Shown here piece by piece: positions 1 through 64,000 of a DNA stretch of 64,000 bases. The notes under the pieces are model-generated. The model was not told where the DNA came from. It made no database searches and saw nothing but the letters and a program-made list of their open reading frames with translations. Origin of the DNA: Candidatus Margulisiibacteriota bacterium. Lineage in GTDB: Bacteria > Margulisbacteria > WOR-1 > JAHJIW01. Location: contig JAHJIW010000010.1 of the NCBI GenBank assembly GCA_018823125.1, positions 93,396 to 157,395 of the forward strand, given 5' to 3'. Positions within the stretch are counted from its first letter, which is position 1, and every line of letters begins with the position of its first letter. The translations under genes and the position numbers were made by a program.

Positions 1-144
1 GAATCAAATTTAGCAATGGATCGGTTAACCTTTGAATCAACTGCACCACTGGATTATACCGTGCTCCTGGAATCCAAGGCAAAAAAACTTGAGCTAAGAT
101 CAGCAAGTAGTATAATCCAAATAAAAAATTTATTAAAAGAATAA
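1..144 (+). CDS. 3' end of an unidentified CDS entering the window
   Basis: Frame 1 is open from base 1 to TAA at 142-144 (ESNLAMDRLTFES...KNLLKE*) and converges on proC; no recognisable motif. Confidence 0.4.
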   Translation, partial: ESNLAMDRLTFESTAPLDYTVLLESKAKKLELRSASSIIQIKNLLKE

Positions 145-164
145 TCAGTGAATACATAATAGAG

Positions 165-962
165 TCATTGACTTAATTCTTGGGACCGCCTGGATGCCGC
201 CGCAACCGCCGCCACCACCATCTCCTGAAATTTTCCTTCTTCTAAAACTTTTAATCCCTCGATCGTCGTCCCACCCGGAGATTTTACCATATCTATCAAC
301 TTTGTGGGTTCGATTTTTGTTTTTTGCAATACGGCAACCGAACCGGCTACGGTTTGCAAGGCTAAAGCTTTAGCGGTTTTTTCATCCAGGCCTAATTTTT
401 TACCAGCCGCAATTAAACTCCGAATAAACAGATAAACAAAAGCCGGCCCCGAGCCGGAAAGACCGGTAACCGCATCCATCATTTTCTCTTCAACAAAGAC
501 TACCGCTCCAACCGCTTCAAATATTTTAGTTACGACCGCGTTGTCACTTTTTTCTTTGCCCAAACCTGAAATCGCAGCCATGCCCGCCCCCACCAAGCTT
601 GGATTATTAGGCATTACCCTAAAAATCTTTTTAGTTTTTAAAGCCGCAGATAAGTGGGTTAAAGTTATGCCGGCCGCAATTGAGACCACTACCTGTTTTT
701 CACTGACTAACGTTTTAATTTCGGCTAAAACTTTATCGATGGCCTGCGGTTTGACGGCTAATAAAATAATATCTGAGGAAGTAACTACGGCCTGGCTTGA
801 CTCTGCAATTTTTACTTTGAGCTTGGTAAGGTCGGCTAACTTGCTTTTATCAACATCGAAAACAATTACGTCTGCAGGAGAAACTAAAGAGGCAGTTAAT
901 CCAGAAATTAGGGCCTGCCCCATTCTGCCGGCGCCAATAACACCAATCTTTCCTATTTCCAA
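165..962 (-). CDS. proC: pyrroline-5-carboxylate reductase
   Basis: IGVIGAGRMG Rossmann motif, LAVKPQ, RVMPN, TGLSGSGPAF, SPGGTT motifs. Confidence 0.95.
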   Translation of the reverse strand: MEIGKIGVIGAGRMGQALISGLTASLVSPADVIVFDVDKSKLADLTKLKVKIAESSQAVVTSSDIILLAVKPQAIDKVLAEIKTLVSEKQVVVSIAAGITLTHLSAALKTKKIFRVMPNNPSLVGAGMAAISGLGKEKSDNAVVTKIFEAVGAVVFVEEKMMDAVTGLSGSGPAFVYLFIRSLIAAGKKLGLDEKTAKALALQTVAGSVAVLQKTKIEPTKLIDMVKSPGGTTIEGLKVLEEGKFQEMVVAAVAAASRRSQELSQ

Positions 963-971
963 AACTTTATC

Positions 972-1421
972 CTATCTTGAGAAAAAAGTATCTTGCGTGC
1001 GCTCTTCGGTAGCTCCGGTGGGTACCACGGCGGATCTCTCCTCGGTATCCACGACCCCAATATTGGAAGGGGTAAAAAGAAAAATAGTTTCACCAATTTT
1101 AGTCATGTGTCCGTCGATAGCGTAAGCGGTTCCGCATACAAAATCAACTAAACGGGTACCTTCGTTTTGTTCTAGATGCTTTAGGTTAATGATCACGGGG
1201 TTGCCGGATCGAAGCTGAGTAGAAATATTTAATGAATCTTCGTAAATCTTAGGTTCGAATAAGATCATTTCGTAATCGAGGCCTTCTCTTTGTTTCCCTC
1301 GTTTTTCGGTGGAACGCAAAACCGAACTTAAATCCATCTGCTTAGCTTGCCCAAAATCTTCTTCTCCCGCTTCCTCTAATCCAATAAATGCTTTTGCCCG
1401 GCTAAAAATTCCATCGCCCAT
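972..1421 (-). CDS. sepF: cell division protein SepF
   Basis: LRSGNPVIINL...RLVDFVCGTAYAIDGH...IFLFTP motif; directly downstream of ftsZ. Confidence 0.9.
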   Translation of the reverse strand: MGDGIFSRAKAFIGLEEAGEEDFGQAKQMDLSSVLRSTEKRGKQREGLDYEMILFEPKIYEDSLNISTQLRSGNPVIINLKHLEQNEGTRLVDFVCGTAYAIDGHMTKIGETIFLFTPSNIGVVDTEERSAVVPTGATEERTQDTFFSR

Positions 1422-1442
1422 ATTTATATCACTCCATTCTTT

Positions 1443-2471
1443 TTATCTGATAAAAGGCGGGAGATCCACACGGTCACTCATGCTGGATGTCCGCACCAGA
1501 GGGATCTCATCCTGGAATCGTTTTTCGGCAGGCTTAAATCCGGTAGCAATTACGGTAATCACAATTTCGCCCTGCAGTTTTTCGTCGATAACCGCACCAA
1601 AAATGATATTGGCATCCGGATCCACGGCGTTATAAATAACTTCGGCCGCATCGTTAACTTCGTATAAGGTTAAATCGGAACCGCCGGTAACGTTAAAGAT
1701 AACTCCCTTCGCTCCGGTGATGGTTTCTTCAAGTAAAGGACTGGAAATTGCTTTTTCGGCCGCTTCTACTGCCCGGTTTTCACCCGAAGCGTAGCCAATC
1801 CCCATCATGGCCGAACCGGCTTCATACATAATAGTACGAACGTCGGCAAAATCTAAGTTAATTAAGCCGGGAACGGTAATTAAATCGGAAATGCCTTTTA
1901 CTCCCTGGCGCAAAACATCGTCGGCAACTTTAAAAGCATCCATAATTGAGGTTTGTCTTTCAACTACTTGTAATAATTTATCGTTTGGAATGATGATCAG
2001 GGCATCGACTTTTTCTTTTAAAAGCGCTACCCCGCTCTCTGCCTGAGAAATACGGATGGGACCTTCAAATTTAAAGGGCTTAGTTACTACCCCGATGGTT
2101 AAAATGCCTAACTCTTTAGCAATTTCAGCTACTACCGGAGAAGAACCAGTTCCTGTTCCGCCCCCCATGCCCGCAGTAATGAAAACCATGTCGGCACCGC
2201 TTAACGCGCGCTTCACTTCTTCTCTGGATTCTTCGGTAGCGCGTTGACCAATTTCTGGATTGGCCCCCGCTCCTAATCCTTTGGTTAATTCGACACCCAG
2301 TTGCAGTTTTTTATCTGCTAAAGAAACTGAAAGGGCTTGTAAATCGGTGTTTATTCCCCAAAATTCTACTCCTTTTACCCCTGCTCCAATCATGCGGTTA
2401 ACCGCATTGGTTCCGCCGCCGCCAATTCCTAACACTTTTATGGTTGCAAAGTTTCTTCCGTTTTCATTCAT
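1443..2471 (-). CDS. ftsZ: cell division protein FtsZ
   Basis: [20 protein letters not shown] tubulin signature, NLDFADV; start placed at ATG 2471 ([12 protein letters not shown]) after a GGGG RBS rather than the ORF-track start at 2531. Confidence 0.98.
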
Positions 2472-2581
2472 GATAAAACCCCGCTTTTTAATTTTTTTTA
2501 TTGTATCACACTCGAATCTGGGACACAACAAATTTCATTCGAGTCGTAGCTGATCCAGTATTGACAAGGGTTTTATAAGAT

Positions 2582-3364
2582 TTACCCTCTAAAACGCACC
2601 ACCGGGGAGTTGGGATACCTTACATCTATATATTTTACCTGATTCCACTGACCGCGCACTTCCTTAAGAATAGTTTCGAGCACATCCATCTTTTCGGTCA
2701 GGTTATTAGCACTGCCGATCTTAACTTTTAAGATATCTTCGATCAAAATACTAATATTATTTTCATCGGACATGTCAACTTGCAGACTAGTTGACTCTAA
2801 AAACTCAGACGAGCGACTAATAGCCACCCTAATCGCAGCAGTAACATCTTGAGCTAAACGATAATCCTCTAATTGTGAAGATTTTATCCCGCCCACCACC
2901 GGCAAATCAGAAACATTCAAGATTGTTACAAAATCATAATCGGTATTGCCCTGCGCTTTTAAAATAACTCCCTCGCGATCAATGACGTGCGCCTCATTAT
3001 CAATCACTACCACCGCAAAAGGAGTCCGTTCAACCACATTAATAATAATCGTGGATGGAAATCGTTTTGAAATTTTTATTTTTCCCAGTTGTTTGATAGC
3101 GGCCAGATTTTCCCGCGGTTTTTTCAAACTAACAAAAAATATATTTTCCCCTAAGGGAATGGTGGCTTTTTCTTTAATTAAAAGCTCATCCACCATCAGT
3201 GAACCTGCCACCTCAACACTGCTAATTCTCCAAATTGGAATCGATAAGAATAACGTAACGATGCATGACAGGGCAAAAAAGTAGACTAAAGTCCAAACTA
3301 TGTACCAACGCAGCGGTCGTTTAATTTTTCCCGCCTTGCGGCGGACAAGGCTTCTTCTTGGCAT
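2582..3364 (-). CDS. ftsQ: FtsQ/DivIB family cell division protein
   Basis: Basic N-terminus, one TM helix, POTRA-like region, KRFPSTIIINVVER and C-terminal YIDVRY; lies between ddl and ftsZ. Confidence 0.85.
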   Translation of the reverse strand: MPRRSLVRRKAGKIKRPLRWYIVWTLVYFFALSCIVTLFLSIPIWRISSVEVAGSLMVDELLIKEKATIPLGENIFFVSLKKPRENLAAIKQLGKIKISKRFPSTIIINVVERTPFAVVVIDNEAHVIDREGVILKAQGNTDYDFVTILNVSDLPVVGGIKSSQLEDYRLAQDVTAAIRVAISRSSEFLESTSLQVDMSDENNISILIEDILKVKIGSANNLTEKMDVLETILKEVRGQWNQVKYIDVRYPNSPVVRFRG

Positions 3365-4311
3365 TAAAGAAGTGCACTCTCCAAAATTTCTACCACTAAC
3401 TCATCAAAAGAAATTCCTGCGTGAGCCGCTTCGGCCGGTAAATCAGACTGATCAGTCATCCCCGGAATGGTGTTAATATCGATTACGTAAGGAACGTGGT
3501 CCTTCCCGACCTGGATATCGACCCGGGACACTCCTCTGCAACCTAATATTTTATGCGCGGCTAAGGCTACCTTTTGCGTTTCTTCATACAATATTTTAGG
3601 AAGGCGGGCCGGTAGAATAAAATCAGTCATCCCCGGCGTATATTTTGCCTCGTAGTCATAAAACTCTTTTTTGGGAAGCAGCTCAAGGATGGGAAGCGCT
3701 CGGGTCTTTTTGCCGCAGCCGATGATTCCAACCGTAACTTCTTTACCGGGAATATATTCTTCGACAAAAACATCCCTGAATTTTTTAACCGTGGAGCGAA
3801 TGATTTTATCAACCACATTCATATCTTTAACGATGGAAACGCCCAGGCTCGAGCCTTCGGTATGGGGTTTAATCACTAAAGGAAAAGGAAAGATTTTTTT
3901 TATTTTATCGATATCCGCGGTGATATTTTCGGGATCAATCACATAAAACTTGGGAGTAGGAATATTGGAAGCCAGCAAAACTCTTTTGGCGGAAACTTTA
4001 TCCATGGCTAACGCCGAAGCCAGCACCCCGGATCCGGTATAAGGAATTTTTATAGTTTCGAGCATGCCCTGTACGGTGCCGTCTTCGCCATATTTGCCAT
4101 GCAATACAATGTAAGCAATTTCTACTTTATTTTTCTTTAACATTTCGGGCAGATCACCGTCAACATCAATCCCCACCACATCAAACCCCTGCCCTTTTAA
4201 GGATTCAAACACCTTGGTGCCCGAGCGCAGTGAAACATCGCGTTCGCCGGAGCGGCCGCCCATCAGCACGGCAATTTTTTTACTTTTGAGGTCTTTTATG
4301 AGGTCGGACAT
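3364..4311 (-). CDS. ddl: D-alanine--D-alanine ligase
   Basis: GGRSGERDVSL, LHGKYGEDG, GSSLGV, YDYEAKY, INTIPGMT. Confidence 0.95.
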   Translation of the reverse strand: MSDLIKDLKSKKIAVLMGGRSGERDVSLRSGTKVFESLKGQGFDVVGIDVDGDLPEMLKKNKVEIAYIVLHGKYGEDGTVQGMLETIKIPYTGSGVLASALAMDKVSAKRVLLASNIPTPKFYVIDPENITADIDKIKKIFPFPLVIKPHTEGSSLGVSIVKDMNVVDKIIRSTVKKFRDVFVEEYIPGKEVTVGIIGCGKKTRALPILELLPKKEFYDYEAKYTPGMTDFILPARLPKILYEETQKVALAAHKILGCRGVSRVDIQVGKDHVPYVIDINTIPGMTDQSDLPAEAAHAGISFDELVVEILESALL

Positions 4312-4318
4312 AGATGTG

Positions 4319-4347
4319 ATTTTATCTTATAGATGACTTAGTTTCAA
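4319..4347 (-). promoter_or_regulatory. sigma70-type promoter of ddl, leaderless geometry
   Basis: TTGAAA-N17-TAAAAT, then 7 nt to the ATG; no SD sequence. Confidence 0.6.
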
Positions 4348-4361
4348 GGTAAGAAAAAAAC

Positions 4362-5531
4362 CTAACGCGACAGGAGTGAACCAATTTTCAAGAAGATTCG
4401 GGCTAATAAGCTTTTCTTAATAGTAATCGCCCCAAAGTTACACATTTCCTGGCAACAGTAACAACCAATACACTTGCCATAATCAAAAGTGGGCCGGCCG
4501 CCAATTAAAGTTATCGCTTTGGCTGCGCAAACCTTAAAACAAGCCCCGCATTGGGTGCATTTACTCTTTTTTAAAACCGGGCGATCCAAAAAGAAGCGGC
4601 GCATAAAAGGAATAAACTTTTTAGGAATCCAACCGGGAAGCATTTCATCTCTTAATACCGAGATATGCTTAAAATCGTGATGAATATTGGATGCCAGCAT
4701 CTCCCCCAAAACTTCGATATTAGCCAGATTAGTTTCGCCCACATTTTTATCTGCCGCTTGTTTTAAAAAATCAAAATCCAATGGTTTTTTACCCACTAAA
4801 CTGGCACAAACCGAATCTACGGCTACGGCATCCCTGCCCGCCACCAGCAGCCCCATCTTTAGCGGTGCTCCGTTGGACGGACCACCCTCTCCTTCCATCG
4901 CCAAAATCGCATCTACAATATTTAAAGTTGGCTTTACGATTCTAACTAAATCCAGGAGCATCAAATTAAAATCATCCTTGTGAGGATATTTAAGATGAAA
5001 CTGCGATTTAATAATGCCCGGAATACAGCCAAAAATATTTTTTACCGCAGCCGTGATCCCGGAATAAACGTGGCTTTTTAACTTTGCTACATTGATAATT
5101 ACATCCGCATCTAAAGCCTCATTTACCAACATCACATTTTTACAAATAAATCCGTCTTTAAATTCTACCTCTCGCCCTCGATTAAAATCGACAAATTGCG
5201 CTCCTTCTTCCTGGCTTACTTTTAATATCCCCGAACCTTCCGCCGCTCTCTTAGGAGATTCAAATCCGGGACTATCCCCCACCCACGCCTCGCCTCCCGC
5301 CTTTTTTACCATGCGAATTAAAGCGCGAATAATTTGAGGATGGGTTACGGAGGCCTTCTCCGGAGGAGCAGCCGTTAAAATATTAGGTTTAATTAAAACT
5401 TTTTGGGAAGGTTTTACAAAAGCGGCGATGCCGCCCAGCTGGCCGAGCGCCTGCCAAAGTGCCGCTTCAACTTTTTCGGGAGAATAATCTTTACATTGAA
5501 CTAAACTTATCGCGGTTTTATTCATGAGCAA
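4362..5531 (-). CDS. DUF362 family protein with C-terminal 2x[4Fe-4S] ferredoxin domain
   Basis: VLIKPNIL, VTHP, KLKSH, AAVKNIFG motifs; CTQCGACFKVC and CIGCYCCQEMC; ATG at 5525 is an alternative start. Confidence 0.8.
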   Translation of the reverse strand: MLMNKTAISLVQCKDYSPEKVEAALWQALGQLGGIAAFVKPSQKVLIKPNILTAAPPEKASVTHPQIIRALIRMVKKAGGEAWVGDSPGFESPKRAAEGSGILKVSQEEGAQFVDFNRGREVEFKDGFICKNVMLVNEALDADVIINVAKLKSHVYSGITAAVKNIFGCIPGIIKSQFHLKYPHKDDFNLMLLDLVRIVKPTLNIVDAILAMEGEGGPSNGAPLKMGLLVAGRDAVAVDSVCASLVGKKPLDFDFLKQAADKNVGETNLANIEVLGEMLASNIHHDFKHISVLRDEMLPGWIPKKFIPFMRRFFLDRPVLKKSKCTQCGACFKVCAAKAITLIGGRPTFDYGKCIGCYCCQEMCNFGAITIKKSLLARIFLKIGSLLSR

Positions 5532-6326
5532 TCAATTTCGCAATTCCTTGATAATTTTTGTGAGCTTTGATTCAAGCTGCAGGTAGTAAGCTAAAAGCGC
5601 CCCACCCCATACCCCTAAAACCGCCACCATCAAAAGCGCCAATTTTTCGGCCCCAACGTACATTTGACTGCTGATCGCAAACCAAATAAACATCAGGCCA
5701 AATAAAAGAATTAAAACTAACGCAAGGATAAAAGTAATATATTTAAGTAATATTTCATTAATTTTAAGAAAATACTCATCGGCTAGCACCAGCGGCCGCC
5801 GTTCGAGGATTTTAGTTAAAATATTGCGCAAACGATACATACTGAGCGCATGGGTCAGCGCCATTAATCCGAAAACAAAAGCTACCAAAAAATATACCGG
5901 GGACAAACTGCGAAAAATCAGCGAAACCGCAATTAAAAAGGAAACGTAAAAAAACAATAGATAGAAATTGATTTTGGTAAAAGCAATTAATTGGGACCGC
6001 GCCGCTTCGGTTTTTTTAACGATGCCCTCTGGTATGTGCCGAGCCACGCTGCCCTCGTAAGTTACGTACCTAATTTTTAAGATGAACCACAGCACGTATA
6101 AAGGAGTGATCACGAAAAAATATATTCCGAGCAGCAGCCAAAGATTAACCCTTAAGATATTGTAAGCCAGAAAAAAGAAAATCAACAAAACAATATTAAA
6201 ACCCACCAGATCCTTGGCAAGGTTGCGGTCCGGGATCAGTTTTTCTCCACAGCTTATACATTGATGCTCAGCCAAAAATCTTTTGGGGATCGGAACCCGG
6301 GTTTTACATTTTGGACACTTCGCCAT
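5532..6326 (-). CDS. hypothetical multi-TM membrane protein with N-terminal zinc ribbon
   Basis: CPKC...CISC followed by about six hydrophobic segments. Confidence 0.65.
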   Translation of the reverse strand: MAKCPKCKTRVPIPKRFLAEHQCISCGEKLIPDRNLAKDLVGFNIVLLIFFFLAYNILRVNLWLLLGIYFFVITPLYVLWFILKIRYVTYEGSVARHIPEGIVKKTEAARSQLIAFTKINFYLLFFYVSFLIAVSLIFRSLSPVYFLVAFVFGLMALTHALSMYRLRNILTKILERRPLVLADEYFLKINEILLKYITFILALVLILLFGLMFIWFAISSQMYVGAEKLALLMVAVLGVWGGALLAYYLQLESKLTKIIKELRN

Positions 6327-6329
6327 AAT

Positions 6330-7706
6330 TTACACCTTTTTGTGTTTCCATTTACCGACTTTAAACCAAAGTATAGTTATTATGCCGTTAACCGAATTGG
6401 CAATTAAAAAAGAAAACCATATGCCCCTTAAACCCATGCTTTTGGATAAAATAACCGCCAGCGGAATTTGAATAACCCACAAAGCAATAAACGTCAGGAT
6501 CAGCGGTGAAATGGTATCCCCCGCGCCGGACATCGACCGCCCCAATACAATCCCAAAAGCAGTAAAAACATAACTGAAAGCGGCAATTCGCATAAAATCA
6601 GTTCCGATCTTAACCACTTCAACATTTGGATTAAACACTCGCATGATGGAAGGCGCAAAGATAAAACCCAGGCACCCCACCATGATCATGAAACCCATAT
6701 AATAAAAAGCGGTGGTCCAGGCACTCCGCTCCGCTCGATCCGGCTTTTGCGCCCCCAAATTTTGCCCCACCAAAATTGCCGAGGCATCGGCCAGCGCAAA
6801 GCCCGGCATCATTAAAACCATAATCAACCTGAAAACCACTCCGTAAGCGGCAATGGCAAAGGTGCCAAACCAGGCCACGATGGCCATTAATATCACTCCC
6901 ATAATTCCGCGCAGGCTCATCTGCAGTGAACTTGGAATCCCGATTTTAATTATCCGATAAAGGTAGTCCCAATTAACTTTAAAATATTTAATGTGCAGGT
7001 GCAGATGTGACCTTCCCCTGAGAAGAATCTCTAATCCAATTGCAACCCCAACTAATTGCGATAGTATGGTGGCCAGCGCTGCCCCTGCCACTCCCATTCG
7101 GGGGAAAGGCCCAATCCCAAAAATTAACAAAGGATCTAAAACAATATTAATCAGCGTGCAAAACATCAAAACCAAAGTGGGCGTTACGGCATCGCCGGAT
7201 CCGCGCAGCACCGCAAAGAAAATAAAAAAGAAAAACACCGAAAACGAACCCAGAAAAATTATCTGAAGATAGGCAGATCCCAAACGCAAAACATCAGGCG
7301 GCGCTCCCAATAACTTCAGCATGCCTCCGGCAAATACATAACCCAACACCGCAATGAAAATTGATCCAAATACACTTATGTTTATAGACTGCGCCGCAAC
7401 CTGCGCCGCCTCCACCGTCTTTTTGGCTCCAATAAAACGGGAAACCATGGCCGTAGTTCCGGTGGCCAGACCGATTACCATAGTAAATAAAATCATCATA
7501 ATTGATCCGGACATAGCAACAGCAGCCAAAGCACTGGGCCCCAGTCTTCCTACCCAGAACATATCAACCAAGTTAAACATAGATTGGAGAAAGTTGCCAA
7601 CCACCAGGGGAAGCGCCAGTATCCAGATGTTTTTTGAAATACTACCGACGGTTAAATCTCTTTTTTGACGGAGCGAAGATAATTTTTGCGCGATGCGTTT
7701 AATCAA
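6330..7706 (-). CDS. MATE family efflux transporter
   Basis: About 12 TM segments; NLVDMFWVGRLG, LRGSGDAVTP, NIVLDPLLIFG, GQNLGA motifs. Confidence 0.92.
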   Translation of the reverse strand: MIKRIAQKLSSLRQKRDLTVGSISKNIWILALPLVVGNFLQSMFNLVDMFWVGRLGPSALAAVAMSGSIMMILFTMVIGLATGTTAMVSRFIGAKKTVEAAQVAAQSINISVFGSIFIAVLGYVFAGGMLKLLGAPPDVLRLGSAYLQIIFLGSFSVFFFFIFFAVLRGSGDAVTPTLVLMFCTLINIVLDPLLIFGIGPFPRMGVAGAALATILSQLVGVAIGLEILLRGRSHLHLHIKYFKVNWDYLYRIIKIGIPSSLQMSLRGIMGVILMAIVAWFGTFAIAAYGVVFRLIMVLMMPGFALADASAILVGQNLGAQKPDRAERSAWTTAFYYMGFMIMVGCLGFIFAPSIMRVFNPNVEVVKIGTDFMRIAAFSYVFTAFGIVLGRSMSGAGDTISPLILTFIALWVIQIPLAVILSKSMGLRGIWFSFLIANSVNGIITILWFKVGKWKHKKV

Positions 7707-7771
7707 AACCCTAATCCTTTTTGGGTATGATTATAACATATGGAGAAATCCTGCGCAGATACAGATAATTG

Positions 7772-8755
7772 CTATTCCGGTATAGTCGGCAGGAAACGAT
7801 CTAATCCTTCTTTCCAGGAAGTCTCCCGGCGATTTACTCCAAAATAAAATCCTACGCCAAGTTGAAATACAAATTGAGCATAGTTGGTACTCCAGCTGCC
7901 TGAACTTAATTTACCAAAATCAATACCCGCTCTTACCGAAAAGGTTAATCGGGGGTCGGTTTTACGTACTCTGCCAGTTAGGGGTTTAGTTATCTCGCCC
8001 TCCAGCAGGATGCGATGTCCAATACCGGTGCCTGATCCGTGGTCTTCTTCGTATATCTTTCGGGAATAATTTCTTCCTCCCGGCACATCTACTTCTTCGT
8101 GAACTTCATTTTCGATCGTAAAATTGTGTCGGTCCAGGGCATAAGAAATCCAGATAGCATGCACATCATCCGGAGGTCCTAATAATTTATCGGCTTCTTC
8201 TACAAAATTAGCCAGGTTTAACCCCGCAAAGAAAATATTTTGCTGGCGGGTATCAATTTGAAAGCACGCTGCAGTAGTCTCATCACTCCCCCAGGAATCT
8301 CTAGAAAGCCGCATTAAAACCGCTTCTTTCTGATAAATGGGAGAAAACTCATGTCCTAAACGAATCTGACCTAAATCAATAAACGCTCTCACGTTAAATC
8401 GGGCAAGGTTAGAAAAATTATGCGGCTGTTCGGTCTCCATAAAAAGATCTGGGGAAAGACCAACTACTCCCTCCCAATATTTATTGGGATTATCAGCATA
8501 GTCCTGTTTCACTGCGTCGTAAGCATCGGGTACTTCACTTGCTCCGCCGGCCGCAAACCCTCCGTGGATTTGAACCCCCACCCCGAATTTCCACCACCCC
8601 AATGGTTTTTGTAAAATCCCGGTTGGAACCTCGCGCTTGTCGGTTTCTGGTTCGGGTACCGGTCGCGGCTCATCCAATCGAAAAGAATTCGGGCGCGAAA
8701 ATTGCATTCGATATTTGGTGGGCGGGACTAAATTTAAAGACGTATCAAAACTCAT
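7772..8755 (-). CDS. hypothetical protein with beta-strand-rich C-terminus
   Basis: 327-aa ORF with strong AGGAGG RBS; alternating aromatic strands (FQLGVGFYFG); no signal peptide seen. Confidence 0.7.
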   Translation of the reverse strand: MSFDTSLNLVPPTKYRMQFSRPNSFRLDEPRPVPEPETDKREVPTGILQKPLGWWKFGVGVQIHGGFAAGGASEVPDAYDAVKQDYADNPNKYWEGVVGLSPDLFMETEQPHNFSNLARFNVRAFIDLGQIRLGHEFSPIYQKEAVLMRLSRDSWGSDETTAACFQIDTRQQNIFFAGLNLANFVEEADKLLGPPDDVHAIWISYALDRHNFTIENEVHEEVDVPGGRNYSRKIYEEDHGSGTGIGHRILLEGEITKPLTGRVRKTDPRLTFSVRAGIDFGKLSSGSWSTNYAQFVFQLGVGFYFGVNRRETSWKEGLDRFLPTIPE

Positions 8756-8767
8756 ATAAATCCTCCT

Positions 8768-8801
8768 AAAAATAAAACCGATCTGCTATGGCATATCGGT
8801 T
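8768..8801 (-). terminator. intrinsic terminator in the 5' leader of the 8755 gene
   Basis: Minus strand: AACCGAT-a-TGC-CATA-GCA-g-ATCGGTT followed by TTATTTTT, then the AGGAGG RBS; no same-strand gene directly upstream. Confidence 0.7.
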
Positions 8802-8811
8802 CTTGATGAAA

Positions 8812-8850
8812 CTCTGTTATTCTTTCGTGCATTCACTTAAAAAATTTCAC
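8812..8850 (-). promoter_or_regulatory. sigma28-like promoter, copy A
   Basis: GTGAAATTT-N13-ACGAAA-N7-AGAG; same spacing as copies B-E, -10 box more degenerate. Confidence 0.6.
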
Positions 8851-8906
8851 TTTTTAAGGGTTTTTTTCTTGCGGCCACACCAAAAATTTGCTAAATTAAC
8901 ACCGCT

Positions 8907-9245
8907 ATGATTGATCATTATTCCTTCGGCCAAATAACCATTGATGGAAAAGCATATACTTCGGATGTCATCATCTATCCGGATCACGTAAACCCAAGCT
9001 GGTGGAGAAAAGAAGGACATAATCTGCAAATTGAAGACTTAACTGAAGTTATCACGGCAAAACCGGATACATTAATTATAGGAACCGGGGCTTCGGGAGT
9101 AATGGATGTCTCAGAAAAGGTAAAACAAGCTATCGCCCAAAAAGGCATAAAATTAATCGTAGAAAAAACCGGAGAAGCCTGTAAAATCTACAACAAGCTA
9201 AAAAGTTCAGGCAAAGTTATTGCGGCGCTACATTTAACCTGCTAA
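8907..9245 (+). CDS. Mth938-like (DUF498/598) protein
   Basis: IDHYSFGQITIDGKAY, WWRKEGH, LIIGTG, AALHLTC C-terminus. Confidence 0.88.
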   Translation: MIDHYSFGQITIDGKAYTSDVIIYPDHVNPSWWRKEGHNLQIEDLTEVITAKPDTLIIGTGASGVMDVSEKVKQAIAQKGIKLIVEKTGEACKIYNKLKSSGKVIAALHLTC

Positions 9246-11027
9246 TTATTGTTCAATCCGGCGCTGCAGCGCATTATATTCTTCTTTAATTTCTTTGGGT
9301 AAATCTTTGCCAAACTTCTTAAAAAACTCGCCTATATTCTCCAGTTCTTTTTTCCATTCTTTTTTATCAACGTGCAGTAGCTGCTGCATAGTTTTTGGAT
9401 CGATATCCAGACCGGTTAAATCTAAGGCATCCGCAGTGGGCACATAGCCAATCGGGGTCTTTTTAGCTTTTCCTTTCCCCTTGCACCGAGCAATAACCCA
9501 CTCTAACACTCTCAAGTTATCACCAAAGCCTGGCCAGATGAAATTGCCGTCTTTATCCTGCTTAAACCAGTTCACGTGGAAAATCTTGGGAGCTTGTTTC
9601 ATTTTTTTACCCATCTTTAACCAGTGTTTAAAATAATCTCCCATGTTATAACCGCAGAAAGGAAGCATCGCCATCGGATCGCGACGGATTTCGCCCTGTT
9701 TACCGTATTGCGCCGCCGTACGCTCAGAAGCCATGGTGGCGCCAACGTAAACCCCGTGCTGCCAGTTTAATGATTCGAAAACTAAAGGTGCTAAGCGGGC
9801 TCTTCTGCCACCAAAAATTATTGCACTAATCGGCACCCCGTGCGGCTGGTTAACTCGATTAGAAACCGTTGGACACTGCTTTAATGGTGCAGTGAAGCGT
9901 GCATTGGGATGAGCTCCATGAACCATTTTTCCTTCTTCGTCCAGCATTCCCGGTCTCCACGCATTACCTTTCCAATCAGTCCCTTCTTCTGGAATATCCC
10001 CGTCCCCACCTTCCCACCAAACGGTTCCGTCCTTTTTTAAAAGAACATTAGTAAAAATTGAATTCTTTTTAACCGAAGCAACTGCATTTGGATTAGTTTT
10101 AGAATTAGTACCAGGCGCCACGCCAAAAAATCCGTTCTCCGGATTAACTGCCCACAGCCTTCCATCCACATCCATTTTCATCCAGGCAATGTCATCCCCT
10201 ACTGTCCAAATCCTATACCCTTTTGCCTTTAGGCCATCCGGCGGAACTAACATGGCCAAATTGGTTTTACCACAGGCACTCGGAAAAGCCGCGGCAATAT
10301 ATTCGATATTTCCGTATGGATCTTCAATTCCCATGATCAGCATGTGTTCGGCCATCCAGTTTTCTTTAGCCGCTAAGTAACTTCCGATACGCAGCGATAA
10401 ACATTTTTTCCCGAGCAACACGTTGCCGCCGTAACCCGAACCAACACTCCAGATAGTATTATCTTCAGGGAAATGCATAATCCAGCGCTTATCAATATCG
10501 AGATCCGCTTTACCGTGCAAACATTTCGTAAACTCGCCGTCTTTTCCTAATACATCCAACACTTCCTGTCCGGCGCGGGTCATAATCAACATATTTAGCA
10601 CAACATAGATACTATCGGTCAACTCAACCCCGATTTTACTGAAAGGCGAACCAACCGGACCCATGGAGAACGGGATCACGTACATGGTGTGGCCTTTCAT
10701 TGAACCTTTAAATATCGCTCGGGCTTTAGCATAAGCATCCTTAGGCAGCATCCAATGGTTGGTAGGCCCCGCATCTCTCTTTTTAGAAGTACAAATTAAT
10801 GTTAGTTTTTCGGTGCGGGCCACATCATTTAAGGCGGTGCGGTGATAAAAACATCCCGGCATTTGTTTCTGATTAAGTTCAATTATTTCGCCGGCTTTAC
10901 AGGCTTCCTTTTCCAGTTGGTGTTTTTGCTTTTCTGATCCGTCGATCCAAACGATTTTGTCAGGCTTACAAAGCTCGGCACATTTTTTTACCCAGGCATT
11001 TAATTTCTTATTTTTTGATTGTGTCAT
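9246..11027 (-). CDS. pckG: GTP-dependent phosphoenolpyruvate carboxykinase
   Basis: GSGYGGN, KKCLSLR, FPSACGKTN, VGDDIAW, NPENGFFGVAPGT, HPNARF. Confidence 0.96.
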   Translation of the reverse strand: MTQSKNKKLNAWVKKCAELCKPDKIVWIDGSEKQKHQLEKEACKAGEIIELNQKQMPGCFYHRTALNDVARTEKLTLICTSKKRDAGPTNHWMLPKDAYAKARAIFKGSMKGHTMYVIPFSMGPVGSPFSKIGVELTDSIYVVLNMLIMTRAGQEVLDVLGKDGEFTKCLHGKADLDIDKRWIMHFPEDNTIWSVGSGYGGNVLLGKKCLSLRIGSYLAAKENWMAEHMLIMGIEDPYGNIEYIAAAFPSACGKTNLAMLVPPDGLKAKGYRIWTVGDDIAWMKMDVDGRLWAVNPENGFFGVAPGTNSKTNPNAVASVKKNSIFTNVLLKKDGTVWWEGGDGDIPEEGTDWKGNAWRPGMLDEEGKMVHGAHPNARFTAPLKQCPTVSNRVNQPHGVPISAIIFGGRRARLAPLVFESLNWQHGVYVGATMASERTAAQYGKQGEIRRDPMAMLPFCGYNMGDYFKHWLKMGKKMKQAPKIFHVNWFKQDKDGNFIWPGFGDNLRVLEWVIARCKGKGKAKKTPIGYVPTADALDLTGLDIDPKTMQQLLHVDKKEWKKELENIGEFFKKFGKDLPKEIKEEYNALQRRIEQ

Positions 11028-11103
11028 AAGTCACCCTTCCCATTTTTTGGTAAACCTTTCCCCTTCCACTGATTGCTAGGGAATTTGCTTTAAAGATATC
11101 ATT

Positions 11104-11133
11104 ATTATACTGATTCTTATATATGTATGTCAA
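11104..11133 (-). promoter_or_regulatory. sigma70 promoter of pckG
   Basis: Perfect TTGACA-N18-TATAAT. Confidence 0.7.
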
Positions 11134-11222
11134 AAGTTAAAATTGGGTGTAAAGATATTCCACCTTATTCCGCTGCAGTGTAAAAAATAGGATCAGCAAC
11201 TTCTTGGAAATTACCGGCTAAA

Positions 11223-14200
11223 TCAATAATAATCTTGCAGCGCTTTTACTTTAAATCCTTTTTTCTTAGTGGCTTCTAAACCACTGACCGTAGCCTGCGC
11301 TCCGGATAATGTAGTAATGATCGGAACCATGTGCATAATTGCCCCGGAACGAATTTTAGTTTCATCAACTTTGGTCCTTTTATCCCCCGGCGTATTTACA
11401 ATAATATGCACTTCATTATTTTTTATCAAATCCAGCACATCCGGACGCCCTTCCCCAATTTTAGCCACCACTTCGATTTCTAATCCATTTTTGCGCAGGA
11501 CTTCGCCGGTACCTTCGGTGGTAACAATCTTATAGCCCAAGGCATCAAAGCTTTTTGCAATGCTGACGATCTTTCTTTTATCCCGGTCATTAACCGAAAT
11601 GAAAACTTTGCCTTCCAAGGGAAGTTTTTGGCCGGCACCAATCTGAGCTTTAATATAAGCTACCCCCAGATCCGGGTCAATTCCCATGACTTCTCCAGTA
11701 GATTTCATTTCCGGACCTAAAATGGGGTCTACTCCCGGAAAACGGTTGAACGGAAAGACTGCTTCTTTAACCGAAAAGTGCTCGGGAACAACTTCTTTAT
11801 CCACTCCGAGCTCTTTCAACGTTTTTCCCAGCATGACTTTAGTTGCGATATTGGCCCACGAAACCCCAGTTGCTTTAGCAATAAAAGGAACGGTTCGCGA
11901 AGCACGCGGGTTTACTTCGAGAACATATAATTTTGAACCCTTGACCGCATATTGAATATTCATCAAACCTTTTACCTTTAATTCTTTAGCCAAAGCATGG
12001 GTAGCTTTGCGGATTTCGTTTAATACAGTTTTACTGAGAGAAAAAGTTGGGATGGCACAGGCTGAATCACCGGAATGGATTCCGGCTTCTTCGATATGCT
12101 CCATAATTCCACAAATCATCGAATCTTCACCATCCGCCACGCAATCAACGTCAACCTCAATTGCATCTTCCAAAAACTTATCAACTAAGATCGGTCGATC
12201 AGGTGAGGCCACCACTGCTTTTTGCATATATTCTTCCAGGTCAACTTCATCGTAAACAATCATCATCGCCCGGCCGCCCAATACGTAAGAAGGCCGCACC
12301 ACTACCGGATAGCCAATCCGGTCGGCAACCGTTTTTGCTTCTTCAAAAGAAATGGCGGTATCATTTTCGGGCTGAGTTAGTTTTAATTTTTTCAATAACT
12401 TTTGAAAACGTTTGCGGTCTTCAGCCATATCAATGGAATCAACTGAGGTTCCCAAAATGGGAACTCCCGCTTCCTGTAAGGAATGCGCCAAATTAAGCGG
12501 GGTTTGTCCGCCAAACTGAACAATTACTCCTTCCGGTTTTTCGGCTTCTACAATGGTTAATACGTCTTCGCGGGTTAGCGGCTCGAAGTACAAACGGTCG
12601 GAAGTATCAAAGTCGGTGGATACCGTTTCGGGATTTGAATTTACCATGATCGCTTCCAGTCCTTCTTCTTTAATCGCGTAAGAGGCATGGACACAGCAGT
12701 AATCAAATTCAATTCCCTGACCAATACGATTTGGTCCACCGCCTAAAACCATAATTTTTCGTTTGTTGCTTGCCCGGCACTCATTTTTTCCCTTATCAAA
12801 AGTCGAATAAAAATATGGTTTTTCGGGACTAACCTCTCCGCCGCAAGTATCAACCAGCTTGTACCCGGCGGTAATGTCTTTTTCTTTTCTTAGGTTATAT
12901 ACTTCAATTTCGCTGGACTTGGTCAAATGCGCAATCTGAATATCAGAAAAGCCCATCCCCTTAGCTTCGGCCAGGAGTTTTAAGGGTAATTCTTTTAGTT
13001 TGTATTTAACCACTTTTCCCTCCATTTCAACGATCTGGCGCATTTGATCCACAAACCAGACATCAATCTTAGAATGATCATAGATTTCCTGATTGGTCAT
13101 ACCTTTCTTGACTGCATAGCGCACCCAGAAAATCCGGTCCGGACCCGGAATGGTTAATTTTTGCTTAATTAATTCAATATCTTCAGAAAGTTCAGGTGGA
13201 ACATCGTTGCCATCGGCACCCAAGCCATAACGTTTATATTCAAGCGAACGAATTCCTTTTTGTAAGGATTCTTTAAAGGTACGGCCAATCGACATCGCCT
13301 CACCGACCGCCTTCATGGAAGTGGTTAAAGTTTGGTCCGCGCCCGGAAACTTTTCAAAGGCAAAGCGGCATACCTTAAACACGCAGTAATCAACCGTAGG
13401 CTCAAAGAAAGTATAAGTTTTGCCGGTAACCTGGTTGACTATTTCATCTAAAGATAATCCAATCGCCAGTTTTGCGGCGACCCGCGCAATCGGAAAACCG
13501 GTGGCCTTGGAAGCCAAAGCCGATGATCGGGATACCCGCGGATTTATTTCAATAACTCTAATTTCCCCGTTAACCGGACTGACAGCAAATTGAATATTGG
13601 TTCCACCGCCGTTAATTCCGGTGGCCCGGATAATTTTTTTACACCAGTTTTCCAGGTTCATAAATTCTTCGGTAGTTAAACTTTGCGCCGGAGCAACTAC
13701 AATTGAATCACCGGTATGAATTCCCATGGCATCCACATTTTCCATCGAAGTAACAATGATCACGTTATCTTTACAGTCGCGAATAACTTCAAATTCAACC
13801 TCTTTCCATCCTAAAACCGATTCTTCAACCAAAACCTGTTTTAAGGGTGAAACTTCCAGCGCATATTCCACGGCTTTCTTTAATTCTTCAACGTTATATA
13901 CGCAGGCACCACCCGCTCCACCCATGGTAAAGGCCGGCCGCAAAATCAGCGGAAAACCCAGTTTTTCTCCGAGCGCCATGCCTTCATCAACTGAAGTGGC
14001 AATGCCGGATTCCGGCACGCCTAAACCAATACTTTTCATAGTATCTTTAAATTTTTGGCGGTCTTCCGCACGTTCAATGGCTTCAGCATCGGCGCCAATA
14101 ACTTCTACGCCGTATTTCTTTAAAATTCCGGCACGGGATAAAAAGAAGCCCATATTTAATCCGGTTTGTCCGCCTAAAGTTGAAAGCAGTGCATCCGGTT

Positions 14201-14444
14201 TTTCTTTTGCAATGATCTTTTCGATAAAGATCGGATCCAGCGGTTCGATGTAGGTACGATCCGCCATTCCCGGATCGGTCATGATGGTGGCCGGATTAGA
14301 ATTAACCAGCACCGTCTCATACCCCTCCTCCCGCAAAGCCTTACAGGCTTGCGACCCCGAATAATCAAACTCACAGGCCTGCCCAATTACAATTGGTCCG
14401 GAACTTATGATTAATATCTTTTTAATGTCGGTTCGTTTTGGCAT
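11223..14444 (-). CDS. carB: carbamoyl-phosphate synthase large subunit
   Basis: MPKRTDIKKILI, GQACEFDYSG, duplicated ATP-grasp domains, C-terminal MGS domain. Confidence 0.97.
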   Translation of the reverse strand: MPKRTDIKKILIISSGPIVIGQACEFDYSGSQACKALREEGYETVLVNSNPATIMTDPGMADRTYIEPLDPIFIEKIIAKEKPDALLSTLGGQTGLNMGFFLSRAGILKKYGVEVIGADAEAIERAEDRQKFKDTMKSIGLGVPESGIATSVDEGMALGEKLGFPLILRPAFTMGGAGGACVYNVEELKKAVEYALEVSPLKQVLVEESVLGWKEVEFEVIRDCKDNVIIVTSMENVDAMGIHTGDSIVVAPAQSLTTEEFMNLENWCKKIIRATGINGGGTNIQFAVSPVNGEIRVIEINPRVSRSSALASKATGFPIARVAAKLAIGLSLDEIVNQVTGKTYTFFEPTVDYCVFKVCRFAFEKFPGADQTLTTSMKAVGEAMSIGRTFKESLQKGIRSLEYKRYGLGADGNDVPPELSEDIELIKQKLTIPGPDRIFWVRYAVKKGMTNQEIYDHSKIDVWFVDQMRQIVEMEGKVVKYKLKELPLKLLAEAKGMGFSDIQIAHLTKSSEIEVYNLRKEKDITAGYKLVDTCGGEVSPEKPYFYSTFDKGKNECRASNKRKIMVLGGGPNRIGQGIEFDYCCVHASYAIKEEGLEAIMVNSNPETVSTDFDTSDRLYFEPLTREDVLTIVEAEKPEGVIVQFGGQTPLNLAHSLQEAGVPILGTSVDSIDMAEDRKRFQKLLKKLKLTQPENDTAISFEEAKTVADRIGYPVVVRPSYVLGGRAMMIVYDEVDLEEYMQKAVVASPDRPILVDKFLEDAIEVDVDCVADGEDSMICGIMEHIEEAGIHSGDSACAIPTFSLSKTVLNEIRKATHALAKELKVKGLMNIQYAVKGSKLYVLEVNPRASRTVPFIAKATGVSWANIATKVMLGKTLKELGVDKEVVPEHFSVKEAVFPFNRFPGVDPILGPEMKSTGEVMGIDPDLGVAYIKAQIGAGQKLPLEGKVFISVNDRDKRKIVSIAKSFDALGYKIVTTEGTGEVLRKNGLEIEVVAKIGEGRPDVLDLIKNNEVHIIVNTPGDKRTKVDETKIRSGAIMHMVPIITTLSGAQATVSGLEATKKKGFKVKALQDYY

Positions 14445-14457
14445 TTTTTATTCCCCC

Positions 14458-15474
14458 CTATACATATTTATAATTAGGATCCAGTTTTGAGCGCTCATCA
14501 ATCGGGAAATACAGGGTGCCTACGCATTGCCCGTCTTTGGTTTGAAATTTTTCAATAGTTTTATCATTTAAATTTTCATGGACAACCTTGACCTTAGTTG
14601 ATACCTGATCAACGCCAAACGAGTGATTCTGCATCGAGATCTCTCCGTTGCCGGTTTTCGGATCAACCACCGGATAATTTACCCCGTGATGACCAACTTT
14701 CATTTTAGAAACCGTGCACCCTAATGCCAGCGCCAAAACACAGGCACCGTTTTGAATTCCGTAAATTGGTATTTCTCCAATTAATTTTTTTACTTCTTCA
14801 ACCGTTTTGGTTAGCCTGGTCGGATCTCCTGGTCCGGAAGAAATCACAACCTGGGAAGGTTTTTTAGCTAATATATCTTCAGCGGTAGTATTATATGAAA
14901 CGACCGCCGCATCCGGATATTTCGCCAGCGTACTATTATTGACTCCCAAATTAATGATTATGGTTTTTGCCTTTGCATCCTGGGACTTAATCTTTAAATG
15001 CTGTACTTCTTTGACTAAATCCGGCACTGCATAGGCTTTGGCTTTTTTTACCAGGCAGTCTTTATCAAAATCGGTAGTAGAAACTATTCCCCGCATCTCC
15101 CCGTTATCGCGGATATATACGGTCACCGCCTGGGTATCAATGCCTTCAATCCCAATCACATTATTTTTTTTCATAAAGTCAGCCAGTGATTCCTTGGCCT
15201 GCCAGTTGCTGTAAATTCTGCTGTTTTCTTTTACAATTAAAGCCGACGCATGGGTTTTATTGGATTCATTACAACGATCATTAATCCCGTAATTTCCAAT
15301 CAATGGGTAACCCATCGACACCAGCTTTCCCCGGTAGGCCGGATCAGTTAATATCTCCTGATAGCCCACTACTTGCGTATTAAATACCACTTCACCCGCC
15401 ACTTCCCCTTCGGCCCCAAAAGAAGTTCCCTTAAAAGTTGTTCCATCTTCTAAAACTAAAATCGCTTTTTTCAT
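14458..15474 (-). CDS. carA: carbamoyl-phosphate synthase small subunit homologue with a degenerate glutaminase site
   Basis: N-terminal domain AILVLEDG, GEVVFNT, GYQEILTDP, YPLIGNYG; canonical GICLGHQ reads GIQNGAC and QYHPE reads LYFPI; start placed at ATG 15474 after AGGGGG. Confidence 0.88.
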   Translation of the reverse strand: MKKAILVLEDGTTFKGTSFGAEGEVAGEVVFNTQVVGYQEILTDPAYRGKLVSMGYPLIGNYGINDRCNESNKTHASALIVKENSRIYSNWQAKESLADFMKKNNVIGIEGIDTQAVTVYIRDNGEMRGIVSTTDFDKDCLVKKAKAYAVPDLVKEVQHLKIKSQDAKAKTIIINLGVNNSTLAKYPDAAVVSYNTTAEDILAKKPSQVVISSGPGDPTRLTKTVEEVKKLIGEIPIYGIQNGACVLALALGCTVSKMKVGHHGVNYPVVDPKTGNGEISMQNHSFGVDQVSTKVKVVHENLNDKTIEKFQTKDGQCVGTLYFPIDERSKLDPNYKYV

Positions 15475-15504
15475 CTTTTTCCGCCCCCTTATAGTAAAAT
15501 GGCC

Positions 15505-15532
15505 AAAAAAAAAGACGTCCTGCGACGTCTTT
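15505..15532 (-). terminator. intrinsic terminator upstream of carA
   Basis: AAAGACGTC-GCAG-GACGTCTTT stem with a run of 9 U, ending about 30 nt before the carA ATG. Confidence 0.8.
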
Positions 15533-15551
15533 GTCAATCTCTAAACCGTTA
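15524..15551 (-). promoter_or_regulatory. candidate ANTAR-binding twin-hairpin RNA site
   Basis: P2 is GAC-AAAGAC-GUC (hexaloop with A1/G4, C-G closing pair) and overlaps the terminator 5' arm; weak P1 UA-ACGGUU-UA lies 6 nt upstream. Confidence 0.6.
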
Positions 15552-15579
15552 TTTTACCAAATTTTTAACCTTAAGTCAA
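15551..15579 (-). promoter_or_regulatory. sigma70 promoter of carAB
   Basis: TTGACT-N17-TAAAAT. Confidence 0.65.
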
Positions 15580-15581
15580 TT

Positions 15582-16010
15582 TCAGACTTCATAAGCCCCT
15601 AAAATCGATTCTGCAACCTGGCGCATTGATTTTCTCCTGCTCATACTCTGTTCCTGCAGCTTTCGATAAGCTTCGGTAGGCCGGATATCAAATTGCGCCA
15701 TCAATATCTCCTTGGCTCGCTCAATAATTTTGCGGTCTTCGAGCTGACGCTGAAGCTCTTTTACCTGCTTTTTAAGCTTAGCATTTTCTAGCTCTAGAAC
15801 GCGAAAATTCGCCTTCTTTTGCTTAGCTAAACTATAGCAGGTTGCCCGGGCATGCCCCTCCATTTTGACCATATTATTTTTAATCAAAGGTATCATCAGC
15901 TGATTAAGCCGGGCGCGAGATATACCCAGTCGCTCCACCAGCTGCCGGCTAAAAGTATACGGATACTCTCTTAAAATATTTATTATTTCTTCCTGGCGGG
16001 AGTTTAACAT
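15582..16010 (-). CDS. winged-HTH + coiled-coil + ANTAR domain regulator
   Basis: N-terminal HTH (RQLVERLGISRARLNQL...ARATCYSL); C-terminal RKIIERAKEILM...EAYRKLQEQSMSRRKSMRQVAESIL ANTAR signature. Confidence 0.85.
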   Translation of the reverse strand: MLNSRQEEIINILREYPYTFSRQLVERLGISRARLNQLMIPLIKNNMVKMEGHARATCYSLAKQKKANFRVLELENAKLKKQVKELQRQLEDRKIIERAKEILMAQFDIRPTEAYRKLQEQSMSRRKSMRQVAESILGAYEV

Positions 16011-16016
16011 AGGGGC

Positions 16017-16046
16017 ATTATAACAAAATCGTCAAGGAATCGTCAA
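16017..16046 (-). promoter_or_regulatory. leaderless sigma70 promoter containing a TTGACGATT direct repeat
   Basis: TTGACG-N18-TATAAT with TGn extension, 6 nt to ATG; TTGACGATT at 16038-16046 and 16027-16035. Confidence 0.65.
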
Positions 16047-16112
16047 TGGAGCACTAGCCTAACTAATCCGGGCCAATTTGATCAGTTTGGAATATATCTT
16101 TAAGCAGGAAAT

Positions 16113-16922
16113 TTAGCCCCGTTTGTGTCTTGTAACATCCCTTACCGTAGCAATAAAAGCCTTGGGTCGCCCAAAAGAATCCTTGATTAAGGCGGCATTC
16201 AATTCCCCGAGAAAGCGTGACCCGTCTTTTCTAAGCAGCGTATAGGTTAAGTTACGCACCAACCCCTCCTCTAAGGTTCTTTCCAGATTTTTTTTAGCTC
16301 TGGCATGGTCCTCTGGAGCAATAAGATCAAAAGCACTTCTACCAATCAGCTCATCAGCACTGCTATAACCATGTAATTTATAGGTTTGCGCAGAAACCTC
16401 AATCACGTGTCCCTCCAGATCAGTAACCGTAATCGCTTCCGGAGAGGTTTTAAGCATGGAGCGATATAATTCTTCAGATTCGGATAACACTTTTTCCGCC
16501 TGCTTGCGCTCTGTAATGTCCATTAACGATAAAAAATAACCAATGATATTTCCTTGTTCGTCTTTGCGGGCTAAAGTAGAAATACTAAAATCAATTATAT
16601 TCCCGCTTTTGGTAACCAGGGTAGATTCCCGGTTTTTCACAAAGCCTTTTTTAAGGGTTTCTTTTTGTACTTCTTCAATCACCCGGGTTTCCGGAAAACA
16701 TTCCGCCAGACTTTGACCAATAATAACGTCGGGGGAATAGCCGAGCAGTTCGGGCAGAGTTTCGTCTACATCTAAAATTACCCCCAGCGGATTAACGTAA
16801 GCCATCGGAATCGGCAGGAATTTCCACATGTCACGAATGTAGCTTTCCAGATCGTAAACATCCTGCTCATATTTTGGGGGCCGATGACGATTATTAAATC
16901 CAGGAAACTTTATATTCATCAT
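16113..16922 (-). CDS. tandem PAS-PAC protein without an output domain
   Basis: Two PAS/PAC repeats (LGYSPDVIIGQSL...LMDITERKQAE; LHGYSSADELIGRS...VRDVTRHK); start uncertain because it overlaps the upstream gene. Confidence 0.75.
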   Translation of the reverse strand: MMNIKFPGFNNRHRPPKYEQDVYDLESYIRDMWKFLPIPMAYVNPLGVILDVDETLPELLGYSPDVIIGQSLAECFPETRVIEEVQKETLKKGFVKNRESTLVTKSGNIIDFSISTLARKDEQGNIIGYFLSLMDITERKQAEKVLSESEELYRSMLKTSPEAITVTDLEGHVIEVSAQTYKLHGYSSADELIGRSAFDLIAPEDHARAKKNLERTLEEGLVRNLTYTLLRKDGSRFLGELNAALIKDSFGRPKAFIATVRDVTRHKRG

Positions 16923-17490
16923 ACGGATCTCCTCGATAAGAACATTTAATTTGCTGACTGCTTACTTCCTTATCCGGAAGTGCAAATTGAATAATGCGGG
17001 AAAAATAACCTTCGATATATTTACAAAAAACCGGCAAAAACTTAATGCCCTCCAACCGGATGTTAACATACTTTTTCTCTTCACTATAATCTGCAATCAC
17101 GAGCTCACCGGCAGAATAGTGTTTGGGCCAATAGAGAGGCGCGGACTTGACAGTCTGCTCTAAGCTGATGAAATAACGCATTAGAATTTTTACCATAAAA
17201 GAAAACTTGGGCGCCATATTGCCCATCGCCTTCACTGCGGCATCATCCCAATTAAAAGTATCCTTAATCACCATTAAGGAAAGACCTCGCAACCCCATCG
17301 GATACCACCCCATAGCCTTAACCTTTTCAAATTCGATCGGATATCCGAGCTGCTTTAAGTTTTCTTCTACTTTTTTTAAGCCTTCTTCCCCATACTTAAT
17401 TTTAAGGTAGGTCGCATCCGTCTGGAAAACTACCCCGCGGACCTCACCCTTCATTTTCATTATATCGTCGGCTTCTTTTTTGGTAAGCAT
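16894..17490 (-). CDS. hypothetical protein, V4R / DUF2378-like
   Basis: GEVRGVVF, WYPMG, YWPKHYSAGEL, YIEGYF, KCSYRGDPYDEYKVSW resembles V4R-type ligand-binding folds; GAGG RBS before ATG 17490. Confidence 0.55.
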   Translation of the reverse strand: MLTKKEADDIMKMKGEVRGVVFQTDATYLKIKYGEEGLKKVEENLKQLGYPIEFEKVKAMGWYPMGLRGLSLMVIKDTFNWDDAAVKAMGNMAPKFSFMVKILMRYFISLEQTVKSAPLYWPKHYSAGELVIADYSEEKKYVNIRLEGIKFLPVFCKYIEGYFSRIIQFALPDKEVSSQQIKCSYRGDPYDEYKVSWI

Positions 17491-17568
17491 AGCAGACACC
17501 TCTATAGCAGCAAAATTATCACATATAACAATTATGTCAAGGATAAAAGCGAGAAAAACCTATTAAAT

Positions 17569-19142
<1,574 letters not shown>

Positions 19143-19154
19143 AAACTTTCCTCC

Positions 19155-20144
19155 TTAGCGTTTGATAAGCTCGTTAAATTTCTTTAGGCGGTTATACTCC
19201 ACCAGCGTCACTAAAGCTTTACTTTCGGTTTTAATGCCACATTCTTCGCAGGCCGCCACCGGATTAAGACCTCCCGGAACTACCAGCCCAACTTTTTCTA
19301 TCCCAACCGGCATACCTAAAACCGGCTCTTCTTCCTTACCTATATATAAGGCCCCGCCAAAACCAGCGGCTTCCGCTTTTTCTAACACTGACTCGACATC
19401 CTGCTTGGATACCGCTGGAATCTCGCGCAGTCCGGCTAATATTTTCCCCGAACCCTTAACGGCATCTCTGACACTGGTCATTTTACTTCTGATAAAAATT
19501 TCATGGGGATCCAAGGTTGACCCCGAATATCTAATTAAATCCGTAAAACGCAACGGTTTTCCCTTTTCGATCTGTAAAATTCCACCAAACTTAGAGTCCA
19601 GCGGAATCGAATGTTTTAATAATATGCCATTCAAGTTAATCGTGCATAAGGAGCCAAAACAAATTTTTCCCTGCGGAACAACCATGTCCCCTACTTCTTC
19701 GCCGGCTTCCGCCACCAATACCCGGTCGCCCATCCCCAATTTTTTCTTAAAAACATCCCGCATGATTTTCAAAGCGCCTTTAAAATCATTTTTATTAAAT
19801 AAAGAAATATTTAATATTACTTTCCCACTTTTTGTATTGAGATCGAAATCCATTAAATAAGCTTTGGATTCAATGCGCGAGCTAACCAAACCTACTTTTT
19901 CTGATACCCAAGCATTAGCTAGTTCTTCTTTTCCCATTTTAGTGATGGTTCTCCCTTCTTTCCAGGTTGACTCAGTTAGCTTTTGTTCATCCATAATTTT
20001 TAAGTGATAGCGCACCGCACGCTCCGTTAAATCGATCCCAAATTCCTTTAGTCGATCAGAAATATCCTTAGACCCCACCGGCTCACTCGACTCAGCGATA
20101 ATTCTTAAAATTGCGCTGGTTTTTCTTTCCATGTCTGCTGTCAT
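19155..20144 (-). CDS. nrpR: NrpR family nitrogen repressor (wHTH + one NrpR/DUF128 domain)
   Basis: ERAVRYHLKIMDE HTH, GRTITKMGKEEL, CTINLNGILLKHSIP, GGLNPVAA; start placed at ATG 20144 after AAGGAG. Confidence 0.88.
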   Translation of the reverse strand: MTADMERKTSAILRIIAESSEPVGSKDISDRLKEFGIDLTERAVRYHLKIMDEQKLTESTWKEGRTITKMGKEELANAWVSEKVGLVSSRIESKAYLMDFDLNTKSGKVILNISLFNKNDFKGALKIMRDVFKKKLGMGDRVLVAEAGEEVGDMVVPQGKICFGSLCTINLNGILLKHSIPLDSKFGGILQIEKGKPLRFTDLIRYSGSTLDPHEIFIRSKMTSVRDAVKGSGKILAGLREIPAVSKQDVESVLEKAEAAGFGGALYIGKEEEPVLGMPVGIEKVGLVVPGGLNPVAACEECGIKTESKALVTLVEYNRLKKFNELIKR

Positions 20145-20153
20145 AAATTCTCC

Positions 20154-20210
20154 TTGACTTACGGCAATCACTTACCGTATAATCATAACTAAGTTTACTG
20201 CAATTGTAAA
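20154..20210. promoter_or_regulatory. overlapping divergent nrpR/gdhA promoters with a TACGG-N10-CCGTA inverted repeat
   Basis: Plus strand TTGACT(20154)-N18-TATAAT(20178); minus strand TTTACA(20210)-N17-TATGAT(20187); inverted repeat at 20160-20179. Confidence 0.65.
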
Positions 20211-20266
20211 GAAATTATTTTTTTCGAGAGGAGGATGCCGTAAAGATCATAAGTTCCAAGTGATAA

Positions 20267-21610
<1,344 letters not shown>

Positions 21611-21631
21611 AAAGTTAACAGGCGCAAAACC

Positions 21632-21671
21632 AAAGAAAAAAGCCTTCGAGAAATCGAAGGCTTTTTCTTTT
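21632..21671. terminator. bidirectional intrinsic terminator after gdhA
   Basis: A-tract, AGCCTTCGA-GAAA-TCGAAGGCT, T-tract, between convergent genes. Confidence 0.9.
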
Positions 21672-21691
21672 ACTCTTGATCCGCGATTTTT

Positions 21692-22120
21692 TTATGAACT
21701 TATCCAAACCACATAGGCTGAATAGAAAAGATAAATGCTAACCAGGATAAGAATAATAGAATATAATTTATAGGCCCCAACTACAAACTCATCCATCTGA
21801 AGCACTGATTTGCCTGCGCTTTTTGACAGCCAATCCAAAAAATTCGGGAAAAATAAATAAAGCAAACCGAAAAACAATAAAACCAGCCAGAAAGGATGCA
21901 GCAAGCCCAGTTCAGAAGACCTGAAAGCCAATAGCGCTATCCAACCCGCCAGAGCAATAAATATAATACCCACAACATATTTATAGGGTTTCAGCAATTC
22001 ATCAAGAGAAAAAATCACCTTATTCCAAAACGCGCAAACTTGCGTTAAATACCTAGGGGCAAACAAAAGCGTTACACCAAAAACCAAAATAAAGATCCCG
22101 GCTGCTAACAAAAAAATCAT
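21692..22120 (-). CDS. hypothetical membrane protein with two similar halves
   Basis: Hydrophobic; FAPRYL...SLDELL and FFPNFL...QMDEFV repeats; AAAGGAGG RBS. Confidence 0.7.
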   Translation of the reverse strand: MIFLLAAGIFILVFGVTLLFAPRYLTQVCAFWNKVIFSLDELLKPYKYVVGIIFIALAGWIALLAFRSSELGLLHPFWLVLLFFGLLYLFFPNFLDWLSKSAGKSVLQMDEFVVGAYKLYSIILILVSIYLFYSAYVVWISS

Positions 22121-22213
22121 CGCCTATTCCTCCTTTATATTATTTAGGATTCTTAGCAAATTATGCCCCCTTTATTTTAATTGTCAAGGCTAAAAAATCA
22201 TCTTCGGATATTT

Positions 22214-23557
22214 TTACAGCGCTTCCAAATACTTATCAATTTCCCAGGGGGTAATTTGCATACGGTAGTCATCAAATTCGGCTAATTTAGCATCACGGAA
22301 ATTATCAAAGGTGTGTTTACCCAGTGCTTCCATGATTACTTCGTCTTTTTCCAATTCTTCCACGGCGCGTTTGATCGAAAATGGCAGCATGCCTACATTT
22401 AATTCGCTTAGCCGTGCCGCATCTAGCTTATATACATCTTCTTCTACCGGAGCAGGAGGCTGCATACCTTTCTTAATGCCGTCTAATCCGGTTTTTAGCA
22501 TCGCGGCAAAAGCCAGATATGGATTACAAGACGGATCCGGGCAACGCAACTCTAACCTTGTTGATTGCTCTCTTCCCGGTGAATATCTTGGGATTCGAAT
22601 TAATGCCGAGCGATTAACCTGCCCCCAACAAACGTATACCGGCGCCTCGTAGCCTGAAACTAAACGCTTGTAAGAGTTAACCGTGGGCGCCACAATCGCC
22701 GTTAAAGCTCGAGCGTGTGCTAACTGTCCAGCTAAATAGTTATGCGCGATTCCCGAAAGCTTATATTTATCGTTAGCGTCAAAGAAAACATTTTTGCCGT
22801 TTTTATCAAACAAAGATTGGTGTACGTGCATCCCCGACCCCGCCTGACCATATAACGGTTTTGGCATGAAAGAAGCATACAGATCGTGTTGAGCCGCAAT
22901 CGATTTAATGACGTATTTTAATGTAATAGTATTATCGGCTGAAGAAAGCGCATCCGAATACCGAACATCAATTTCATGCTGTCCGGGTCCAACTTCGTGG
23001 TGACTCATCTCAGATATCATATTCATATTTTCCAGAGCTAATACAATATCTTCGCGGACTTCAGAAGCTAAATCGCGGGCCGTATAATCAAAATATCCCC
23101 CGATGTCATGCGGTACAGTAGTAATATCACCATTTTGCTTTTTAAACAGATAAAACTCTACTTCAGGACCAGTCATGAATTTATATCCCATCGCTTCCGC
23201 TTCTTTGACTACCCTTTTCAAGATAGAGCGCGGATCCCCTTCAAAAGGTTCACCATCTGGAGTGTGGACATCACAAATAAAACGCGCAGATTTTTTTTCG
23301 GCAGTAGTCCACGGAATAACCCGATAAGTATCCGGGTCGGGGAATAAAATCATGTCAGATTCGCAAATACGCACAAAACCTTGAATGCTGGAACCATCAA
23401 ACCAGATCCCTTTATCTAAAACATCTTCCAGTCTTTCAATCGGGATACTGACACTTTTCATGGCTCCTAAAATATCGATAAACTGCAGAAAAATAAATTT
23501 AATACCATCGGCGCGGGCTTGTTCCAATACTTTTTTCTTAGATAAATTTAATGACAC
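22214..23557 (-). CDS. glnA: glutamine synthetase type I
   Basis: FDGSSIQG, HHEVGPGQHE, FMPKP, GSGMHVH, NSYKRL, RLELRCPDP; GTG start at 23557 after GGAGG. Confidence 0.96.
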   Translation of the reverse strand: MSLNLSKKKVLEQARADGIKFIFLQFIDILGAMKSVSIPIERLEDVLDKGIWFDGSSIQGFVRICESDMILFPDPDTYRVIPWTTAEKKSARFICDVHTPDGEPFEGDPRSILKRVVKEAEAMGYKFMTGPEVEFYLFKKQNGDITTVPHDIGGYFDYTARDLASEVREDIVLALENMNMISEMSHHEVGPGQHEIDVRYSDALSSADNTITLKYVIKSIAAQHDLYASFMPKPLYGQAGSGMHVHQSLFDKNGKNVFFDANDKYKLSGIAHNYLAGQLAHARALTAIVAPTVNSYKRLVSGYEAPVYVCWGQVNRSALIRIPRYSPGREQSTRLELRCPDPSCNPYLAFAAMLKTGLDGIKKGMQPPAPVEEDVYKLDAARLSELNVGMLPFSIKRAVEELEKDEVIMEALGKHTFDNFRDAKLAEFDDYRMQITPWEIDKYLEAL

Positions 23558-23587
23558 GGGTCGACCTCCGTTATTTAAGATTATCCG

Positions 23588-23616
23588 ATTATACAGGAGA
23601 GACAAACGCTAAGCAA
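23588..23616 (-). promoter_or_regulatory. sigma70 promoter of glnA
   Basis: TTGCTT-N17-TATAAT. Confidence 0.6.
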
Positions 23617-23626
23617 GATAGCCTAA

Positions 23627-25120
23627 TTACCGCGATTCTTTAATTGCAGTTATATCGCGGCCATATATATAAACCGAATTGTCTTCAACATAAGGCGAAA
23701 AATCAAACGAAAAAATTCGCTTTGCACATCGATGCTCAACGCCTTTTTTGGCTTTTCTTTCACTGAGCACCGCATCAATTATTTCTTGAATATTTGACGG
23801 AAGAATTTCATCAGCTTTAAATAAATCATTTTTGCTAATAAATTCGACGGTGAAAGGATTCATATACAGCACATTGCCATCCTTATCTACTTTCATAACA
23901 ATATTGGGGTTTTCCTCTGGAAACACAGAAAGTGCTTTAATTTTTTCATCTACCAGTTTGCGCTCGGTAATATCCTGCACTACGCCCAGCATGCGAACCG
24001 CCTTACCTTGTTTATCCCGAAAAATCTTTCCGGTCTCCGAAACCCAGTGACTTTTACCATCCGGCCAAACAATACGGTGTTCGATGGCATATTTTTTATC
24101 TTTTTCGATCGCGTTATTGACCGCATCGACAACCTGCTTACGATCGTCAGGATGAACACAGGCTAAAAATGCTTCGTAAGTCTTTTTAAATTCACCCGGA
24201 TTAAACCCAAACATCGGCTCAATAGTATCCGACCAGATTAAAGTATTGTTAACAATATCCCAATCCCAGGTACCAATATTGGCCACCGCTTGCGCCAGAG
24301 AAAGCCTTTCCTGATTATCCCTTACCTCTTTTTCTGCCTGTTTGCGCTCGGTTAGATCTCTCAAAATTGCCATATCTCCCACAATCTTTCCATCTTCAAT
24401 GATAGGAACGGCCTTAACCTCTACAGATACCCGCGACCCATCTTTTCTGATCATTTCTAACTCATACGGTGGAATATGTTGACCGCGCATGCGAGCAAAG
24501 AAATTTTTTAATGCAATGGCCTTATTCTTTACGTCCAAGATCGGGGCAAACAACACATTCATCCCTTCCAATTCTTCTTTGGGATAGCCCGATTCTTTGG
24601 TTAACTGTTCGTTAATGAGAATTATTTTGCCGAGCCGACTAAAAATCACAATGGGATCACCGGCTTTATCAATGAGATTGCGGTATTTTTCTTCTTTCTT
24701 TAATAAAGCACCTTCAACCTGTTTACGCTCGGTAACGTCGCGGGCTATCCCGACAAGCACTTTTTGTCCTTCGAGCTCAACCACCTTCCCGTTTACCTCA
24801 ATTAGAATCCTTTTGTGATCTTTTCTAATTAATTCGATTTCCTCCGGACCAAAGCTGCCGGTAGTTGTAAATTTTGCAAAAATCATGGCGATTTTTGGTA
24901 ACTGCTCAACTGGAATAATTTTAGTCATGTCCTGATAAGATAACCCTACCAATTCACTCCGCTTATAGCCGGTCATACTTTCAGCGTAATCATTAAACTC
25001 GATTAACTTGCCATTCAAATCGGTCATATAAATTGCATCTTGGGCAGATTCCACAATGGCTTCCAGTTCAATTAGACGACTATGCATCTTTTTATATTCA
25101 TTTTCCGGAATTTCTATCAT
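23627..25120 (-). CDS. multi-PAS protein without an output domain
   Basis: Three PAS-PAC units (RDVTERKQ, RDLTERKQ, QDITERK) plus a terminal PAS-like segment (FPEENPN); no kinase or cyclase motifs. Confidence 0.8.
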   Translation of the reverse strand: MIEIPENEYKKMHSRLIELEAIVESAQDAIYMTDLNGKLIEFNDYAESMTGYKRSELVGLSYQDMTKIIPVEQLPKIAMIFAKFTTTGSFGPEEIELIRKDHKRILIEVNGKVVELEGQKVLVGIARDVTERKQVEGALLKKEEKYRNLIDKAGDPIVIFSRLGKIILINEQLTKESGYPKEELEGMNVLFAPILDVKNKAIALKNFFARMRGQHIPPYELEMIRKDGSRVSVEVKAVPIIEDGKIVGDMAILRDLTERKQAEKEVRDNQERLSLAQAVANIGTWDWDIVNNTLIWSDTIEPMFGFNPGEFKKTYEAFLACVHPDDRKQVVDAVNNAIEKDKKYAIEHRIVWPDGKSHWVSETGKIFRDKQGKAVRMLGVVQDITERKLVDEKIKALSVFPEENPNIVMKVDKDGNVLYMNPFTVEFISKNDLFKADEILPSNIQEIIDAVLSERKAKKGVEHRCAKRIFSFDFSPYVEDNSVYIYGRDITAIKESR

Positions 25121-25147
25121 AATGAATCACCTCATTAGAACAATCCG

Positions 25148-26545
25148 TCACTTAGGCTCCTTTAGGTTTTTAGGTATTGTAAAAATAAATTTACTGCCCT
25201 TCCCATCTCGGCTTTCCACCCAAATTTTTCCCTTATGAAGGTCAATAATATCCTTCGCAATCGGGAGGCCCAGTCCCGTGCCCTCCTTTTGTTCTGCAGT
25301 AATCCGCTCAAATTTATCAAATATTTTTTCAGAATATTCCTGAGGAATTCCCGGACCGCTATCCCAAATCTCAAAACGCACTTCGCCGGCTTTATCTTCA
25401 AGCTTGATCGTAATAGCGCCTTTATCGGGAGTATATTTTATGGCATTATCCAAAAGATTAATTATAACTTCAGTCAGCATGTCTTTATCAGCGAAAATTG
25501 AAATTATATCGGAAGGAGTATCTTTCTTTAGAGAAATTTGCTTCTTCTTAAACTCATTTTTGTTTGTCATCAATATTTCTTCAACAAGATGTCGTATATC
25601 CACGCTTTCTTTTTTCAGCTCGATCTTGCCTGATTCTATCTTGGAAATGTCTAACATATTTGAAACCAAGCGGGCTAGCCGGTCGACATTTTTTTCAATT
25701 GATTTGAGACGGTCTCGCCGTTTTGATCCAATTTTACCCACAGCCCCATCAAGAAGAAGCTCAAGGTACTGTTTGCTGGTTGCCAAGGGACTTAAAAATT
25801 CATGGGAAACATTGGCTACAAAGTCTGATTTTCGCTTATCCATCTCTTTCAACTTCTGATTGACTATTGTCAGTTCCGCCGTACGTTCTTTTACTAATTC
25901 TTCAAGGCGTAGCCGGTATTTCATTAATTCTTCATAAAGCTTGTCTTTTTCTTCCTCCGTCCGCTTGCGCTCGGTGACGTCCGTATCCGCCCCCCTATAT
26001 CCAAGAAGGTTCCCTTTTACATCCAGGATGGGACAACCGCCTGTTTCTAAAAAAACAATGCTGCCATTTTTGTGGACATTGGAATTAATAAATCTTATAA
26101 AGCTTCCCTTCTTCGCAAAAATCTCAAAGATGGCTTTTCTTAATTCCTCTCTTGTCTCAGGGGTAAATAGATCAAAACAATGTTTTTTTCCTACAAGTTC
26201 TTCAGGTTTATAGCCGAGTATTTTTTCTACCACCGGGCTTGCATATGTATATACCGCATTGGCATCCACTTCCCATATCCACTCACCAGCGTTTTCAGCT
26301 ACCTGCTTGAATCGCTCCTCGCTTTTGCGCTGCGCTTCCTCCGCCTGCTTGAGCTCGGAAATATTCTGTAATAACTCCTGCGAGCTAATTTCGAGCGAAC
26401 GCTCAAGCAAACCGCGGTCAATATCTGCTTGTTGGTAAGCATTATTAATTACTGCAACAAGCTCGCTAATTTCCTTGGGCACCAGGTCCACACCGTCATA
26501 AATTTTCTTTAACTGACGTTTTAATAAGCTATGCAGCTCTCCCAT
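25148..26545 (-). CDS. PAS domain sensor histidine kinase
   Basis: PAS-PAC, H-box NVSHEF, N-box NLLDNAIKY, DSGPGI, GTGLGL. Confidence 0.92.
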   Translation of the reverse strand: MGELHSLLKRQLKKIYDGVDLVPKEISELVAVINNAYQQADIDRGLLERSLEISSQELLQNISELKQAEEAQRKSEERFKQVAENAGEWIWEVDANAVYTYASPVVEKILGYKPEELVGKKHCFDLFTPETREELRKAIFEIFAKKGSFIRFINSNVHKNGSIVFLETGGCPILDVKGNLLGYRGADTDVTERKRTEEEKDKLYEELMKYRLRLEELVKERTAELTIVNQKLKEMDKRKSDFVANVSHEFLSPLATSKQYLELLLDGAVGKIGSKRRDRLKSIEKNVDRLARLVSNMLDISKIESGKIELKKESVDIRHLVEEILMTNKNEFKKKQISLKKDTPSDIISIFADKDMLTEVIINLLDNAIKYTPDKGAITIKLEDKAGEVRFEIWDSGPGIPQEYSEKIFDKFERITAEQKEGTGLGLPIAKDIIDLHKGKIWVESRDGKGSKFIFTIPKNLKEPK

Positions 26546-26547
26546 AA

Positions 26548-27687
26548 TTATTCCTCCGCCAACACAGTGATCGTCATGGTCTGGTTGTGCAATTCACATT
26601 TTGCCTGCGGCTTAAAAGGAGCGATCTCCCCGTAAGAATAAAATCCGATCAGGGCCGGGCGTTTACCCAACACCTCACGCACCCCTTCCACCTCTTCCTC
26701 CACTCTCTGGGCCAAGACCAGTTTTCTCCCAACACAGCTGATCAGAATAGCCAGTTCCGCCTCAAAACTCCCGAGGATTTCCCGGCTTACTTTAGCAGCA
26801 CTGAGTGCCCCGTCAATTAAATGGTCAAAATTAGCTTTCATCAGACGAGCGTGAGCCCCTTCCGGGACATCACCGGCAAAGGTCATGCTATCTTCCTGCT
26901 CGCTAACCGATAAAATAGTCCGAACTACAGCTCGATCTTGGTCATTAACGCGGACCTCCAGCGGATAGAGCAGCCCGGTCGCTGGCAGGCCTTTGGCCTG
27001 ATCCCCAAGATATTGTTTGTATAAGCCTAGCGCTGATTTGCCATCTAATTCATACAGGATATTTCCTTTTGACTTTGTGACCTGGCGAAATGGCCCAAAC
27101 GGATCCCAGCCGCCCAAAGAACCATAACCCACTTTTAGATCTTTGCCATAAAACCCAAGAACAGCAACAACCTTTTGTTGCGGCACCTGATCAAAAAATA
27201 CATATGTTTCTTTAAAATTAGCACCATCACCAGCCACCCCCCCGGTAATAGCAACATTTGCCGGTAAATTCTCTGTCAGTCCTCTCACTAATTCACTCCC
27301 ATTCACCACCACACCATCAGAAAGGACAAACAAATGGACCAGACCTTTATGCTCAATAGACTTGGCCAATTTCACCCCTGCCTCATGGCTGTTTTTAACT
27401 TCAGCCATCCCAACTTGAGCGCCCTGGATCTTGGTAGATCCAAAACTTATTGCTGATATAGCAAGATGGTCATCAGTTACTCGTGTATCAAAGATCTCCC
27501 CGGCAGTTGAACAACCCATCAGTTTAGCCTTGGGATAAGCCTTTTTTATCTCCGCCAAGCCCTGTTGTTTTTTCAGCAGCTCTCTCTCGCAAAAGATCAG
27601 CACTAATTGAGCCTTATCTCCCAAACCACCAAGCGGGCCATTTAACCAACCTTTTCTCTCGTTCCAAATATTTTGTTCTATTTTCAC
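26548..27687 (-). CDS. FIST N/C domain sensory protein
   Basis: GCSTAGEI, GGVAGDG, NILYELDGKSAL, ISCVGRKLVL, GFYSYGEI, HNQTMT. Confidence 0.92.
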   Translation of the reverse strand: MKIEQNIWNERKGWLNGPLGGLGDKAQLVLIFCERELLKKQQGLAEIKKAYPKAKLMGCSTAGEIFDTRVTDDHLAISAISFGSTKIQGAQVGMAEVKNSHEAGVKLAKSIEHKGLVHLFVLSDGVVVNGSELVRGLTENLPANVAITGGVAGDGANFKETYVFFDQVPQQKVVAVLGFYGKDLKVGYGSLGGWDPFGPFRQVTKSKGNILYELDGKSALGLYKQYLGDQAKGLPATGLLYPLEVRVNDQDRAVVRTILSVSEQEDSMTFAGDVPEGAHARLMKANFDHLIDGALSAAKVSREILGSFEAELAILISCVGRKLVLAQRVEEEVEGVREVLGKRPALIGFYSYGEIAPFKPQAKCELHNQTMTITVLAEE

Positions 27688-27726
27688 AGGACACCTCCTT
27701 GAATATGCCTGTTGACTTTCTTTTCC

Positions 27727-27963
27727 TTATAATTTTTTATACTTTGGTTCTTTGCCCAGTTCCTTCAACAATTAGTTAACCTCCTTTTCCAACTCCATCA
27801 TCTTAAGCTCGCAGCCAACGGTAGACTTATGAAAGATTTCCAGCTCATCCAGCCGCTTTTTCAATTGTATTTCCGACAGGCGGTACTGGATAATGTGCCC
27901 CAGAAAATCAGCGACTGTATCGATCAGCTTCCTTTCTTCCTTGAGAAAAGGCCCCTCATCCAC
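27727..27963 (-). pseudogene. remnant of the C-terminus of a signalling gene
   Basis: DEGPFLKEERKLI...ELKMMELEKEVN* continues in frame after an internal TAA as LLKELGKEPKYKKL*; no 5' body upstream. Confidence 0.6.
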
Positions 27964-28118
27964 GGTGGGCTTCTCCTCGGATCCGATAATATTCTTCAGA
28001 GATATTAACCACGCGTCATTTTCCCCTTTGCCAAAAAGTATAGCACCAAAAATTTAGTTCGGCACCAGATTTTGTAAAGTTACTTGCTTTCTTTATCCCG
28101 GAATGTTATACGTAAAAT

Positions 28119-28877
28119 ATGAATGAAACTGTAGTTTTAATTCACGGATCAGGTGATTCGGCAGAAATTTGGGGTAAAACAAAAACTTTGCTTGAGAAAT
28201 GCTATAACTGCTATGCCATTTCTTTTTCCAATCCCTACGGTTCCCCCGAAGATCAGGCCCTGGAGCTGGAAAAATTTCTTAAAGATAAAAAACAACCGAT
28301 TAATCTAGTTGCTTTTTCTTTAGGGGGACTAAGTGCCCGGAAATATATCACCAACCACCCCACCGACAACCGCATCAAAAAATTAATTCTGCTCAGTGCT
28401 CCAAACCTCGGCATTCCTGCACTTTATCTTAATTTTGTCCCCGCCGCACTGATAATCATTAGTATTCTAGGATTGATAATTGAAAGAAGTCTATTATTTC
28501 TGCCATTTTTATTAATTGGGGTTGGCATTGAATTATTGTGTTATTTGAGGAAAGCGGTGCTTTTATCGCCATCCGCTTTTGCCATGCGGCCCGATTCTAA
28601 CTTTATTAAAGAGTTAAACCGCCAACATCTTCCCGAACAAATGGAATATATCTCGATACTAGATAACACCAAAGAATTTTGGCATCGATTGGCAAATTAT
28701 TTATTTTTGTATTTTGAAGGTGACGGAGTAATTCCGCTTTCCAGCCAAAAACTATCTCAACGGTGTGTTCCCAACTTCTCTAAAATTCAATATAAAGAAT
28801 TATTAATTGATCTGCCTCATTTTGAAATTCCCTATCAAGCCGGGGAAACTATACTCGATGCCTTAACTCAGCCTTAA
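28119..28877 (+). CDS. alpha/beta hydrolase (lipase/PGAP1-like)
   Basis: VVLIHG, nucleophile elbow AFSLGG, SAPNLG, GDGVIP, PH. Confidence 0.8.
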   Translation: MNETVVLIHGSGDSAEIWGKTKTLLEKCYNCYAISFSNPYGSPEDQALELEKFLKDKKQPINLVAFSLGGLSARKYITNHPTDNRIKKLILLSAPNLGIPALYLNFVPAALIIISILGLIIERSLLFLPFLLIGVGIELLCYLRKAVLLSPSAFAMRPDSNFIKELNRQHLPEQMEYISILDNTKEFWHRLANYLFLYFEGDGVIPLSSQKLSQRCVPNFSKIQYKELLIDLPHFEIPYQAGETILDALTQP

Positions 28878-29265
28878 ATCCGCACTCCGGTAAAAGCTTG
28901 GGCTCTTCAAAGTAGTCTACCAGAGGATAATTTCTACAAATGTTAGGGCGCCAGAAATAATTGCCGCATTTTCCATCGGGTTTAAGATGCTTACAGGTAA
29001 ACGCTAGATAATGATTATTACGATCGATATCTAACAATATAAAATCAAACAACCAGGTTATCCATTTAATCGAAAGTTTAGTAAAAAATGGGCTCTCAAT
29101 TTGTTTGCGGGTCATTTTTAAAAGAATTCTTTTGCAACAGCTACCACATTGCTTACATTTGCCTCCTAAAACCCAATTGGTTTTAAAAAATAGCTTCTTT
29201 AATGAATTTAAGATGAAATTATCCAGAATAACAAAGAGCATTATAAATCTTTTGATGATTTTCAT
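28849..29265 (-). CDS. YkgJ-type cysteine cluster protein
   Basis: CKQCGSCC...CKHL...C..Y..RPNICRNYP. Confidence 0.75.
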   Translation of the reverse strand: MKIIKRFIMLFVILDNFILNSLKKLFFKTNWVLGGKCKQCGSCCKRILLKMTRKQIESPFFTKLSIKWITWLFDFILLDIDRNNHYLAFTCKHLKPDGKCGNYFWRPNICRNYPLVDYFEEPKLLPECGFKAELRHRV

Positions 29266-29268
29266 GGT

Positions 29269-29946
29269 TTACTTTTTTAATCTTTTTTTTATTTTCTCGC
29301 TAGTTAATTCTCTTAGCGCGTCGGCGGCAATCCATTTTGCGGATTTTGAATCAAGTTTTTTTATTTCTCGCGCAGTTACAATGGCTTTTTTATTTAAGTT
29401 TTTGTTTTTTTTGCCAATGGTACGCAGGGCCCAATTGACCGATTTTTTTACGTAATGGCGCCCGTCAGTAGCTTCTTTTTTTATAATTGATAAATATTTA
29501 ATAAAAAGCGCGTCACTGGCAGATTTATCATGAACAACTAAGGTAGACATTAATGCAAAGCCAGCTCTTTTGGCAAATTCCTCTTTGCGTTTAGTCCATT
29601 CTCGTACTTTTTTATGAGCTAGGTCAGTTTTGCGAAACAAATGCATGCAAGCATTGTCGCAAACCGCCCAGTTATCAAAATCTTTAACCCATTTTTCTAG
29701 TAATTTATCATCAACTTTTTTTGGATCCACAATCAGCGGAGCTAAAATTTTAGTTTCGTAAGCGCCAAACTTCCAAAGTTTTTCGGCAAGCTTTTGATCA
29801 ATGCCAATTTTGGCGGCCATAGCTCGAAGTTCGGGAAGCGATACACCATACACCTTTTTGCTAACGATTCCATAGCGGGCCATACCGTCAATACATTCTT
29901 GATTAGTTAAAGATTCGAGTTTTTTGATGATTGATTTGAATTGCAT
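29269..29946 (-). CDS. DNA alkylation repair (AlkD-like) protein
   Basis: YGVSLPELR, NWAVCD, YVKKSVNWALRTIGK, WIAADALREL. Confidence 0.85.
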   Translation of the reverse strand: MQFKSIIKKLESLTNQECIDGMARYGIVSKKVYGVSLPELRAMAAKIGIDQKLAEKLWKFGAYETKILAPLIVDPKKVDDKLLEKWVKDFDNWAVCDNACMHLFRKTDLAHKKVREWTKRKEEFAKRAGFALMSTLVVHDKSASDALFIKYLSIIKKEATDGRHYVKKSVNWALRTIGKKNKNLNKKAIVTAREIKKLDSKSAKWIAADALRELTSEKIKKRLKK

Positions 29947-29949
29947 TAC

Positions 29950-31350
29950 TTACTTAGGGGAATTAACCCACGCATCCATTGCAATCGCAGCTTGTTTTCC
30001 GTCACCCATGGCTGAAATTACGGTCGCCGCACCCCGTACCAAGTCTCCTCCCGAGAAAACACCCGGAATCGAAGACATGCCTTTATCATCCACAATTACC
30101 CCACCCCATTTTTCAGTTTTAATCCGTGGATCTGCATGTGGAATCAAAGGATTAGGCGTTTGACCAATGGCAACGATGATAGTATCAACTTGAATTTTAT
30201 ATTCGGACCCTTCGATGGGAACCGGACGGCGGCGGCCGGAAGAATCGGGCTCACCTAATTCCATTTTTAAGCATTCCATTTCTTTTACCCAGCCGTTTTC
30301 GTCACCAAAAACTTCGGTAGGCGCGTTTAAAAGCACAAATTTAATGCCTTCTTCTTTGGCGCGTTCAATTTCTTCGATACGGGCCGGCATTTCTTTTTCG
30401 GTACGGCGATAAACGATAGTTACTTCATCCGCACCAAGACGTAAACTACAGCGTGCCGCGTCCATGGCCACATTGCCGGCTCCGATAACTGCTACTTTCT
30501 TGCCAATCTTAACGGGAGTCATATATTCGGGGAATTTATAGCCCTTCATTAAGTTAACTCTGACTAAAAACTCGTTAGCCGAGTAGACCCCTTTTAAATT
30601 TTCACCGGGAACGCGCATAAAGCGAGGAAGACCTGCTCCTGCACCTAAAAATACTGACTTATATCCTTCATCAAACAACTGTTGAATGGTAATGGTTTTG
30701 CCAACGAGTACGTCGAGCTGTAAATCTACTCCTAAGCTTTGTATATATTCTACTTCTAGCCTAACAATTTCTTTAGGAAGACGAAATTCGGGAATGCCGT
30801 AGCTTAAAACTCCTCCAGGAAGATGCAATGATTCAAATAATGAAACGGCATAACCTTTACGGGCTAGTTCACTGGCACAAGTTAATCCCGCCGGCCCCGA
30901 ACCTACTACCGCCATTTTAGGGGCGTCGGGCGGCCGGTCTCTGGTCTCTGGTCTTTGGTCTCCGGTCTTCTGCGTTCTTTCCCAATCCGCCGCAAATCTT
31001 TCTAAATAGCCAATCCGAATCGGGGTCCCCTTTTTACCTAGGATACATACCTTTTCACATTGATCTTCTTGAGGACAAACCCGACCACAAATTGCCGGTA
31101 AGGCATTTTTTTCTTTTAGTTTTTTTGCCGCAGCGTCAAAATTTCCTTTAGCAATTTCTAAAATAAAAGCGGGAATATCAATTTCGACCGGACAGCCTTT
31201 AACACAGAAAGGTTTTTTACATTGAATACAGCGCTTAGCTTCGGCTACCGCTTGTTCAGTAGAAATCCCTAAGGCGACTTCTTCAAAATCTTTAATACGG
31301 TTGTCAGCTTCGCGCTCGGGCATAATTCTTTTGTTGATATCGTCAGTCAT
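29950..31350 (-). CDS. nfnB: NfnB/SudA-type (GltD-like) flavo-iron-sulfur oxidoreductase subunit
   Basis: RCIQC..PFCVKGCP, CGRVCPQEDQCE, GSGPAGL, GAGNVAMD, YRR; paired with an NfnA-like gene, no gltB nearby. Confidence 0.8.
   Translation of the reverse strand: MTDDINKRIMPEREADNRIKDFEEVALGISTEQAVAEAKRCIQCKKPFCVKGCPVEIDIPAFILEIAKGNFDAAAKKLKEKNALPAICGRVCPQEDQCEKVCILGKKGTPIRIGYLERFAADWERTQKTGDQRPETRDRPPDAPKMAVVGSGPAGLTCASELARKGYAVSLFESLHLPGGVLSYGIPEFRLPKEIVRLEVEYIQSLGVDLQLDVLVGKTITIQQLFDEGYKSVFLGAGAGLPRFMRVPGENLKGVYSANEFLVRVNLMKGYKFPEYMTPVKIGKKVAVIGAGNVAMDAARCSLRLGADEVTIVYRRTEKEMPARIEEIERAKEEGIKFVLLNAPTEVFGDENGWVKEMECLKMELGEPDSSGRRRPVPIEGSEYKIQVDTIIVAIGQTPNPLIPHADPRIKTEKWGGVIVDDKGMSSIPGVFSGGDLVRGAATVISAMGDGKQAAIAMDAWVNSPK
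30936..30970. repeat. five tandem GGTCTYY heptamers inside nfnB
   Basis: GGTCTCT GGTCTCT GGTCTTT GGTCTCC GGTCTTC, encoding KTGDQRPETRDR. Confidence 0.85.
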
Positions 31351-31352
31351 AA

Positions 31353-32192
31353 CTAGATTTTTACTCCTAAAATCTTACAAACATGTTCTTCGGCTTGTTT
31401 TTCTTCAGTCTTATAAGTTGAAAGGCGGTTTTTTAAGTCCACAAAATCAACTAAATGGCCGTCAAATTCGGGACCATCTACACAACCAAACTTGGTATGA
31501 CCGCCAACAATCACGCGGCAAACACCACACATGCCAGTAGCATCTAACATAATTGGATTTAAGCTCACGATGGTTTTTAAATTAAGCGGTTTAGTAATAT
31601 TGGAAATAACTTCCATCATCGGCACCGGACCTACCGCAAAAACTAAATCCATTTTCACATTGCCTTCGATCATTTCCTTTAAGATATCCGAAACAAAACC
31701 TTTTCTGCCGCAGGAACCATCATCGGTTATGATATGTAATTCGTCGCTTTCTTTTTCGATTTTATCTTTTAAAATTAAAAGGTCGGTGCAACGTGCTCCG
31801 ATGATAGTGATAACTTTATTTCCAACTGCTCGATAAGCTTTGATTGCCGGCAGTATTTCGGCGATCCCCACTCCACCGCCAATTACTACTACGGTGCCCA
31901 ATTTTTTGATATGCGCCGGAGCACCTAATGGCCCCAATAAATTAACTAATTCATCTCCTACCTTCATCGTATCAAGAACTTTGGTAGTAGCGCCAACTTT
32001 TTGAAAAATAATGGTAACTTCACCTTTAGCGGGGTCGGTTTCGGCAATGGTTAGCGGGACGCGTTCGCCTTTATCGCTTACTCGCAAAACCACAAATTGT
32101 CCGGGCTGAGCATTTTTTGCAATCCGCGGAGCCGCAACTTTGATTAAAGTAATGTTATCGGCTAGTTTTTCTTTGTGTAATAATTTAGGCAT
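31353..32192 (-). CDS. nfnA: NfnA/SudB-type FAD/NAD-binding [2Fe-2S] subunit
   Basis: ERVPLTIA, GPLG, GGGVG, DATGMCGVCRV...CVDGPEFD. Confidence 0.85.
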   Translation of the reverse strand: MPKLLHKEKLADNITLIKVAAPRIAKNAQPGQFVVLRVSDKGERVPLTIAETDPAKGEVTIIFQKVGATTKVLDTMKVGDELVNLLGPLGAPAHIKKLGTVVVIGGGVGIAEILPAIKAYRAVGNKVITIIGARCTDLLILKDKIEKESDELHIITDDGSCGRKGFVSDILKEMIEGNVKMDLVFAVGPVPMMEVISNITKPLNLKTIVSLNPIMLDATGMCGVCRVIVGGHTKFGCVDGPEFDGHLVDFVDLKNRLSTYKTEEKQAEEHVCKILGVKI

Positions 32193-32285
32193 AGAAAGAG
32201 TATTTTAGCGCACCCTAGAAGAAAAATCTAGAGAGCATAAGCGATTGACCTTCTCTATAGAAGGAGTAAAATATGATCACAAGCC

Positions 32286-33314
32286 ATGAAAATCAAGTTA
32301 TTCCTAATATTCATCATAGTCTTATTAGGAACGGTATCTTCTTATGCCGAAACCTATACTGCTGACCCATCCCGCATCGGAATTGGAGCAAAGCCTCTAT
32401 CTTTAGGAAAAGCAGTTACTGCCCTACCCGATGACGCTTCCGCCATTTTTGCAAATCCCGCCGGTCTTCCGGATGGCGATAAAATTCGCTTTACCAGTAT
32501 GAGCGGAAAATTAATTGATGAATACGATTACGTTACCGTCGGTGTTTCTCATCCACTTGGTCCGGGCACAATTGGTATCGGCTACGTAAATTTAGGCACC
32601 GGTGATATTCCAATTACTTCGGTTACCGGCAGTGGTACGACTGCCACAATTAGTGTCCTAGATAGTACTGATTATTATTCAACCGCGTTAATCGTATCTT
32701 ACGCCATGGTACTCGATCATTTTCCATTTTTACCAATGATGAAAAATCCCTCCGTCGGCGCCAACTTTAAATTATTGTTCCAGGGATTTTCCAATACTTC
32801 TTCCCTCGAAGGAGCGGCCGGGACCGGCATGGATATGGATATCGGCTCCCAATGGAGTCCGGCTTCCTGGTTAAACTGCGGCATCAACTTTAAAAATATT
32901 TTTCCCGCTAGTTTAGGTGGCAGATTTATCTGGCAAAGAAACAACGTCACCGAAGAAATCCCCATGACCATCAACATCGGCACCAACTTTATTCTTTTAG
33001 GAGATGAAGGGCTTTATTCAGTGGGCGGGCAAGAATTATCTTTTTTAGTTGATTCAGAAATGAGCTGGCGCGAAGTTAGACCCGGTATTTGGCACCTTGG
33101 CACCGAGTGGAAACCAGTCAGCATCTTAGCCATTCGCGGAGGAATTGACCAAAGCGTTTCCGCGGATGACAACGGAGCACCTACGGTAGATAACAATCTT
33201 TGTGCCGGAGTAGGCTTAAATTACCGCGGGTTTTCCTTTGACTACGCTTACCATCGTTTCGGGGATTTAGATATAACCACTTCACACTTCTTCTCGTTGG
33301 GGCTTGAGATTTAA
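32286..33314 (+). CDS. PorV/PorQ-like outer-membrane beta-barrel protein
   Basis: Signal peptide; GAKPLSLGKA...DDASAIFANPAGL; C-terminal FSFDYAY...HFFSLG. Confidence 0.72.
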   Translation: MKIKLFLIFIIVLLGTVSSYAETYTADPSRIGIGAKPLSLGKAVTALPDDASAIFANPAGLPDGDKIRFTSMSGKLIDEYDYVTVGVSHPLGPGTIGIGYVNLGTGDIPITSVTGSGTTATISVLDSTDYYSTALIVSYAMVLDHFPFLPMMKNPSVGANFKLLFQGFSNTSSLEGAAGTGMDMDIGSQWSPASWLNCGINFKNIFPASLGGRFIWQRNNVTEEIPMTINIGTNFILLGDEGLYSVGGQELSFLVDSEMSWREVRPGIWHLGTEWKPVSILAIRGGIDQSVSADDNGAPTVDNNLCAGVGLNYRGFSFDYAYHRFGDLDITTSHFFSLGLEI

Positions 33315-33316
33315 AT

Positions 33317-34057
33317 TTATTTAATTTCAAAAATGGGTGGTGCGGCAGCTTTATGCGCGGAAGCCAACATTCTTTGTTTAACTTTATTACACATGGCAGG
33401 ATTACATTCTTTTTCGTTGCCTTGCTCAATGGCTTCAATAATTTTATCGAGTTCATCGTAAGTAATACCCATTTCACCTTCGTCAGTTTGCCCGTGCCAA
33501 AGCCCCGCCGAAGGATGTTTTTCAATAATTTCTTGAGGAACTCCCAGTTCGATAGCTAAACTGCGAACTTCTTTTTTGAGCAGTCCACCCAGCGGTTCTA
33601 AGTCTACGCCCCCATCCCCATACTTAGTAAAATATCCCATTACAATTTCGCTTTTGTTTCCCGTCCCCACTACCAAATAATTTAATTTATTGGCAAAATA
33701 ATATAAAGCCGTCATACGCAGGCGCGGCCGCAAATTTACCGTAGCTAAGTCTTTATCATCCGGCGAACATTTTTTACCTTCCAACGCATGATAAAAACTA
33801 TTAAGCGTATCATCTAATTTGGCTTCGTAAGTTTCAATTTTAAATTTTTCGGCCAAATCCTTGGCATGCTTAGCATCTTCGGGATTACTAAAACACGGCA
33901 TCAAAAGCCCCAGGGTAGTTTTGGGAAATGCTTTCTTACATAAAACTGCAACGGCAGAAGAATCAACTCCACCCGAAAGACCAACCACGCACCCTTTGGC
34001 TCCAGCAATTTCTACTTTTTCTTTAATCCAGTCTGATATTTTGGTTGGTAAGTTCAT
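33317..34057 (-). CDS. nadE: NH3-dependent NAD+ synthetase
   Basis: GLSGGVDS, NLRPRLRM, GTGNKSE, YFTKYGDG, PSAGLW; no glutaminase domain. Confidence 0.95.
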   Translation of the reverse strand: MNLPTKISDWIKEKVEIAGAKGCVVGLSGGVDSSAVAVLCKKAFPKTTLGLLMPCFSNPEDAKHAKDLAEKFKIETYEAKLDDTLNSFYHALEGKKCSPDDKDLATVNLRPRLRMTALYYFANKLNYLVVGTGNKSEIVMGYFTKYGDGGVDLEPLGGLLKKEVRSLAIELGVPQEIIEKHPSAGLWHGQTDEGEMGITYDELDKIIEAIEQGNEKECNPAMCNKVKQRMLASAHKAAAPPIFEIK

Positions 34058-34155
34058 GATTAATCTCCTTTGGAATCAACCCAACTAGTATTCTAACAAA
34101 AAGAAGAGTTAGCGCAAAGCTGATTTGGCAATCTGAATAAAATCATGACAAAATA

Positions 34156-34193
34156 ATGAAATTTATCAATTAATTATCCGATAACTAAATAGA
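34156..34193 (+). promoter_or_regulatory. sigma28-like promoter, copy B
   Basis: ATGAAATTT-N13-CCGATA-N7-AGA. Confidence 0.7.
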
Positions 34194-34201
34194 AGGAAAA
34201 G

Positions 34202-35155
34202 ATGATTTTTATGCCAAAAATATCAAAATTAAATCGTAATCGAATTGATCTGCATGTTCATTCCACCCACTCGGACGGCAGACTATCGCCGCAAAACATA
34301 TTAAGGCAATGCTCTCAAGAAAGAGTAAATATGGTTGCGCTTGCCGATCACGATCGTCTAACTCCAGATTTACGTGCAGTCGCCCGTTCCTTAGGCATAA
34401 GATTGGTAATTAGCACTGAACTTGGATGCTATAGGAATGATCCTACAAAAATGGAGCACCCTTTACATATATTGGGGTATGGGATAGCTCCTTCTTCAAA
34501 CAAAATATTAAATAAATTAGCGGCCCTCGATGAATCCAGAAGAAATGATTGTTCCAGATTCAGGCAAGCACTGGAAGCTGAAGGGCTGGAAGTCAGAGAA
34601 GAAGATGTATTAAGAGAAGCCAAGGGACAAATCCCGCGGCGCTTCCATTACTCCGGCGCAACCGCAAAAAATCCAAATAATTTTGAACTATTAAGCCGAT
34701 TGTCCCCTGACCCAAAACTTAAATATGCCACTTTACGTCAAATAATGTCCGATTGTGTTTCTCGAACATCCGTATTAAGTCCCGCCGAAGCAACAAATTT
34801 AATCAAAAGCTCCGGCGGTTTTCCGGTTTTAGCACATCCCTGCCATAAATCCGATGGCTGGCCTACTCCAGATTCCCCCGGCTTAGCTGAATTTATCGAA
34901 GAACATTTACCCTTGGGCTTAATCGGGATGGAATGCTACTCTTCCCATCACCAAAGCCACATGATACCGCAACTCATTAAAATTGCTACGGATTTGAACT
35001 TAGCAATAACCGGAGGGACAGATTTTCACGGAAGAGAAGGAGAAAGATTGGGAGCGATAAAATTTAAAGATGTCTCCACTTTTATTGATTTAACCGATGA
35101 TATGCTCAATCCAAGAGGATGTCAGATAATATATTCCGCATCGGATTTAGGATAA
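34202..35155 (+). CDS. PHP-domain metallophosphoesterase (YciV/TrpH-like)
   Basis: DLHVHSTHSDG, DHD, HILGYG, VLAHP, TGGTDFHG. Confidence 0.85.
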   Translation: MIFMPKISKLNRNRIDLHVHSTHSDGRLSPQNILRQCSQERVNMVALADHDRLTPDLRAVARSLGIRLVISTELGCYRNDPTKMEHPLHILGYGIAPSSNKILNKLAALDESRRNDCSRFRQALEAEGLEVREEDVLREAKGQIPRRFHYSGATAKNPNNFELLSRLSPDPKLKYATLRQIMSDCVSRTSVLSPAEATNLIKSSGGFPVLAHPCHKSDGWPTPDSPGLAEFIEEHLPLGLIGMECYSSHHQSHMIPQLIKIATDLNLAITGGTDFHGREGERLGAIKFKDVSTFIDLTDDMLNPRGCQIIYSASDLG

Positions 35156-35157
35156 TT

Positions 35158-35967
35158 ATGCAAGCTCAAATTAACAAAGTTAATAGTTTTAAATTAAATG
35201 TTTTCCCGCGAAAGCTGAGAACCCTAAACCAAACGGTTCAGGTAGAAAAAAGAAGAAACATTCTTTATCTGTTAGCTGACCACGCCGGGAGACCCGGTCC
35301 CGGCCCCAAAGCATACTTGGGCAGCATATGTACAAGAACTGGAAATATTATTTCAACGTTCGGCCGCAGCTCTGCAGTTGACGTTTTATTAGATCACCAC
35401 GGGAAATTACATTTTAAACATGGAGATGATTATTTTGGCCAGCTTGAAGTAGAAGTTATCTTGCCAGAAGAAACCACTTTAACGATGGATGCCATAACCT
35501 ATCAACATCGACCACCCTTAATCAAAAAAATGCACATCGGAAACCCGGAGCAAAAAACACTAACCCTTTCGGTATCCAGCCTCACCCTCTGGAGAGAGGT
35601 TACAACAGAAAATATCCCGGATACACAATTAGGAGACTTCAGTTTAGTTGAACAGCCTTTTCTTTTTGCTTTTGGCTTTGATGGAAAAGTTACCGTTGGC
35701 CAGGGAATTCTTCCACAAAATATAGCGGCGGCATTAGGTAAGCTGCAACAAGAGGTTCCACGTTTTGTTCACCTTACTCAAGAACCAGACCTCGGCGAAA
35801 ATTTCTTATGTCAACACGTCAATTTACCCCGAAGCCAAGTTTCATATTCGATATTGACAAGAGAAGTTCATTTATCCGGATTAAACATTGGCATCCGAGG
35901 CAATATGGACCTTGCCAGTTTTGGCCTACACTGGAATTTGGTTTTCAACTGGGGAGTAAAAGAATAA
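35158..35967 (+). CDS. hypothetical protein
   Basis: Long ORF; ATG at 35158 follows the PHP stop codon; no recognisable motif. Confidence 0.6.
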   Translation: MQAQINKVNSFKLNVFPRKLRTLNQTVQVEKRRNILYLLADHAGRPGPGPKAYLGSICTRTGNIISTFGRSSAVDVLLDHHGKLHFKHGDDYFGQLEVEVILPEETTLTMDAITYQHRPPLIKKMHIGNPEQKTLTLSVSSLTLWREVTTENIPDTQLGDFSLVEQPFLFAFGFDGKVTVGQGILPQNIAAALGKLQQEVPRFVHLTQEPDLGENFLCQHVNLPRSQVSYSILTREVHLSGLNIGIRGNMDLASFGLHWNLVFNWGVKE

Positions 35968-36004
35968 AAAATATCAATTTCCTGAAAAAATATGCCTCCT
36001 GAAA

Positions 36005-36043
36005 GTGAAATTTTTGCACGTGTATTCCGATAAATAAGCAGAG
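36005..36043 (+). promoter_or_regulatory. sigma28-like promoter, copy C
   Basis: GTGAAATTT-N13-CCGATA-N7-AGAG. Confidence 0.75.
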
Positions 36044-36069
36044 ACTTAAAGTCCAAGGTTAGGTTCGAG

Positions 36070-36105
36070 AAGCCGCCAATTTTTTTCTGGCGGTTTTTTA
36101 TTTTT
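36070..36105 (+). terminator. intrinsic terminator in the saccharopine dehydrogenase leader
   Basis: AAGCCGCCA-N9-TGGCGGTTT, continuing as TTTATTTTT, immediately before the AAAGGGG RBS. Confidence 0.75.
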
Positions 36106-36120
36106 AAAGGGGTGGTCCAT

Positions 36121-37452
36121 ATGCCAAAAGTATTAATTATGGGAGCCGGAATGGTTTCGAATCCGCTGGTAAGACACGTCTCAAGACTAAAGGGGTACCG
36201 CGTCACCGTTGCAGACCAAAACTTAAGCGCCGCACAAAGAGTGATTGGAAACCAAAGAAACTGCCGTTCAATCGCCTTAAACGCCACTGATATCGCAGCA
36301 GTAACAAGAGAAGCTAATCAGGCCGATATTGTGGTAAGCATATTGCCTCCGGAATTTCACGTTGGAGTAGCAAAAGCCTGTTTAGATGCCAATTCACATT
36401 TAGTAACCACTTCATATATCTCTCCCGACATGGAAGCCCTGCACGAACAATTTTTACAAAGAGGTCTTCTTTCTTTAAACGGGATGGGACTTGATCCGGG
36501 AATAGACATTCTTTCTGCCATGCAAATAATCCATAGAACCCAGGCCTCAGGCGGAAAGATCACCGGATTTTTCTCCGCCTGCGGCGGACTTCCTGCACCC
36601 GAAGCAAATAATAATCCCTTCGGATATAAATTTGCGTGGACGCCTTCCGGAGTTTTTAAAGCCATGACCAACGGCGCAGTTTATTTAAGAGACGGGAAAC
36701 AAGAATCGATTCCCGCTGATCAACTTTTTGCTAATCCCACGCAACATGTATTTGAAGAAATTGGCACACTCGAAGCCTACCCTAACCGCGACTCGGTTAG
36801 TTTTATTGAAAGCTTTGACCTTCAGGGGGTCAGCAACATGCTGCGCGCTACTTTTAGGTATCCAGGCTGGTGCAGATTCTGGCATAAAGCAGCCCACACC
36901 GGAATATTAAGTTTGGATCCTATCGCGAGCCCTAATTCATTGAGATTCGTGGATTTAACCAGCAGAATCATTGGCGTAAAATCATCGGCCTCTGTACGCG
37001 AAGCGTTTGCCGCAACCATTGGCGAAGAAAAAGATTCTGAAATAGTTGAAATGGCCAAATGGCTGGGACTTTTTTCAACTGACGCTATCCCGACTAGATT
37101 GGATTCACCCTTTGCGGTTATCGTTCATCTGGCCGCCAAAAGAATGAAATATGCTAAAGGTGAAAGAGACATGTCTGCCATGCAGCACGTATTTGATATT
37201 GAAACACGAGACGGAACCCGACAAAGACAAACCTCAATTCTGGTGGATTATGGTATTCCAAACGGCGATTCCTCAATGGCAAGAACAGTTGGATTAACCG
37301 CCGCCATAGGTGCAAAACTAATTGCGGAAGGAAAAATTACTGCCCGGGGAGTTATTTTACCCACTCTTCCAGAAATTTATAATCCAGCAATCGAACAACT
37401 GGAAGATATGGGAATCAAAATGGAACACCGCTTTGAAACCTTAGACGGTTAA
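36121..37452 (+). CDS. saccharopine dehydrogenase (glutamate-forming; Lys9 / AASS-SDH-like)
   Basis: KVLIMGAG, VTTSY, GLDPGID, CGGLPAPE..NNPFGYKFAW, EAYPNRDS, RATFRY, SSMARTVG. Confidence 0.88.
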   Translation: MPKVLIMGAGMVSNPLVRHVSRLKGYRVTVADQNLSAAQRVIGNQRNCRSIALNATDIAAVTREANQADIVVSILPPEFHVGVAKACLDANSHLVTTSYISPDMEALHEQFLQRGLLSLNGMGLDPGIDILSAMQIIHRTQASGGKITGFFSACGGLPAPEANNNPFGYKFAWTPSGVFKAMTNGAVYLRDGKQESIPADQLFANPTQHVFEEIGTLEAYPNRDSVSFIESFDLQGVSNMLRATFRYPGWCRFWHKAAHTGILSLDPIASPNSLRFVDLTSRIIGVKSSASVREAFAATIGEEKDSEIVEMAKWLGLFSTDAIPTRLDSPFAVIVHLAAKRMKYAKGERDMSAMQHVFDIETRDGTRQRQTSILVDYGIPNGDSSMARTVGLTAAIGAKLIAEGKITARGVILPTLPEIYNPAIEQLEDMGIKMEHRFETLDG

Positions 37453-38208
37453 TTATGATGCCGTCGGCCTTTGATTTTCCAGCTCGAATACGGGCGAGGT
37501 AAAAATTGTCATAAAGGCAGAGTCGCCTAAATAAAAATTATTTTCTGGATGGGTCCGGCTGCCGGTCAAACAAATATCCTGCGGATGAAACCAGCTCACA
37601 AACACAAACTTAATGCCCTGCCCCATCAAAGTTTGGATCGTACGCCAAAGTTCAGCCTGCTCATTCAAAAAAGAATCATTAAAATAAAATACCTTTACCT
37701 TAGCCCATCGCAGCTTTAAAAAGGGAAGCTCAATATCTTCTTCGATGTCCCGGATTACTGGGAATAGCCACTGACATTCATCAATAATTATAACTCTCGA
37801 CTTTTTGCCAGCCGCCAAAGTTTCCGCTTTCGTTTTTCTAAAGCACTCTCTTACTACCTGCGAGCTAACTTTCTCCCTGATAAATTCATATACTAGGAGC
37901 CTCTCCCCCATTTTTAAATAAGCGGCTTTTCCTAAATGTTCCACGAGTACCGGTTGAAGCACATTTTGCGCCCAGTATGTTTTACCGATCTTAGTATTAT
38001 TTCTAAAACAGTAATGGCGGTTTCTAACGCTGTCATGATAATGCCGGCCGCTAACATAGATCGATTCATATTTTTTTAGTCGGTCCACCGCCACCTGCGC
38101 GGCTTCACGGGCGGCTCCACGTCTAACTCTGTACACAAAACCGGGAACCAACTGATAATGGCCTTTCTGAATATGAGGACAGACTGGTGCCTTAATTGAA
38201 GTTCTCAT
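37453..38208 (-). CDS. hypothetical protein with degenerate P-loop NTPase motifs
   Basis: NNTKIGKT (Walker-A-like) and VIIIDE (Walker-B-like); ATG at 38208 overlaps the end of the amidohydrolase. Confidence 0.55.
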   Translation of the reverse strand: MRTSIKAPVCPHIQKGHYQLVPGFVYRVRRGAAREAAQVAVDRLKKYESIYVSGRHYHDSVRNRHYCFRNNTKIGKTYWAQNVLQPVLVEHLGKAAYLKMGERLLVYEFIREKVSSQVVRECFRKTKAETLAAGKKSRVIIIDECQWLFPVIRDIEEDIELPFLKLRWAKVKVFYFNDSFLNEQAELWRTIQTLMGQGIKFVFVSWFHPQDICLTGSRTHPENNFYLGDSAFMTIFTSPVFELENQRPTAS

Positions 38209-39784
38209 AAACCACTCCGCCATCAAAAATAGTTAAAAGCGGACGGGTCGATAGTAAATCCGGCGCCGGAATTTTAAAAAAGTCAGGACGCAATACAACC
38301 AAATCCGCAATATATCCGGGCTTTACCGCACCTTCAACTTTTTCGCGGCAGGCAGCATAGGCATTTCCATAAATATATGCCCCAAGCGCCTGCTTTAAAG
38401 TTAAACGCTGGTTAGGATACCAGCCGCCGCGCGGAGTTCCGTCTAACCGCGTCCGCTGGGTCGCAGCAAATAAGCCTTTCATGGGATTGGGGGTTTCAAT
38501 AGGAGCATCTGAACTAAAGGCCAGGGTAACTCTCGCTTCGTACATTTCTCTCATGCGATAAGCGCGGCGCGCTCTTCTTCCCAAAAACTCATTCGCAGTT
38601 GATATATCATCCGGAAGTTGTGACGGCTGCATCGATGCAATAATCCCTAACCAGGCAATACGCCTTAACTCATGGGTTCTTAAAAGTTGCACGTGTTCAA
38701 TCCTTGACCGCAAATTTGGATCAATCGATCGCGAAGCTTCAATGGCATCAATAGCATTTTTATTAGCACGCTCGCCAATGGCATGAATTGCTGCAGGAAA
38801 ACCATGTCTTGCGGACTCAACCACTTCTTCAATTAATTGATCGCGGGGAATCACTTCTTCTCCGCAGGAAAACGTGCCATTGTAAGGTTTAAACGTTAAT
38901 GCGGTTTGCGCTCCCAGCGTACCGTCAGAAATAAATTTTGTTCCCAATACCGAAAATCTATCGTCTTCTTCCACGCGCGCCGCTAAAGCCAGCTCCAGAT
39001 CTCTAAATAAAAATCCCATCCGGATCCTGAAATTTAACTGCCCGTTATCTCTCAAAGACTGATAAGCCGCATATTCTTCTCTTCCGGAAACGTCGCCAAA
39101 ACCAACCCCAAAGGTATGGGTAGAAGTTATGCCTAGCGAAAACATTTGCGGTATGCCAATGCTTAACGCAGCCTTTATGGCCTCCTGATCCGGTTTGGGT
39201 ATATGTGGCTTTACCAGATCGCAAGCTGTCTCCAAAAACACGCCGGTAGGATTACCAGCTGCATCCCTTATAATTTTTCCGCCTTCCGGATCCGCTGTGT
39301 TACGGGTAATTCCAGCTCTCTCCAATACTTCCGAATTAACCCAAAGCAAATGCGAACAATAACTAGTCAAAGCCGTTGGGATTTTTCCGGTTATCGCATC
39401 CAACTCCTGCCGGATCGGGAATCTTCCGCCAAATCTATCTTTATGCCAACCACCGCCCCGGATCCACTGCCCCACATCTAACCCTTCTGTTCTGCCTCTC
39501 ACTGCTTCCAGCATTTTTTCCGGAGTTTTAGCTTCTCTCAAGTCAAGTTGAGTCAGCCTTAATGAGTAATCAACAAAATGAGTATGGCCATCTACAAAAG
39601 CCGGCATGAGGACGGCGCCTTTCAGGTCAACATCGCTCCCCAAACAAGGTGGTGCTTTTCTTTGGGCGGGTCGCACTTCGATAATTCTTCCGTGCTGGCA
39701 TACTACATCACTAAGTCCCCGGTCAAGCCGCGGGGTTTTTGGATGGAAAACGCGGGCATTTCTCAAAACTAATCTACCTGGCAT
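38192..39784 (-). CDS. amidohydrolase family 3 (YtcJ-like) protein
   Basis: PAFVDGHTH, KFISDG, HAIGERA, RIEHVQ, FSSDAP, GYIADLVVL. Confidence 0.88.
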   Translation of the reverse strand: MPGRLVLRNARVFHPKTPRLDRGLSDVVCQHGRIIEVRPAQRKAPPCLGSDVDLKGAVLMPAFVDGHTHFVDYSLRLTQLDLREAKTPEKMLEAVRGRTEGLDVGQWIRGGGWHKDRFGGRFPIRQELDAITGKIPTALTSYCSHLLWVNSEVLERAGITRNTADPEGGKIIRDAAGNPTGVFLETACDLVKPHIPKPDQEAIKAALSIGIPQMFSLGITSTHTFGVGFGDVSGREEYAAYQSLRDNGQLNFRIRMGFLFRDLELALAARVEEDDRFSVLGTKFISDGTLGAQTALTFKPYNGTFSCGEEVIPRDQLIEEVVESARHGFPAAIHAIGERANKNAIDAIEASRSIDPNLRSRIEHVQLLRTHELRRIAWLGIIASMQPSQLPDDISTANEFLGRRARRAYRMREMYEARVTLAFSSDAPIETPNPMKGLFAATQRTRLDGTPRGGWYPNQRLTLKQALGAYIYGNAYAACREKVEGAVKPGYIADLVVLRPDFFKIPAPDLLSTRPLLTIFDGGVVYENFN

Positions 39785-39796
39785 AAAAATTCCCTC

Positions 39797-39833
39797 AAAA
39801 CAGCAAAGCCGATCCTAAAAATTTAGGATCGGC
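39797..39833 (-). terminator. intrinsic terminator between LKR and the amidohydrolase
   Basis: GCCGATCCTAAA / TTTAGGATCGGC stem followed by TTTGCTGTTTT, directly before the GAGGG RBS. Confidence 0.75.
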
Positions 39834-39849
39834 CTGCTAAAATAATAAA

Positions 39850-41283
39850 CTATATATTCACATCGTGTTTATCTTTTAATTCTGCACCGTGTTCAATTAG
39901 TGCGTCCAGCATTAATTGATTATCCGCATACCTTGGAGTAAATTCTCCTCTCCAAACAATAACCGCATTTCTTATCTGCGGCGGAAGTGAATTTCTTCCT
40001 ACAGCAAACGGTTGATTATATTCTGCGCTAGCAATACCTGAAACAAACGGCAAAAGCATACGGCTAAATTCCGCCGCCGAAACTGCCGGCAATTCACAAG
40101 GCATGGTTTCTACTGCGTTAACCGGAATCCCAGTACCGTTCACTCCATAAGTAATTCTACCGGTGCTAGGATTATATACATAAAATGGATTTTCAGGTTT
40201 AGTCCCCGCTAGCGTTCCATGCATCGGACCTTGGCCAGTAGTTGCATTAAATACGTCGCATCCTACATCGCCAATGGCTACCAAACGATTATCCGAGGTA
40301 CTTAACGCCGATGCCATAAGATCTCTCGAGACCAAAGCTGGCTGTCCAGGTTTCCAAAGCGCATTATTCATAAGCAACGTAAAGAGATGCAGATAGCGAC
40401 CCATAGTAGATTCATAAGCCTCGGGATCAGCATCTAAATCTGTTTTTGAACCCGGTCTTCCATCAATCCTCTGGTATCTTCCATTTGGTCCGATTCGGTC
40501 AAACAAAACGCTGTAAACTTCATTTCTCGAAAGCGATTGCAGGGTTGCCGGATCCAGGAGATCGCTGGGCGAAAGGCTTTTTGCTCCGAGAGCATTATAT
40601 ATTTCAAGCGAACCTTGTCCGCAGCGTCCACCACCCGTAAATCCAACAATCATGGGCGGCATACCATCTGGAAGTCCATTCTTTTTAATATCCTTTCCGA
40701 TTTTTCCTAGCTGCGCCTTGATCTGATCAATTGCATCCTCGCCAGAATAATCAAAAGCCTGCCTGACGGATAAAAATGGATTTTCAATTCCCATCACATC
40801 CAATCTTCTACCTAACAGATGTAAAGAATCAGTCATACCTACAATTCCCGCAAACCGGCCAAAAGCAACTAACCTCTCCCCCCTATCATTTGTAATATAT
40901 TCATAATCAACATAAGTTGCTCGGGCATCTACAATATTTTGCAGCATATTCATATTTTCCGGCTGTCCCTTAGTAACATGCCCAAAAAATACATAGACTC
41001 CATTTTCCTTAAAAACATCCGCCGGAATTTGTTTTACCCCAAACATCAATGGTTTCTCCGGACTTAGCTCGGTAACAATGCGGGCACCGGCATCCCGGTA
41101 CGCTTGCGCTGGATAAATCCTGAGTGGAGACCTTTGAACTGTAACTTCTAATGCATGCTGGCCGGTTAATTCCGCAACCGCAGACGGATTTAAAGTTACC
41201 CTTCTTTCATAACGATGCATCACTTCACGCGGGATCTGGACGGTTCTGGCTCTTTTTTGAACTGGTCGTGCTACGCTTGTCAT
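39850..41283 (-). CDS. lysine-ketoglutarate reductase / Lys1-type saccharopine dehydrogenase (AlaDh/PNT fold)
   Basis: YERRV, GVKQ, FFGHVTKGQ, DYEYI...RLVAFGRFAG, GDVGCD, VETMPCELP match the LKR domain of AASS; ATG at 41283 after AAAGGGGG. Confidence 0.85.
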   Translation of the reverse strand: MTSVARPVQKRARTVQIPREVMHRYERRVTLNPSAVAELTGQHALEVTVQRSPLRIYPAQAYRDAGARIVTELSPEKPLMFGVKQIPADVFKENGVYVFFGHVTKGQPENMNMLQNIVDARATYVDYEYITNDRGERLVAFGRFAGIVGMTDSLHLLGRRLDVMGIENPFLSVRQAFDYSGEDAIDQIKAQLGKIGKDIKKNGLPDGMPPMIVGFTGGGRCGQGSLEIYNALGAKSLSPSDLLDPATLQSLSRNEVYSVLFDRIGPNGRYQRIDGRPGSKTDLDADPEAYESTMGRYLHLFTLLMNNALWKPGQPALVSRDLMASALSTSDNRLVAIGDVGCDVFNATTGQGPMHGTLAGTKPENPFYVYNPSTGRITYGVNGTGIPVNAVETMPCELPAVSAAEFSRMLLPFVSGIASAEYNQPFAVGRNSLPPQIRNAVIVWRGEFTPRYADNQLMLDALIEHGAELKDKHDVNI

Positions 41284-41334
41284 ATTAATTCCCCCTTTCA
41301 TTATTATAAGTATATGTTTTGCCAAGATTCCGAT

Positions 41335-43311
41335 TTAGAATGTATCCTTTTTTGCACCTCCTTCAAACTTATCTTTTGTTAATCCCATATTTAATTTTGG
41401 CTTCATGGTCGGAAACAAGATAATATCTCGAATAGAAGCCGAGTTGGTTACCACCATAGCTAACCGGTCAATTCCAATTCCCAATCCACCCGTAGGTGGC
41501 ATCCCAATTTCTAAAGCCTGCACAAAGTTTTCATCAAAAGGATGCGCTTCCTCGTCTCCTTGCCCAGCTCTCACCACCTGTTCTTCAAAACGCAATCTTT
41601 GATCGATCGGATTATTTAATTCCGAAAAGGCATTGGCAATTTCCATTCCGCCAGCCACAAAAGCTTCAAAGCGTTCTACATATTCCGGATCCTCCGGACA
41701 GCGTTTGGCTAAAGGGGTGGTAACCGTTGGATACCGGGTCACAAAAGTGGGTTGAACCAGCTGGCTTTCGGCTAATTCTTCAAAAAGCGTGGCAATGATC
41801 CATCCACGCTGCATGTTATCTTCAAGTTCAATTCCTCTTTCTTCGGCAATGGCTCTTAAACTGTCAACACTGGCTCCCATTACCGATACCCCACCCATCT
41901 GTTCAATTGCAGCCTCCATGGTCACCCTTCTCCAGGGCGGAGCAAAATTTAGCAGCGTTCCTTGATAATCAATTTGATGTTTGCCGCAAACTTCCCTGAC
42001 AATGTGCGCCACCATAGTTTCGGTAATCCACATCATTTGCTCATAGTCAGTATAAGCCCAGTATAATTCCATGGAAGTAAACTCAGGATTATGTTTCTTA
42101 TCAATCCCTTCGTTTCTAAAAATTCTTCCAATTTCAAAAACCCTTTCGTAACCACCGGCAATCAAGCGCTTTAGATCAAGTTCGGTCGCAATGCGCAGGG
42201 TCAAATCCATACCCAAAGCATGTGATGTAGTGACAAAGGGTCGCGCAGCGGCTCCGCCGTGCATTTCCTGCAATATCGGCGTTTCAACCTCCATAAATTC
42301 ATGTCCCCATAAAAACTGGCGCATTTCGCGCACTACCTGACTGCGGGCTCTAAATCTTGCTCTAACCGAAGCATTCGAAGCCAAATGCATATAGCGTTGA
42401 CGCTGCTGAAGCTCGGGATCATCCAGTCCCATATGGGTTCCTTCTTCACTGGTTTTTCCCGGCAGAGGACGAATGGCTGATGCCAGAAGCGTATAATCTT
42501 CTATCCTTAAAGTTAATTCACCGGTCCGGGTATGAAACATGCGCCCTTGCAGCCCTAAAAAGTCACCCGTGATTATTTGTTTTCTAAATAAACCATATGC
42601 TTCTTCCCCAACTTCGTCGCTTTGCATAAAAATCTGAACACGGCCGGACTCATCTTCAATGTGTCCGAAAGAAATTCTTCCCTGTTCTCTTTTTAATACT
42701 AATCGGCCGGCAATCCTGACCTCGGTTGGCAAGGCTCCTCCCTCGCCGATTGCTTCGCACTGACTTCTTAAATCACCAATATGATGGGTCCGGTCATATT
42801 TTGTAGCGCCATAAGGATTAATCCCCTGCTCCAACAAATTTTGCACCCGGGTATACCCTTGAATTACAGTTGGGTTCCAGGTTGCAGGATATGGAGACAA
42901 AATAATGTCTGAAACTCTTAACACAACTTCGCCGCGATGATCATGACTGACATCCCCAATAAAACCAAAATTATCTCCGTTTCCCATAGAAATCCTTAAT
43001 GCATCAATGCTTTGCTGAGGGATAGATCCCTTAGCAAACATAATTTGAATTTCGCCACTTTCATCCGTAACTTTTCCTTGTGATGCTTTATGGATTTTTC
43101 CTTTAATGACTAAATTCCCGATAATTTGAATACCCTGCGGCAGGTTAGCTCCTTGCGGCAGCGCTTCGCACCGGGTTCTCAATTCTGCGACGCTGTGGGT
43201 ACGATTAAAAGTGTTGGTAGAATGGGGCTTAAAACCTCCTCGTATAACAGAATGCAGATTCCCGTATCCCCTAATCCTTGGAGCAGTTGCCTTTGAAGTT
43301 GTAGATACCAT
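41335..43311 (-). CDS. second class II lysyl-tRNA synthetase with a duplicated N-terminal OB fold
   Basis: Motif 1 EVETPIL, motif 2 FRNEGIDKKHNPEF, EIANAFSELN, motif 3 GLGIGIDR; two RTH...DESG.(I/V)QI blocks; ATG at 43311 after AAGGAG. Confidence 0.9.
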   Translation of the reverse strand: MVSTTSKATAPRIRGYGNLHSVIRGGFKPHSTNTFNRTHSVAELRTRCEALPQGANLPQGIQIIGNLVIKGKIHKASQGKVTDESGEIQIMFAKGSIPQQSIDALRISMGNGDNFGFIGDVSHDHRGEVVLRVSDIILSPYPATWNPTVIQGYTRVQNLLEQGINPYGATKYDRTHHIGDLRSQCEAIGEGGALPTEVRIAGRLVLKREQGRISFGHIEDESGRVQIFMQSDEVGEEAYGLFRKQIITGDFLGLQGRMFHTRTGELTLRIEDYTLLASAIRPLPGKTSEEGTHMGLDDPELQQRQRYMHLASNASVRARFRARSQVVREMRQFLWGHEFMEVETPILQEMHGGAAARPFVTTSHALGMDLTLRIATELDLKRLIAGGYERVFEIGRIFRNEGIDKKHNPEFTSMELYWAYTDYEQMMWITETMVAHIVREVCGKHQIDYQGTLLNFAPPWRRVTMEAAIEQMGGVSVMGASVDSLRAIAEERGIELEDNMQRGWIIATLFEELAESQLVQPTFVTRYPTVTTPLAKRCPEDPEYVERFEAFVAGGMEIANAFSELNNPIDQRLRFEEQVVRAGQGDEEAHPFDENFVQALEIGMPPTGGLGIGIDRLAMVVTNSASIRDIILFPTMKPKLNMGLTKDKFEGGAKKDTF

Positions 43312-43333
43312 TTTGTACTCCTTTCTTTTTTTC

Positions 43334-43370
43334 AAAATAAAAAAGCCGTTCCGATTTGTCGGGACGGCTT
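43334..43370 (-). terminator. intrinsic terminator in the LysRS2 leader
   Basis: AAGCCGT-c-CCGA-CAAA-TCGG-a-ACGGCTT followed by TTTTATTTT. Confidence 0.75.
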
Positions 43371-43402
43371 CTTGAACCTTTTATCAAAGATTGGACTTTT
43401 GT

Positions 43403-43441
43403 CTCTAGTAGTATATCGGGAGGTAGTTAAATAAATTTCAC
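43403..43441 (-). promoter_or_regulatory. sigma28-like promoter, copy D
   Basis: GTGAAATTT-N13-CCGATA-N7-AGAG. Confidence 0.75.
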
Positions 43442-43525
43442 TTTTTCTGGGGTTTATTTTGGGGTTAGCGGCCAAATCGAGGATAAAGCATTAAGGGCAC
43501 ATTTTGCCAGTAACTCGTTACATCT

Positions 43526-44800
43526 TCATTTTACACTCGGCAAGGTATTATATCCTTGCGGGATTACATAAATCAAAGGATTTGGCGGCAGGTGTCGTAC
43601 CGCCTCCGCTAAAGCGTCCTGCATATTCGATACGGGGATGATTTGCATTTTCTTAACCTGGGAATGATCCATTTTAGTTAACCAAATAACTTTAAAGGTT
43701 TCGGCTTTTTTAACTGCGGCATAAACGGTATGTTTTGAAATTAAAAATTGGCGCTTTAAGTCTTTAGCAATCGCTTCCGCACTGCCGATTTCAGCCCAGG
43801 CCAAATATTCGGGACGGGGATAGCCCATCTCTGATTCGGCAACTACAATTAAAACCCCACCCGGCTTCAATACGTATGAAGCATTTTCCATCGCCTTATG
43901 CGCCTGTACAAAATCAATATCTTTGGGATGCCCGCCCGCCGAAACAATCACTAAATCGGCTTTCTCCTTAACTGCTACCCGCGCATAACGATCGATAGTT
44001 TCACAACCAGAGAGATGCGCTTTTTCGATATCTCCCGAAAAGACAAAAGACAGCTCTTTATCCTGATTTAATACTACGTTAATAATAAAAGTGGGGACTA
44101 AGAGCTTCGCCGCTTCCAGCATATCCTCGTGCACCGGATTATTGATTAAGTTTCCGGTCACTGCATATTTGCGTTGTCCATGCTCTTTTATTTCGGCTAG
44201 AACAAATTTATGATTATTTTGAATGGTTTCATAAGATGAAATCCCGGGCAATGCCGTTTTGCGTCCTCCGGCAAACCCGGCAAAATAATGATAGGTAATT
44301 CCGCCGATAAAAATGCGCTTATCCGCTTCCACCGCGATCTTATTCATGAAAATTTCATTGCCGCGGGAAGTTTTGCCGATTTTGACCAAATTATTTTTAT
44401 TTTCTGAATCATGATCAAGCAGTTTTACCCGCTTTGCGGCGGCGTTGCCCACAATTTTTTCTTGTTCCGCCCGGGTATGGGAAAGATGAGTGCCTCTGGA
44501 AAAAATTACCGTAATATTTTCATCCGGAACTCCAAATTTATTGAGCTCATCTAACAGCAGCGGCAAAATTACGTCGGTTTTGGTATGACGGGTTTTATCC
44601 GGAACGCAAATGGCAACCGTATCCCCCGCTTTGATAAAATCTTTGAGCGGCGGACTATCAATCGGGCTAGAAAATGACGCGATAATCGACTGCGCCGCGT
44701 TTTTGACCGCGGGCATGGTTTTGCCTTCGAGTTTTCCTAATAATTTTCCCGGAGGCAAGTCAAATGCAACTTCAGCTTTACCGTAGTTTAGTTTAAGCAT
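43526..44800 (-). CDS. larA: LarA family nickel-pincer racemase/epimerase
   Basis: VPDKTR, GTH, DHD, HYFAGFAGGRK, NH, QAHK motifs. Confidence 0.82.
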   Translation of the reverse strand: MLKLNYGKAEVAFDLPPGKLLGKLEGKTMPAVKNAAQSIIASFSSPIDSPPLKDFIKAGDTVAICVPDKTRHTKTDVILPLLLDELNKFGVPDENITVIFSRGTHLSHTRAEQEKIVGNAAAKRVKLLDHDSENKNNLVKIGKTSRGNEIFMNKIAVEADKRIFIGGITYHYFAGFAGGRKTALPGISSYETIQNNHKFVLAEIKEHGQRKYAVTGNLINNPVHEDMLEAAKLLVPTFIINVVLNQDKELSFVFSGDIEKAHLSGCETIDRYARVAVKEKADLVIVSAGGHPKDIDFVQAHKAMENASYVLKPGGVLIVVAESEMGYPRPEYLAWAEIGSAEAIAKDLKRQFLISKHTVYAAVKKAETFKVIWLTKMDHSQVKKMQIIPVSNMQDALAEAVRHLPPNPLIYVIPQGYNTLPSVK

Positions 44801-45885
44801 TAAAAACTGTACCTTAACTTTGCAAAATAATAAGTATTACCTAATAGTCCGGTCGGATCCTGGGTGCTATTAGGATTATACTCCGTTCCGGATGAGCCGC
44901 CCATCGTCAAAGCTCCCAGATAAAAATCAAGATCATTTAAAACATTCCAGGTCCACATCGGATAAATCACAAAGCTTCCGTCATTAGTATTTAAAATATA
45001 GCTAAGTTGAATTTGATAGATATCACCGTATGTTCGGCTGGCTCCCAGATAAAGATAATCACGCGCCAACTGATAAATTGATCCGGTCAGATACGAAGTC
45101 CAGTCATAAGCCGAAACATTGGTAGCACCCAGTCCGTTAAAATAATATTCTCCAATTAACATTACATCGGTTTCAAAAGTATAGTCTGCCCCTAAAATAT
45201 ACCGACTGTATTGCCGGCCGCTGTTTAAAAAGACATTAATATATTCACCCTTAACTCCAATGGTTAAAAGTTCTCCTACAAAATCCCCGCCAAATTGATT
45301 ATCCCCCGCCGAATTCAACTTTACAAAACTGGAAGAGAAATCAAAAAGTCCGGCATTCCCCTTAATTTTAAAAGCAAATTTATCGTTAGCGGGATTTTGC
45401 TGGGCGGTTTGTACAAATTCCATGTACGAAGCCGCCCCTAAAGGCACAATAGCACGGGCGGCACTAATCCCCTCTCTTTCCTCATCCGAAAGAGTTAACG
45501 AAAAAGGGTTAAACACATCGGTTGGGTTCCAGATATAGCCGGTCCCCCACGCGATCCGCTGCCTCCCCACCGTTAAATCCACCATTGGAAAATAAATTTG
45601 GGCATAACAACGATCTAAGCTGTTATATCCCGGGAGCGTAACCAAACTGCTGCCGTCCATCCGGTTATAAACCAGTTCAGTATGGATATATAAGTGGTCA
45701 CCAATTTCGCGCGCAATTCTTAACCGAACTTTATCTAAAGCGGCAACCCGCGGGGCGTCTTTAAACATAACGTAGTCGATCTCAGAACGAATGTATCCGC
45801 CAATATCCCAGTCTTCAGCAAATGAGGCAGAGGCGGCAACCAGCAGCAGTAATAATACAATATAGATTAAATTGTATTTTTTCAT
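44800..45885 (-). CDS. secreted, probable outer-membrane beta-barrel protein
   Basis: Signal peptide; GRQRIAWGTG...PTDVFNP; C-terminal YFAKLRYSF. Confidence 0.7.
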   Translation of the reverse strand: MKKYNLIYIVLLLLLVAASASFAEDWDIGGYIRSEIDYVMFKDAPRVAALDKVRLRIAREIGDHLYIHTELVYNRMDGSSLVTLPGYNSLDRCYAQIYFPMVDLTVGRQRIAWGTGYIWNPTDVFNPFSLTLSDEEREGISAARAIVPLGAASYMEFVQTAQQNPANDKFAFKIKGNAGLFDFSSSFVKLNSAGDNQFGGDFVGELLTIGVKGEYINVFLNSGRQYSRYILGADYTFETDVMLIGEYYFNGLGATNVSAYDWTSYLTGSIYQLARDYLYLGASRTYGDIYQIQLSYILNTNDGSFVIYPMWTWNVLNDLDFYLGALTMGGSSGTEYNPNSTQDPTGLLGNTYYFAKLRYSF

Positions 45886-46661
45886 CCCTTACGTAAATTT
45901 CTCAGTGAAAAAATTCCGGCAGGAAGCTTAACATCCAATTCAATACTATCAATAATAAAGTCAGTTTTACTATCTTTTCTCAACATATTCCGCATGGTCA
46001 TATAAGTTGGATAGTATCGTCCCCCGCCCAGATGATCAACCTTAGTAACCACCATAACTTTTAAGAGTTTTCCGCTTTTAGCATACAATTCTTCTTTTAA
46101 ATACACAAAACGCTCTTTATCAACCCAGAGTTTGACCTTGTAATAAGTAACTTCCTTAACTTTGGCCACTAACTCTACCACATAACATTCGCGGTCCAGA
46201 TATTTTTCGCTGCCCACTAATTTGGCATCATATTTTTTAACCAGCGAGTCCGATTCCATCGAATCTTCGTAGGAAAAATCGGATCCCATCATTGACTGCC
46301 GGAGCATATGCCCGGCAATTTTAATTACCTTCTCTACGCTCGGCAGATACATCCAGAGATTATCTCCGATTTTTAAATATTTAACTCCCTTGTCGCGATT
46401 TGGATATAAAAATTCAGCATAAGCTTTGTCGCTCCCCTCCGAATACATTAACAGTTTTTTTTCTCTCACTGTATCCGCTTCCGGTTTGCCGGTTTTCTCA
46501 TCCACTTCAATCCCGGTTTTGATAATCATGCGCGCGGTCATCTTGGCCGTTTTAAAAAGCATGTTCTGGTCAATTCTTTTAATGATTTCTTCACCCGTAA
46601 TAGCGTTAGCCAAAGAAGCAAAAATAAAAAGAAATAAAATGATAAAACCAATTTTTTTCAT
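45882..46661 (-). CDS. outer-membrane lipoprotein-sorting (LolA-like) protein
   Basis: Signal peptide; LWMYLPS, MMGSDFSYED, ELYAKSGKLLK, IFSLRNL; GGGAG RBS. Confidence 0.8.
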   Translation of the reverse strand: MKKIGFIILFLFIFASLANAITGEEIIKRIDQNMLFKTAKMTARMIIKTGIEVDEKTGKPEADTVREKKLLMYSEGSDKAYAEFLYPNRDKGVKYLKIGDNLWMYLPSVEKVIKIAGHMLRQSMMGSDFSYEDSMESDSLVKKYDAKLVGSEKYLDRECYVVELVAKVKEVTYYKVKLWVDKERFVYLKEELYAKSGKLLKVMVVTKVDHLGGGRYYPTYMTMRNMLRKDSKTDFIIDSIELDVKLPAGIFSLRNLRKG

Positions 46662-46693
46662 ATGCAACTCCCGTCAAAATAATCCAAAAATTA

Positions 46694-47371
46694 TTATACT
46701 ACATACGCCGACAAAGTCTTTAATTTTTCTTCAATTTTAGCTCTGGTTTGTTCGACTTCTTCTGGAGTTAAATTTTCTTTTAGATAAATCGGATCCCCAA
46801 AGACAATAGAAATTTTACTAAACGGCATGGGAATCAGATATTTATCCCAGCGCCACGTTAACTTCAATGCACTTTCGGCACGAATCGTCACCGGCAAAAT
46901 AGGACAGCCGGATCTACTAGCCAAAGTTATTGATCCCGGCTTCATTTTATAAATCGGTCCCGCCGGTCCATCCACCGTAATCCCCAAACCGTATCCATCT
47001 TTCAAGCATTTAAGCGAGATCATCAAATCCCCGATCCGATCAGCCATTTTTCCTTTTTCGCTGATGCGCAATACTTTATAGCCCAACCATTTTGATACCA
47101 ACCCGATAATATCTCCTCGTAAACCCTGAGCGGCTAGGATACAAATTTTTTCTTTACGGAAATAAGGTAAAAGCGAAAACGTGGCTTGATGCCAAATTAC
47201 AAAAATTGCAGGCTGGTTAAGCTCTTTTAATTGATCGAACGCATTTTGGTTGATCGTTTTTATTCTTAAGGTGCAATTTACCAAAATCTTCAGCGTAAAA
47301 AGAAGGGCCGCGCACAGCCGGATATAGATAGTTAAAATTACTTTGATCATGATTGAAAAACCAGTCCTCAC
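46694..47371 (-). CDS. DUF374 / lysophospholipid acyltransferase family protein
   Basis: IFVIWH, ITVDGPAGP, WDKYLIPMPFS; start uncertain (47371 GTG or 47350 ATG). Confidence 0.78.
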   Translation of the reverse strand: MRTGFSIMIKVILTIYIRLCAALLFTLKILVNCTLRIKTINQNAFDQLKELNQPAIFVIWHQATFSLLPYFRKEKICILAAQGLRGDIIGLVSKWLGYKVLRISEKGKMADRIGDLMISLKCLKDGYGLGITVDGPAGPIYKMKPGSITLASRSGCPILPVTIRAESALKLTWRWDKYLIPMPFSKISIVFGDPIYLKENLTPEEVEQTRAKIEEKLKTLSAYVV

Positions 47372-47409
47372 CTGTTATATTCTAAACACTTATTCACGGA
47401 GGTTCAACT

Positions 47410-48930
47410 ATGCAAAAAAGAGCAAGCTGGGGATCACAAATGGGATTTATTTTAGCCGCGATCGGGTCCGCCATCGGCTTAGGAAACATCTGGCGTTTTA
47501 GTTACATGACTTACAAAAACGGAGGCGGAGCGTTCCTGATCCCCTATCTGGTAGCACTACTGATTGTTGGGTTTCCGCTTTTAATTTTAGAATACGGCCT
47601 CGGTCACAAAAAACACGGCGCTTCGTCGCTGGCCTTTGCCAAGATCAGCCGAAAAATTGAATGGCTAGGTTGGTGGATGCCCACTTTTGCCTATTTTGGA
47701 ATTATGCTTTTTTATACGGTAATTATCGGCTGGTGCGTCAACTTTATGATCTACAGCATAAATTTATCCTGGGGAGCAGACCCCGAAGCATTTTTTATTA
47801 AAAACTTCCTGCAGCTTTCTTCATCATCTACTCAAATCGGCAGCTTAGTGTTACCCATTGTCTTTAGTTTGGCCTTCGTGTGGCTGGTTTGCTGGTTTAT
47901 CTGTTTCAGAGAAGTAAACCACGGCATCGAAAAGGCCTGCATAATTTTTATGCCGCTGCTTTTTGTGCTGACTATGGTTTTAATCGGATGGGGATTCACC
48001 TTGCCGGGAGCACTGGAAGGAATTAAATGGTATCTCAAACCCGATTTTTCCAAAATTATGAACTGGGAAGTATGGATGGCAGCTTTCGGACAAATATTTT
48101 TCACCTTAACCCTGAGTTTCGGGGTCATGATCGCCTATGCATCCTACTTACCTAAGAAAACTGACATCGTGCGCAACGCTTACCTCACCGGAATCATCAA
48201 TTGTTTTTATTCTTTCATCATGGGTTTTGCGGTTTTCAGCGTATTAGGCTACATGGCCAATCAAGCCGGCGTTCCGGTCTCGGAAGTAGTAAAATCAGGG
48301 GTAGCCTTAGCTTTTATCGTCTTTCCTAAAGCCATTTCTCAACTGCCGGCATTCAATAATATCTTTGGAATATTATTCTTCGGTACTTTAGTTATTGCTG
48401 GGCTATCCTCAGCAATATCCTTAGTAGAAGCGTTCAGCCGCGCCTTAACCGATAAATTTGACTGGAACCGAAAAACAACCGTACACGTATTATGTGTACT
48501 TGGATTTTTAGGATCGCTTTTATTTGCTACCCAAGGCGGTCTTTATTTTATCGATATTGTAGATCACTTCATTAACTATTACGGATTAGTTTTAGCCGGA
48601 GCACTGGAATGCTTACTGATCGGCTGGGTATTAAAAGCACACGTATTAAGAAATCATATCAACGCAGTTTCAGGGTCACACTTAAATAAGCTCTGGGATT
48701 ATCTAATTAAATTTGTGGTGCCTGCGATTTTAATCATTACGCTTCTTATAAATTTAGTTAAAGAAATCTCCGCACCCTACGAAGGCTATAGTATCGTGGC
48801 AATTTTAATTTTAGGAGTGCTGTGGCTGGTCGGAACCGCCCTCCTGGCACTAATCTTTACCATTCCAAAATGGGAAAAAGCTAAACTGGAGTATAATCAC
48901 TTTGCCGAAGAAGATAAATTATTGGTATAA
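47410..48930 (+). CDS. NSS family sodium-dependent transporter
   Basis: GSAIGLGNIWRF, GGGAFLIPY, AFGQIFFTL, LAFIVFP. Confidence 0.93.
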   Translation: MQKRASWGSQMGFILAAIGSAIGLGNIWRFSYMTYKNGGGAFLIPYLVALLIVGFPLLILEYGLGHKKHGASSLAFAKISRKIEWLGWWMPTFAYFGIMLFYTVIIGWCVNFMIYSINLSWGADPEAFFIKNFLQLSSSSTQIGSLVLPIVFSLAFVWLVCWFICFREVNHGIEKACIIFMPLLFVLTMVLIGWGFTLPGALEGIKWYLKPDFSKIMNWEVWMAAFGQIFFTLTLSFGVMIAYASYLPKKTDIVRNAYLTGIINCFYSFIMGFAVFSVLGYMANQAGVPVSEVVKSGVALAFIVFPKAISQLPAFNNIFGILFFGTLVIAGLSSAISLVEAFSRALTDKFDWNRKTTVHVLCVLGFLGSLLFATQGGLYFIDIVDHFINYYGLVLAGALECLLIGWVLKAHVLRNHINAVSGSHLNKLWDYLIKFVVPAILIITLLINLVKEISAPYEGYSIVAILILGVLWLVGTALLALIFTIPKWEKAKLEYNHFAEEDKLLV

Positions 48931-48936
48931 ATAACT

Positions 48937-49233
48937 ATGCTGCAAAGATTACCTTTATCAGAACTTAAAACCGGTCAATCCGGAACCATTGTCCAATTAA
49001 TTGGGAAACCTAAGCTCCTACAAGATTTTATGACCCACGGCATACGGGTAGGATTGAAAATAAAAATCCAAAAGAGTGTGCAAAACGAAGGTTTTATCCA
49101 CATTAATCTGGGAACCACTAAAGTATCTGTCGACCAGTCAGTAGCAAAATACATTATCGTTAGCATCAATCCATCAAAATCTGAAGACAAAGAAGATTTC
49201 AGTCAGTGGACCATCGATCCGAAAGATATCTAA
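48937..49233 (+). CDS. FeoA-like SH3 protein
   Basis: LSELKTGQSGTIV...GIRVGLKIKI...VAKYIIV. Confidence 0.7.
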   Translation: MLQRLPLSELKTGQSGTIVQLIGKPKLLQDFMTHGIRVGLKIKIQKSVQNEGFIHINLGTTKVSVDQSVAKYIIVSINPSKSEDKEDFSQWTIDPKDI

Positions 49234-49253
49234 CCGAGCCCGCCGCAGGCGGA

Positions 49254-49901
49254 CTAGCGAGTTTCTACTTTGCGCGGACGAATGACCTTGGAGTAGTCTT
49301 TGGGCGGCTGTCTAGTTTCCATTTTGTCTAACTTGCCTTGTTTTTCCAGCTTTTTATAAATCATGTACCAGGCACAATCCTGATTTGGATTTACTTCGCA
49401 TTTGCCGTCGTGTGATCCGCCGCAGGGTCCATTTAAAAGCCGTTTAGAACAACGGGCTACCGGGCAAATGCCTCCGGTTTTTTCCAAAACACAGTCGCCG
49501 CACATCACACACATTTCATAAAACTTACCAATGCGCTTGGTGCGGCCTAAAAAGAGCGAATCCAGCGCCGGAATGACCGGTAGTTCGCTAATATCCGCAA
49601 TGGTTTGTACCCCTGCCCCACATGACAGCACTAAAACCGCATCCGCAGTTTTAAATACCCCGCTCCCAACTTCTTTAAAGTCGATTCGATTTAAGCGGTC
49701 ATCACAGGGCGCCTCTAAAACTTTGGAAGCTAATACTTCTTTACCGGCTTTCTCCAGTTTTTTAACTATGGCGGCTACTTCTTTTTCTCCACCGGTACCG
49801 CAACTAGTGGCACAGCGGCTGCAGCCAAAAACAATAATCTTTTCGGCGCCTTCCAGCGACTTTAAAATTTTTTCAAACTGTTTTTGTTCGGTAATAATCA
49901 A
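49254..49901 (-). CDS. methylenetetrahydrofolate reductase C-terminal domain (MetV-like) protein
   Basis: CATSCGTGG, LSCGAGVQ, CVMCGDC, CPVARCSK.LLNGPCGG, DCAW. Confidence 0.85.
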   Translation of the reverse strand: MIITEQKQFEKILKSLEGAEKIIVFGCSRCATSCGTGGEKEVAAIVKKLEKAGKEVLASKVLEAPCDDRLNRIDFKEVGSGVFKTADAVLVLSCGAGVQTIADISELPVIPALDSLFLGRTKRIGKFYEMCVMCGDCVLEKTGGICPVARCSKRLLNGPCGGSHDGKCEVNPNQDCAWYMIYKKLEKQGKLDKMETRQPPKDYSKVIRPRKVETR

Positions 49902-49903
49902 GA

Positions 49904-51418
49904 TTATTCTTCCTTCGTAAAAACGATATCTTCAGCTTGCTTCGCTTCGGGGCGCATGTGCGGGAATAAAATTACGTCTCGAATGGACGATGAATTGGTC
50001 ATCAGCATCACCAAGCGATCGATTCCGATGCCCAGTCCGCCCGCCGGCGGCATGCCGTATTCGAGCGCATTTAAATAATCCTCATCCATCGATTCGGTTT
50101 CCATATCGCCTTCGGCTTTGCGTTTTAGTTGTTCTTCGAAACGCGCTCTTTGATCCCGGGGATCATTTAATTCCGAAAATGCATTCGCAAGCTCCATCCC
50201 GGCCACCACTACTTCAAAACGTTCTACTAATCTATCATTTCCCCGTTTTTTCTTAGCCAAAGGCGAAGTTTCGATCGGGTAATCGGTAATAAAAGTAGGC
50301 TGAATGATATGGGGCTCGACAAACTTGTCATAAATTAAGTTGATCAGTTTACCTTTGCGCTCTTCTTCGTAGCCTTCGATGCCTTTACCCTTTAAATATT
50401 TATGCAATTCTTCTTCAGATAAATTAATATCGATCCCGGCATGCTCTTTTACTAAATCTGCTAAAGTCATTCTTTTCCAAGGAGCTTTAAAATCTAAATC
50501 AAAGTCTTTATATTTAACTTTAGTGGTGCCTAAAACATCGTTCATTACTTTTTCTACTAAAGCTTCGGTATTTTTCATGACTTCTTCATAGTCAACGTAG
50601 GCTTGATAAGCTTCGAGCATGGTATATTCGGGATTATGTTTGTAGGAGATGCCTTCGTTTCTAAAAGATTTACCGATTTCAAAAACTTTTTCTAAGCCTC
50701 CTACCAAAAGCCGCTTTAAATAAAGCTCGGGAGCAATCCGCATGTAAAGTTTCATGTCCAAAGCATTATGATAAGACTCAAACGGCCGCGCGGCGGCCCC
50801 ACCCGCCTGCACCTGCAGGATCGGAGTTTCCACTTCGATAAAACCTTGATCAATTAAAAACCGCCGAATCGCAGCAATAATGTTACTGCGGATAATGAAA
50901 AGGTCGCGCACCTCTGCGTTGGAAATTAAATCCACGTAACGCTGACGGTAACGAATCTCTTTATTGGTTAAACCGTGCCATTTTTCGGGCAGTGGGTGCA
51001 AAGATTTAGTTAATAAATTGAATTTATTAACCTTAACCGTAATTTCGCCGGTTTTGGTTTTAAAAACATGGCCGTCAATACCAATAAAGTCGCCAATATC
51101 TAGTTTTTGGAAAAGTTTAAAGCGATCATCGCCAATGACGTCTTTTTTAGCGTAAATCTGAATTTTTCCGTCACCATCTAAAATATGACCAAAACAAGTT
51201 TTTCCGTGACCACGCCGGGTGACAAACCGTCCGGCAATGCGTATTTCCTCTTTTGATTCTTCAGTAATATCGTTAAATTTATCTAAAACCTCTTTTGAAG
51301 TATGGGTTCGAGAATAACTATACGAGTAAGGAGTTTCCCCCGCCGCTTCAAATTCCTCAATTTTATCGTAGCGCTGTTTAATCAGTTCGCTTAATTCGGG
51401 GGAATCTTTCTTTTCCAT
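49904..51418 (-). CDS. lysS: lysine--tRNA ligase (canonical class II)
   Basis: Single OB domain, RIAPELYLKR, FRNEG, ELANAFSELND, GLGIGIDR. Confidence 0.97.
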   Translation of the reverse strand: MEKKDSPELSELIKQRYDKIEEFEAAGETPYSYSYSRTHTSKEVLDKFNDITEESKEEIRIAGRFVTRRGHGKTCFGHILDGDGKIQIYAKKDVIGDDRFKLFQKLDIGDFIGIDGHVFKTKTGEITVKVNKFNLLTKSLHPLPEKWHGLTNKEIRYRQRYVDLISNAEVRDLFIIRSNIIAAIRRFLIDQGFIEVETPILQVQAGGAAARPFESYHNALDMKLYMRIAPELYLKRLLVGGLEKVFEIGKSFRNEGISYKHNPEYTMLEAYQAYVDYEEVMKNTEALVEKVMNDVLGTTKVKYKDFDLDFKAPWKRMTLADLVKEHAGIDINLSEEELHKYLKGKGIEGYEEERKGKLINLIYDKFVEPHIIQPTFITDYPIETSPLAKKKRGNDRLVERFEVVVAGMELANAFSELNDPRDQRARFEEQLKRKAEGDMETESMDEDYLNALEYGMPPAGGLGIGIDRLVMLMTNSSSIRDVILFPHMRPEAKQAEDIVFTKEE

Positions 51419-51424
51419 GATGCT

Positions 51425-52135
51425 TTATCCTTTTTCTGCAGCAATCATCTGCAAACCTTTTAGAGTTAATAATTCGTCAATTATATCAAAATTCACTGCT
51501 TTTGATAGCATTCGAGCATATCCTCCGGTAGCCACTACCTTGGCCGGTCCCAACTCATGCTTAAAACGCTTAATTAACTCATTCACTAATCCGATATAAC
51601 CGATGTAAATACCAGCCTTCATGGCTTCGACGGTATCTTTGCCAATAGCCTTATCGGTGTCACTAATCATAATTTTGGGTAATTTTGCAGTTTTATCGTG
51701 CAGGGCATCTCTGGAAATTTCAATTCCCGGAGCAATGGCCCCACCCTGATAAGTCCCATCCTCGGATACCGCACAAAACGTGGTAGCCGTACCAAAATCA
51801 ACTACAATTGCCGGAGCACCATAAAGTTTTTGGGCGGCATACGCATTCACTAACCGGTCGATCCCGATTTCTTTTTTGTTAGTCAGGGCAATTTTCATCT
51901 TAATATCATTATGCTGCACAAAATGCGGCTCGATTTTTAATTTTTCAACTGCCAGATGTTCGATCTCATCTTCGCGGGACGGAACCACGGAAGCAACAAT
52001 AATCTTATCGATCTTTGCCCATTCGGTAACCGGAAGCTTGGAAGGACTCGGCGCCCGCCCGGATCGAACCAGATTCTTCCCGTCAAAAACCCCAAAAGTG
52101 ATCGACGTATTTCCGATATCTAATGCCAATAACAT
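51425..52135 (-). CDS. coaX: type III pantothenate kinase
   Basis: MLLALDIGNT, GIDRL, VDFGTATT, GGAIAPG, ATGG; start at ATG 52135, 7 nt after TATAAT. Confidence 0.93.
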   Translation of the reverse strand: MLLALDIGNTSITFGVFDGKNLVRSGRAPSPSKLPVTEWAKIDKIIVASVVPSREDEIEHLAVEKLKIEPHFVQHNDIKMKIALTNKKEIGIDRLVNAYAAQKLYGAPAIVVDFGTATTFCAVSEDGTYQGGAIAPGIEISRDALHDKTAKLPKIMISDTDKAIGKDTVEAMKAGIYIGYIGLVNELIKRFKHELGPAKVVATGGYARMLSKAVNFDIIDELLTLKGLQMIAAEKG

Positions 52136-52203
52136 GGGTAACATTATAGCTTGGAATGGGCTGGGAGGAAAGCAGGGTTTGGCTAAAATAATTGGCCTAA
52201 AAA

Positions 52204-52242
52204 GTGGAATTTTTAGAGTGAAAGTACGATAATAATGTAGAG
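52204..52242 (+). promoter_or_regulatory. sigma28-like promoter, copy E
   Basis: GTGGAATTT-N13-ACGATA-N7-AGAG. Confidence 0.65.
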
Positions 52243-52253
52243 GTTTCTAGAAA

Positions 52254-52439
52254 ATGAAGAAGATTAAACACGTTAATCACGCCAGTATATTAAAAGGAAT
52301 GGGATTAGGTGCCGCGGCAAGCATTTGTATTCTATTGATGGCAGCCATCGTTAAAACTCCGGTTTCTACTTCGGAAATAACTATTTTACTTTCACTACCC
52401 GTAGCCTTAGGCGCTTTTGTCGGGTACACAGTTACCTAA
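52254..52439 (+). CDS. small two-TM hypothetical protein
   Basis: 61 aa with two hydrophobic segments; preceded by promoter copy E and GAGG; 33-bp convergent overlap with rluD. Confidence 0.55.
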   Translation: MKKIKHVNHASILKGMGLGAAASICILLMAAIVKTPVSTSEITILLSLPVALGAFVGYTVT

Positions 52440-53327
52440 TATTTCTTCAAAATCCTTCGGTAATTTTGCTTCAAATTCAACCAATTGCTTAGTGCGTGGA
52501 TGATTGAACCCAATTTTTCGAGAATGCAGCATTTGCCGATGAGCACCCAGGTCGTTATTGCGTTTTCCGTAAAGTTGTTCTCCAACAATCGGATGTCCAA
52601 TATGATTTAAATGCACTCTGATCTGATGGGTGCGCCCGGTTTTAATCGCAACTTCAAGTAAAGCATACTTATCAAATGTATTTAGCACTTTATAATGTGA
52701 TACCGCTTCCCGATCTGATTTTTCTTCACTCAATACTGCCATTTTTTGACGCGCCACCGGATGACGGCCGTAAAAAGTTTTGATTTCACCGGACATATTT
52801 TTTAACTTGCCATGCACCAGGGCCCAATATACTTTTTGCACGGTGCGGTCCTTAAATTGCTGCATTAAAGCTTCCTGGGCTATATCATTTTTAGCCACGA
52901 CCATCGCACCGGAGGTATCTTTATCTAAACGATGTACAATTCCCGGTCGAACCGTTCCTGAAATGCCGGAAAAATCTTTAATATGGAACATCAGGGCATT
53001 AACCAAGGTTCCATCCCAGTTTCCGACCGCGGGATGCACTACCATTCCCGGAGCTTTGTTAACCACAATGATGTCCTGGTCCTCAAAAATAATATCCAGC
53101 GGTAAATCCTGGGGGATTATATCGATTTCTTTTAAAGGAGGAATCTCATAGGTAACTTTATCGCCAATTTTTAGCTTGTGGCTGGCTTTAGCCGGAGCAT
53201 TATTAACCTGAACCATTTTTTCCTTGATCAGTTTTTGGATGCGGGCCCGCGAAACATCTGCCTGCCCCTGCAAAAACTTATCTAGCCGGATATCGCTATT
53301 TTCTTCTGAAATTATGAATTCTTTCAT
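52407..53327 (-). CDS. rluD: RluA/RluD family pseudouridine synthase
   Basis: S4 domain, HRLDKDTSG, TGRTHQIRVH; ATG at 53327 overlaps the lgt stop (ATGA). Confidence 0.9.
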   Translation of the reverse strand: MKEFIISEENSDIRLDKFLQGQADVSRARIQKLIKEKMVQVNNAPAKASHKLKIGDKVTYEIPPLKEIDIIPQDLPLDIIFEDQDIIVVNKAPGMVVHPAVGNWDGTLVNALMFHIKDFSGISGTVRPGIVHRLDKDTSGAMVVAKNDIAQEALMQQFKDRTVQKVYWALVHGKLKNMSGEIKTFYGRHPVARQKMAVLSEEKSDREAVSHYKVLNTFDKYALLEVAIKTGRTHQIRVHLNHIGHPIVGEQLYGKRNNDLGAHRQMLHSRKIGFNHPRTKQLVEFEAKLPKDFEEILGNCVPDKSA

Positions 53328-54052
53328 GATTTTTTCCTCAGATAAAAGTAAAGCCAAATTGAGATTACTAAACCAATAACCGAAATGATCTGCGCCGAAG
53401 TTAAATTAAACAGCATTTTGGGATTAACACGAATAAATTCGATAAAAAATCGGTAAATATTATAGTAAATCAACCCGATACAAAAGATTTGTCCGTCAAA
53501 TTTCTTTTTGCCCAGCCAGAATAACAAGACAATAAACATGATAAAAGCAATGCCCGATGCATAAAGTTGAGTGGGATGACGCATGCCCGAAAGATAAGGA
53601 AACTTCACCGCCCAGGGAACATTGGTTACGCATCCGTAGCAACAACCGTTAAAAAAGCAGCCGATTCTGCCGATAGCGTAACCCAATACCATTCCGGGAG
53701 TAATTACATCAAAGAATTTCCAAAACGGTATTTTTTTGACAATCAAAAAGATGGCCACAGTGGCCAGACAAAAAACCAGTCCACCCTGAAGTACTAACCC
53801 ACCCCGCCAGATCATAAATGCTTCCCAGAAATTATTTAAATTACCCCAAAAGAAAACCACGTAGAAAAACCGCGCACCCACAATAGAAAAAATGATCACC
53901 AGCGCCGCTAAATCCCAAACTTTTTCGGTATAAAGCCCGTATTTCCTGATCAGATGGATATGGACCGCAATTCCTACAATAAAAGCCAGGGCTACAAAAA
54001 AGCCGTAGGCATGGATATTGATCGGCCCCCAACTAAGCAGTGTAGGATACAT
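53324..54052 (-). CDS. lgt: prolipoprotein diacylglyceryl transferase
   Basis: GARFFYV, GRIGCFFNGCCYG, RHPTQLY, RFFIEFIR. Confidence 0.92.
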   Translation of the reverse strand: MYPTLLSWGPINIHAYGFFVALAFIVGIAVHIHLIRKYGLYTEKVWDLAALVIIFSIVGARFFYVVFFWGNLNNFWEAFMIWRGGLVLQGGLVFCLATVAIFLIVKKIPFWKFFDVITPGMVLGYAIGRIGCFFNGCCYGCVTNVPWAVKFPYLSGMRHPTQLYASGIAFIMFIVLLFWLGKKKFDGQIFCIGLIYYNIYRFFIEFIRVNPKMLFNLTSAQIISVIGLVISIWLYFYLRKKS

Positions 54053-54506
54053 TCTTTTTATCCTTTCTGAACAAAAGCATTAAAATCAAGATAAATATTC
54101 CAATGTTAATAAAGGTATCGGCAAAGTTAAATACCGGCCAAAATCTAAAATCGATAAAATCAACCACAAACCCGCGCGTCAGGCGGTCCAATAGATTTCC
54201 TATACTGCCGCCAAAAATAAAACCCAAAACGATTTGATAAAGCTGGTCGGCCGGAGAAAGTTTAAGGTGAAAAAAGAAAACCACCGCCAAAACTACAATC
54301 CCTGCTCCCAATAAAAACACATTAGAACCTTTTAGAATCCCGAAAGCCGCCCCCGTATTTTGCACGTAGGTCAAATGTAAAATGTTCTTAATTAACGGGA
54401 TAGACTGATTGGGAAACATCTGCCAGACCACTAAGCGTTTGGCGATTTGATCCAGCAAAAAAATCAGCAGGGCTGAAAAATAAAAGAACAGACTGGCTTT
54501 TTTCAT
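54033..54506 (-). CDS. lspA: signal peptidase II
   Basis: QNTGAAFG, GSIGNLLDR, VVDFI, PVFNFAD. Confidence 0.93.
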   Translation of the reverse strand: MKKASLFFYFSALLIFLLDQIAKRLVVWQMFPNQSIPLIKNILHLTYVQNTGAAFGILKGSNVFLLGAGIVVLAVVFFFHLKLSPADQLYQIVLGFIFGGSIGNLLDRLTRGFVVDFIDFRFWPVFNFADTFINIGIFILILMLLFRKDKKNVSYTA

Positions 54507-54826
54507 CTAAGCATTGACTTACCTTCGGAAAGGTAACTGTTGACCATCTCAACAATTTGAGCAATGTAGTAACCAATAAACGGGAGGTCAATCATTTTAG
54601 ATAAGAAAAATAAAACCAGGGCTACGATTACGGTCATGCCTACCGCAATTCCAAAACCGCGGGCGATCCCGGCTAAAAAATTAAACCAGATAAATTTGAC
54701 CGGACGGGAAAACATAGCCGCGTATTCATCAAAACGGGCTTTTTCCATATGCGCCGCAAGTTTCGCAACATTACGGTTCAGATGATGGATTAAGCTTACT
54801 TCGTCTTGCGGTTTTTTCTCAGCCAT
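54503..54826 (-). CDS. DUF5665-like membrane protein
   Basis: NFLAGIARGFGIAVG motif. Confidence 0.7.
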   Translation of the reverse strand: MAEKKPQDEVSLIHHLNRNVAKLAAHMEKARFDEYAAMFSRPVKFIWFNFLAGIARGFGIAVGMTVIVALVLFFLSKMIDLPFIGYYIAQIVEMVNSYLSEGKSMLR

Positions 54827-54851
54827 GTATTTACTCCTTTCGATCCTCGAC

Positions 54852-58930
<4,079 letters not shown>

Positions 58931-58979
58931 TCTAATCCCTCAAATTTGGCTTGATTGTGCGCAAAGAAAGGCTATTTTA

Positions 58980-61121
58980 TCACGAAGGAGAAGCTACCGG
59001 CAAGTAAACGGTGAAGGTGGTCCCCTCGCCAACGATCGAGTCAACCGCGATCGAACCTTTATGTTCCTCAACGATCTTCTGGGTAATCGCTAAACCCAGC
59101 CCGGTACCGGCTTCTTTGGTCGTAAAGAAGGGGTTGAAAATTTCTTTTAGTCTTTCTTTAGCAATTCCCATGCCGGTATCGGTAATTTTTAATGCTACCC
59201 GGGCTCCCATGTCATCCGCTGAGATGGTTAGCTCTCCTCCCCTGCGCATGGCCTGAATCGCGTTACCTACCAGATTTAATAAAACCTGCATCATGCGGTT
59301 TTTGTCTCCCATAACCTGCGGAAGATCCTTGGGAAGCTGTTTTTTAACCGTAACTGAGTTTTTGCGGGCTTCATAACTGGTAACGGTGATCGCCTTATCA
59401 ATCGATTCTTCTAGGTTAAGCGGAATTAGTTTTAACTCGTGCTGCCTTGAATATTCAAGTAGTCCCTCCACAATACTGCGCATGCGGGTAACTTCTTCGG
59501 GCAGCATTTTCATGGTAGTTTCTTTAAACTGGGCATCATCCCACTTAAGCGGCATCATTTGTGAAACGGTTTGAATAAACGCCAACGGATTTTTAAGTTC
59601 GTGAACGATACCGGCGGCCATGGTTCCCAGCGCCGCCATCTTTTCGGATTTCATTATAATGTCGCGGCTCTTCACTTGTTCGTCATATAATATGGAGTTT
59701 TCTAGAGCAACCGCCGCCTGGTTGGATAAGGTACGCAGTAACTCTAAATCATCACTAGTATACCTATCCTGAGATTTCTTATCGCCCAACGCAATGATGC
59801 CAATCAGCTTTCTTCCCAAATGTTTACCTTTTGAAAAGGCTGGAACAATTACCTCGGCCTTAAACTTATCCATCTCCTCTTTTAATTGAATCAGTCGATT
59901 TTTTTCATTCTCAGCCATGCCTTCCGCGCTGATACGATGAACGATCTCATCCCGAATGATCATGTCCTCAGTTTTATTTAACTCATCAATAATGGCATAG
60001 TTTTCGCTGATAGATACTCCTTTGAGATTTTCTACATTACCCACCACCGCCACAATTACGTATCTTTTTGATTTTTCGTTATGGATTAATGCGAGTGCCC
60101 CTTCTAAGCGCATAATTCTGGTTACCAATCGAACAATCAAATCAACTAAACGGTCTAAATTAGTAAGGTGGGCCATCGCTCCTGAAATGTCTTTCAGCGC
60201 CTTCTGGTAGTTATATTTTTTTCTAAAGAAAATCTTGTCGGTTGATTGGGTAATAAACTCCTCGAGCGGTTTAAATCCTACCGCAATGGCAACGGCGGCA
60301 ATAAAAGTTAATACCCAGTTATTAATCGGCAAAATACCTTGTAGTAATGTTCTGGCGGCAATGATTATTCCGGAATATACTGCTGCTACAAAGATAATGA
60401 GCGCGGAGTAAATAATACCTTTGCGGATGATGACTTCGATGTCCATCAAGCGGTGTTTAACGATGGCGTAGGCCATAAAAAAGACTAAAATTAGTGGGCC
60501 TATTGGCCCAATGAATTCCGTTCTCGAATAATGAAAAAATACTGGCAAAAGCAAACTAAAAGTCGCCCCGATACTATAAGCAATTACTAATCCTATTAGC
60601 ACATACTTCAATTGATTTTTTTCTACACTTGAACCAGAAACCCTATATTTCCTGAGAAGATTAAAAAAGCTATAAAGCACAAACACACAAAAATACAATG
60701 CAAAAATTGAATAAAAGAAACCAAAATCAATATATCTTATGCCATGAGTTACTGTAATACCTTTTACATAGAGATTAGTAAAGGAAAGCGAAGTAAAAAA
60801 TAGCCCAATCGCATAAACAAAAATTGTTCTTTTAATATCTATGTGCCCACTACTATTGGGAAAATACCACGAGAACAATACCAAAGTAGGCGGATGTAAG
60901 GAAGCGAAGAAAATTGCTAGTTTATAAGCAAAACTAGGATCGTAAAAAAACAGGGTATGATATTCTAATAATAAATTTGCCCCCGCATATCCAGTTATAA
61001 ATAAGCTTAAAAGAAAGAAAATTCTATTTACAATATTACGAGGACCTTTAATTAATACAAATAAACCAATAGCAAATGACAAAATCGCGGACAAAAATTG
61101 ATAATAAATAATTAGATTCAT
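58980..61121 (-). CDS. 7TM-GAF sensor histidine kinase
   Basis: N-terminal 7TM region, HRLMDI linker, GAF-like segment, H-box HELKNPL, N-box NAIQA, GTGLGL. Confidence 0.9.
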   Translation of the reverse strand: MNLIIYYQFLSAILSFAIGLFVLIKGPRNIVNRIFFLLSLFITGYAGANLLLEYHTLFFYDPSFAYKLAIFFASLHPPTLVLFSWYFPNSSGHIDIKRTIFVYAIGLFFTSLSFTNLYVKGITVTHGIRYIDFGFFYSIFALYFCVFVLYSFFNLLRKYRVSGSSVEKNQLKYVLIGLVIAYSIGATFSLLLPVFFHYSRTEFIGPIGPLILVFFMAYAIVKHRLMDIEVIIRKGIIYSALIIFVAAVYSGIIIAARTLLQGILPINNWVLTFIAAVAIAVGFKPLEEFITQSTDKIFFRKKYNYQKALKDISGAMAHLTNLDRLVDLIVRLVTRIMRLEGALALIHNEKSKRYVIVAVVGNVENLKGVSISENYAIIDELNKTEDMIIRDEIVHRISAEGMAENEKNRLIQLKEEMDKFKAEVIVPAFSKGKHLGRKLIGIIALGDKKSQDRYTSDDLELLRTLSNQAAVALENSILYDEQVKSRDIIMKSEKMAALGTMAAGIVHELKNPLAFIQTVSQMMPLKWDDAQFKETTMKMLPEEVTRMRSIVEGLLEYSRQHELKLIPLNLEESIDKAITVTSYEARKNSVTVKKQLPKDLPQVMGDKNRMMQVLLNLVGNAIQAMRRGGELTISADDMGARVALKITDTGMGIAKERLKEIFNPFFTTKEAGTGLGLAITQKIVEEHKGSIAVDSIVGEGTTFTVYLPVASPS

Positions 61122-61122
61122 C

Positions 61123-62166
61123 TTACCATTTTATTAAATTCGCACCATACATCCATCCTGCCCCAGCAGCTACCAAAAGAACTAAATCGCCTTTTTTGAA
61201 CTTATTTTCTTTATTGGCCATATCTAGAGAGATTGGCAAACAGGCATCTGCAGTATCACCAATATTATCGAAATGAATAATCATTTTTTCATACGGATAA
61301 TCAATATCTTTTGCAAAACGTCGAACAAGTGGCAAAGTTGGCTGATGAGGAATTATCCAGTCTATCTTATCGAGATTATTTTTGCTTTTAGATAAAATCA
61401 TATTTGTTGCCTTCTTCATAAACCTTGGAGTAAGTCCCACAATCAATCTTAAATTTAGATCCCAGAAATGCAATCCATTCTTTATCGTTTCTTCAGTTGG
61501 CCTCATTTTTGAACCACTATCATGTAAAAACAAAGGATTTCTTTTGCCATCGCTACCAATATAACTACAAAGAACGCCCCCGTCATCATTATGGCTTGCC
61601 TTCAAAACCAGCGCGCCCGCACCATCACCAAAAATCGTTGCATTAATGGCTTGTCCCTCAATACATTTGGGATGAGAAAAATCAAGATATGGAGACAATA
61701 CTTCACTTCCAGTTACTAAAGCTGTATTAAAAAAACCATTCTCAATAAATTGAGTAGCAACGGTCAAAGCATGTGCAAATCCTCCGCAACCAGAAAGAAT
61801 GCCTATAGCATCTGCATTTTTTGCTTTTAACAATTCTTGAACCTGACAAGCCATATTTGGGATAGAATAATCAGGTGAAGCGGTTGCCGTAACAATTAAA
61901 TCTAAGTCTTCCGCCTTCATATTGGCAGCATCAAGCGCTCTTTTTGCAGCTTGAGTAGTAAGTTCTGAATTAGTAAAAGCAACCTCATTCGTATCTAAAT
62001 TTCTAACAAAATACCGCGTTTTTACTCCAATGCTTTTTAAATTTTCTTCCAAGTTTATTTGCGGAAAATATTTCTTCATATCTTCTGTAGAGTATTTATT
62101 GGGCGGCAAAAACGATCCCGTTCCAACGATTTCAGCAAACAGCTTTTTATTTATTTCTTTTCGCAA
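61123..62166 (-). CDS. FabH-like (KAS III family) condensing enzyme, atypical
   Basis: GTGSFLP, SGCGGF (Cys), FGDGAGA, PHQ (His), GDTADA at the GNTSAA position, GAGWMYG; TTG start at 62166 after GAGGGGG. Confidence 0.85.
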   Translation of the reverse strand: MRKEINKKLFAEIVGTGSFLPPNKYSTEDMKKYFPQINLEENLKSIGVKTRYFVRNLDTNEVAFTNSELTTQAAKRALDAANMKAEDLDLIVTATASPDYSIPNMACQVQELLKAKNADAIGILSGCGGFAHALTVATQFIENGFFNTALVTGSEVLSPYLDFSHPKCIEGQAINATIFGDGAGALVLKASHNDDGGVLCSYIGSDGKRNPLFLHDSGSKMRPTEETIKNGLHFWDLNLRLIVGLTPRFMKKATNMILSKSKNNLDKIDWIIPHQPTLPLVRRFAKDIDYPYEKMIIHFDNIGDTADACLPISLDMANKENKFKKGDLVLLVAAGAGWMYGANLIKW

Positions 62167-62453
62167 TAATTCTCCCCCTCTCTGCTGCATTTTTGGTTTT
62201 AAAGCACCAAAAACTAAATCAATTATCTCATAAAAATATTCGCTTATCAAGAAACGACAGAAACGACAAGGCAATACGAAAATAATTTTAAAATTCGTCC
62301 GTTCATAAATATAATGCCTTCTCTTAATTGCTAAGAATCATTTAATCAAGAAATAAAACACCCAAATTTTACTATATAATATCCTGAGTATCTTGATAAC
62401 AGCAATAACTTGAGAATTACAGACTAAAAAGAGTATAATAATTAAACTTTAAA

Positions 62454-63515
62454 ATGTTATTTAATCTCATTATTAACACAAGTAAAATTTCTCCTTTTAT
62501 TGCCTTTCTGGTAAGTGCTTTTCTTGGAATATGGATATATTCATATAATCGAAAAAGCATAAAGAATATTCTTTTTGCATTATTTAGCTTTGATCTCGCA
62601 ATTTGGGCACTTTGTTGCTATATACAAAGCAACACAAAAAACTATGGAATCGCTTTATTGTCCGATCAAATACTATATTCCGTAGCAGCTTTTGCCCCAG
62701 CTCTTTTCATTCACTGCATTTCATTTTTTACTCAAAGAGAACGGAAAGGAATAATATCATTTAGCTACCTTCTAGGCTTTATATTTTTCATAATGAATTG
62801 GTTTCCAATTTTCAGATCGGGAGTAGCTCTCAATTTTGGAATGAGGTTCGTAACTATTCCAAACATTGGCTGGTATCTTTATCTTTTAGCCTACTCAATT
62901 ATTATTCTGATTGCTATATTGGATTTAATAAAAGCAATTATCAGTAAAACTGGCAAAGAAAGACAACAATTAATCCATGTCTCATTGGCATTTATAGTTT
63001 TATTAGCCGGAGGACAAAGTTATTTTATATTAATCATTAACAAATTTAATTACTTAATTGATAGTATACTAAATTTATCGTCTTCTATTTTACTCGCCTT
63101 ATATAGCATAATAATTACGCTTATTATCATCCGCCACCGCCTCATGGATATTAACGTTGTTATTAAGAAAGGACTAGTTTACTCAACCATCATCGCCATA
63201 TTTACCGGCCTATACCTCGTCGCTATATATCTAATCAGTCAACTTTTCGGCAATATCCTTGGCGTCGGATCCCTTTGGATTGCAGCAATCTTAATTTTCA
63301 TCTTTGCCCTACTCTTTCAGCCGCTGAAGAACAAAATCAACCAAATTATCGATAAACTCTTCTTCAAAAGTAGTTATGAATATCATACTGCACTAAAAAA
63401 TATCAGCAAAAAGGTTGCCATGGCAACAAATTTAGAAGAGTTAGACAACCTTTTATCTAAAGAAGTAAACTCCATATTAAAAGTGAACCATATAAAAATT
63501 CAAAAATTTATTTGA
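62454..63515 (+). CDS. 7TM receptor-like protein with no kinase domain
   Basis: 7TM region plus RHRLMDINVVIKKG..YS and FFKSSYEY as in the 58980 kinase, but stops before GAF/HisKA. Confidence 0.8.
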   Translation: MLFNLIINTSKISPFIAFLVSAFLGIWIYSYNRKSIKNILFALFSFDLAIWALCCYIQSNTKNYGIALLSDQILYSVAAFAPALFIHCISFFTQRERKGIISFSYLLGFIFFIMNWFPIFRSGVALNFGMRFVTIPNIGWYLYLLAYSIIILIAILDLIKAIISKTGKERQQLIHVSLAFIVLLAGGQSYFILIINKFNYLIDSILNLSSSILLALYSIIITLIIIRHRLMDINVVIKKGLVYSTIIAIFTGLYLVAIYLISQLFGNILGVGSLWIAAILIFIFALLFQPLKNKINQIIDKLFFKSSYEYHTALKNISKKVAMATNLEELDNLLSKEVNSILKVNHIKIQKFI

Positions 63516-63539
63516 GCTGAAAACAATAAGGCTATAAAA

Positions 63540-64000
63540 ATGTATATTCCATTATATATCTACCAGATAATCAACCTACTAAACGCATTATTAAGTTTAT
63601 CAATTGCAACTTTTATTATTTTATACAAGAAATGCACAAAACTAACCGTTCTTTTTTGTTGTTTTGCAATTTCTGTATTTTTTTGGGATTTATTCTTCTT
63701 TCTCGCTTTTCAAACAACAGATTATTCATTATCAAGATTTTTATTTAGAACATGCATGATTGCTGGCACATTAATACTTCCATTGTTTACAGAATTCATT
63801 TACACCTTAGTTAAAAAAGAAATAAAACCAATCTATAGATGGATAAATTTTGGCATTGCAGGCCTAATTATTACAACTATATATTCCAATCTATACGCTT
63901 CTGATGGTGGACCAATTTTGGTCTTTCAATATTGGCCTATTATCGGCATAATGTCCTTCATTCAAATCATTCATTTCAGCATAAACATCTTTTTTTCTCA
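63540..64000 (+). CDS. further 7TM receptor-like paralogue, truncated by the window end
   Basis: Own translation from ATG 63540: MYIPLYIYQIINLLNALLSLSIATFII...FAISVFFWD...; open to the end of the window. Confidence 0.7.
   Translation, partial: MYIPLYIYQIINLLNALLSLSIATFIILYKKCTKLTVLFCCFAISVFFWDLFFFLAFQTTDYSLSRFLFRTCMIAGTLILPLFTEFIYTLVKKEIKPIYRWINFGIAGLIITTIYSNLYASDGGPILVFQYWPIIGIMSFIQIIHFSINIFFS

Follow-up and report, generated by a model that had tools for sequence, protein, structure and literature searches.

Within the window, the whole stretch of 64,000 nucleotides analysed here, one sequence element recurs at constant internal spacing upstream of several genes, which raises the question of which factor reads it and whether its target genes have anything in common. 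An exact search on both strands for RTGRAATTT-N13-MCGAWA-N7-AGA, a pattern derived post hoc from sites already seen, returned exactly five matches in the window and none in 100 dinucleotide-preserving shuffles, in agreement with the five same-spaced copies described in the initial annotation of this DNA. The looser form TGRAATTT-N14-CGAWA, with one mismatch allowed, added just one match, located within a coding region. Since GTGAAATTT by itself was not enriched (41 matches versus 43.6 expected), the signal consists of two boxes at fixed spacing; indeed, GAAATTTN-N11-NCCGATAA was present in every copy, in the window as well as in relatives, with a length that never varied.

Placement of the five sites and their target genes

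Intergenic DNA makes up ~5% of the window and holds all five sites, each of which points to a start codon 9-102 nt away. The sequences of their spacers show no kinship, so the sites are not copies of a repeat element, and an A-rich tract lies 5' of four of the five, as had been stated for the AAA in front of them. The positions given previously for the sites proved right, apart from a one-base shift of the end position in three of them. On the minus strand, site 1 (GTGAAATTT-N13-ACGAAA-N7-AGA; 8813..8850) is a promoter-like box upstream of hyp327 (7772..8755, minus strand; 58 nt from AGA to start codon), a protein without a Pfam match and an ORFan by virtue of a homologue search that returned only hyp327 itself. 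Site 2 (ATGAAATTT-N13-CCGATA-N7-AGA; 34156..34193, plus strand) precedes by 9 nt the start codon of an operon (34202..35967, plus strand) composed of a PHP-domain protein (34202-35155) and the overlapping hyp282 (35119-35967). Site 3 (GTGAAATTT-N13-CCGATA-N7-AGA; 36005..36042, plus strand) is followed after 70 nt by a saccharopine reductase/SDH of the L-glutamate-forming type (36112..37452, plus strand), assigned from structure and domain matches. Site 4 (GTGAAATTT-N13-CCGATA-N7-AGA; 43404..43441, minus strand) lies ~102 nt ahead of LysRS2 (41335..43302, minus strand), a paralogous class II lysyl-tRNA synthetase in which the N-terminal OB-fold region is duplicated; the true start of LysRS2 is the ATG at 43302 (SD AAAGGAG). 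The genes 3' of LysRS2 (37453..41325, minus strand) encode a lysine-ketoglutarate-reductase-like protein (39850-41325), an amidohydrolase-like protein (38192-39784) and hyp257 (37453-38226), and a hairpin at 39835-39806 may represent a partial end of the LysRS2 operon. Site 5 (GTGGAATTT-N13-ACGATA-N7-AGA; 52204..52241, plus strand) stands 13 nt upstream of a 61-aa membrane protein (52254..52439, plus strand). No further sites were found in the 14 kb beyond the window, which gives a density of five sites per 78 kb (window plus extension).

Other intergenic regions of the window contain clear TTGACA-N17/18-TATAAT promoters, often TGn-extended, and the initial annotation had correctly named this as the housekeeping type. 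Judged against the housekeeping sigma-70/sigma-A definition (TTGACA-N17-TATAAT with T(-12), A(-11) and T(-7)), all five sites have G at -12 and only one has T(-7); their -10 box contains CGA in 5/5 and reads CCGATA(A/T) in 3/5. The five boxes form one putative promoter class, which differs from the TTGACA/TATAAT promoters found elsewhere in the window. A generic sigma-70/terminator scan was not discriminating (49 matches versus 42 expected).

Conservation of the box and a lysine/saccharopine module

The window is assigned to its lineage by FtsZ, which is 81-84% identical to Margulisiibacteriota/Saganbacteria/WOR-1 proteins. Regions upstream of orthologues were compared, a check that had been proposed at the outset. 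The box was found in front of the LysRS2 operon in 8/8 lineages with a protein identity of 54-65%. The central CGA was kept in five of these eight, with CCGATAT, CCGATAA, TCGAAAG, CCGACAA or GCGATAT as -10, and was replaced by GGA or TGA in the other three (GGATAG, TGATAA or TGAAA), where the -35 box stays.

A metagenome scan for the pattern yielded at least 111 unique matches, and 57 of the 111 listed lie in intergenic-like DNA. Among the matches listed, only the intergenic-like ones conserve positions that the pattern leaves free: an A-tract at -3..-1, G before CCGATA (45% of intergenic-like sites versus 24%), W after CCGATA (~90% of intergenic-like sites) and T before AGA (61% of intergenic-like sites versus 29%), so that the unforced consensus of the listed intergenic sites is A-tract, tGCCGATAWW, TAGA. 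Contigs of the listed matches contained 14 additional relaxed copies versus 0.07 in shuffles, and relaxed copies were absent from 1.29 Mb of unrelated loci. Several contigs with listed matches encode close relatives of window proteins (e.g. FtsZ, 75%), and each of four homologous families of downstream proteins (28-55% identity; one pair 91%) has kept the putative promoter. These comparisons of sequence indicate that Saganbacteria/WOR-1 (Margulisiibacteriota) possess the box class as a trait of their lineage.

The target genes had been called otherwise unrelated, a description that does not hold. PHP, saccharopine reductase, LysRS2 and the gene for the lysine-ketoglutarate-reductase-like protein belong to one conserved module: in a relative (L088), PHP-SDH-LysRS2-LKR are contiguous on one strand as a single cluster, and this cluster, together with PDB matches to both halves of AASS, supports the link among three of the targets. 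The saccharopine reductase matched 1e5l (3e-83) and the SDH domain of AASS (1.5e-71), and the lysine-ketoglutarate-reductase-like protein matched the LKR domain of AASS (1.4e-44). Three of the five transcription units therefore belong to the module (PHP-hyp282; saccharopine reductase; LysRS2 with LKR and further genes), and the remaining two consist of the ORFan hyp327 and the 61-aa membrane protein. Scanning contigs of the genome collection with the saccharopine reductase returned only relatives of 38-45% identity in unrelated bacterial and archaeal MAGs, with no orthologous context. Shared control would link the LysRS paralogue with lysine catabolism, by way of either the saccharopine pathway or lysine fermentation, and offers a testable lead towards explaining why this aminoacyl-tRNA synthetase is duplicated.

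Candidate readers of the box

On balance we lean, by a modest degree, towards the five sites being promoters read by one alternative sigma factor, with the FliA/SigD/WhiG (sigma-28) family as the best fit. The E. coli sigma-28 consensus is TAAAGTTT-n11-GCCGATAA (PMC2859248), and that of WhiG is T(A/C)AA-N16-GCCGATAA with a conserved central CGA (PMC12871210). Like the promoters of E. coli/Salmonella FliA and B. subtilis SigD, the sites combine xAAAxTTT with (G)CCGATA(A/T) around a CGA core (PMC2859248). The distance from AAA to CGA is 20 nt, equal to that in the sigma-28 consensus (TAAA-N15-GCCGATAA), and every copy has 11 nt between the 8-mers; the predicted start, 7-8 nt downstream of the -10, is another likeness. 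The position of the AGA(G), +7/+8, agrees with a start 6-9 nt downstream of the -10; in short leaders the AGA(G) overlaps the Shine-Dalgarno region, and its conservation therefore need not be purely a +1 signal. The FliA/SigD/WhiG geometry proposed in the initial annotation thus stands as regards spacing and the CGA of the -10 (GCCGATAA has it centrally, as do 5/5 window sites, but it is lost in 3/8 orthologous lineages) and departs in part at the -35: measured against TAAA(GTTT), all sites have AAA followed by TTT, yet the first T is G, and the TG before AAA is invariant. The box is TGAAATTT here and TAAAGTTT in FliA/SigD promoters, and a T-to-C change at the first -35 position of the E. coli aer promoter lowers its activity about tenfold (PMC2859248). 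With five sites in 78 kb, the class is denser than a sigma-28 regulon would usually be, which was counted against this reading.

No flagellar, chemotaxis or FlgM gene or Pfam family occurred among 69 downstream proteins sampled in relatives, so that the classical hallmark of a FliA regulon is absent. The earlier proposal of a special-sigma, non-flagellar regulon is partly borne out, in its distinct conserved class and its want of flagellar families, and weakened by the loss of CGA in three lineages. Flagellar targets are not obligatory for the sigma-28 family, as WhiG and Chlamydia show. Neither the window nor the 14 kb beyond it contains a sigma gene. In 2.1 Mb of loci, a flagellin probe had no match and a FliA probe matched only L131 (both probe sequences were approximate). 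On L131, an unrelated high-GC contig, the box pattern had matched blindly 76 nt upstream of a 71-aa TM gene, which is followed by a bona fide fliA (TIGR02479, 262 bits) adjoining flhA and flhF; this match speaks for the sigma-28 reading. Some 'Margulisbacteria' carry flagellins and FlgV, and FlgV is co-conserved with sigma-28 (PMC7018530, PMC11607428). Searches of literature and supplements for flagella, motility or sigma factors in Saganbacteria gave nothing usable.

An ECF (group 4) sigma of the sigma-W/X/M kind, with -35 TGAAA(C) and -10 CG(T/A) 16 nt apart and an envelope- or stress-type regulon, is in our estimation unlikely, albeit the strongest competitor. The B. subtilis sigma-W consensus is TGAAAC-N16-CGTA, and the sites share with Bacillus sigma-W/X promoters both the TGAAA start of the -35 and the spacing to a CG-initiated -10 (TGAAAT-N16-CGATA); the invariant TG before AAA suits an ECF -35 better than TAAA, and downstream products at sampled sites include membrane, secreted and unknown proteins. 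However, every window site has T at the position of the C in 'AAC', and none of the eight orthologous lineages has C there; the -10 reads CGA followed by TAA/T, often extended by a preceding GC (GCCGATAW), in place of CGTC/CGTA. ECF sigmas are usually autoregulated, yet none of the sampled sites has a sigma/anti-sigma operon downstream. Sigma-H/ComX-type factors, SigI, sporulation sigmas and cyanobacterial SigF were rejected on a misfit of their consensus boxes or spacing.

The upstream box is present in 8/8 LysRS2 lineages, versus only 5/8 for the CGA of the downstream box, and such loss of the core beside a retained -35 box would also be compatible with an activator that binds DNA. GTGAAATTT would then be the site of a conserved activator overlapping the -35, and a weak GATAAN would serve as a poor -10 for the housekeeping sigma, in line with the distant match of GTGAAA-N18-GATAAN to TTGACA-N18-TATAAT. 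We regard this as quite improbable given that the box has neither dyad nor direct-repeat symmetry, sits at -35 with rigid spacing in all copies and before dozens of unrelated genes, and is paired with a downstream box in which G is invariant where sigma-A needs T(-12) and T(-7) is missing in most copies; in addition, tGCCGATAWW, the form conserved at the listed intergenic sites from metagenomes, does not correspond to a -10 of sigma-70. The view that the copies match by chance, or are left over from a duplicated or mobile cassette, and have no common function could draw on the post hoc definition of the pattern and on the leader sequence common to sites 3 and 4. This explanation is already effectively refuted by the empty shuffles, the intergenic and gene-oriented placement of all sites, their unrelated spacers and flanks, and the recurrence of the box across the lineage and upstream of orthologues as divergent as the LysRS2 proteins, leaving it a negligible probability.

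Returning to the alternative sigma, we infer that the box is read by a sigma, not by an activator, and that this sigma belongs to the sigma-28 family. Its region 4 would contact the -35 box (A-tract)-TGAAATTT and its region 2/3 the -10 box (G)CCGATA(A/T), with CGA as the core; transcription would start 7-8 nt past the -10, at the A/G of TAGA(G), and the five transcription units of the window would be driven by this one factor.

Leader hairpins and possible scope of the regulon

RNA folding, used for the leaders since the generic terminator scan missed their hairpins through its loop-length limit, revealed a hairpin and U-run ahead of the ribosome-binding site at sites 1, 3 and 4. The site 1 leader (8766..8812, minus strand) forms the hairpin AACCGAUAUGCC..GAUCGGUU followed by a U-run (-13.7 kcal/mol, z -5.0) and then by the SD AGGAGG. 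In the site 3 leader (36043..36104, plus strand), a GAC..GUC hairpin and the conserved block GGTTCGAGAAGCC precede a terminator-like hairpin with U-run (-18.6 kcal/mol), and the site 4 leader (43330..43403, minus strand) contains two small hairpins, the conserved block GGTTCAAGAAGCC and a terminator-like hairpin with U-run (-23.8 kcal/mol, z -4.4). Sites 3 and 4 share leader sequence. This layer was absent from the initial annotation. For five leaders, RNAalifold gave support to the terminator stem alone and to no upstream aptamer, and Rfam returned nothing at gathering threshold on the window, sub-threshold noise only on the leaders and tRNAs only on three further loci (L090, L139 and L163). 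Because the hairpins and U-runs precede the ribosome-binding site, initiation by the alternative sigma at sites 1, 3 and 4 is probably combined with regulated termination, with the leader hairpins acting as putative attenuators. A hairpin and U-run directly follow many sites of the class.

Several features set the class apart from known systems. Unlike FliA/SigD regulons, its sampled sites have no flagellar, chemotaxis or FlgM targets, its density is much higher and many of its sites are followed by a hairpin and U-run. It resembles Streptomyces WhiG and Chlamydia sigma-28 in placing a sigma-28-type consensus on non-flagellar genes (PMC12871210, PMC12282069). Its targets differ from theirs, being a module for lysine catabolism and numerous unknown proteins specific to the lineage. 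To our knowledge, the WhiG and Chlamydia regulons are small and linked with a known switch in development. Saganbacteria/WOR-1 belongs to an uncultured phylum in which no development is known; metagenomes are the only source of information on this sister lineage of Cyanobacteria, and we know of no work on its transcription control. A sharply defined and conserved alternative-sigma promoter would provide a purely computational handle on a regulon.

Tentatively, and with more doubt than confidence, we suggest that a sigma-28-family factor, or an undescribed relative with TGAAATTT/GCCGATAW specificity, could be a high-density global regulator of a cell-state programme in possibly flagella-less Saganbacteria/WOR-1, often coupled to two-key control through terminator hairpins right after +1. 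If so, there would be about one promoter per 13-16 kb, or ~1/5 of the transcription units of the window, targets would comprise lineage-specific unknown proteins together with paralogous or N-terminally extended enzymes (LysRS2, ClpP, RpiB, PtsI and others), and expression would often require both alternative-sigma initiation and conditional read-through. Should the sigma be a FliA/WhiG homologue, this would represent a third independent non-flagellar reuse after Streptomyces and Chlamydia, and apparently by far the largest such regulon.

A rigidly spaced two-box motif and its lineage-wide class

The pattern RTGRAATTT-N13-MCGAWA-N7-AGA matched the window exactly five times, upstream of hyp327 (site 1, 8850-8813, minus strand), PHP-hyp282 (site 2, 34156-34193, plus strand), the saccharopine reductase gene SDH (site 3, 36005-36042, plus strand), the operon of the second lysyl-tRNA synthetase gene LysRS2 (site 4, 43441-43404, minus strand), and a gene for a 61-aa membrane protein (site 5, 52204-52241, plus strand), whereas 100 dinucleotide-preserving shuffles yielded no match. 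All five sites lie in intergenic DNA, which makes up ~5% of the window, and each correctly faces a start codon 9 to ~102 nt downstream of AGA, in line with the five same-spaced copies described in the initial annotation. The nonamer by itself was not enriched in the window (41 observed vs 43.6 expected), and a looser pattern, TGRAATTT-N14-CGAWA with one mismatch permitted, added a single match, inside a coding region, indicating that the signal consists of two boxes at a rigid distance. Because spacers and flanks of the five sites are unrelated, origin from a repeat element was rejected. The remaining intergenic regions carry textbook TTGACA-N17/18-TATAAT promoters, commonly with a TGn extension (e.g., those of the ANTAR gene, hyp201, hyp142, pck, and DUF498). 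The five sites thus form a separate promoter class, confirming their proposed distinction from housekeeping promoters, and this class very probably depends on an alternative sigma factor. Zero further sites and zero sigma genes were present in the 14 kb past the window; site density is 5 in 78 kb.

When JGI and other metagenomes were searched with TGAAATTT-N13-CCGATA-N7-AGA, at least 118 stretches matched. Among the matches listed, 111 were unique, with 57 lacking a long ORF across them and 54 in coding regions. The 57 intergenic-like matches among those listed were mostly located 10-50 nt upstream of a start codon with a ribosome-binding site and were conserved at pattern-free positions, in contrast to the 54 coding-region matches. 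Within this listed set, intergenic-like matches showed a T after TGAAATTT, an A-run within the spacer, A/T in ~90% at both positions following CCGATA, and an A-tract at -3..-1; G before CCGATA (45% vs 24%) and T before AGA (61% vs 29%) were more frequent than in coding matches, giving the consensus AAAnTGAAATTTT...tGCCGATAWW..ATAGA(G). At least 14 further relaxed copies were found within the match contigs, compared to 0.07 in composition-preserving shuffles, and 0 copies in unrelated loci totalling 1.29 Mb and comparable in GC.

The FtsZ of the window shares 81-84% identity with proteins named Candidatus Margulisiibacteriota, Candidatus Saganbacteria or candidate division WOR-1. Proteins closely related to those of the window are encoded on several contigs among the matches listed: FtsZ (75% identical), a DHOD-B-like subunit (65%), and DNA-alkylation repair, LarA-like, ANTAR, PII, and CxxC proteins (46-50%). 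The promoter was retained in each of at least four homologous downstream-protein families (28-55% identity, one pair 91%). Several promoter-linked enzymes in relatives (on L096, L112, L126, L178, L191, L199, and other contigs) carry basic-rich N-terminal extensions of 50-160 residues without Pfam match; these include a double ClpP, an isochorismatase-NAPRTase, RpiB, a PtsI-like, a UDPGP-like, and a pentapeptide protein. Most other promoter targets in relatives lack any known domain.

Lysine/saccharopine targets and their conserved upstream boxes

LysRS2 (41335-43302, minus strand; true start ATG at 43302, preceded by an AAAGGAG ribosome-binding site) is a lysyl-tRNA synthetase of class II whose N-terminal OB-fold region is duplicated. 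The next gene (39850-41325, minus strand) matches the LKR (lysine-ketoglutarate reductase) half of the human two-domain protein AASS over its full length (1.4e-44), and SDH matches saccharopine reductase (3e-83) and the SDH half of AASS (1.5e-71). Sites 3 and 4 therefore drive both halves of the saccharopine pathway, along with a paralogous LysRS. In the relative L088 (LysRS2 58% identical), PHP, SDH, LysRS2, and LKR are arranged head to tail on a single strand, and the PHP protein there is homologous over its full length to that of the window (26% identity, 4e-11). The LKR-like gene directly follows LysRS2 in 8 of the 9 orthologous loci fetched (including L084-L088 and L210-L212), the L083 contig ending too early. 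In the Saganbacteria MAG GCA_016223245.1 (L084), the pair is clustered with the lysine fermentation genes kamA, kdd, and kamDE. Given this contiguity, three of the five promoters coordinate one conserved functional module, split here into three units, and the targets are not "otherwise unrelated" as previously claimed; the remaining two are an ORFan (site 1) and the small membrane protein (site 5).

Conservation was compared in the DNA upstream of the LysRS2 operon, or of its first gene, in eight lineages including the window. The boxes read GTGAAATTT-N13-CCCGATAT in the window, GTGAAATTT-N13-TCCGATAA in L084, GTGAAATTA-N13-GTCGAAAG in L211, CTGAAATTA-N13-CCCGACAA in L210, CTGAAATTC-N13-TGCGATAT in L212, GTGAAATTT-N13-GTGGATAG in L083, CTGAAATTT-N13-GCTGATAA in L086, and GTGAAATTT-N13-(T/C)ATGAAA in L088 (twice, with a third copy elsewhere). 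At 54-65% LysRS2 protein identity, the -35-like box was kept in 8/8 lineages and the central CGA in 5/8, so that the motif is indeed conserved upstream of orthologues.

Downstream of sites 1, 3, and 4, a strong hairpin with U-run precedes the ribosome-binding site (-13.7, -18.6, and -23.8 kcal/mol, respectively; z-scores -2.8 to -5.0). In the SDH (36062-36104, plus strand) and LysRS2 (43330-43380, minus strand) leaders, an invariant block, GGTTCNAGAAGCC, lies directly upstream of the terminator hairpin and overlaps it, as in L083 (3785-3832), L086 (98-146), and L211 (3940-3988); its GGTTC part is unpaired in every predicted fold. The L084 leader is comparable. Since the genes upstream of them vary from locus to locus, the leaders are assigned to the genes that follow. 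Their probable function is attenuation, and the GGTTCNAGAAGCC leader is a candidate for protein- or ligand-controlled attenuation. No Rfam family matched the window or the leaders. At sites 2 and 5, and at many metagenome sites among the matches listed, AGAGG at the predicted start doubles as ribosome-binding site, leaving a leader of only 9-17 nt.

The letters of the -10 box, CCGATATG, recur inside three leader hairpins (window 8776-8803, minus strand; L084 187-219; L086 112-138), which could be a coincidence, a sign of common ancestry or a sigma-dependent pause signal. The same promoter type also precedes a conserved ~75-nt hairpin starting at +1 and ending in a U-run (AGACUGGA...UCCAGUC, with compensatory inner-stem changes) in L090 (2672-2750, plus strand), L139 (7755-7680, minus strand), and L163 (2885-2960, plus strand; upstream of an MFS transporter gene). 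This hairpin matched no Rfam family and may be a small RNA or riboswitch-like leader.

Candidate sigma factors

The E. coli sigma-28 consensus is TAAAGTTT-n11-GCCGATAA (PMC2859248), and WhiG-type promoters read T(A/C)AA-N16-GCCGATAA with the central CGA most conserved (PMC12871210). The present class, (t)GAAATTTn-N11-(g)CCGATAw, shares with the sigma-28 consensus the 20-nt AAA-to-CGA distance, the CGA core, and TTT after AAA. Unlike plain FliA promoters, it has G for the first T of TAAA, an invariant TG before AAA, a high density (5 sites in 78 kb), and loss of CGA in three lineages. The class thus matches the sigma28-like assignment of the initial annotation in geometry and core, and departs from the sigma-28 consensus at the first T of TAAA and, in those three lineages, at CGA. 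No flagellar family occurred among 69 proteins downstream of sampled sites, which argues against a plain FliA reading and agrees with the non-flagellar regulon proposed earlier. The blind metagenome scan also found a strict match 76 nt upstream of a 71-aa two-TM gene in FlgV position, followed by a true fliA (TIGR02479, 262 bits), on the unrelated high-GC contig L131 (3303-6138, minus strand), next to flhA and an flhF fragment. This site probably represents a canonical autoregulatory promoter of sigma-28, so the pattern is compatible with such promoters. Some 'Margulisbacteria' possess flagellins and FlgV, the latter co-conserved with sigma-28 (PMC7018530, PMC11607428); a literature search on flagella, motility or sigma factors in Saganbacteria found nothing.

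Based on promoter sequence, we lean slightly towards a sigma-28-family factor as the reader of this class. Recognition by a sigma-W-type ECF sigma, whose promoters read TGAAAC-N16-CGTA, would account for the spacing and for TG before AAA, but no AAC occurs and the -10 reads CGA-TAA instead of CGT, making this reading rather doubtful. Still less probable is an activator working with sigma-A, as the -10 has G at a position where sigma-A requires T. Overall, the promoter class is genuine and conserved, very probably dependent on an alternative sigma, and of sigma-28-like architecture; it occurs in an uncultured phylum, with a regulon that is non-flagellar as sampled so far. A FliA/WhiG homologue running a regulon of this size in non-flagellated Saganbacteria would, if true, give it greater importance.

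Gene content of the window

The window encodes proC-sepF-ftsZ-ftsQ-ddl, GTP-PEPCK, carAB, two LysRS genes, coaX, rluD, lgt, lspA, ahcY, and ileS. In its nitrogen block (15582-23605), which includes amt, PII, glnA, and gdh, an archaeal-type NrpR repressor occurs alongside an ANTAR antiterminator protein and PAS proteins, a regulator mix unusual for a bacterium. At the right end (60001-64000; L207 10001-14237), GC drops to 33% and four tandem ~345-aa paralogues are found, three of them with a HisKA_7TM domain but without kinase core; the contig stops ~4 kb beyond. In a 431-nt gap annotated as intergenic (27688-28118), the minus strand resembles a small ORF, left uncalled, that would lie upstream of the FIST gene.

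Follow-up and report, generated by a model that had tools for sequence, protein, structure and literature searches.

A predicted ANTAR antitermination switch with a single RNA hairpin and a sensor-less winged-helix regulator upstream of carAB in Margulisbacteria

The DNA analysed here is a 64 kb stretch (the window) from the Margulisbacteria, an uncultured sister lineage of the Cyanobacteria, and all of the sequences compared come from uncultured organisms. On its minus strand, which carries every feature described below, lies a gene of 142 codons plus stop (15582..16010), identified from the list of open reading frames, Pfam and its homologues, and referred to here as the regulator. It is followed by carA (14458..15474), the small subunit of carbamoyl-phosphate synthase, which has the Pfam domains CPSase_sm_chain and GATase and is the first gene of the putative switch, and by carB (11223..14444; open reading frame list), the 1073-residue large subunit, as a co-transcript of carA. 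The carB of the window is 79-82% identical to the full-length carB genes that follow carA in related loci.

The regulator lies directly 5' of carA-carB in 14 of 14 genomes found with a profile of the protein, and in every metagenomic contig examined, and the order regulator, carA, carB is constant across 29 distinct loci from Margulisbacteria and Saganbacteria. The original prediction had called for a survey of such proteins beside carAB, and adjacency is strict in all loci examined. The genes 5' of the regulator, by contrast, vary, and in relatives include UPF0182, Big_5, radical-SAM, kinase or second-CPSase genes. Likewise, the PAS-PAS protein, PII, Amt and NrpR of the window were considered as a neighbouring sensor or partner and rejected, being absent from the upstream region in relatives. 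Approximately 93 homologues of the regulator were found, of 138-148 residues, and those with a named source are all from Margulisiibacteriota or Saganbacteria. Only two full-length clusters occur among 1.84 billion representative proteins; the short matches in that search come from REC-ANTAR proteins, whole or in fragments. In Omnitrophota and Desulfobacterota, proteins of 33-36% identity that had looked like full-length homologues turned out to be 239-residue GAF-ANTAR proteins beside glnA. The nearest ANTAR relatives outside the family are GAF-ANTAR and REC-ANTAR proteins, and among the sequences searched the regulator is confined to the Margulisbacteria.

The AlphaFold model of the regulator has a mean pLDDT of 87.8. 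Residues 1-61 (15828..16010) form a minimal winged helix-turn-helix (wHTH), as judged by AlphaFold, Foldseek and a profile search of the PDB. Its elements run H-b-H-H-b-b over residues 4-61, with helices at 4-15, 21-28 and 32-44, the last being the recognition helix, and a wing at 48-61. A disordered linker of about 8 residues (62-68) leads to residues 69-141 (15588..15806), predicted by AlphaFold and by profile matches to be a coiled-coil helix and an ANTAR three-helix bundle, made up of helices 69-107 (continuous), 111-125 and 129-141. The ANTAR domain itself is recognised by Pfam at residues 85-137 (E 1.7e-19; 69.7 bits against a cut-off of 27.3). No REC, GAF, PAS or NIT domain was found anywhere in the 142 residues by Pfam or AlphaFold, and where ANTAR proteins have an N-terminal signal-input domain, residues 1-61 form the wHTH instead. 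The architecture originally proposed from the sequence, a sensor-less wHTH joined to a coiled coil and an ANTAR domain, is therefore borne out.

Structural matches to the wHTH in Foldseek are ZitR, AdcR, HpaR, HlyU and CadC, of the MarR/ArsR type, together with Zalpha domains. The PDB profile search gave AdcR (E 2.4e-6) and HlyU (4e-4). In the window protein the Pfam HTH_24 match is below threshold (17.5 against 21.9 bits), and matches to HTH_24, MarR, MarR_2 and IclR-HTH are recorded for many homologues. The invariant residues R32, R34, Q37, G52, A54, R55 and T57 fall within the recognition helix and wing. The dimerisation helices that flank the wHTH in the MarR/ArsR family were not found in the AlphaFold model, which shows a bare wHTH core, and dimerisation would come from the ANTAR-type coiled coil. 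L79, V83, L86 and L90 align with the EutV coiled-coil heptad L128, I132, L135 and L139, and E75, N76, L79 and L90 are invariant in the family. We infer that the regulator dimerises through its coiled coil.

The profile of the regulator matches the ANTAR proteins EutV (1.5e-10), Rv1626 (1.5e-9), NasR (4.8e-8) and AmiR (2e-4) in the PDB. Residues R93, K94, K100, Y115 and M123, each of them invariant or conserved to at least 90% among 36 family members, align with the RNA-contact residues R142, K143, K149, Y164 and M172 of EutV. Of these, Y164, R142, K149 and M172 stack on or coordinate G4 of the EutV target and plug its hexaloop.

The carA promoter (15551..15579; promoter scan) has the form TTGACT-17-TG-n-TAAAAT and begins 2 nt past the regulator stop codon. 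The TTGA of the -35, the 17-nt spacing, the TG extension and the TAtAAT show little or no variation across all 29 loci. At some loci the -35 falls inside the regulator coding sequence, and the promoter is still conserved there. Downstream of it is an intrinsic terminator (15505..15532), found by terminator scan and folding, with the sequence AAAGACGTC-GCAG-GACGTCTTT followed by a T-run. It consists of a 9-bp stem (AAAGACGUC/GACGUCUUU) closed by a GCAG loop, and its U-run has nine U in total, three of them paired in the stem. The internal promoter and the strong terminator of the original prediction were thus both recovered by scans. Since the promoter lies 5' of the terminator in all 29 loci, the terminator is an attenuator. 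No terminator was found between the regulator reading frame and the carA leader, so RNA that reads through from the regulator gene must also exist.

Between promoter and terminator is the mini-hairpin GAC-AAAGAC-GUC (15524..15535), the 12-mer GACAAAGACGTC, with a 3-bp stem and a hexaloop that has A at position 1 and G at position 4 (A1 and G4). The last 9 nt of the 12-mer form the terminator 5' arm, which thus consists of the hexaloop and the 3' arm of the mini-hairpin, and 9 of the 12 nt are shared in this way in all 29 leaders. The distance from the -10 to the mini-hairpin is 8-23 nt across loci (9-17 in most). The carA transcript is inferred to start near the -10, which would leave about 0-16 nt of RNA 5' of the mini-hairpin (0-10 in most loci). 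All 29 leaders fold into a terminator of 7-10 bp at -11.5 to -19.3 kcal/mol, and the mini-hairpin alone reaches -1 to -3.9 kcal/mol in the same leaders. The terminator is therefore far more stable, and a protein would be required to hold the mini-hairpin.

Promoter, mini-hairpin and terminator are all present in each of the 29 distinct leaders, so the conservation of the hairpin wherever the regulator is kept, which had been named beforehand as a test, held. The family consensus is G-R-Y / A-R-R-G-R-C / G-Y-Y, with A1 and G4 in all leaders and 98.9% of the stem cells paired. The middle stem pair covaries (G-C in 19, A-U in 10, none broken), with at least 7 independent switches on a neighbour-joining tree, and none of 500 shuffles reached the observed score. 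RNAalifold, run on 20 leaders, gives no consensus structure from stop codon to T-run other than the mini-hairpin. With zero mismatches allowed, the 64 kb contains the 12-mer pattern a single time, and the one match of the window to the covariance model of the element is this site too (44 bits, E 2e-7). Together with the covarying conservation in 29 loci, these single matches show that the mini-hairpin is more than a chance occurrence. The invariance of A1 and G4 has to be read differently: both also pair in the terminator, and it is therefore not independent evidence for recognition by an ANTAR domain.

There is one element per locus. The RNA model gave no further targets in the window (with filters off) or in 28 related loci (226 kb); a 15.6-bit match at 29443 was discarded, as it lies inside an open reading frame and lacks the hairpin. 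The element is absent from one Margulisbacteria carA locus (L305) that has no regulator gene in the 1.5 kb upstream, and from 57 outgroup carA loci. Rfam at its gathering thresholds has no match anywhere in the window. The narK RNA (RF03032) scores 16.4 bits against a threshold of 43.2, with only its 3' 15 nt (CGACAAAGACGUCGC) matching, and this and the sub-threshold sRNA matches reflect the hairpin or the terminator only. A recurrent hairpin about 150 nt upstream, TTG-ATYGCN-CAR (15704-15693 in the window), lies in the ANTAR coding sequence and was rejected as an RNA signal, because its A1 and G4 are forced by the Ile/Met-Ala codons of the conserved LIAQF.

With known ANTAR targets, in which the terminator-proximal hairpin is called P2, the mini-hairpin agrees in the length of its stem (3 bp or more), in the A1 and G4 of its hexaloop, and in a 3' side shared with the terminator 5' arm. 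The resemblance of GAC-AAAGAC-GUC to an ANTAR target and its overlap with the terminator are thus supported, now by covariation across 29 loci. The broader suggestion, that hairpin and terminator form an ANTAR-type switch on carAB, gains from the gene linkage, the conserved leader, the covariation of the arms and the absence of the element at L305, and on these comparisons appears sound.

The upstream hairpin P1 fares less well. The P1 originally proposed, UA-ACGGUU-UA (15542..15551), is present and does overlap the -10 of the carA promoter: its first base is the last T of the hexamer, and the expected start site lies within it. With a 2-bp stem and no conservation, it is unsupported as a functional element. 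In 15 loci, about 165 nt of sequence 5' of P2 was searched for every hairpin with an A..G.. hexaloop and 2 or more stem pairs. Between the -10 and P2, a comparable 2-bp candidate was seen only in locus L010, and in none of the 15 is a hexaloop there closed by 3 bp or more. RNAalifold on the 20 leaders likewise gave no conserved structure at P1. The P1 of the dual hexaloop motif (Ramesh et al. 2012, PMC3369931), with a stem of at least 3 bp and A1/G4, a short linker upstream of P2, therefore has no counterpart here. The 8-23 nt between the -10 and P2 leave no room for it in promoter-proximal RNA, and what the leaders conserve as a target is one hexaloop alone, right at the 5' end of the RNA. 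The accompanying idea, that only readthrough RNA would carry both hairpins, finds no support either: P1 is not conserved, and the invariant carA promoter lies just before the hairpin.

The promoter of the regulator itself is TTGACG-18-TATAAT with a TG extension, its -10 hexamer being at 16017..16022 (promoter scan). The -10 ends 6 nt before the ATG at 16010, and 5-8 nt before it in nearly all of 28 loci. With the -10 so near the ATG, the regulator mRNA appears to be leaderless, the start site being placed by position. The -35 and spacer are occupied by two 9-bp direct repeats with an 11-bp period, TTGACGATT-CC-TTGACGATT (16027..16046), in general form TTGACGATT-NN-TTGACGATT; in the window, repeat 1 doubles as the -35. 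The exact tandem repeat occurs once in the window. A scan of both strands of 30 related loci (241 kb) for a relaxed form (TT[GTA]AC[GA]A[TA]-N3-same) gave exactly one match in each, without exception 27-79 nt 5' of the regulator ATG and in a register relative to the -10 that differs among loci. In a collection of genomes, every Margulisbacteria match to the exact repeat is on a contig that carries the regulator, and the repeat stays with the gene whatever its upstream neighbour. Matches outside the Margulisbacteria in two genome-wide scans are scattered over unrelated taxa, in numbers near chance expectation. No wider DNA regulon is visible in these scans at the level of exact matches; degenerate sites may exist.

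Its single occurrence per locus and its variable register relative to the -10 suggest that the repeat is probably the operator to which the wHTH binds. As the -35 and -10 of the regulator promoter come close to consensus on their own, binding would more probably repress than activate. One point that stands against the match is that a dimer held by a parallel coiled coil would more naturally bind an inverted repeat. It also tells against the switch proposed below that the tandem repeat is about 490 bp upstream of the hairpin DNA and not at the carA promoter. All that the carA promoter has in common with it is the -35 TTGA and a partial TGA that follows 11 bp later in 16-22 of 29 loci; this was not accepted as a copy of the operator, the resemblance being suggestive and not demonstrable. 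Of the combined DNA and RNA binding originally proposed, the DNA part gains support from the conserved repeat at the regulator's own promoter and may be regarded as a prediction from it.

We think it probable that carAB is governed here by an antitermination switch of ANTAR type specific to this lineage, and that the protein which runs it is autoregulated and also binds DNA. By default carAB transcription would terminate at about +40, as 9 of the 12 hairpin nucleotides belong to the terminator 5' arm. The ANTAR domains of the regulator, a coiled-coil dimer, would close on the hexaloop hairpin in the way that EutV holds a single hexaloop, and the hairpin so clamped would deny the 5' arm to the terminator, allowing RNA polymerase to read into carA-carB. 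The recruitment hairpin P1 would play no part. The N-terminal winged helix would bind the repeat in the regulator's own core promoter, resulting in autoregulation, most likely repression, of the leaderless mRNA, and would keep the regulator concentrated on DNA beside the RNA that it targets. A second contact of the winged helix, with the weaker TTGA-N7-YTGA arrangement of the carA promoter, may occur. The output would be set by the abundance of the regulator, or by a ligand or partner.

Some parts of this have precedent. An ANTAR dimer is in contact with a single hexaloop at any time, P1 has been proposed to be a recruitment hairpin, and single-hexaloop targets have been predicted (PMC8934654). 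For EutV, deletion of P1 or a change in the P1-P2 spacing abolishes induction (PMC3369931; PMC8934654), so a target that lacks P1 is not known to suffice within the time limit of a transcribing polymerase. A tentative extension, which we consider doubtful, is that the winged helix takes over from P1 by tethering the antiterminator to promoter DNA. The tether could be the high-affinity tandem repeat in cis, the weaker arrangement in the carA promoter, or both.

Four other readings have to be weighed. The canonical one is that P1 and P2 are both needed, so that only readthrough RNA from the regulator promoter is antiterminated. The requirement of EutV for P1, the readthrough RNA that must exist, and the UA-ACGGUU-UA 6 nt upstream of P2 in the window, with its 2-bp analogue in L010, all agree with it. 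The stem is below the published minimum of 3 bp (PMC3369931), no hexaloop hairpin of 3 bp or more precedes P2 in the 15 loci scanned, RNAalifold gives P2 alone, and the P1 region is filled by an invariant promoter, a dedicated carA promoter that this model would make useless. The reading seems highly improbable. It is also conceivable, if quite improbable, that hairpin and terminator are controlled in some other way, for example by a nucleotide-sensitive effect at the start site or a different RNA-binding protein, or are merely the regulator gene's own terminator, and that the ANTAR protein acts elsewhere. In other bacteria, control of carAB and pyr leaders is exerted by PyrR or through UTP-sensitive reiterative transcription, the terminator constrains A1 and G4 here, and binding of the hairpin by the regulator is a prediction. 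Against this, the 5' trinucleotide of the hairpin lies outside the terminator and covaries with its partner, which only the alternative hairpin explains. Element and regulator gene co-occur strictly and are jointly absent in L305, the RNA model has no other target in the 64 kb and 226 kb scanned, and the promoter is upstream of the terminator in every locus. The leader (about 40 nt) is moreover too short for a riboswitch, and Rfam has no match.

The other two readings concern the DNA side. Antitermination may stand, and the repeat be the site of a separate regulator (of OmpR/RpaB type, for instance) or a duplicated -35, with the wHTH binding RNA or a partner protein, or only aiding dimerisation. 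Direct repeats of 11-bp period overlapping the -35 are typical of OmpR/PhoB-family sites (OmpR/RpaB-type sites have a period of 10-11 bp), and the cyanobacterial HLR1 motif is similar in form. Among the structural matches are Zalpha domains, minimal wHTH folds whose ligands are RNA or Z-form nucleic acid, and direct repeats are a poor match for a symmetric coiled coil. Such a reading is unlikely, given that the loci and genomes examined all have the repeat at the regulator promoter alone, that it moves with the gene, that the invariant wHTH residues are those of recognition helix and wing, and that the disordered linker would permit tandem binding. Finally, the regulator could be mainly a DNA-binding repressor, with the leader hairpin an RNA decoy or ligand that titrates it off DNA so that carAB transcription feeds back on regulator expression. 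Both the DNA site and the RNA site are conserved, and RNAs of the EutX/Rli55 type sequester EutV (PMC8934654). A decoy would not need to be placed where it competes with a terminator, and the hairpin is sited exactly there in all loci; we give this reading hardly any credence.

Among the closest known systems is EutV of Enterococcus faecalis (PDB 6WSH, 6WW6), a REC-coiled-coil-ANTAR antiterminator of the eut operon. The output module of coiled coil and ANTAR domain, with its heptad and RNA-contact residues, is conserved between them, as is the target, a short stem with an A1/G4 hexaloop and a 3' side that is part of the terminator. The regulator differs in having a wHTH and neither a phosphorylatable receiver nor a kinase partner, and its target lacks P1, lies at the 5' end of the transcript, and serves biosynthetic genes (carAB) and not catabolic ones. 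With the nitrate- and amide-responsive NasR, NasT and AmiR it has in common the ANTAR output and the link to nitrogen metabolism, a theme of ANTAR regulons noted by Ramesh et al. The AAAGAC loop with its stem agrees at 14 of the last 15 nt of the Rfam narK RNA consensus. None of these three proteins has a DNA-binding domain. NasR senses nitrate via its NIT domain; AmiR, like the regulator, has no working sensor domain of its own, and is controlled by its partner AmiC, whereas no conserved partner gene adjoins the regulator.

The N-terminal 61 residues share their fold, with weak sequence similarity, with the MarR/ArsR-type proteins AdcR, ZitR, HlyU and CadC. The conserved recognition helix and wing, together with the conserved site at the gene's own promoter, suggest classical autoregulation. 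In contrast to those proteins there are no dimerisation helices and no ligand or metal sites, and the candidate operator is a direct repeat and not a palindrome. Promoters of the PhoB/OmpR type also have tandem direct repeats over the -35 and are bound by winged helices; the regulator has no receiver domain and a different wHTH subtype, and its binding to the repeat is predicted. In the pyr operon of Bacillus, which includes pyrAA/pyrAB, the RNA-binding protein PyrR chooses between a terminator and an alternative hairpin, and is thus comparable as a leader switch upstream of pyrimidine and carbamoyl-phosphate genes. The logic is opposite, since PyrR stabilises an anti-antiterminator and promotes termination. 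PyrR is unrelated to the regulator, has a PRTase fold and senses UMP/UTP, and its leaders are much longer.

The known ANTAR antiterminators combine a sensor domain with an ANTAR domain and act on dual hexaloop RNAs. The family described here breaks both rules and is conserved across the phylum: it has a DNA-binding domain in place of the sensor, and a terminator-proximal hexaloop alone, within the first 40 nt or so of the transcript. The predicted switch is thus a new, sensor-less, single-hairpin version of a known antitermination switch. It offers a natural test of the 2022 model of successive binding and a recruitment hairpin in ANTAR action (PMC8934654), and raises the question of whether DNA binding in cis, and not P1, can bring the protein to the polymerase in time. 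If the tether exists, one protein would read a DNA site and then, a few tens of nucleotides later, a hairpin in the nascent RNA of that locus. It would be an RNA-binding antiterminator recruited by DNA, its sensor-less output set by partitioning between DNA and RNA ligands. The module is small, about 560 bp and a 142-residue protein with sigma-70 consensus promoters, and would be a compact case of a single polypeptide in control both of initiation at one promoter and of termination at the next. For the Margulisbacteria, it identifies a putative control of carbamoyl-phosphate synthesis, the entry to arginine and pyrimidine biosynthesis.

The relevant genes of the regulator-carAB locus all lie on the minus strand, as judged from the sequence and the ORF list, and the features around them are read on that strand. 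The regulator ORF (142 aa, 16010-15582) is preceded by a tandem direct repeat, TTGACGATT-CC-TTGACGATT (16046-16027), and by a promoter with a -10 of TATAAT (16022-16017). A sigma-70 promoter for carA, TTGACT-17-TG-n-TAAAAT (15579-15551), begins 2 nt past the regulator stop codon, and is followed by the hairpin 12-mer GACAAAGACGTC (15535-15524), an intrinsic terminator consisting of AAAGACGTC-GCAG-GACGTCTTT and a T-run (15532-15505), a Shine-Dalgarno sequence, carA (ATG at 15474) and carB (14444-11223). Both promoters and the terminator were recovered by promoter and terminator scans, the latter being the terminator that the original prediction had placed ahead of carA.

This arrangement is conserved. 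In all 14 genomes found with a profile of the regulator protein, the regulator gene is followed by carA within ~80-130 nt and then by carB, and the same order is seen in all metagenomic contigs of sufficient length to show it. The genes upstream vary from locus to locus (UPF0182, Big_5, radical-SAM, histidine kinase, an RRM protein, a second CPSase with gltBD), which places the PAS-PAS, PII, Amt and NrpR genes of the window outside the conserved unit. These belong to a nitrogen-regulation cluster upstream of the regulator (16113-21610), comprising an NrpR homologue (19155-20171), Amt (17922-19142), PII (17569-17913), a 201-aa protein unmatched in Pfam and NCBIfam (16894-17499, sharing 29 nt with the next gene), a PAS-PAS protein that lacks an output domain (16113-16922) and a divergent gdhA (20282-21610). 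None of these genes was found in the DNA adjacent to the regulator in 14 relatives, and nowhere in the 64-kb window is there a methanogen-type NrpR operator (GGAA-N6-TTCC). Downstream of carB, a gene for GTP-dependent PEP carboxykinase follows directly in the window (9246-11027) and in its closest relatives (10865-12435 in locus L119, 10901-12435 in L121), with purS/purQ or unrelated genes in others.

Comparison of 29 distinct intergenic regions showed one common design for the carA leader. The promoter (TTGA at -35, a 17-nt spacer, and TG-n-TAtAAT) hardly varies between loci, even when the -35 falls within coding sequence, and the distance from the -10 to the hairpin is 8-23 nt (9-17 in most loci). 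The hairpin has the consensus G-R-Y / A-R-R-G-R-C / G-Y-Y and is followed by a loop, a complementary arm and the T-run. Folding energies across the 29 leaders are -11.5 to -19.3 kcal/mol for the terminator and just -1 to -3.9 kcal/mol for the 3-bp hairpin alone. With the terminator so much the stabler of the two, termination would be the default, and a protein would be required to hold the alternative hairpin.

The best evidence for the hairpin comes from its 5' trinucleotide, which lies outside the terminator: 98.9% of alignment cells show it paired with the 3' trinucleotide. At the middle position 19 leaders have G-C and 10 have A-U, and no leader lacks the pair; variation at the outer positions is limited to G-U, apart from one mismatch. 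The observed pairing score was reached by none of 500 shuffles, and slid registers collapse. On a neighbour-joining tree of the regulators, the middle pair has switched between A-U and G-C at least seven times, so the covariation is not a single inherited event. RNAalifold, run on the whole stretch between stop codon and T-run, gives the mini-hairpin as the sole consensus structure. Every hexaloop has A1 and G4, which are not counted as independent evidence because both bases are paired in the terminator as well.

In the 64-kb window, searched with filters off, a covariance model of the hairpin and terminator has a single match (44 bits, E 2e-7), and it has exactly one in each of 28 related loci; the regulon was surveyed over 64 kb of this genome and ~12 kb per relative. 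No site was found before 57 carA genes from outside Margulisbacteria, or before carA of L305, a Margulisbacteria MAG contig (JAQVPA010000022) with no regulator gene within 1.5 kb upstream. L305 serves as a natural negative control: its carA is 64% identical to that of the window, and its leader (1330-1510) has no hairpin/terminator element. In the loci compared, element and regulator gene are therefore present together and absent together. Their anatomy, conservation, covariation and co-occurrence are shown, by computation throughout, in genomes of uncultured organisms and with start sites inferred.

Some loci carry additional features. A near-identical GC-rich palindrome lies after the T-run and before the carA Shine-Dalgarno in L002 (GCCTGCCTGCCGGCAGGCAGGG) and L127 (GCCTGCCTACCGGCAGGCAGGG), and may be a small repetitive element; L006 and L123 have different GC-rich insertions at the same position. 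Just upstream of the regulator, L005 (15-2082), L119 (3195-5908) and L121 (3207-5923) have a second carA and a half-length carB (~544 aa), adjoining the glutamate synthase genes gltBD in the latter two. The covariance model finds no element at this second CPSase, and these genomes may therefore have two CPSases under different control.

The regulator was originally described as a sensor-less protein joining a wHTH, a coiled coil and an ANTAR domain, and Pfam, AlphaFold, Foldseek and profile matches all agree with this. Pfam identifies ANTAR at residues 85-137 (E 1.7e-19) and gives a sub-threshold match to HTH_24 at residues 3-48. The AlphaFold model, calculated with 36 homologues as input, is confident (mean pLDDT 87.8), and has helices at 4-15, 21-28 and 32-44 and a β-hairpin at 48-51/58-61, so modelled as a minimal winged helix, then a disordered linker (62-68), a 39-residue helix (69-107) and helices 111-125 and 129-141. 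Foldseek matches the N-terminal part to MarR/ArsR-type DNA-binding domains (ZitR, AdcR, HpaR, HlyU, CadC, CzrA), whose dimerisation helices it lacks, and to Zalpha domains, and the remainder to EutV. The family profile gives EutV (1.5e-10), Rv1626 (1.5e-9), NasR (4.8e-8) and AmiR (2e-4) for the C-terminal half, and AdcR (2.4e-6) and also HlyU for the N-terminal half. There is no sensor domain within the 142 residues.

The EutV residue numbering of Walshe et al. (PMC8934654) was transferred onto the profile alignment. The coiled-coil residues L128, I132, L135 and L139 correspond to L79, V83, L86 and L90 of the regulator, and the RNA contacts R142, K143, K149, Y164 and M172 to R93, K94, K100, Y115 and M123; in EutV, Y164 stacks on G4 and M172 is the hexaloop 'plug' (PMC8934654). 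All of these are invariant or nearly so across the regulator family, L79 and L90 being invariant together with E75 and N76; a buried Asn within the heptad would be typical of parallel dimeric zippers. The invariant residues of the wHTH (R32, R34, Q37, G52, A54, R55, T57) are in the recognition helix and wing.

The published ANTAR target has two hairpins, each of at least 3 bp and with an A1/G4 hexaloop, separated in eut leaders by a linker of 5-12 nt (PMC3369931). The upstream hairpin originally proposed as P1 (UA-ACGGUU-UA, 15551-15542) is not supported: its stem is only 2 bp, it begins in the -10, and it is not conserved in relatives. Taking the start as ~7 nt past the -10, only ~0-16 nt of RNA (0-10 in most loci) precede the hairpin. 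A further 3-bp hexaloop hairpin with A1 and G4, TTG-ATGGCG-CAA (15693-15704, minus strand), lies inside the ANTAR coding sequence (codons L-M-A-Q), and 9 of 14 relatives have an equivalent, TTG/CTG-ATYGCN-CAG, ~150 nt before P2; since the Ile/Met-Ala codons dictate A1 and G4, this hairpin is probably a by-product of coding and was rejected as an RNA signal. From these leader comparisons, the carAB transcript has one conserved target, a lone hexaloop at its 5' end. Such a target is consistent with the structure of EutV bound to RNA, where the ANTAR dimer binds hexaloops one at a time; P1 was proposed there to serve for 'recruitment', and a single hexaloop became the redefined minimal motif (PMC8934654). 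It is also a real difference from EutV, which requires P1 and correct spacing in vivo (PMC3369931, PMC8934654).

At every locus the regulator's own promoter contains TTGACGATT twice, repeated with a period of 11 bp. Searching both strands of 30 loci (241 kb) with a relaxed form of the repeat gives exactly one match in each, in all cases 27-79 nt ahead of the regulator ATG, and the 64-kb window contains the repeat once. In the whole genome collection, the exact repeat (18 specified bases) matches Margulisbacteria on regulator-bearing contigs only, the remaining ~75 matches being scattered across unrelated taxa. Its register to the -10 varies: repeat 1 forms the -35 in most loci and repeat 2 in L119, L121 and L123, and both repeats are upstream of the -35 in L002 and L082. 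The repeat thus behaves like an operator and not like part of the promoter. As the recognition helix and wing are invariant, binding of the repeat by the wHTH, with autoregulation of its gene, is the simplest interpretation, and we put it at slightly better than even. The carA promoter shares with the repeat only the TTGA at -35 and, in 16-22 of 29 loci, a TGA that lies 11 bp downstream and is partly conserved; a weak second wHTH site may exist there. In nearly all loci (window 16010-16022, minus strand; L001-L014, L081-L085, L118-L127) the -10 ends 5-8 nt before the regulator ATG with no Shine-Dalgarno sequence ahead of it, and the regulator mRNA is therefore probably leaderless.

The family comprises ~93 homologues of 138-148 aa (50-69% identity), and every one with a named source is from Candidatus Margulisiibacteriota or Saganbacteria. 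A search of 1.84 billion representative proteins gave only two full-length clusters, plus fragments; other short candidates were REC-ANTAR proteins or fragments thereof. The next matches beyond the family are GAF-ANTAR proteins, and apparent full-length matches in Omnitrophota proved to be GAF-ANTAR proteins adjoining glnA. The homologues are annotated merely as 'ANTAR domain-containing protein', NCBIfam has no model for them, and a literature search found no paper describing a wHTH-ANTAR protein. In the same library, the wHTH half of the profile also matches large proteins with tandem arrays of similar winged helices (P0117, P0119, P0120, P0121, P0125, P0128), with 8 matched stretches in P0117 (581 aa, repeated HTH_11/HTH_24 domains confirmed by Pfam), 10 in P0119 (1182 aa) and 15 in P0128 (3833 aa), where the best-scoring stretch sits further along the profile.

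Among RNA families, Rfam narK scores 16.4 bits in the window (15522-15570, minus strand), far below its threshold of 43.2 bits, and shares only a 15-nt hairpin: its consensus 3' end (CGACAAAGACGUCGC) agrees with the window hairpin in 14 of 15 nt, the hexaloop AAAGAC and the stem bases beside it being identical. The narK motif may therefore itself end in an ANTAR (NasT/NasR-type) hexaloop, for which a literature search found no paper.

At the terminator-proximal hairpin, the regulator is predicted to work like EutV, NasR and AmiR. It has the ANTAR domain, coiled coil and RNA-contact residues, and lacks the sensor domain, as its RNA lacks P1; we therefore class it as a variant ANTAR antiterminator. 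We consider it likely that a regulator dimer binds the hexaloop hairpin and so prevents the terminator from forming. It is conceivable, if rather improbable, that DNA binding in cis would hold the protein beside the emerging RNA and so stand in for P1. With no sensor and no conserved partner, the output of the switch may follow the abundance of the regulator or a putative ligand. What is new here is a predicted ANTAR antiterminator that combines a DNA-binding domain with a target of one promoter-proximal hairpin, and that is dedicated to carAB in one phylum.

Follow-up and report, generated by a model that had tools for sequence, protein, structure and literature searches.

A carA-carB paralogue without the glutaminase triad in Candidatus Saganbacteria, a candidate ammonia-using carbamoyl-phosphate synthase

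Can a bacterial carbamoyl-phosphate synthase (CPS) whose small subunit has no glutaminase triad still make carbamoyl phosphate (CP), and from which nitrogen source would it do so? The question is raised by a carA gene in the 64,000 nucleotides of Candidatus Margulisiibacteriota DNA analysed here (the window). The earlier note on this DNA had read the locus as a CarA that lost its triad and as part of a probable ammonia-only CPS. To our knowledge, ammonia-specific CPS has been treated as a speciality of the vertebrate urea cycle. A 2018 review extended glutamine dependence to all bacterial CPSases (PMC6245113), and we found no description of a bacterial triad-less CarA in the full-text literature (subscription literature lay outside this coverage). 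We designate the small-subunit gene carA* and its large-subunit partner carB*. Our results favour the reading that carA*-carB* is a second, conditionally expressed CPS which uses free NH3 and carries a pseudo-glutaminase subunit, and we consider this reading probable, with a good deal of room left for doubt. Features of the locus are collected in Table 1.

Table 1. Features at and around carA*-carB*, with positions counted from the first nucleotide of the window.
Feature	Position	Strand	Basis or remark
carB*, full-length CPS large-subunit paralogue	11223-14444	-	NF003671 1624 bits, Pfam domains
carA*, CPS small-subunit paralogue	14458-15474	-	PF00988 + PF00117, E. coli CarA match
Leader hairpin + U-run	15505-15532	-	AAAGACGTC-GCAG-GACGTCTTT, then T6 more
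Promoter-like element of carA*B*	15551-15579	-	By eye; conserved in 11/11 aligned leaders
ANTAR-domain protein, 142 aa	15582-16010	-	PF03861 1.7e-19
PAS protein	16113-16922	-	
Unknown ORF	16894-17499	-	
glnK	17569-17913	-	
amt	17922-19142	-	
nrpR homologue	19155-20171	-	
gdhA	20282-21610	+	
glnA	22214-23605	-	

The carA* reading frame codes for 338 aa, and its ATG start at 15474 has a ribosome-binding site, AAGGGGG, just ahead. A longer frame with a TTG start at 15537 was rejected, as this position falls within the leader. Both domains of a CarA are present in the product. The N-terminal CPSase_sm_chain profile (PF00988) is covered in full by residues 6-131 (6.5e-49), and the C-terminal part is a class-I GATase domain (PF00117, 2.1e-22). 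Among proteins of solved structure it matches E. coli CarA best (3.8e-61), followed by the N-terminal moiety of human CPS1 (1e-41). An AlphaFold2 model of CarA* (pLDDT 91.6, pTM 0.91) was matched by Foldseek to E. coli CarA (1jdb/1a9x chain B) with a TM score of 0.90 and to human CPS1 with 0.85.

CarA* was aligned with E. coli CarA from NC_000913 and 117 database homologues. At the sites of the E. coli triad Cys269/His353/Glu355 it has Q, F and I. Specifically, GICLGHQ of E. coli reads GIQNGAC (C269Q, L270N, H272A, Q273C), and the second motif, QGHPE in E. coli and QYHPE in most bacterial CarAs, reads LYFPI (Q351L, H353F, E355I). The alignment agrees with what had been noted before: the triad is lost, Cys and Gln have swapped positions in the first motif, the second motif is rewritten, and the N-terminal domain and the SGPGDP loop are kept. 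Glutamine hydrolysis in E. coli requires Cys269 and His353 (PMC6245113). From the loss of the triad we infer that CarA* lacks glutaminase activity, and its CPS most likely runs on free ammonia. It is important to note that CarA* scores 325.9 bits on TIGR01368 (EC 6.3.5.5), where the curated cut-off is 307.35, so that annotation pipelines name it "glutamine-hydrolyzing", a name contradicted by the active-site residues. Other parts of the old pocket are present. CarA* retains SSGPGDP (G241, G243, D244, P245) and QNH (310-312, in the QNH(S)F region), and among the pocket positions G241, G243, Q310, N311, H312 and F/Y314 are kept, with S in place of G313. Judging from these residues, some ligand may still be bound in the pocket. 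The side chains of S47 and Q273 presumably contact glutamine in E. coli CarA (Thoden/Holden structures). The C-terminus is shorter than that of E. coli CarA and is rewritten, with a new invariant motif, PIDER(G/S)KL.

The altered residues are not peculiar to one sequence. A protein search returned 88 further CarA* cluster representatives at 61-77% identity, separated by a clear gap from the next proteins (<=52%); the named ones belong to Candidatus Margulisiibacteriota, Saganbacteria or WOR-1. Q269 is found in all 86 full-length representatives of this clade, N270 in 84 and A272 in 85. Position 353 is occupied by F, Y or S and position 355 by I, V or L. Position 273 is C in 81 members, I in 4 and G in 1, and these exceptions are otherwise normal members, genome locus L011 among them. 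S47 is replaced in 70 of the 86. New residues have become invariant in CarA* (Q35, S313, D356, R358, K360, L361), and the new invariant charged residues D356, E357, R358 and K360 adjoin the pocket. Since the residues are fixed in the clade and an identical CarA* protein occurs on 9 contigs from several assemblies, chance and sequencing error are excluded. Members of the clade share on average 0.73 pairwise identity in the N-domain and 0.70 in the GATase-like domain; the corresponding values for canonical CarAs are 0.83 and 0.81. Between CarA* and canonical CarAs, identity is 60% in the N-domain and 39% in the GATase-like domain. Such low identity to the canonical proteins combined with high identity inside the clade indicates that the dead domain changed sharply once and that, as far as sequence conservation tells, it is under purifying selection since.

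Downstream, carB* begins 13 nt past the carA* stop codon, and the pairing is kept in all clade loci. CarB* is 54% identical to E. coli CarB and has two ATP-grasp phosphorylation domains, the oligomerisation domain and the MGS-like allosteric domain according to Pfam. Both ATP-grasp sites keep their full set of catalytic residues (21/21, 100% conserved). The carbamate-tunnel residues I18, I20, A23, E25, E383, G575, E577, E604, M911 and E916 are kept, and so are E783, D791, E892, T977 and T1042 of the ornithine/nucleotide site, with K993 present in 6/7. The catalytic residues and the full-length family match bear out the earlier statement that CarB is intact, and by its residues CarB* looks like a working CPS. 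E. coli CarB alone can convert NH3 to CP (PMC6245113). Six sites of CarB* (E. coli numbering: G14S, C232T, D258T, R265E, P360C, A386S) are uniformly different from 48 canonical CarBs, in which they are invariant or nearly so. Positions 174, 391 and 798 also differ in CarB* but were omitted, as E. coli itself is off the canonical consensus there.

Is carA* an ordinary carA that has gone dead, or a gene of its own kind? With one genome per GTDB species, a scan with the clade profile gave 16 genomes with carA*, and carB is next to it wherever the contig extends beyond carA*. A canonical carA (GICLGHQ / QYHPE) was found in 4 of these 16, on the same contig in 3; a P0100-based genome scan for canonical carA in the clade genomes is a weak test, being limited to the matches listed. 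Two contigs (L003, L228) each carry a canonical carA, the N-half of carB, an ANTAR gene, carA* and carB*; another (L013/L233) carries canonical carA, carB, one ORF, carA* and carB*; and in the MAG JBDRMQ01 canonical carA and carA* are on two different contigs. The complete, curated WOR-1 genome MEUD01000001 (1.67-Mb) has canonical carAB and no match to the clade profile. Genomes with both copies and a WOR-1 genome with the canonical one alone point to carA*B* as an accessory second CPS in the phylum. No second carA was found in the 64-kb window, where tblastn with a canonical Margulisiibacteriota CarA returned carA* alone. The canonical CarA proteins P0117, P0101 and P0114 all come from samples other than that of the window, and comparison of the contigs of runs X1-X3, metagenomes in which the window occurs, with the canonical carAB of L013/L003 gave short conserved fragments from many organisms and was uninformative.

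A neighbour-joining (NJ) tree of 73 CarBs, midpoint-rooted and without support values, places CarB* together with the partner CarBs of sister triad-less CarAs in one clade, apart from the canonical CarBs. The canonical CarB that shares a contig with carB* of L013 falls outside this joint clade. The sister CarAs come from Omnitrophota, Planctomycetia, Sumerlaeota and Thermodesulfobacteriota and have the motifs GI(S/G/A)(L/T)GH(E/Q)...QYYPASPG; their CarBs share C232T and P360C with CarB* and have V at position 265. We conclude that carA*-carB* is a distinct, anciently diverged paralogous operon, with a CarB that co-evolved with it and a putative ANTAR/terminator switch of its own. Ammonia use, as proposed earlier, is what we continue to regard as the likeliest function; the accompanying picture of an ordinary CarA gone dead gives way to that of a distinct paralogue.

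What separates the two CPS types is found largely where ammonia travels. Beta C232 is part of the A314-A251-C232 "triangular gate" where the ammonia tunnel of E. coli CPS ends (PMC8674909), and this gate is conserved in human CPS1 (PMC4655335). Position 232 is C in 48/48 canonical CarBs and T in CarB* and the sister clades. Residue 293 of the alpha subunit is G, A or S in 47/48 canonical CarAs, V or M in 79/86 members of the clade and V in 6/8 sister members. In human CPS1 this site, alpha G293 of E. coli, is taken by Gln318, which blocks the ancestral tunnel; E. coli mutants whose tunnel is blocked or perforated can no longer use glutamine but still use NH3 (PMC4655335). In CarA*, alpha P360 is changed to K and alpha H361 to L, both invariant, alpha S35 to Q, and alpha M36 to V or I; beta R265 is changed to E in CarB*. 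We take alpha P360, alpha H361 and beta R265 to be wall positions of the ammonia tunnel, and the "perforation" mutant of Kim & Raushel 2004 reportedly removes just this wall segment. Considered together, the altered sites of CarA* and CarB* indicate that the two CPS types differ mainly along the route of ammonia, on the CarA* side of the subunit interface as well as on the CarB* side.

CarAs without Cys269, and mostly also without His353, occur in Erysipelotrichaceae, Oscillospiraceae and Syntrophales. In Erysipelotrichaceae, including Amedibacillus dolichus DSM 3991 and Longicatena caecimuris DSM 29481, the changes are C269G and H353E/D/Q. A canonical carA shares the contig with the triad-less one at several loci (L234, L262, L265, L267). 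The gene order in L. caecimuris is pyrB, pyrC, triad-less carA, carB, pyrK, pyrD, pyrF, pyrE, canonical carA, carB. A triad-less carA-carB inside a pyr operon means that a triad-less CPS can occupy a CP-supplying position and, by analogy, lends independent support to the view that triad-less CPSs still make CP. In the triad-less lineages of Firmicutes the CarBs form separate NJ clades, C232T is absent and R265 is kept in 5/8. We count the Saganbacteria clade and its Omnitrophota/Planctomycetia/Sumerlaeota/Thermodesulfobacteriota sister group as one lineage and the forms of Erysipelotrichaceae, Oscillospiraceae and Syntrophales as separate ones; judging from the tree, an independent origin is supported for two Firmicutes groups only. 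CarAs of Methanocorpusculum that matched the clade profile were excluded from the triad-less set, as they keep Cys269 and mostly also His353/Glu355.

The operon appears to have a control region of its own. Directly past the ANTAR stop codon lies a promoter-like element, TTGACT (15579-15574), a 17-nt spacer and TAAAAT (15556-15551), and related loci have TTGA..N17..T(G)nTATAAT in the same place. It is followed, ahead of the carA* ribosome-binding site, by a hairpin that resembles an intrinsic terminator. The 107-nt spacer between the ANTAR gene and carA* has an identical layout in 11/11 leaders (promoter, GC-rich hairpin with U-run, ribosome-binding site), with ~15-25 nt from the -10 element to the terminator hairpin. 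Over the 11 loci, pairing in the hairpin holds for 96% of cells, with compensatory changes at 2 pairs, a value reached by only 3/500 shuffles. A terminator that separates promoter and gene is a signature of attenuation or antitermination control. The ANTAR gene immediately precedes carA* in the window, as it does in 15/16 clade genomes; the first ~80 aa of its product match no Pfam family and are followed by a coiled-coil stretch and the ANTAR domain (residues 85-137). We regard this protein as the putative antiterminator of the carA*B* leader. An ANTAR gene adjoining a nitrogen-related operon with an intrinsic terminator in its leader recalls AmiR, NasR and EutV. In contrast to these, the ANTAR protein here has no receiver or NIT domain, and the leader is very short: no canonical dual-hexaloop target of ANTAR proteins is evident in it, and a second conserved hairpin was not seen. 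A search of the leader against Rfam gave no match, and no RNA runs with the carA* gene were found.

How could such an enzyme work? CarB* would carry out the normal chemistry, in which bicarbonate and ATP give carboxyphosphate, NH3 turns this into carbamate, and a second ATP yields CP. We infer that the nitrogen comes from free ammonia and not from glutamine. CarA* would persist as a structural partner for CarB*, and with a co-evolved helix of CarB* it may form a rebuilt tunnel region through which external NH3 reaches the carboxyphosphate site; the entry port is our conjecture. Expression would be conditional, the ANTAR protein relieving termination in the leader, with nitrogen status as the probable trigger. 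A broader and tentative proposal, to which we give well under an even chance, is that several bacterial lineages evolved ammonia-only CPSs resembling CPS I, and that in Saganbacteria and the sister group this produced an intake port for NH3/NH4+, possibly ligand-gated, and an ANTAR-switched, ATP-saving alternative with useful affinity for ammonia.

Other explanations have to be weighed against an ammonia-using CPS. The earlier note had itself named a decaying copy alongside an intact carA as a point against its proposal, and one half of this was found: canonical carA coexists with carA* in some related genomes, and carB* is fragmented in one MAG (L007/L226). The other half was not. The carA* and carB* frames are unbroken in the window and in nearly every relative, the replacement at position 269 is invariant, the GATase-like domain is conserved like the N-domain (0.70 versus 0.73), CarB* is intact and co-evolved, and promoter, leader and ribosome-binding site are conserved. 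On these conservation data we rejected the pseudogene reading; that carA* is a non-functional duplicate beside a working canonical carA has hardly any probability left. It is also improbable that CarA* has evolved a new hydrolase site, built for instance from Cys273 and His312, and still releases NH3 from glutamine or another amide. Cys273 does stand one helical turn from the old nucleophile in most members, and H312 is invariant. Against this, 5 of the 86 members, L011 included, have I or G at position 273 and the acid/base pair at 353/355 is absent, which makes a rescue of glutaminase by the shifted Cys unlikely. Besides, position 273 is off the nucleophile elbow, and the residues lining the tunnel downstream are altered too.

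The dead domain could instead serve mainly as a ligand sensor that binds without hydrolysis and tunes an NH3-using CarB* allosterically. We consider this unlikely as the main role, but it is a compatible addition to the ammonia-CPS reading and does not exclude it. Purifying selection on the domain, the retained pocket residues and the new invariant charges beside them fit a sensor; yet the presumed glutamine contacts S47 and Q273 are replaced, G313 is S, no ligand can be named, and constraints from the interface and the tunnel could equally explain the conservation. Very improbable is that CarA*B* is not a CPS in vivo, the rebuilt tunnel taking another nucleophile or the product being another acyl-phosphate. 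The altered gate (C232T) and the rewritten tunnel wall would agree with this, as would the gene context, since no argF or pyrB and no other arg or pyr genes are linked to the carA*B* loci of Saganbacteria. However, CarB* has canonical residues at both phosphorylation sites, in the carbamate tunnel and in the allosteric domain, the sister-clade operons adjoin purF- and guaA-like genes (by eye), and the Firmicutes analogue lies in a pyr operon. An ammonia-using CPS is thus the reading that we carry on with.

Compared with E. coli CarAB, the system has the same two subunits, the carA-carB operon, the CarA fold and the catalytic, carbamate-tunnel and allosteric residues checked in CarB. It differs in the absence of the triad, in altered tunnel sites (alpha 35, 36, 293, 358-361; beta 232, 265) and in control, which in E. 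coli is by promoter and repressor and here seems to involve ANTAR and a leader terminator. By residues, the likeness to vertebrate CPS I consists in a dead class-I GATase domain that is retained and a bulky residue at the alpha-293 site. CPS I differs in being a single fused polypeptide of ~1500 aa, where carA* and carB* are two ORFs, and in depending on N-acetylglutamate; it has lost only the Cys (Ser in human), whereas CarA* has lost all three triad residues. By this comparison CarA*B* would be functionally closest to vertebrate CPS I, and by descent it appears to be a bacterial CarAB paralogue of independent origin. In engineered E. coli CPS mutants (alpha G359F/Y; alpha P360A/alpha H361A/beta R265A) the same or neighbouring residues were changed that are naturally changed in CarA*B*, although those laboratory constructs have an active glutaminase and CarA* has lost the triad. 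Duplicate CPSs are familiar from Firmicutes, with an arginine-specific CarAB and a pyrimidine-specific PyrAA/PyrAB; both members of the classical Bacillus pair are described as depending on glutamine. Two differently regulated CPS operons per genome are the common point, and the pyr-operon copy of L. caecimuris is triad-less; carA*B* of Saganbacteria differs from the Firmicutes pair in having no such arg or pyr linkage.

If the ammonia-using CPS is real, a conserved bacterial family without the triad and with changes at the tunnel gate would give CPS I a natural counterpart among prokaryotes, and would be a natural experiment in turning an internal ammonia tunnel into an external intake. The name "glutamine-hydrolyzing" and the metabolic reconstructions derived from it are probably wrong for the Saganbacteria clade, and probably also for similar proteins of Omnitrophota, Planctomycetia and gut Erysipelotrichaceae. 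This would concern enzymology as well as the reconstruction of nitrogen metabolism in uncultured phyla. The triad-less CPSs of L. caecimuris DSM 29481 and A. dolichus DSM 3991 make the idea testable in cultured strains.

With regard to physiology, ample ammonium would allow CP to be made without spending glutamine or the ATP that glutamine synthetase consumes. Expression of CarA*B* would come in addition to that of a glutamine-dependent CPS, such as the copy found in a quarter of the related genomes (4/16). Sparing glutamine and ATP in this way is plausible for an energy-limited groundwater anaerobe supplied with ammonium, and it is a conjecture of ours. Note that E. coli CPS needs very high ammonia (PMC6245113). 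The neighbours listed earlier in favour of ammonia use, amt, glnK, gdhA and nadE, are all present in the window. The "free-ammonia lifestyle" drawn from them was over-read: glnA is present as well, so glutamine is made and a glutamine-free lifestyle is rejected. The context between 16113 and 23605 is not conserved along with the carA*B* module. Where relatives carry the canonical enzyme, the gene order is instead amt-glnK-glnA-gltB-gltD-carA-carB(N-half). The nadE product of the window is a single-domain protein of 246 aa.

Triad-less CarA, which lacks the C269/H353/E355 triad of the E. coli enzyme, is found in several bacterial groups. Cultured gut Erysipelotrichaceae (L267, L262, L265, L254) carry a triad-less carA (C269G, H353E/D) with its carB within the pyrimidine operon, and in L262, L265 and L267 a canonical, triad-keeping carAB lies immediately 3' of pyrE; both CarA forms are annotated as glutamine-hydrolysing. 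The sister family, whose CarBs group with the window's CarB* on the NJ tree, has hosts in Omnitrophota, Planctomycetia, Sumerlaeota and Thermodesulfobacteriota. Its triad-less CarA, paired with its own CarB, reads GIS/G/A-L/T-GHE/Q ... QYYPASPG and also has G243E. In three sister loci triad-less carA/carB are followed by genes that, judged by eye, resemble purF and the section of guaA coding for the ATP-pyrophosphatase. Syntrophales have a separate triad-less form, the CarB of which was left out of the CarB tree.

In the Margulisiibacteriota relatives, carB of the canonical CPS is split. The gene order is amt-glnK-glnA-gltB-gltD-carA-carB(N), where carA is followed by no more than the N-terminal half of carB (about 544 aa); the C-terminal half must lie at another locus. 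A Saganbacteria MAG has carB* itself broken into three ORFs, which reflects either assembly frameshift errors or real decay within that single lineage.

Features of the window and of compared loci (L-numbers)
Feature	Location	Strand	Remark
Promoter then terminator hairpin, carA*B* leader	15505-15581	(-)	conserved; equivalents in L003-L012
201-aa ORF	16894-17499	(-)	between glnK and PAS protein gene
NrpR homologue, bacterial	19155-20171	(-)	PF01995 8.5e-84 + winged-helix domain
gdhA, NADP-GDH	20282-21610	(+)	part of nitrogen cluster
Multi-PAS protein	23627-25120	(-)	
Histidine kinase	25148-26545	(-)	
FIST-domain protein	26548-27687	(-)	
Triad-less carA-carB in pyrimidine operon	L267 2623-14291		Longicatena caecimuris DSM 29481
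Sister-family and Syntrophales triad-less loci	L015-L022, L068, L234-L247		
Split canonical carB	L003 2357-3985; L228 490-2079; L290-L296		
Broken carB*	L007/L226 (JAPLLA010000016.1) 11044-14253		470, 411, 210 aa

While the canonical-carA relatives (L290/L291) have GOGAT (gltBD), the nitrogen cluster of the window has NADP-GDH, and no gltB-sized ORF is present within the 64 kb. Directly upstream of amt-glnK sits a gene for a homologue of NrpR, the nitrogen repressor that has been described chiefly in methanogenic archaea. The three signalling genes directly upstream of glnA (23627-27687) may form a nitrogen-sensing set.

The leader of carA*B*, the window's paralogous CPS operon, adjoins an ANTAR gene. 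No dual-hexaloop ANTAR target was found in this leader, nor did it match any Rfam family; the N-terminal ~80 aa of the ANTAR protein have no Pfam match. It is possible that the leader represents an undescribed type of ANTAR target.

The 201-aa ORF next to the PAS protein gene has no Pfam match. It overlaps the PAS ORF by 29 nt, and public assemblies call it as a gene of 198 aa.

Follow-up and report, generated by a model that had tools for sequence, protein, structure and literature searches.

A lysyl-tRNA synthetase paralogue joined to lysine-ketoglutarate reductase in a candidate lysine-catabolic regulon of Margulisbacteria

In a 64-kb stretch of DNA from a Candidatus Margulisiibacteriota bacterium (the window, below), the gene for a second lysyl-tRNA synthetase (LysRS2) lies directly 5' of that for lysine-ketoglutarate reductase (LKR), and of 8 distinct Margulisbacteria/Saganbacteria loci, 7 have a gene of the same synthetase clade immediately upstream of LKR. 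This synthetase clade is what is distinctive, the pairing of LKR with saccharopine dehydrogenase (SDH) being already common. The interpretation that we favor, with about even confidence, is that the genes make up a lysine-catabolic regulon module with a dedicated LysRS, their three units standing under a promoter of alternative-sigma (sigma28-like) type. A preliminary description of this DNA had proposed either lysine management or the making of an unusual lysine-derived or adenylated product, and the former is the better supported of the two.

Gene content and transcription units

The seven reading frames named in the preliminary description were all found in place, and the identities it gave them are correct, as judged by Pfam, solved-structure, and AASS matches (Table 1). 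The two arms converge as it said on abutting stop codons, with the TAA of SDH at 37450-37452 on the plus strand and the end of the minus-strand gene at 37453-37455. It had counted two operons, each with a sigma28-like promoter; the common promoter was borne out, but the count was not. Because a third promoter copy precedes SDH, the plus arm comprises two transcription units, and there are three altogether: PHP with the 269-aa protein, SDH alone, and LysRS2-LKR-amidohydrolase-AAA+-like protein. The G+C content of 0.40-0.47 is the same as in the flanks, so the "island" of the earlier text is not one in the compositional sense.

Table 1. Features of the island and the housekeeping synthetase. Database gene calls, which give better starts, were used for LysRS2 (43311), LKR (41283), SDH (36121), the hypothetical 269-aa protein (35158), and the AAA+-like protein (38208).
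Feature	Position	Strand	Remarks
Promoter copy 1	34157..34183	+	TGAAATTT-N13-CCGATA, 18 nt upstream of PHP start
PHP-domain phosphoesterase, TrpH/YciV-like	34202..35155	+	317 aa, Pfam PHP domain
269-aa protein	35158..35967	+	database gene call; maximal ORF from 35119 is 282 aa
Promoter copy 2	36006..36032	+	upstream of SDH
SDH leader	36038..36105	+	CAGAGAC..AAAGTCCAA..GGTTCGAGAAGCCG, then 12-bp hairpin and U-run ending ~10 nt before RBS
SDH, glutamate-forming saccharopine dehydrogenase (LYS9 / AASS-SDH type)	36121..37452	+	443 aa
AAA+-like protein	37453..38208	-	251 aa, very small lineage-restricted family
Amidohydro_3 (YtcJ-like) metal-dependent hydrolase	38192..39784	-	530 aa, Amidohydro_3 E=1e-87, HxH motif present
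13-bp hairpin with weak U-run	39806..39835	-	between LKR and amidohydrolase
LKR, lysine-ketoglutarate reductase (AASS LKR-domain type)	39850..41283	-	477 aa
LysRS2, class II lysyl-tRNA synthetase paralogue	41335..43311	-	658 aa, tandem duplication of N-terminal OB anticodon-binding domain
LysRS2 leader	43334..43408	-	TAGAGAC..AAAGTCCAA..GGTTCAAGAAGCCG, then 11-bp hairpin and U-run before RBS
Promoter copy 3	43414..43440	-	upstream of LysRS2
LysRS1, housekeeping lysyl-tRNA synthetase	49904-51418	-	504 aa, outside island, reference copy

LKR matches the LKR domain of human AASS from end to end (E=1e-44 with the protein alone, 1e-93 with a profile of its clade), and yeast Lys1 residues R18, K77, H96, K99, and R131 align to LKR residues that are invariant in the clade. 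SDH consists of Sacchrp_dh_NADP and Sacchrp_dh_C domains and has full-length matches to 1e5l (E=3e-83) and to the AASS SDH domain (E=1e-71). LKR would convert lysine and 2-oxoglutarate to saccharopine, and SDH would cleave this to glutamate and 2-aminoadipate semialdehyde; since the cleavage yields glutamate, the epsilon-nitrogen of lysine would end there. Flux is thus written in the probable, catabolic direction. Against this reading, no 2-aminoadipate-semialdehyde dehydrogenase or later pathway enzyme was found in the island.

The LKR and SDH pairing is not special in itself, as the two form a two-gene operon that is widespread among many uncultured phyla of both bacteria and archaea. Among 78 loci from other phyla, 62 have SDH immediately 3' of LKR, and a few also have an ALDH7-like aldehyde dehydrogenase nearby; this gene order and the occasional ALDH7-like neighbor agree with the known catabolic saccharopine pathway (PMC7253579). 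With these split operons, and with the bifunctional AASS of eukaryotes, the island shares both enzyme families, matched at full length and with catalytic residues kept. It differs from the split operons in that LKR and SDH are on opposite strands, in separate units with a common promoter type, and in that the operon of LKR also encodes a LysRS paralogue and lineage-specific proteins, an arrangement seen in 0 of the 78 loci.

Four of the seven genes fall outside the plain saccharopine pathway, which also counts against the catabolic reading, and any role that they have in the module is one that we infer. The best solved relatives of the PHP protein are TrpH/YciV-type phosphoesterases (3e0f, 2yb1, 7ug9), and the TrpH/YciV-like family consists of 3',5'-bisphosphate nucleotidases and 5'-3' exoribonucleases. 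At the related locus L087, a PHP gene likewise heads a PHP-SDH-LysRS-LKR operon. The 269-aa protein has no match in Pfam or PDB, and a homologue of 271 aa (E=1e-40 to 1e-56) adjoins LysRS-LKR in L088, with the same promoter type upstream. What had been called a degenerate P-loop protein is predicted to have an AAA+-like fold; it carries a degenerate Walker A motif N-x-G-I-G-K-T (GIGKT), the Walker B motif IDECHW, and the motif VFVSWLHPxD, and its family, for which a set of 1.84 billion proteins gave 12 representatives, usually occurs in linkage with the module. The amidohydrolase is tied to it in this species only.

Promoters and leaders

The promoter motif (TGAAATTT-N13-CCGATA) occurs three times in the 64-kb window (34157, 36006, and 43440), always inside the island, against 0.03 occurrences expected by chance, and was found again before orthologous units in L001, L003, L088, L089, and L093. 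The consensus for sigma28 (FliA/SigD) promoters is TAAA-N15-GCCGATAA, which the island -10 element CCGATA(A/T) and A/T-rich -35 element GAAATTT resemble; like sigma28 promoters, the motif marks a small gene set. Unlike them, it has a spacing longer by one base and GTGAAATTT as its -35, and the -10 element in L087 is ATGAAA. No sigma factor or flagellar gene is present within the 64-kb window. Weaker copies occur upstream of two unrelated genes in the window, so the class extends beyond the island, and shared control need not therefore mean a shared pathway.

Promoter-proximal terminators are predicted in the leaders of SDH, LysRS2, and one unrelated gene, while no leader hairpin follows promoter copy 1 of the PHP unit. 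Acting as attenuators, they may add further control over SDH and LysRS2. No antiterminator is evident in these leaders of ~60-70 nt, and neither a lysine riboswitch nor a T-box was found in them, which leaves any lysine-responsive control hypothetical. The hairpin between LKR and the amidohydrolase is possibly a partial terminator or a processing site.

The synthetase paralogue and its linkage to LKR

LysRS2 scores 564 bits, compared with a cut-off of 428 for the NCBIfam lysS equivalog, and retains 15 of 15 checked lysine- and ATP-binding positions relative to E. coli LysU, among them the ones holding the epsilon-amine; judged by these residues, it is probably catalytically intact. The term "spare synthetase" proved apt, as LysRS1, 46% identical to LysRS2, is located 6.6 kb from the island, the presence of both being established for the window's own genome. 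The LKR-linked synthetases form their own clade, with members 55-61% identical to one another, separate from a housekeeping clade that shares 62-78% identity with LysRS1; between the clades the figure is 45-50%.

Co-occurrence in this genome alone would, by the preliminary description, have spoken against its proposal, but LysRS2-LKR adjacency was seen in six more distinct Margulisbacteria/Saganbacteria loci, where SDH, PHP, the P-loop-like protein, and the 282-aa protein accompany the pair in differing sets. The two genes are at most ~75 nt apart or overlap (window, L001/L002, L003/L004, L007, L087, L088, L089/L090) and are often translationally coupled. No LysRS was found within 10 kb of LKR in the 78 loci from other phyla. 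The companions of the pair vary (SDH, PHP esterase, AAA+-like protein, radical SAM/SPASM enzyme, lysine-fermentation genes) and the neighborhoods of the relatives differ, while the LysRS2-LKR core remains joined. In Saganbacteria L003, KamA-, Kdd-, KamD-, and KamE-like genes of lysine fermentation run in the same direction as the pair, and all stand behind the promoter and leader type of the island. It is likely that LysRS2 and LKR are expressed from one transcript, and that LysRS2 would keep tRNA-Lys charged as the lysine pool falls or lysine-like intermediates build up.

Alternative readings and precedents

The unexplained partners, which are conserved, could instead belong to a biosynthetic or modification pathway, a possible but rather unlikely reading built on the LysRS2-LKR core and the AAA+-like protein together with the PHP esterase, the amidohydrolase, and, in relatives, a radical SAM/SPASM enzyme. 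Lysyl-adenylate or Lys-tRNA would be used for a lysine-derived small molecule or for modification of a peptide or protein, and LKR and SDH would tailor the epsilon-amine instead of degrading lysine. The rare, module-linked AAA+-like family, the tight LysRS2-LKR coupling, the extra OB domain on this species' LysRS2, and the nucleotide-directed PHP esterase of the window and L087 are consistent with this, as is a radical SAM enzyme (CX3CX2C, with SPASM CX2CX5CX3C) in L001, L007 (two copies), L087, and L089, such enzymes belonging more typically to the chemistry of cofactors, peptides, or natural products. However, the lysine pocket of LysRS2, epsilon-amine-holding residues included, is unchanged, no dedicated tRNA gene was found nearby, the accessory genes vary by genome, the radical SAM gene is absent from the window, neither a precursor-peptide nor a carrier gene could be recognised, and L003 ties the pair to classical lysine fermentation. 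With the pocket unchanged and no such tRNA gene, the adenylated product envisaged earlier likewise has no specific pointer.

LysU, which stress induces, is the chief AppppA synthase in E. coli (PMC5078493), and LysRS2 might similarly be a stress-induced synthase of the alarmone Ap4A and the PHP protein, from a nucleotide/oligonucleotide phosphoesterase family, its matching hydrolase. Co-location with lysine catabolism would then mean no more than membership of one stress or stationary-phase sigma regulon, in keeping with the unrelated genes driven by the promoter class. We regard this as improbable: the adjacency of LysRS2 is specific to LKR and conserved, and PHP is linked in two lineages only.

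LYS1/LYS9-type enzymes of the fungal aminoadipate pathway are reversible, and a last biosynthetic step on one transcript with a synthetase would be sensible, so that aminoadipate semialdehyde could pass through saccharopine to lysine and on to translation directly. This direction is very doubtful, as no homocitrate synthase, homoaconitase, or aminoadipate reductase is in or near the module, genes of the DAP pathway (DAP epimerase, aspartokinase) occur at one related Margulisbacteria locus, and lysine-degrading aminomutases join the pair in L003; we know of no prokaryote that makes lysine through saccharopine. Fortuitous clustering of unrelated neighbors under a promoter type recurring by chance, for which the differing accessory content and non-exclusive promoter might speak, is scarcely credible given the synteny counts (7 of 8 clade loci versus 0 of 78 elsewhere), three perfect promoter copies, and a core that stays together in different surroundings.

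For the lysine-catabolic regulon, co-regulation with a spare synthetase had been called unfamiliar; this stands for the LysRS2-LKR linkage itself, but the general arrangement has precedents in cadCBA-dtpC-lysU of E. coli and in enterococcal tyrS. The E. coli genes (cadC-cadB-cadA-dtpC-lysU) are all on one strand, so that here too a second class II LysRS shares a strand with a lysine-consuming enzyme and the constitutive LysRS is elsewhere. The proposed logic is also alike, with tRNA-Lys charging kept up while lysine declines and an analogue of it builds up. The island differs in using LKR and SDH of the saccharopine route rather than a decarboxylase and antiporter, in having LysRS2 directly 5' of LKR on what appears to be a single transcript, in the duplicated OB domain, and in the age of its synthetases, which are old separate clades only 46% identical, whereas E. 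coli LysS and LysU are much more alike. Of these two, LysU is the less sensitive to cadaverine, according to Brevet 1995 as cited in PMC5078493.

The tyramine (tdcA-tyrP, with tyrS) and histamine (hisS) clusters of lactic acid bacteria similarly contain a dedicated synthetase paralogue within a cluster degrading its own amino acid, although by decarboxylation rather than by reductive condensation and oxidative cleavage. In the enterococcal tyramine (tdc) cluster, tyrS is under attenuation control, with transcription running through a leader terminator as may occur here, but its leader is a 322-nt T-box (PMC3315439), unlike the short island leaders, which have no T-box or riboswitch signature. 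The best reading is that the island is analogous to cadBA-lysU and tdc-tyrS. The role proposed here for LysRS2 is the one ascribed to LysU next to cadBA and to TyrS among the tyramine genes; by this analogy, it would most likely be to shield protein synthesis during lysine breakdown.

Gene content of the lysine island

Seven genes on two strands lie within 34141-43450 of the window (see table). The preliminary description had named these genes and placed the stop codons of their two arms end to end; Pfam, PDB and NCBIfam matches confirmed the identities, and the stop codons of SDH (glutamate-forming saccharopine dehydrogenase) and of the 251-aa gene do abut (TAA/TTA at 37450-37455). Gene starts follow the database annotation of eight further contigs from this organism; the true start of LKR (lysine-ketoglutarate reductase) is 14 codons downstream of its maximal-ORF start. 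SDH and the AAA+-like gene run towards each other with zero intergenic distance and no intervening terminator, so that antisense overlap of the two transcripts is to be expected; the pair is likewise convergent on a short metagenome contig, L091. The G+C content of the island is not atypical. PADLOC matched no anti-phage defence model to any island protein, nor to the radical SAM and 169-aa proteins of relatives, and with zero matches a defence-system reading is unsupported.

As a single protein, LKR matched the LKR domain of AASS with E=1e-44, and a clade profile of its 13 closest relatives did so with E=1e-93 over the whole length (residues 4-446), compared with no better than 1e-9 for alanine dehydrogenases. 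Residues R28, K84, H102, K105 and R137, invariant in the 13-member alignment, align with R18, K77, H96, K99 and R131 of yeast Lys1, which we take to be the catalytic lysine/histidine pair and the carboxylate-binding arginines. The match and the kept catalytic residues place the protein, at the level of sequence, in the AASS LKR/Lys1 family. SDH has Sacchrp_dh_NADP and Sacchrp_dh_C domains (Pfam E=1e-70 and 2e-19, the 1e-70 being assigned to Sacchrp_dh_C) and matches PDB 1e5l (E=3e-83), 2axq (7e-81) and the AASS SDH domain (1e-71), against only 4e-4 for the carboxyspermidine dehydrogenase 8deb. By homology it is an enzyme of the LYS9/AASS-SDH type, not a carboxy(nor)spermidine dehydrogenase.

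Homologues of LKR, scanned with one genome per species, occur in many uncultured phyla, including WOR-3, Thermoplasmatales, Neomarinimicrobiota, Acidobacteriota, Cloacimonadota and Melioribacteraceae. The split LKR-SDH operon is common, since SDH directly follows LKR on the same strand in 62 of 78 loci from other phyla (and lies within 2 kb in four more). Beyond SDH, no other conserved neighbour was found among these 78 loci, bar an ALDH7-like aldehyde dehydrogenase near LKR in a few. The split operon fits the bacterial saccharopine pathway as set out in PMC7253579, which cites Neshich 2013. The same paper has P5C reductase able to turn the cyclic form of aminoadipate semialdehyde into pipecolate; the P5C reductase gene of the window is unlinked to the island. 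Elsewhere in the window are a carbamoyl-phosphate synthase and a nitrogen block. The NrpR family, to which the repressor of that block is similar, is best known from methanogens.

The 251-aa AAA+-like family has 12 representatives among 1.84 billion proteins in an exhaustive HMMER search; a word-based homologue search returned only the protein itself, and scanning metagenomes with the alignment of the family gave two short contigs only, on one of which SDH and the AAA+-like gene are again convergent. The motifs N-x-G-I-G-K-T, DEC(H/Q)W and SWLHPxD are invariant, so the Walker A motif is without the first glycine of GxxxxGK[ST], and the DE pair of Walker B is invariant. An AlphaFold model from an 11-sequence alignment (pLDDT 77, against only 34 for the single-sequence model) resembles AAA+ initiator/loader domains, best DnaA domain III (E=9e-5, with a TM of just 0.4); the family profile against PDB sequences gave noise only (cofilin, E=0.17). 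Family members accompany the module in the window, L003, L087, L089 and L091 and are solitary in L094 (L numbers denote loci of other genomes or metagenomes). The 269-aa protein (282 aa as the maximal ORF) had no Pfam, NCBIfam, PDB or PADLOC match, and its sole match is a homologue in L088. The PHP protein matched 3e0f (1e-10), 2yb1 (6e-9) and 7ug9 (7e-9) in the PDB and scored far under NCBIfam equivalog cut-offs (94 vs 400, 68 vs 375); it appears related to the TrpH/YciV-type nucleotide phosphoesterases (the pAp phosphatase/RNase AM family). For the amidohydrolase, linkage was found in the window species only. Repeatedly linked to SDH, LysRS2 or LKR in relatives, and missing from the window, is a gene for a divergent 390-aa protein with a CX3CX2C radical SAM motif and a C-terminal SPASM-type CX2CX5CX3C.

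Features of the window and of related loci (LysRS2, LKR-linked lysyl-tRNA synthetase; LysRS1, housekeeping copy)
Feature	Position	Strand	Remark
P5C reductase	165-962
327-aa protein (hyp327)	7772-8755	-	no Pfam match
Promoter and hairpin leader	8768-8851	-
Carbamoyl-phosphate synthase	11223-15537
Nitrogen block	17922-23605		ammonium transporter, NrpR-like repressor, glutamate dehydrogenase, glutamine synthetase
PHP-domain phosphoesterase	34202-35155	+
269-aa protein, function unassigned	35158-35967	+	maximal ORF from 35119; no Pfam or PDB match
Promoter and hairpin leader	36006-36105	+
SDH, glutamate-forming	36121-37452	+	Pfam, 1e5l, AASS SDH domain
251-aa AAA+-like protein	37453-38208	-
Amidohydro_3 hydrolase	38192-39784	-	Amidohydro_3 E=1e-87
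LKR	39850-41283	-	AASS LKR domain
LysRS2, class II lysyl-tRNA synthetase	41335-43311	-	passes NCBIfam lysS equivalog cut-off
Extra OB domain of LysRS2	42874-43242	-	residues 24-146; 32% identical to canonical copy
Promoter and hairpin leader	43334-43440	-
LarA-family racemase	43526-44800	-
LysRS1	49904-51418	-	46% identical to LysRS2
Promoter and 61-aa ORF	52205-52439	+
L001/L002			hyp169-LysRS-LKR, convergent with SDH and radical SAM gene
L003/L004 (L003, Saganbacteria)			PhzF-LysRS-LKR-hyp223-KamA-Kdd-KamD-KamE
L005			more distant LKR; sole clade locus without LysRS
L007			radical SAM-LysRS-LKR, convergent with another radical SAM gene
L087			PHP-SDH-LysRS-LKR-hyp232-TPR-second LKR-like gene, single strand
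L088			LysRS-LKR, convergent with homologue of 269-aa protein
L089/L090			as L001, plus AAA+-like gene
Promoter and hairpin leader, L003	138-225
Kam/Kdd-like genes, L003	4833-10277		same strand as LysRS-LKR, downstream
Second LKR-like gene, L087	13852-15174		same operon as first LKR
Radical SAM/SPASM, L001	11393-12565	-
Radical SAM/SPASM, L007	4474-5784	+
Radical SAM/SPASM, L007	about 9007-9588	-
Radical SAM/SPASM, L087	4619-5809	-
Radical SAM/SPASM, L089	6769-7941	-

A second lysyl-tRNA synthetase beside LKR

The synthetase of the island had been called a spare, and LysRS1, encoded outside the island, bears this out; the presence of both in one genome is established for the window organism alone. 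LysRS2 scores 564 bits against TIGR00499 (cut-off 428) and 654 against PRK00484 (cut-off 468), and has the tRNA_anti-codon and tRNA-synt_2 domains of Pfam, i.e. an OB anticodon domain and a class II core. A list of LysU residues was mapped on the actual E. coli lysU sequence: G216, E240, R262, E264, H270, N271, F274, E278, Y280, E414, E421, N424, F426, E428 and R480 are kept in all seven LysRS2-clade sequences, the sole change at these 15 positions being F426Y in two of the seven. We take the positions to be lysine- and ATP-binding, some holding the epsilon-amine; since they are kept, LysRS2 should activate ordinary lysine. Confined to LysRS2 of the window species is an extra OB anticodon-binding domain in tandem with the canonical one, aligned over 123 residues (E=3e-26); the LysRS2 proteins of relatives are 498-515 aa long.

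The LKR-linked synthetases form a separate clade, 55-61% identical to LysRS2. LysRS1 belongs to the mainstream Margulisbacteria/Saganbacteria LysRS clade and shares 62-78% identity with its members; identity between the two clades is 45-50%. The closest relatives of both LKR and LysRS carry the names Candidatus Margulisbacteria (Margulisiibacteriota) and Saganbacteria. The synteny search that the preliminary description had proposed showed that the linkage is not limited to this genome: LysRS lies immediately upstream of LKR in seven of eight distinct Margulisbacteria/Saganbacteria loci, and within 10 kb of LKR in none of the 78 loci from other phyla. In L003, all four genes similar to those of lysine fermentation (KamA, Kdd, KamD and KamE) score slightly under NCBIfam equivalog cut-offs. 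The second LKR-like gene of L087 is 29-33% identical to the LysRS-linked LKRs and 37% to the LKR of L005.

A scan for tRNA genes gave none in the window and only one in nine related loci, a tRNA-Pro that lies upstream of LKR in L005 at a distance of about 2 kb. Without a dedicated tRNA and with the unchanged pocket of LysRS2, the island does not fit a pyrrolysine-like code-expansion cassette.

Promoters and leaders

The sequence TGAAATTT-N13-CCGATA has exactly three copies in the 64 kb, against 0.03 expected, and these precede PHP, SDH and LysRS2. The preliminary description had two operons, each beginning with a sigma28-like promoter. Promoter copies do stand at both arms, but with the third copy before SDH there are three transcription units, not two. 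Promoters of the sigma28 (FliA) type pair a -35 TAAA with a -10 GCCGATAA at a spacing of about 15 nt; the predicted island promoters have a -10 of CCGATA and an A/T-rich -35. Among the genes of the window, none for a sigma factor was found. Directly upstream of the LysRS2 promoter is the LarA-family nickel-pincer-cofactor 2-hydroxyacid racemase, whose best match is LarAH10 (459 bits, under the cut-off of 540).

The leaders of SDH and LysRS2 both carry AGAGAC..AAAGTCCAA..GGTTCRAGAAGCCG; behind it come a strong hairpin and then a U-run ending just short of the ribosome-binding site (RBS). These leaders are only about 60-70 nt long and match neither a T-box nor a lysine riboswitch in Rfam; when 30000-53000, which takes in the island with its flanks, was scanned sensitively against Rfam, the one hit was NsiR4 (E=0.43), under the gathering score. 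The same promoter, a YAGAG motif, a hairpin and a U-run precede the PhzF-LysRS-LKR operon of L003. Copies of the promoter with one mismatch are found in L001 and L089, ahead of both LysRS-LKR and SDH units, as well as before the homologues of the 269-aa protein in L088 and of the AAA+-like protein in L093. Weaker copies in the window lie before hyp327 (8851-8825) and before a 61-aa membrane ORF (52205-52231); promoters of this class also occur outside the lysine genes. The recurring leader reads RGTGAAATTT-N13-(C/A)CGA(T/A)A, YAGAG, then a hairpin opening with RAGAAnCCG and closing with CGG and a U-run immediately ahead of the RBS; it shows no evident antiterminator structure.

The hairpin might instead be the terminator of the gene upstream. 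For hyp327, which has the leader hairpin of the lysine genes, the upstream neighbour is divergently transcribed, so that the hairpin at 8768-8851 is a promoter-proximal terminator and not the end of that gene; this rejects the alternative for the hyp327 copy only, not for those of SDH and LysRS2. We infer that the leader hairpins act as promoter-proximal attenuators. With the promoter class and leader hairpin of the lysine genes, hyp327 may belong to the same sigma regulon. The near-consensus promoter at 52205, GTGGAATTT-N13-ACGATA followed by GTAGAGG, stands before a hydrophobic, membrane-like ORF between coaX and a pseudouridine synthase gene.

Possible functions of the island

The best-supported reading, to which we give roughly even credence, takes the island for a regulon of lysine catabolism that includes a synthetase of its own. 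LKR and SDH would pass the epsilon-nitrogen of lysine to glutamate, and a spare, intact LysRS2 would be made from the LKR-containing transcript. Part of the basis for this reading is L003, where the LysRS-LKR pair is followed by lysine-fermentation genes on the same strand. Of the lysine/saccharopine interpretation in the preliminary description, which had left a choice between lysine management and an unusual product, the catabolic module is the better supported part, but the LKR-SDH pair itself is ordinary.

The main rival, which we consider unlikely, would have the LysRS2-LKR core produce or attach a lysine-derived compound together with its unusual partners; the conserved proteins of unassigned function and the radical SAM/SPASM gene favour it, against which stand the unchanged lysine pocket of LysRS2, the missing tRNA gene and the variable set of accessory genes. 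A still more speculative proposal, of low probability, is that LysRS2-LKR goes beyond lysine degradation and forms, with the AAA+-like protein (and the radical SAM/SPASM protein in relatives), a pathway dependent on lysyl-adenylate or Lys-tRNA, which would yield a metabolite derived from lysine or a modified peptide or protein and would be switched on by sigma-linked antitermination at the promoter-proximal terminators. Less likely than either the catabolic or the product reading are an alarmone (Ap4A) role, which seems improbable, operation in the biosynthetic direction, which seems very improbable, and chance clustering, to which we give hardly any weight.

Synthetase genes in catabolic clusters are known elsewhere, hisS in histamine clusters among them. 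LysRS2 beside LKR resembles the second LysRS gene of E. coli, lysU, on the strand of cadCBA; LysU is less sensitive to cadaverine (PMC5078493). LysRS2 with its leader hairpin likewise resembles tyrS of the enterococcal tyramine cluster, which is under a leader terminator (PMC3315439). As in the lysU-cad and tyrS-tdc type, a housekeeping copy is present in the same genome and the adjacency to a lysine-consuming enzyme is conserved. The type is thus already known; new here is a spare synthetase in a saccharopine-route cluster, with lineage-specific proteins and an attenuator-like leader.

If the catabolic reading is true, the lysU/cadBA, tyrS/tyramine and hisS/histamine cases would become instances of a general rule, by which high-flux burning of an amino acid goes with a dedicated, co-expressed cognate synthetase. 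That rule would then cover saccharopine-route chemistry and an uncultured phylum that branches deeply as the sister of Cyanobacteria. LysRS1 and LysRS2 would be a natural pair for testing the robustness of synthetases to substrate depletion or analogue inhibition, the lineage-specific proteins would gain a defined metabolic context, and the compact promoter-plus-terminator leader may be a new attenuation device. Split LKR-SDH operons, common in anaerobic uncultured phyla, matter for metabolic models of how lysine is turned over in aquifers and sediments.
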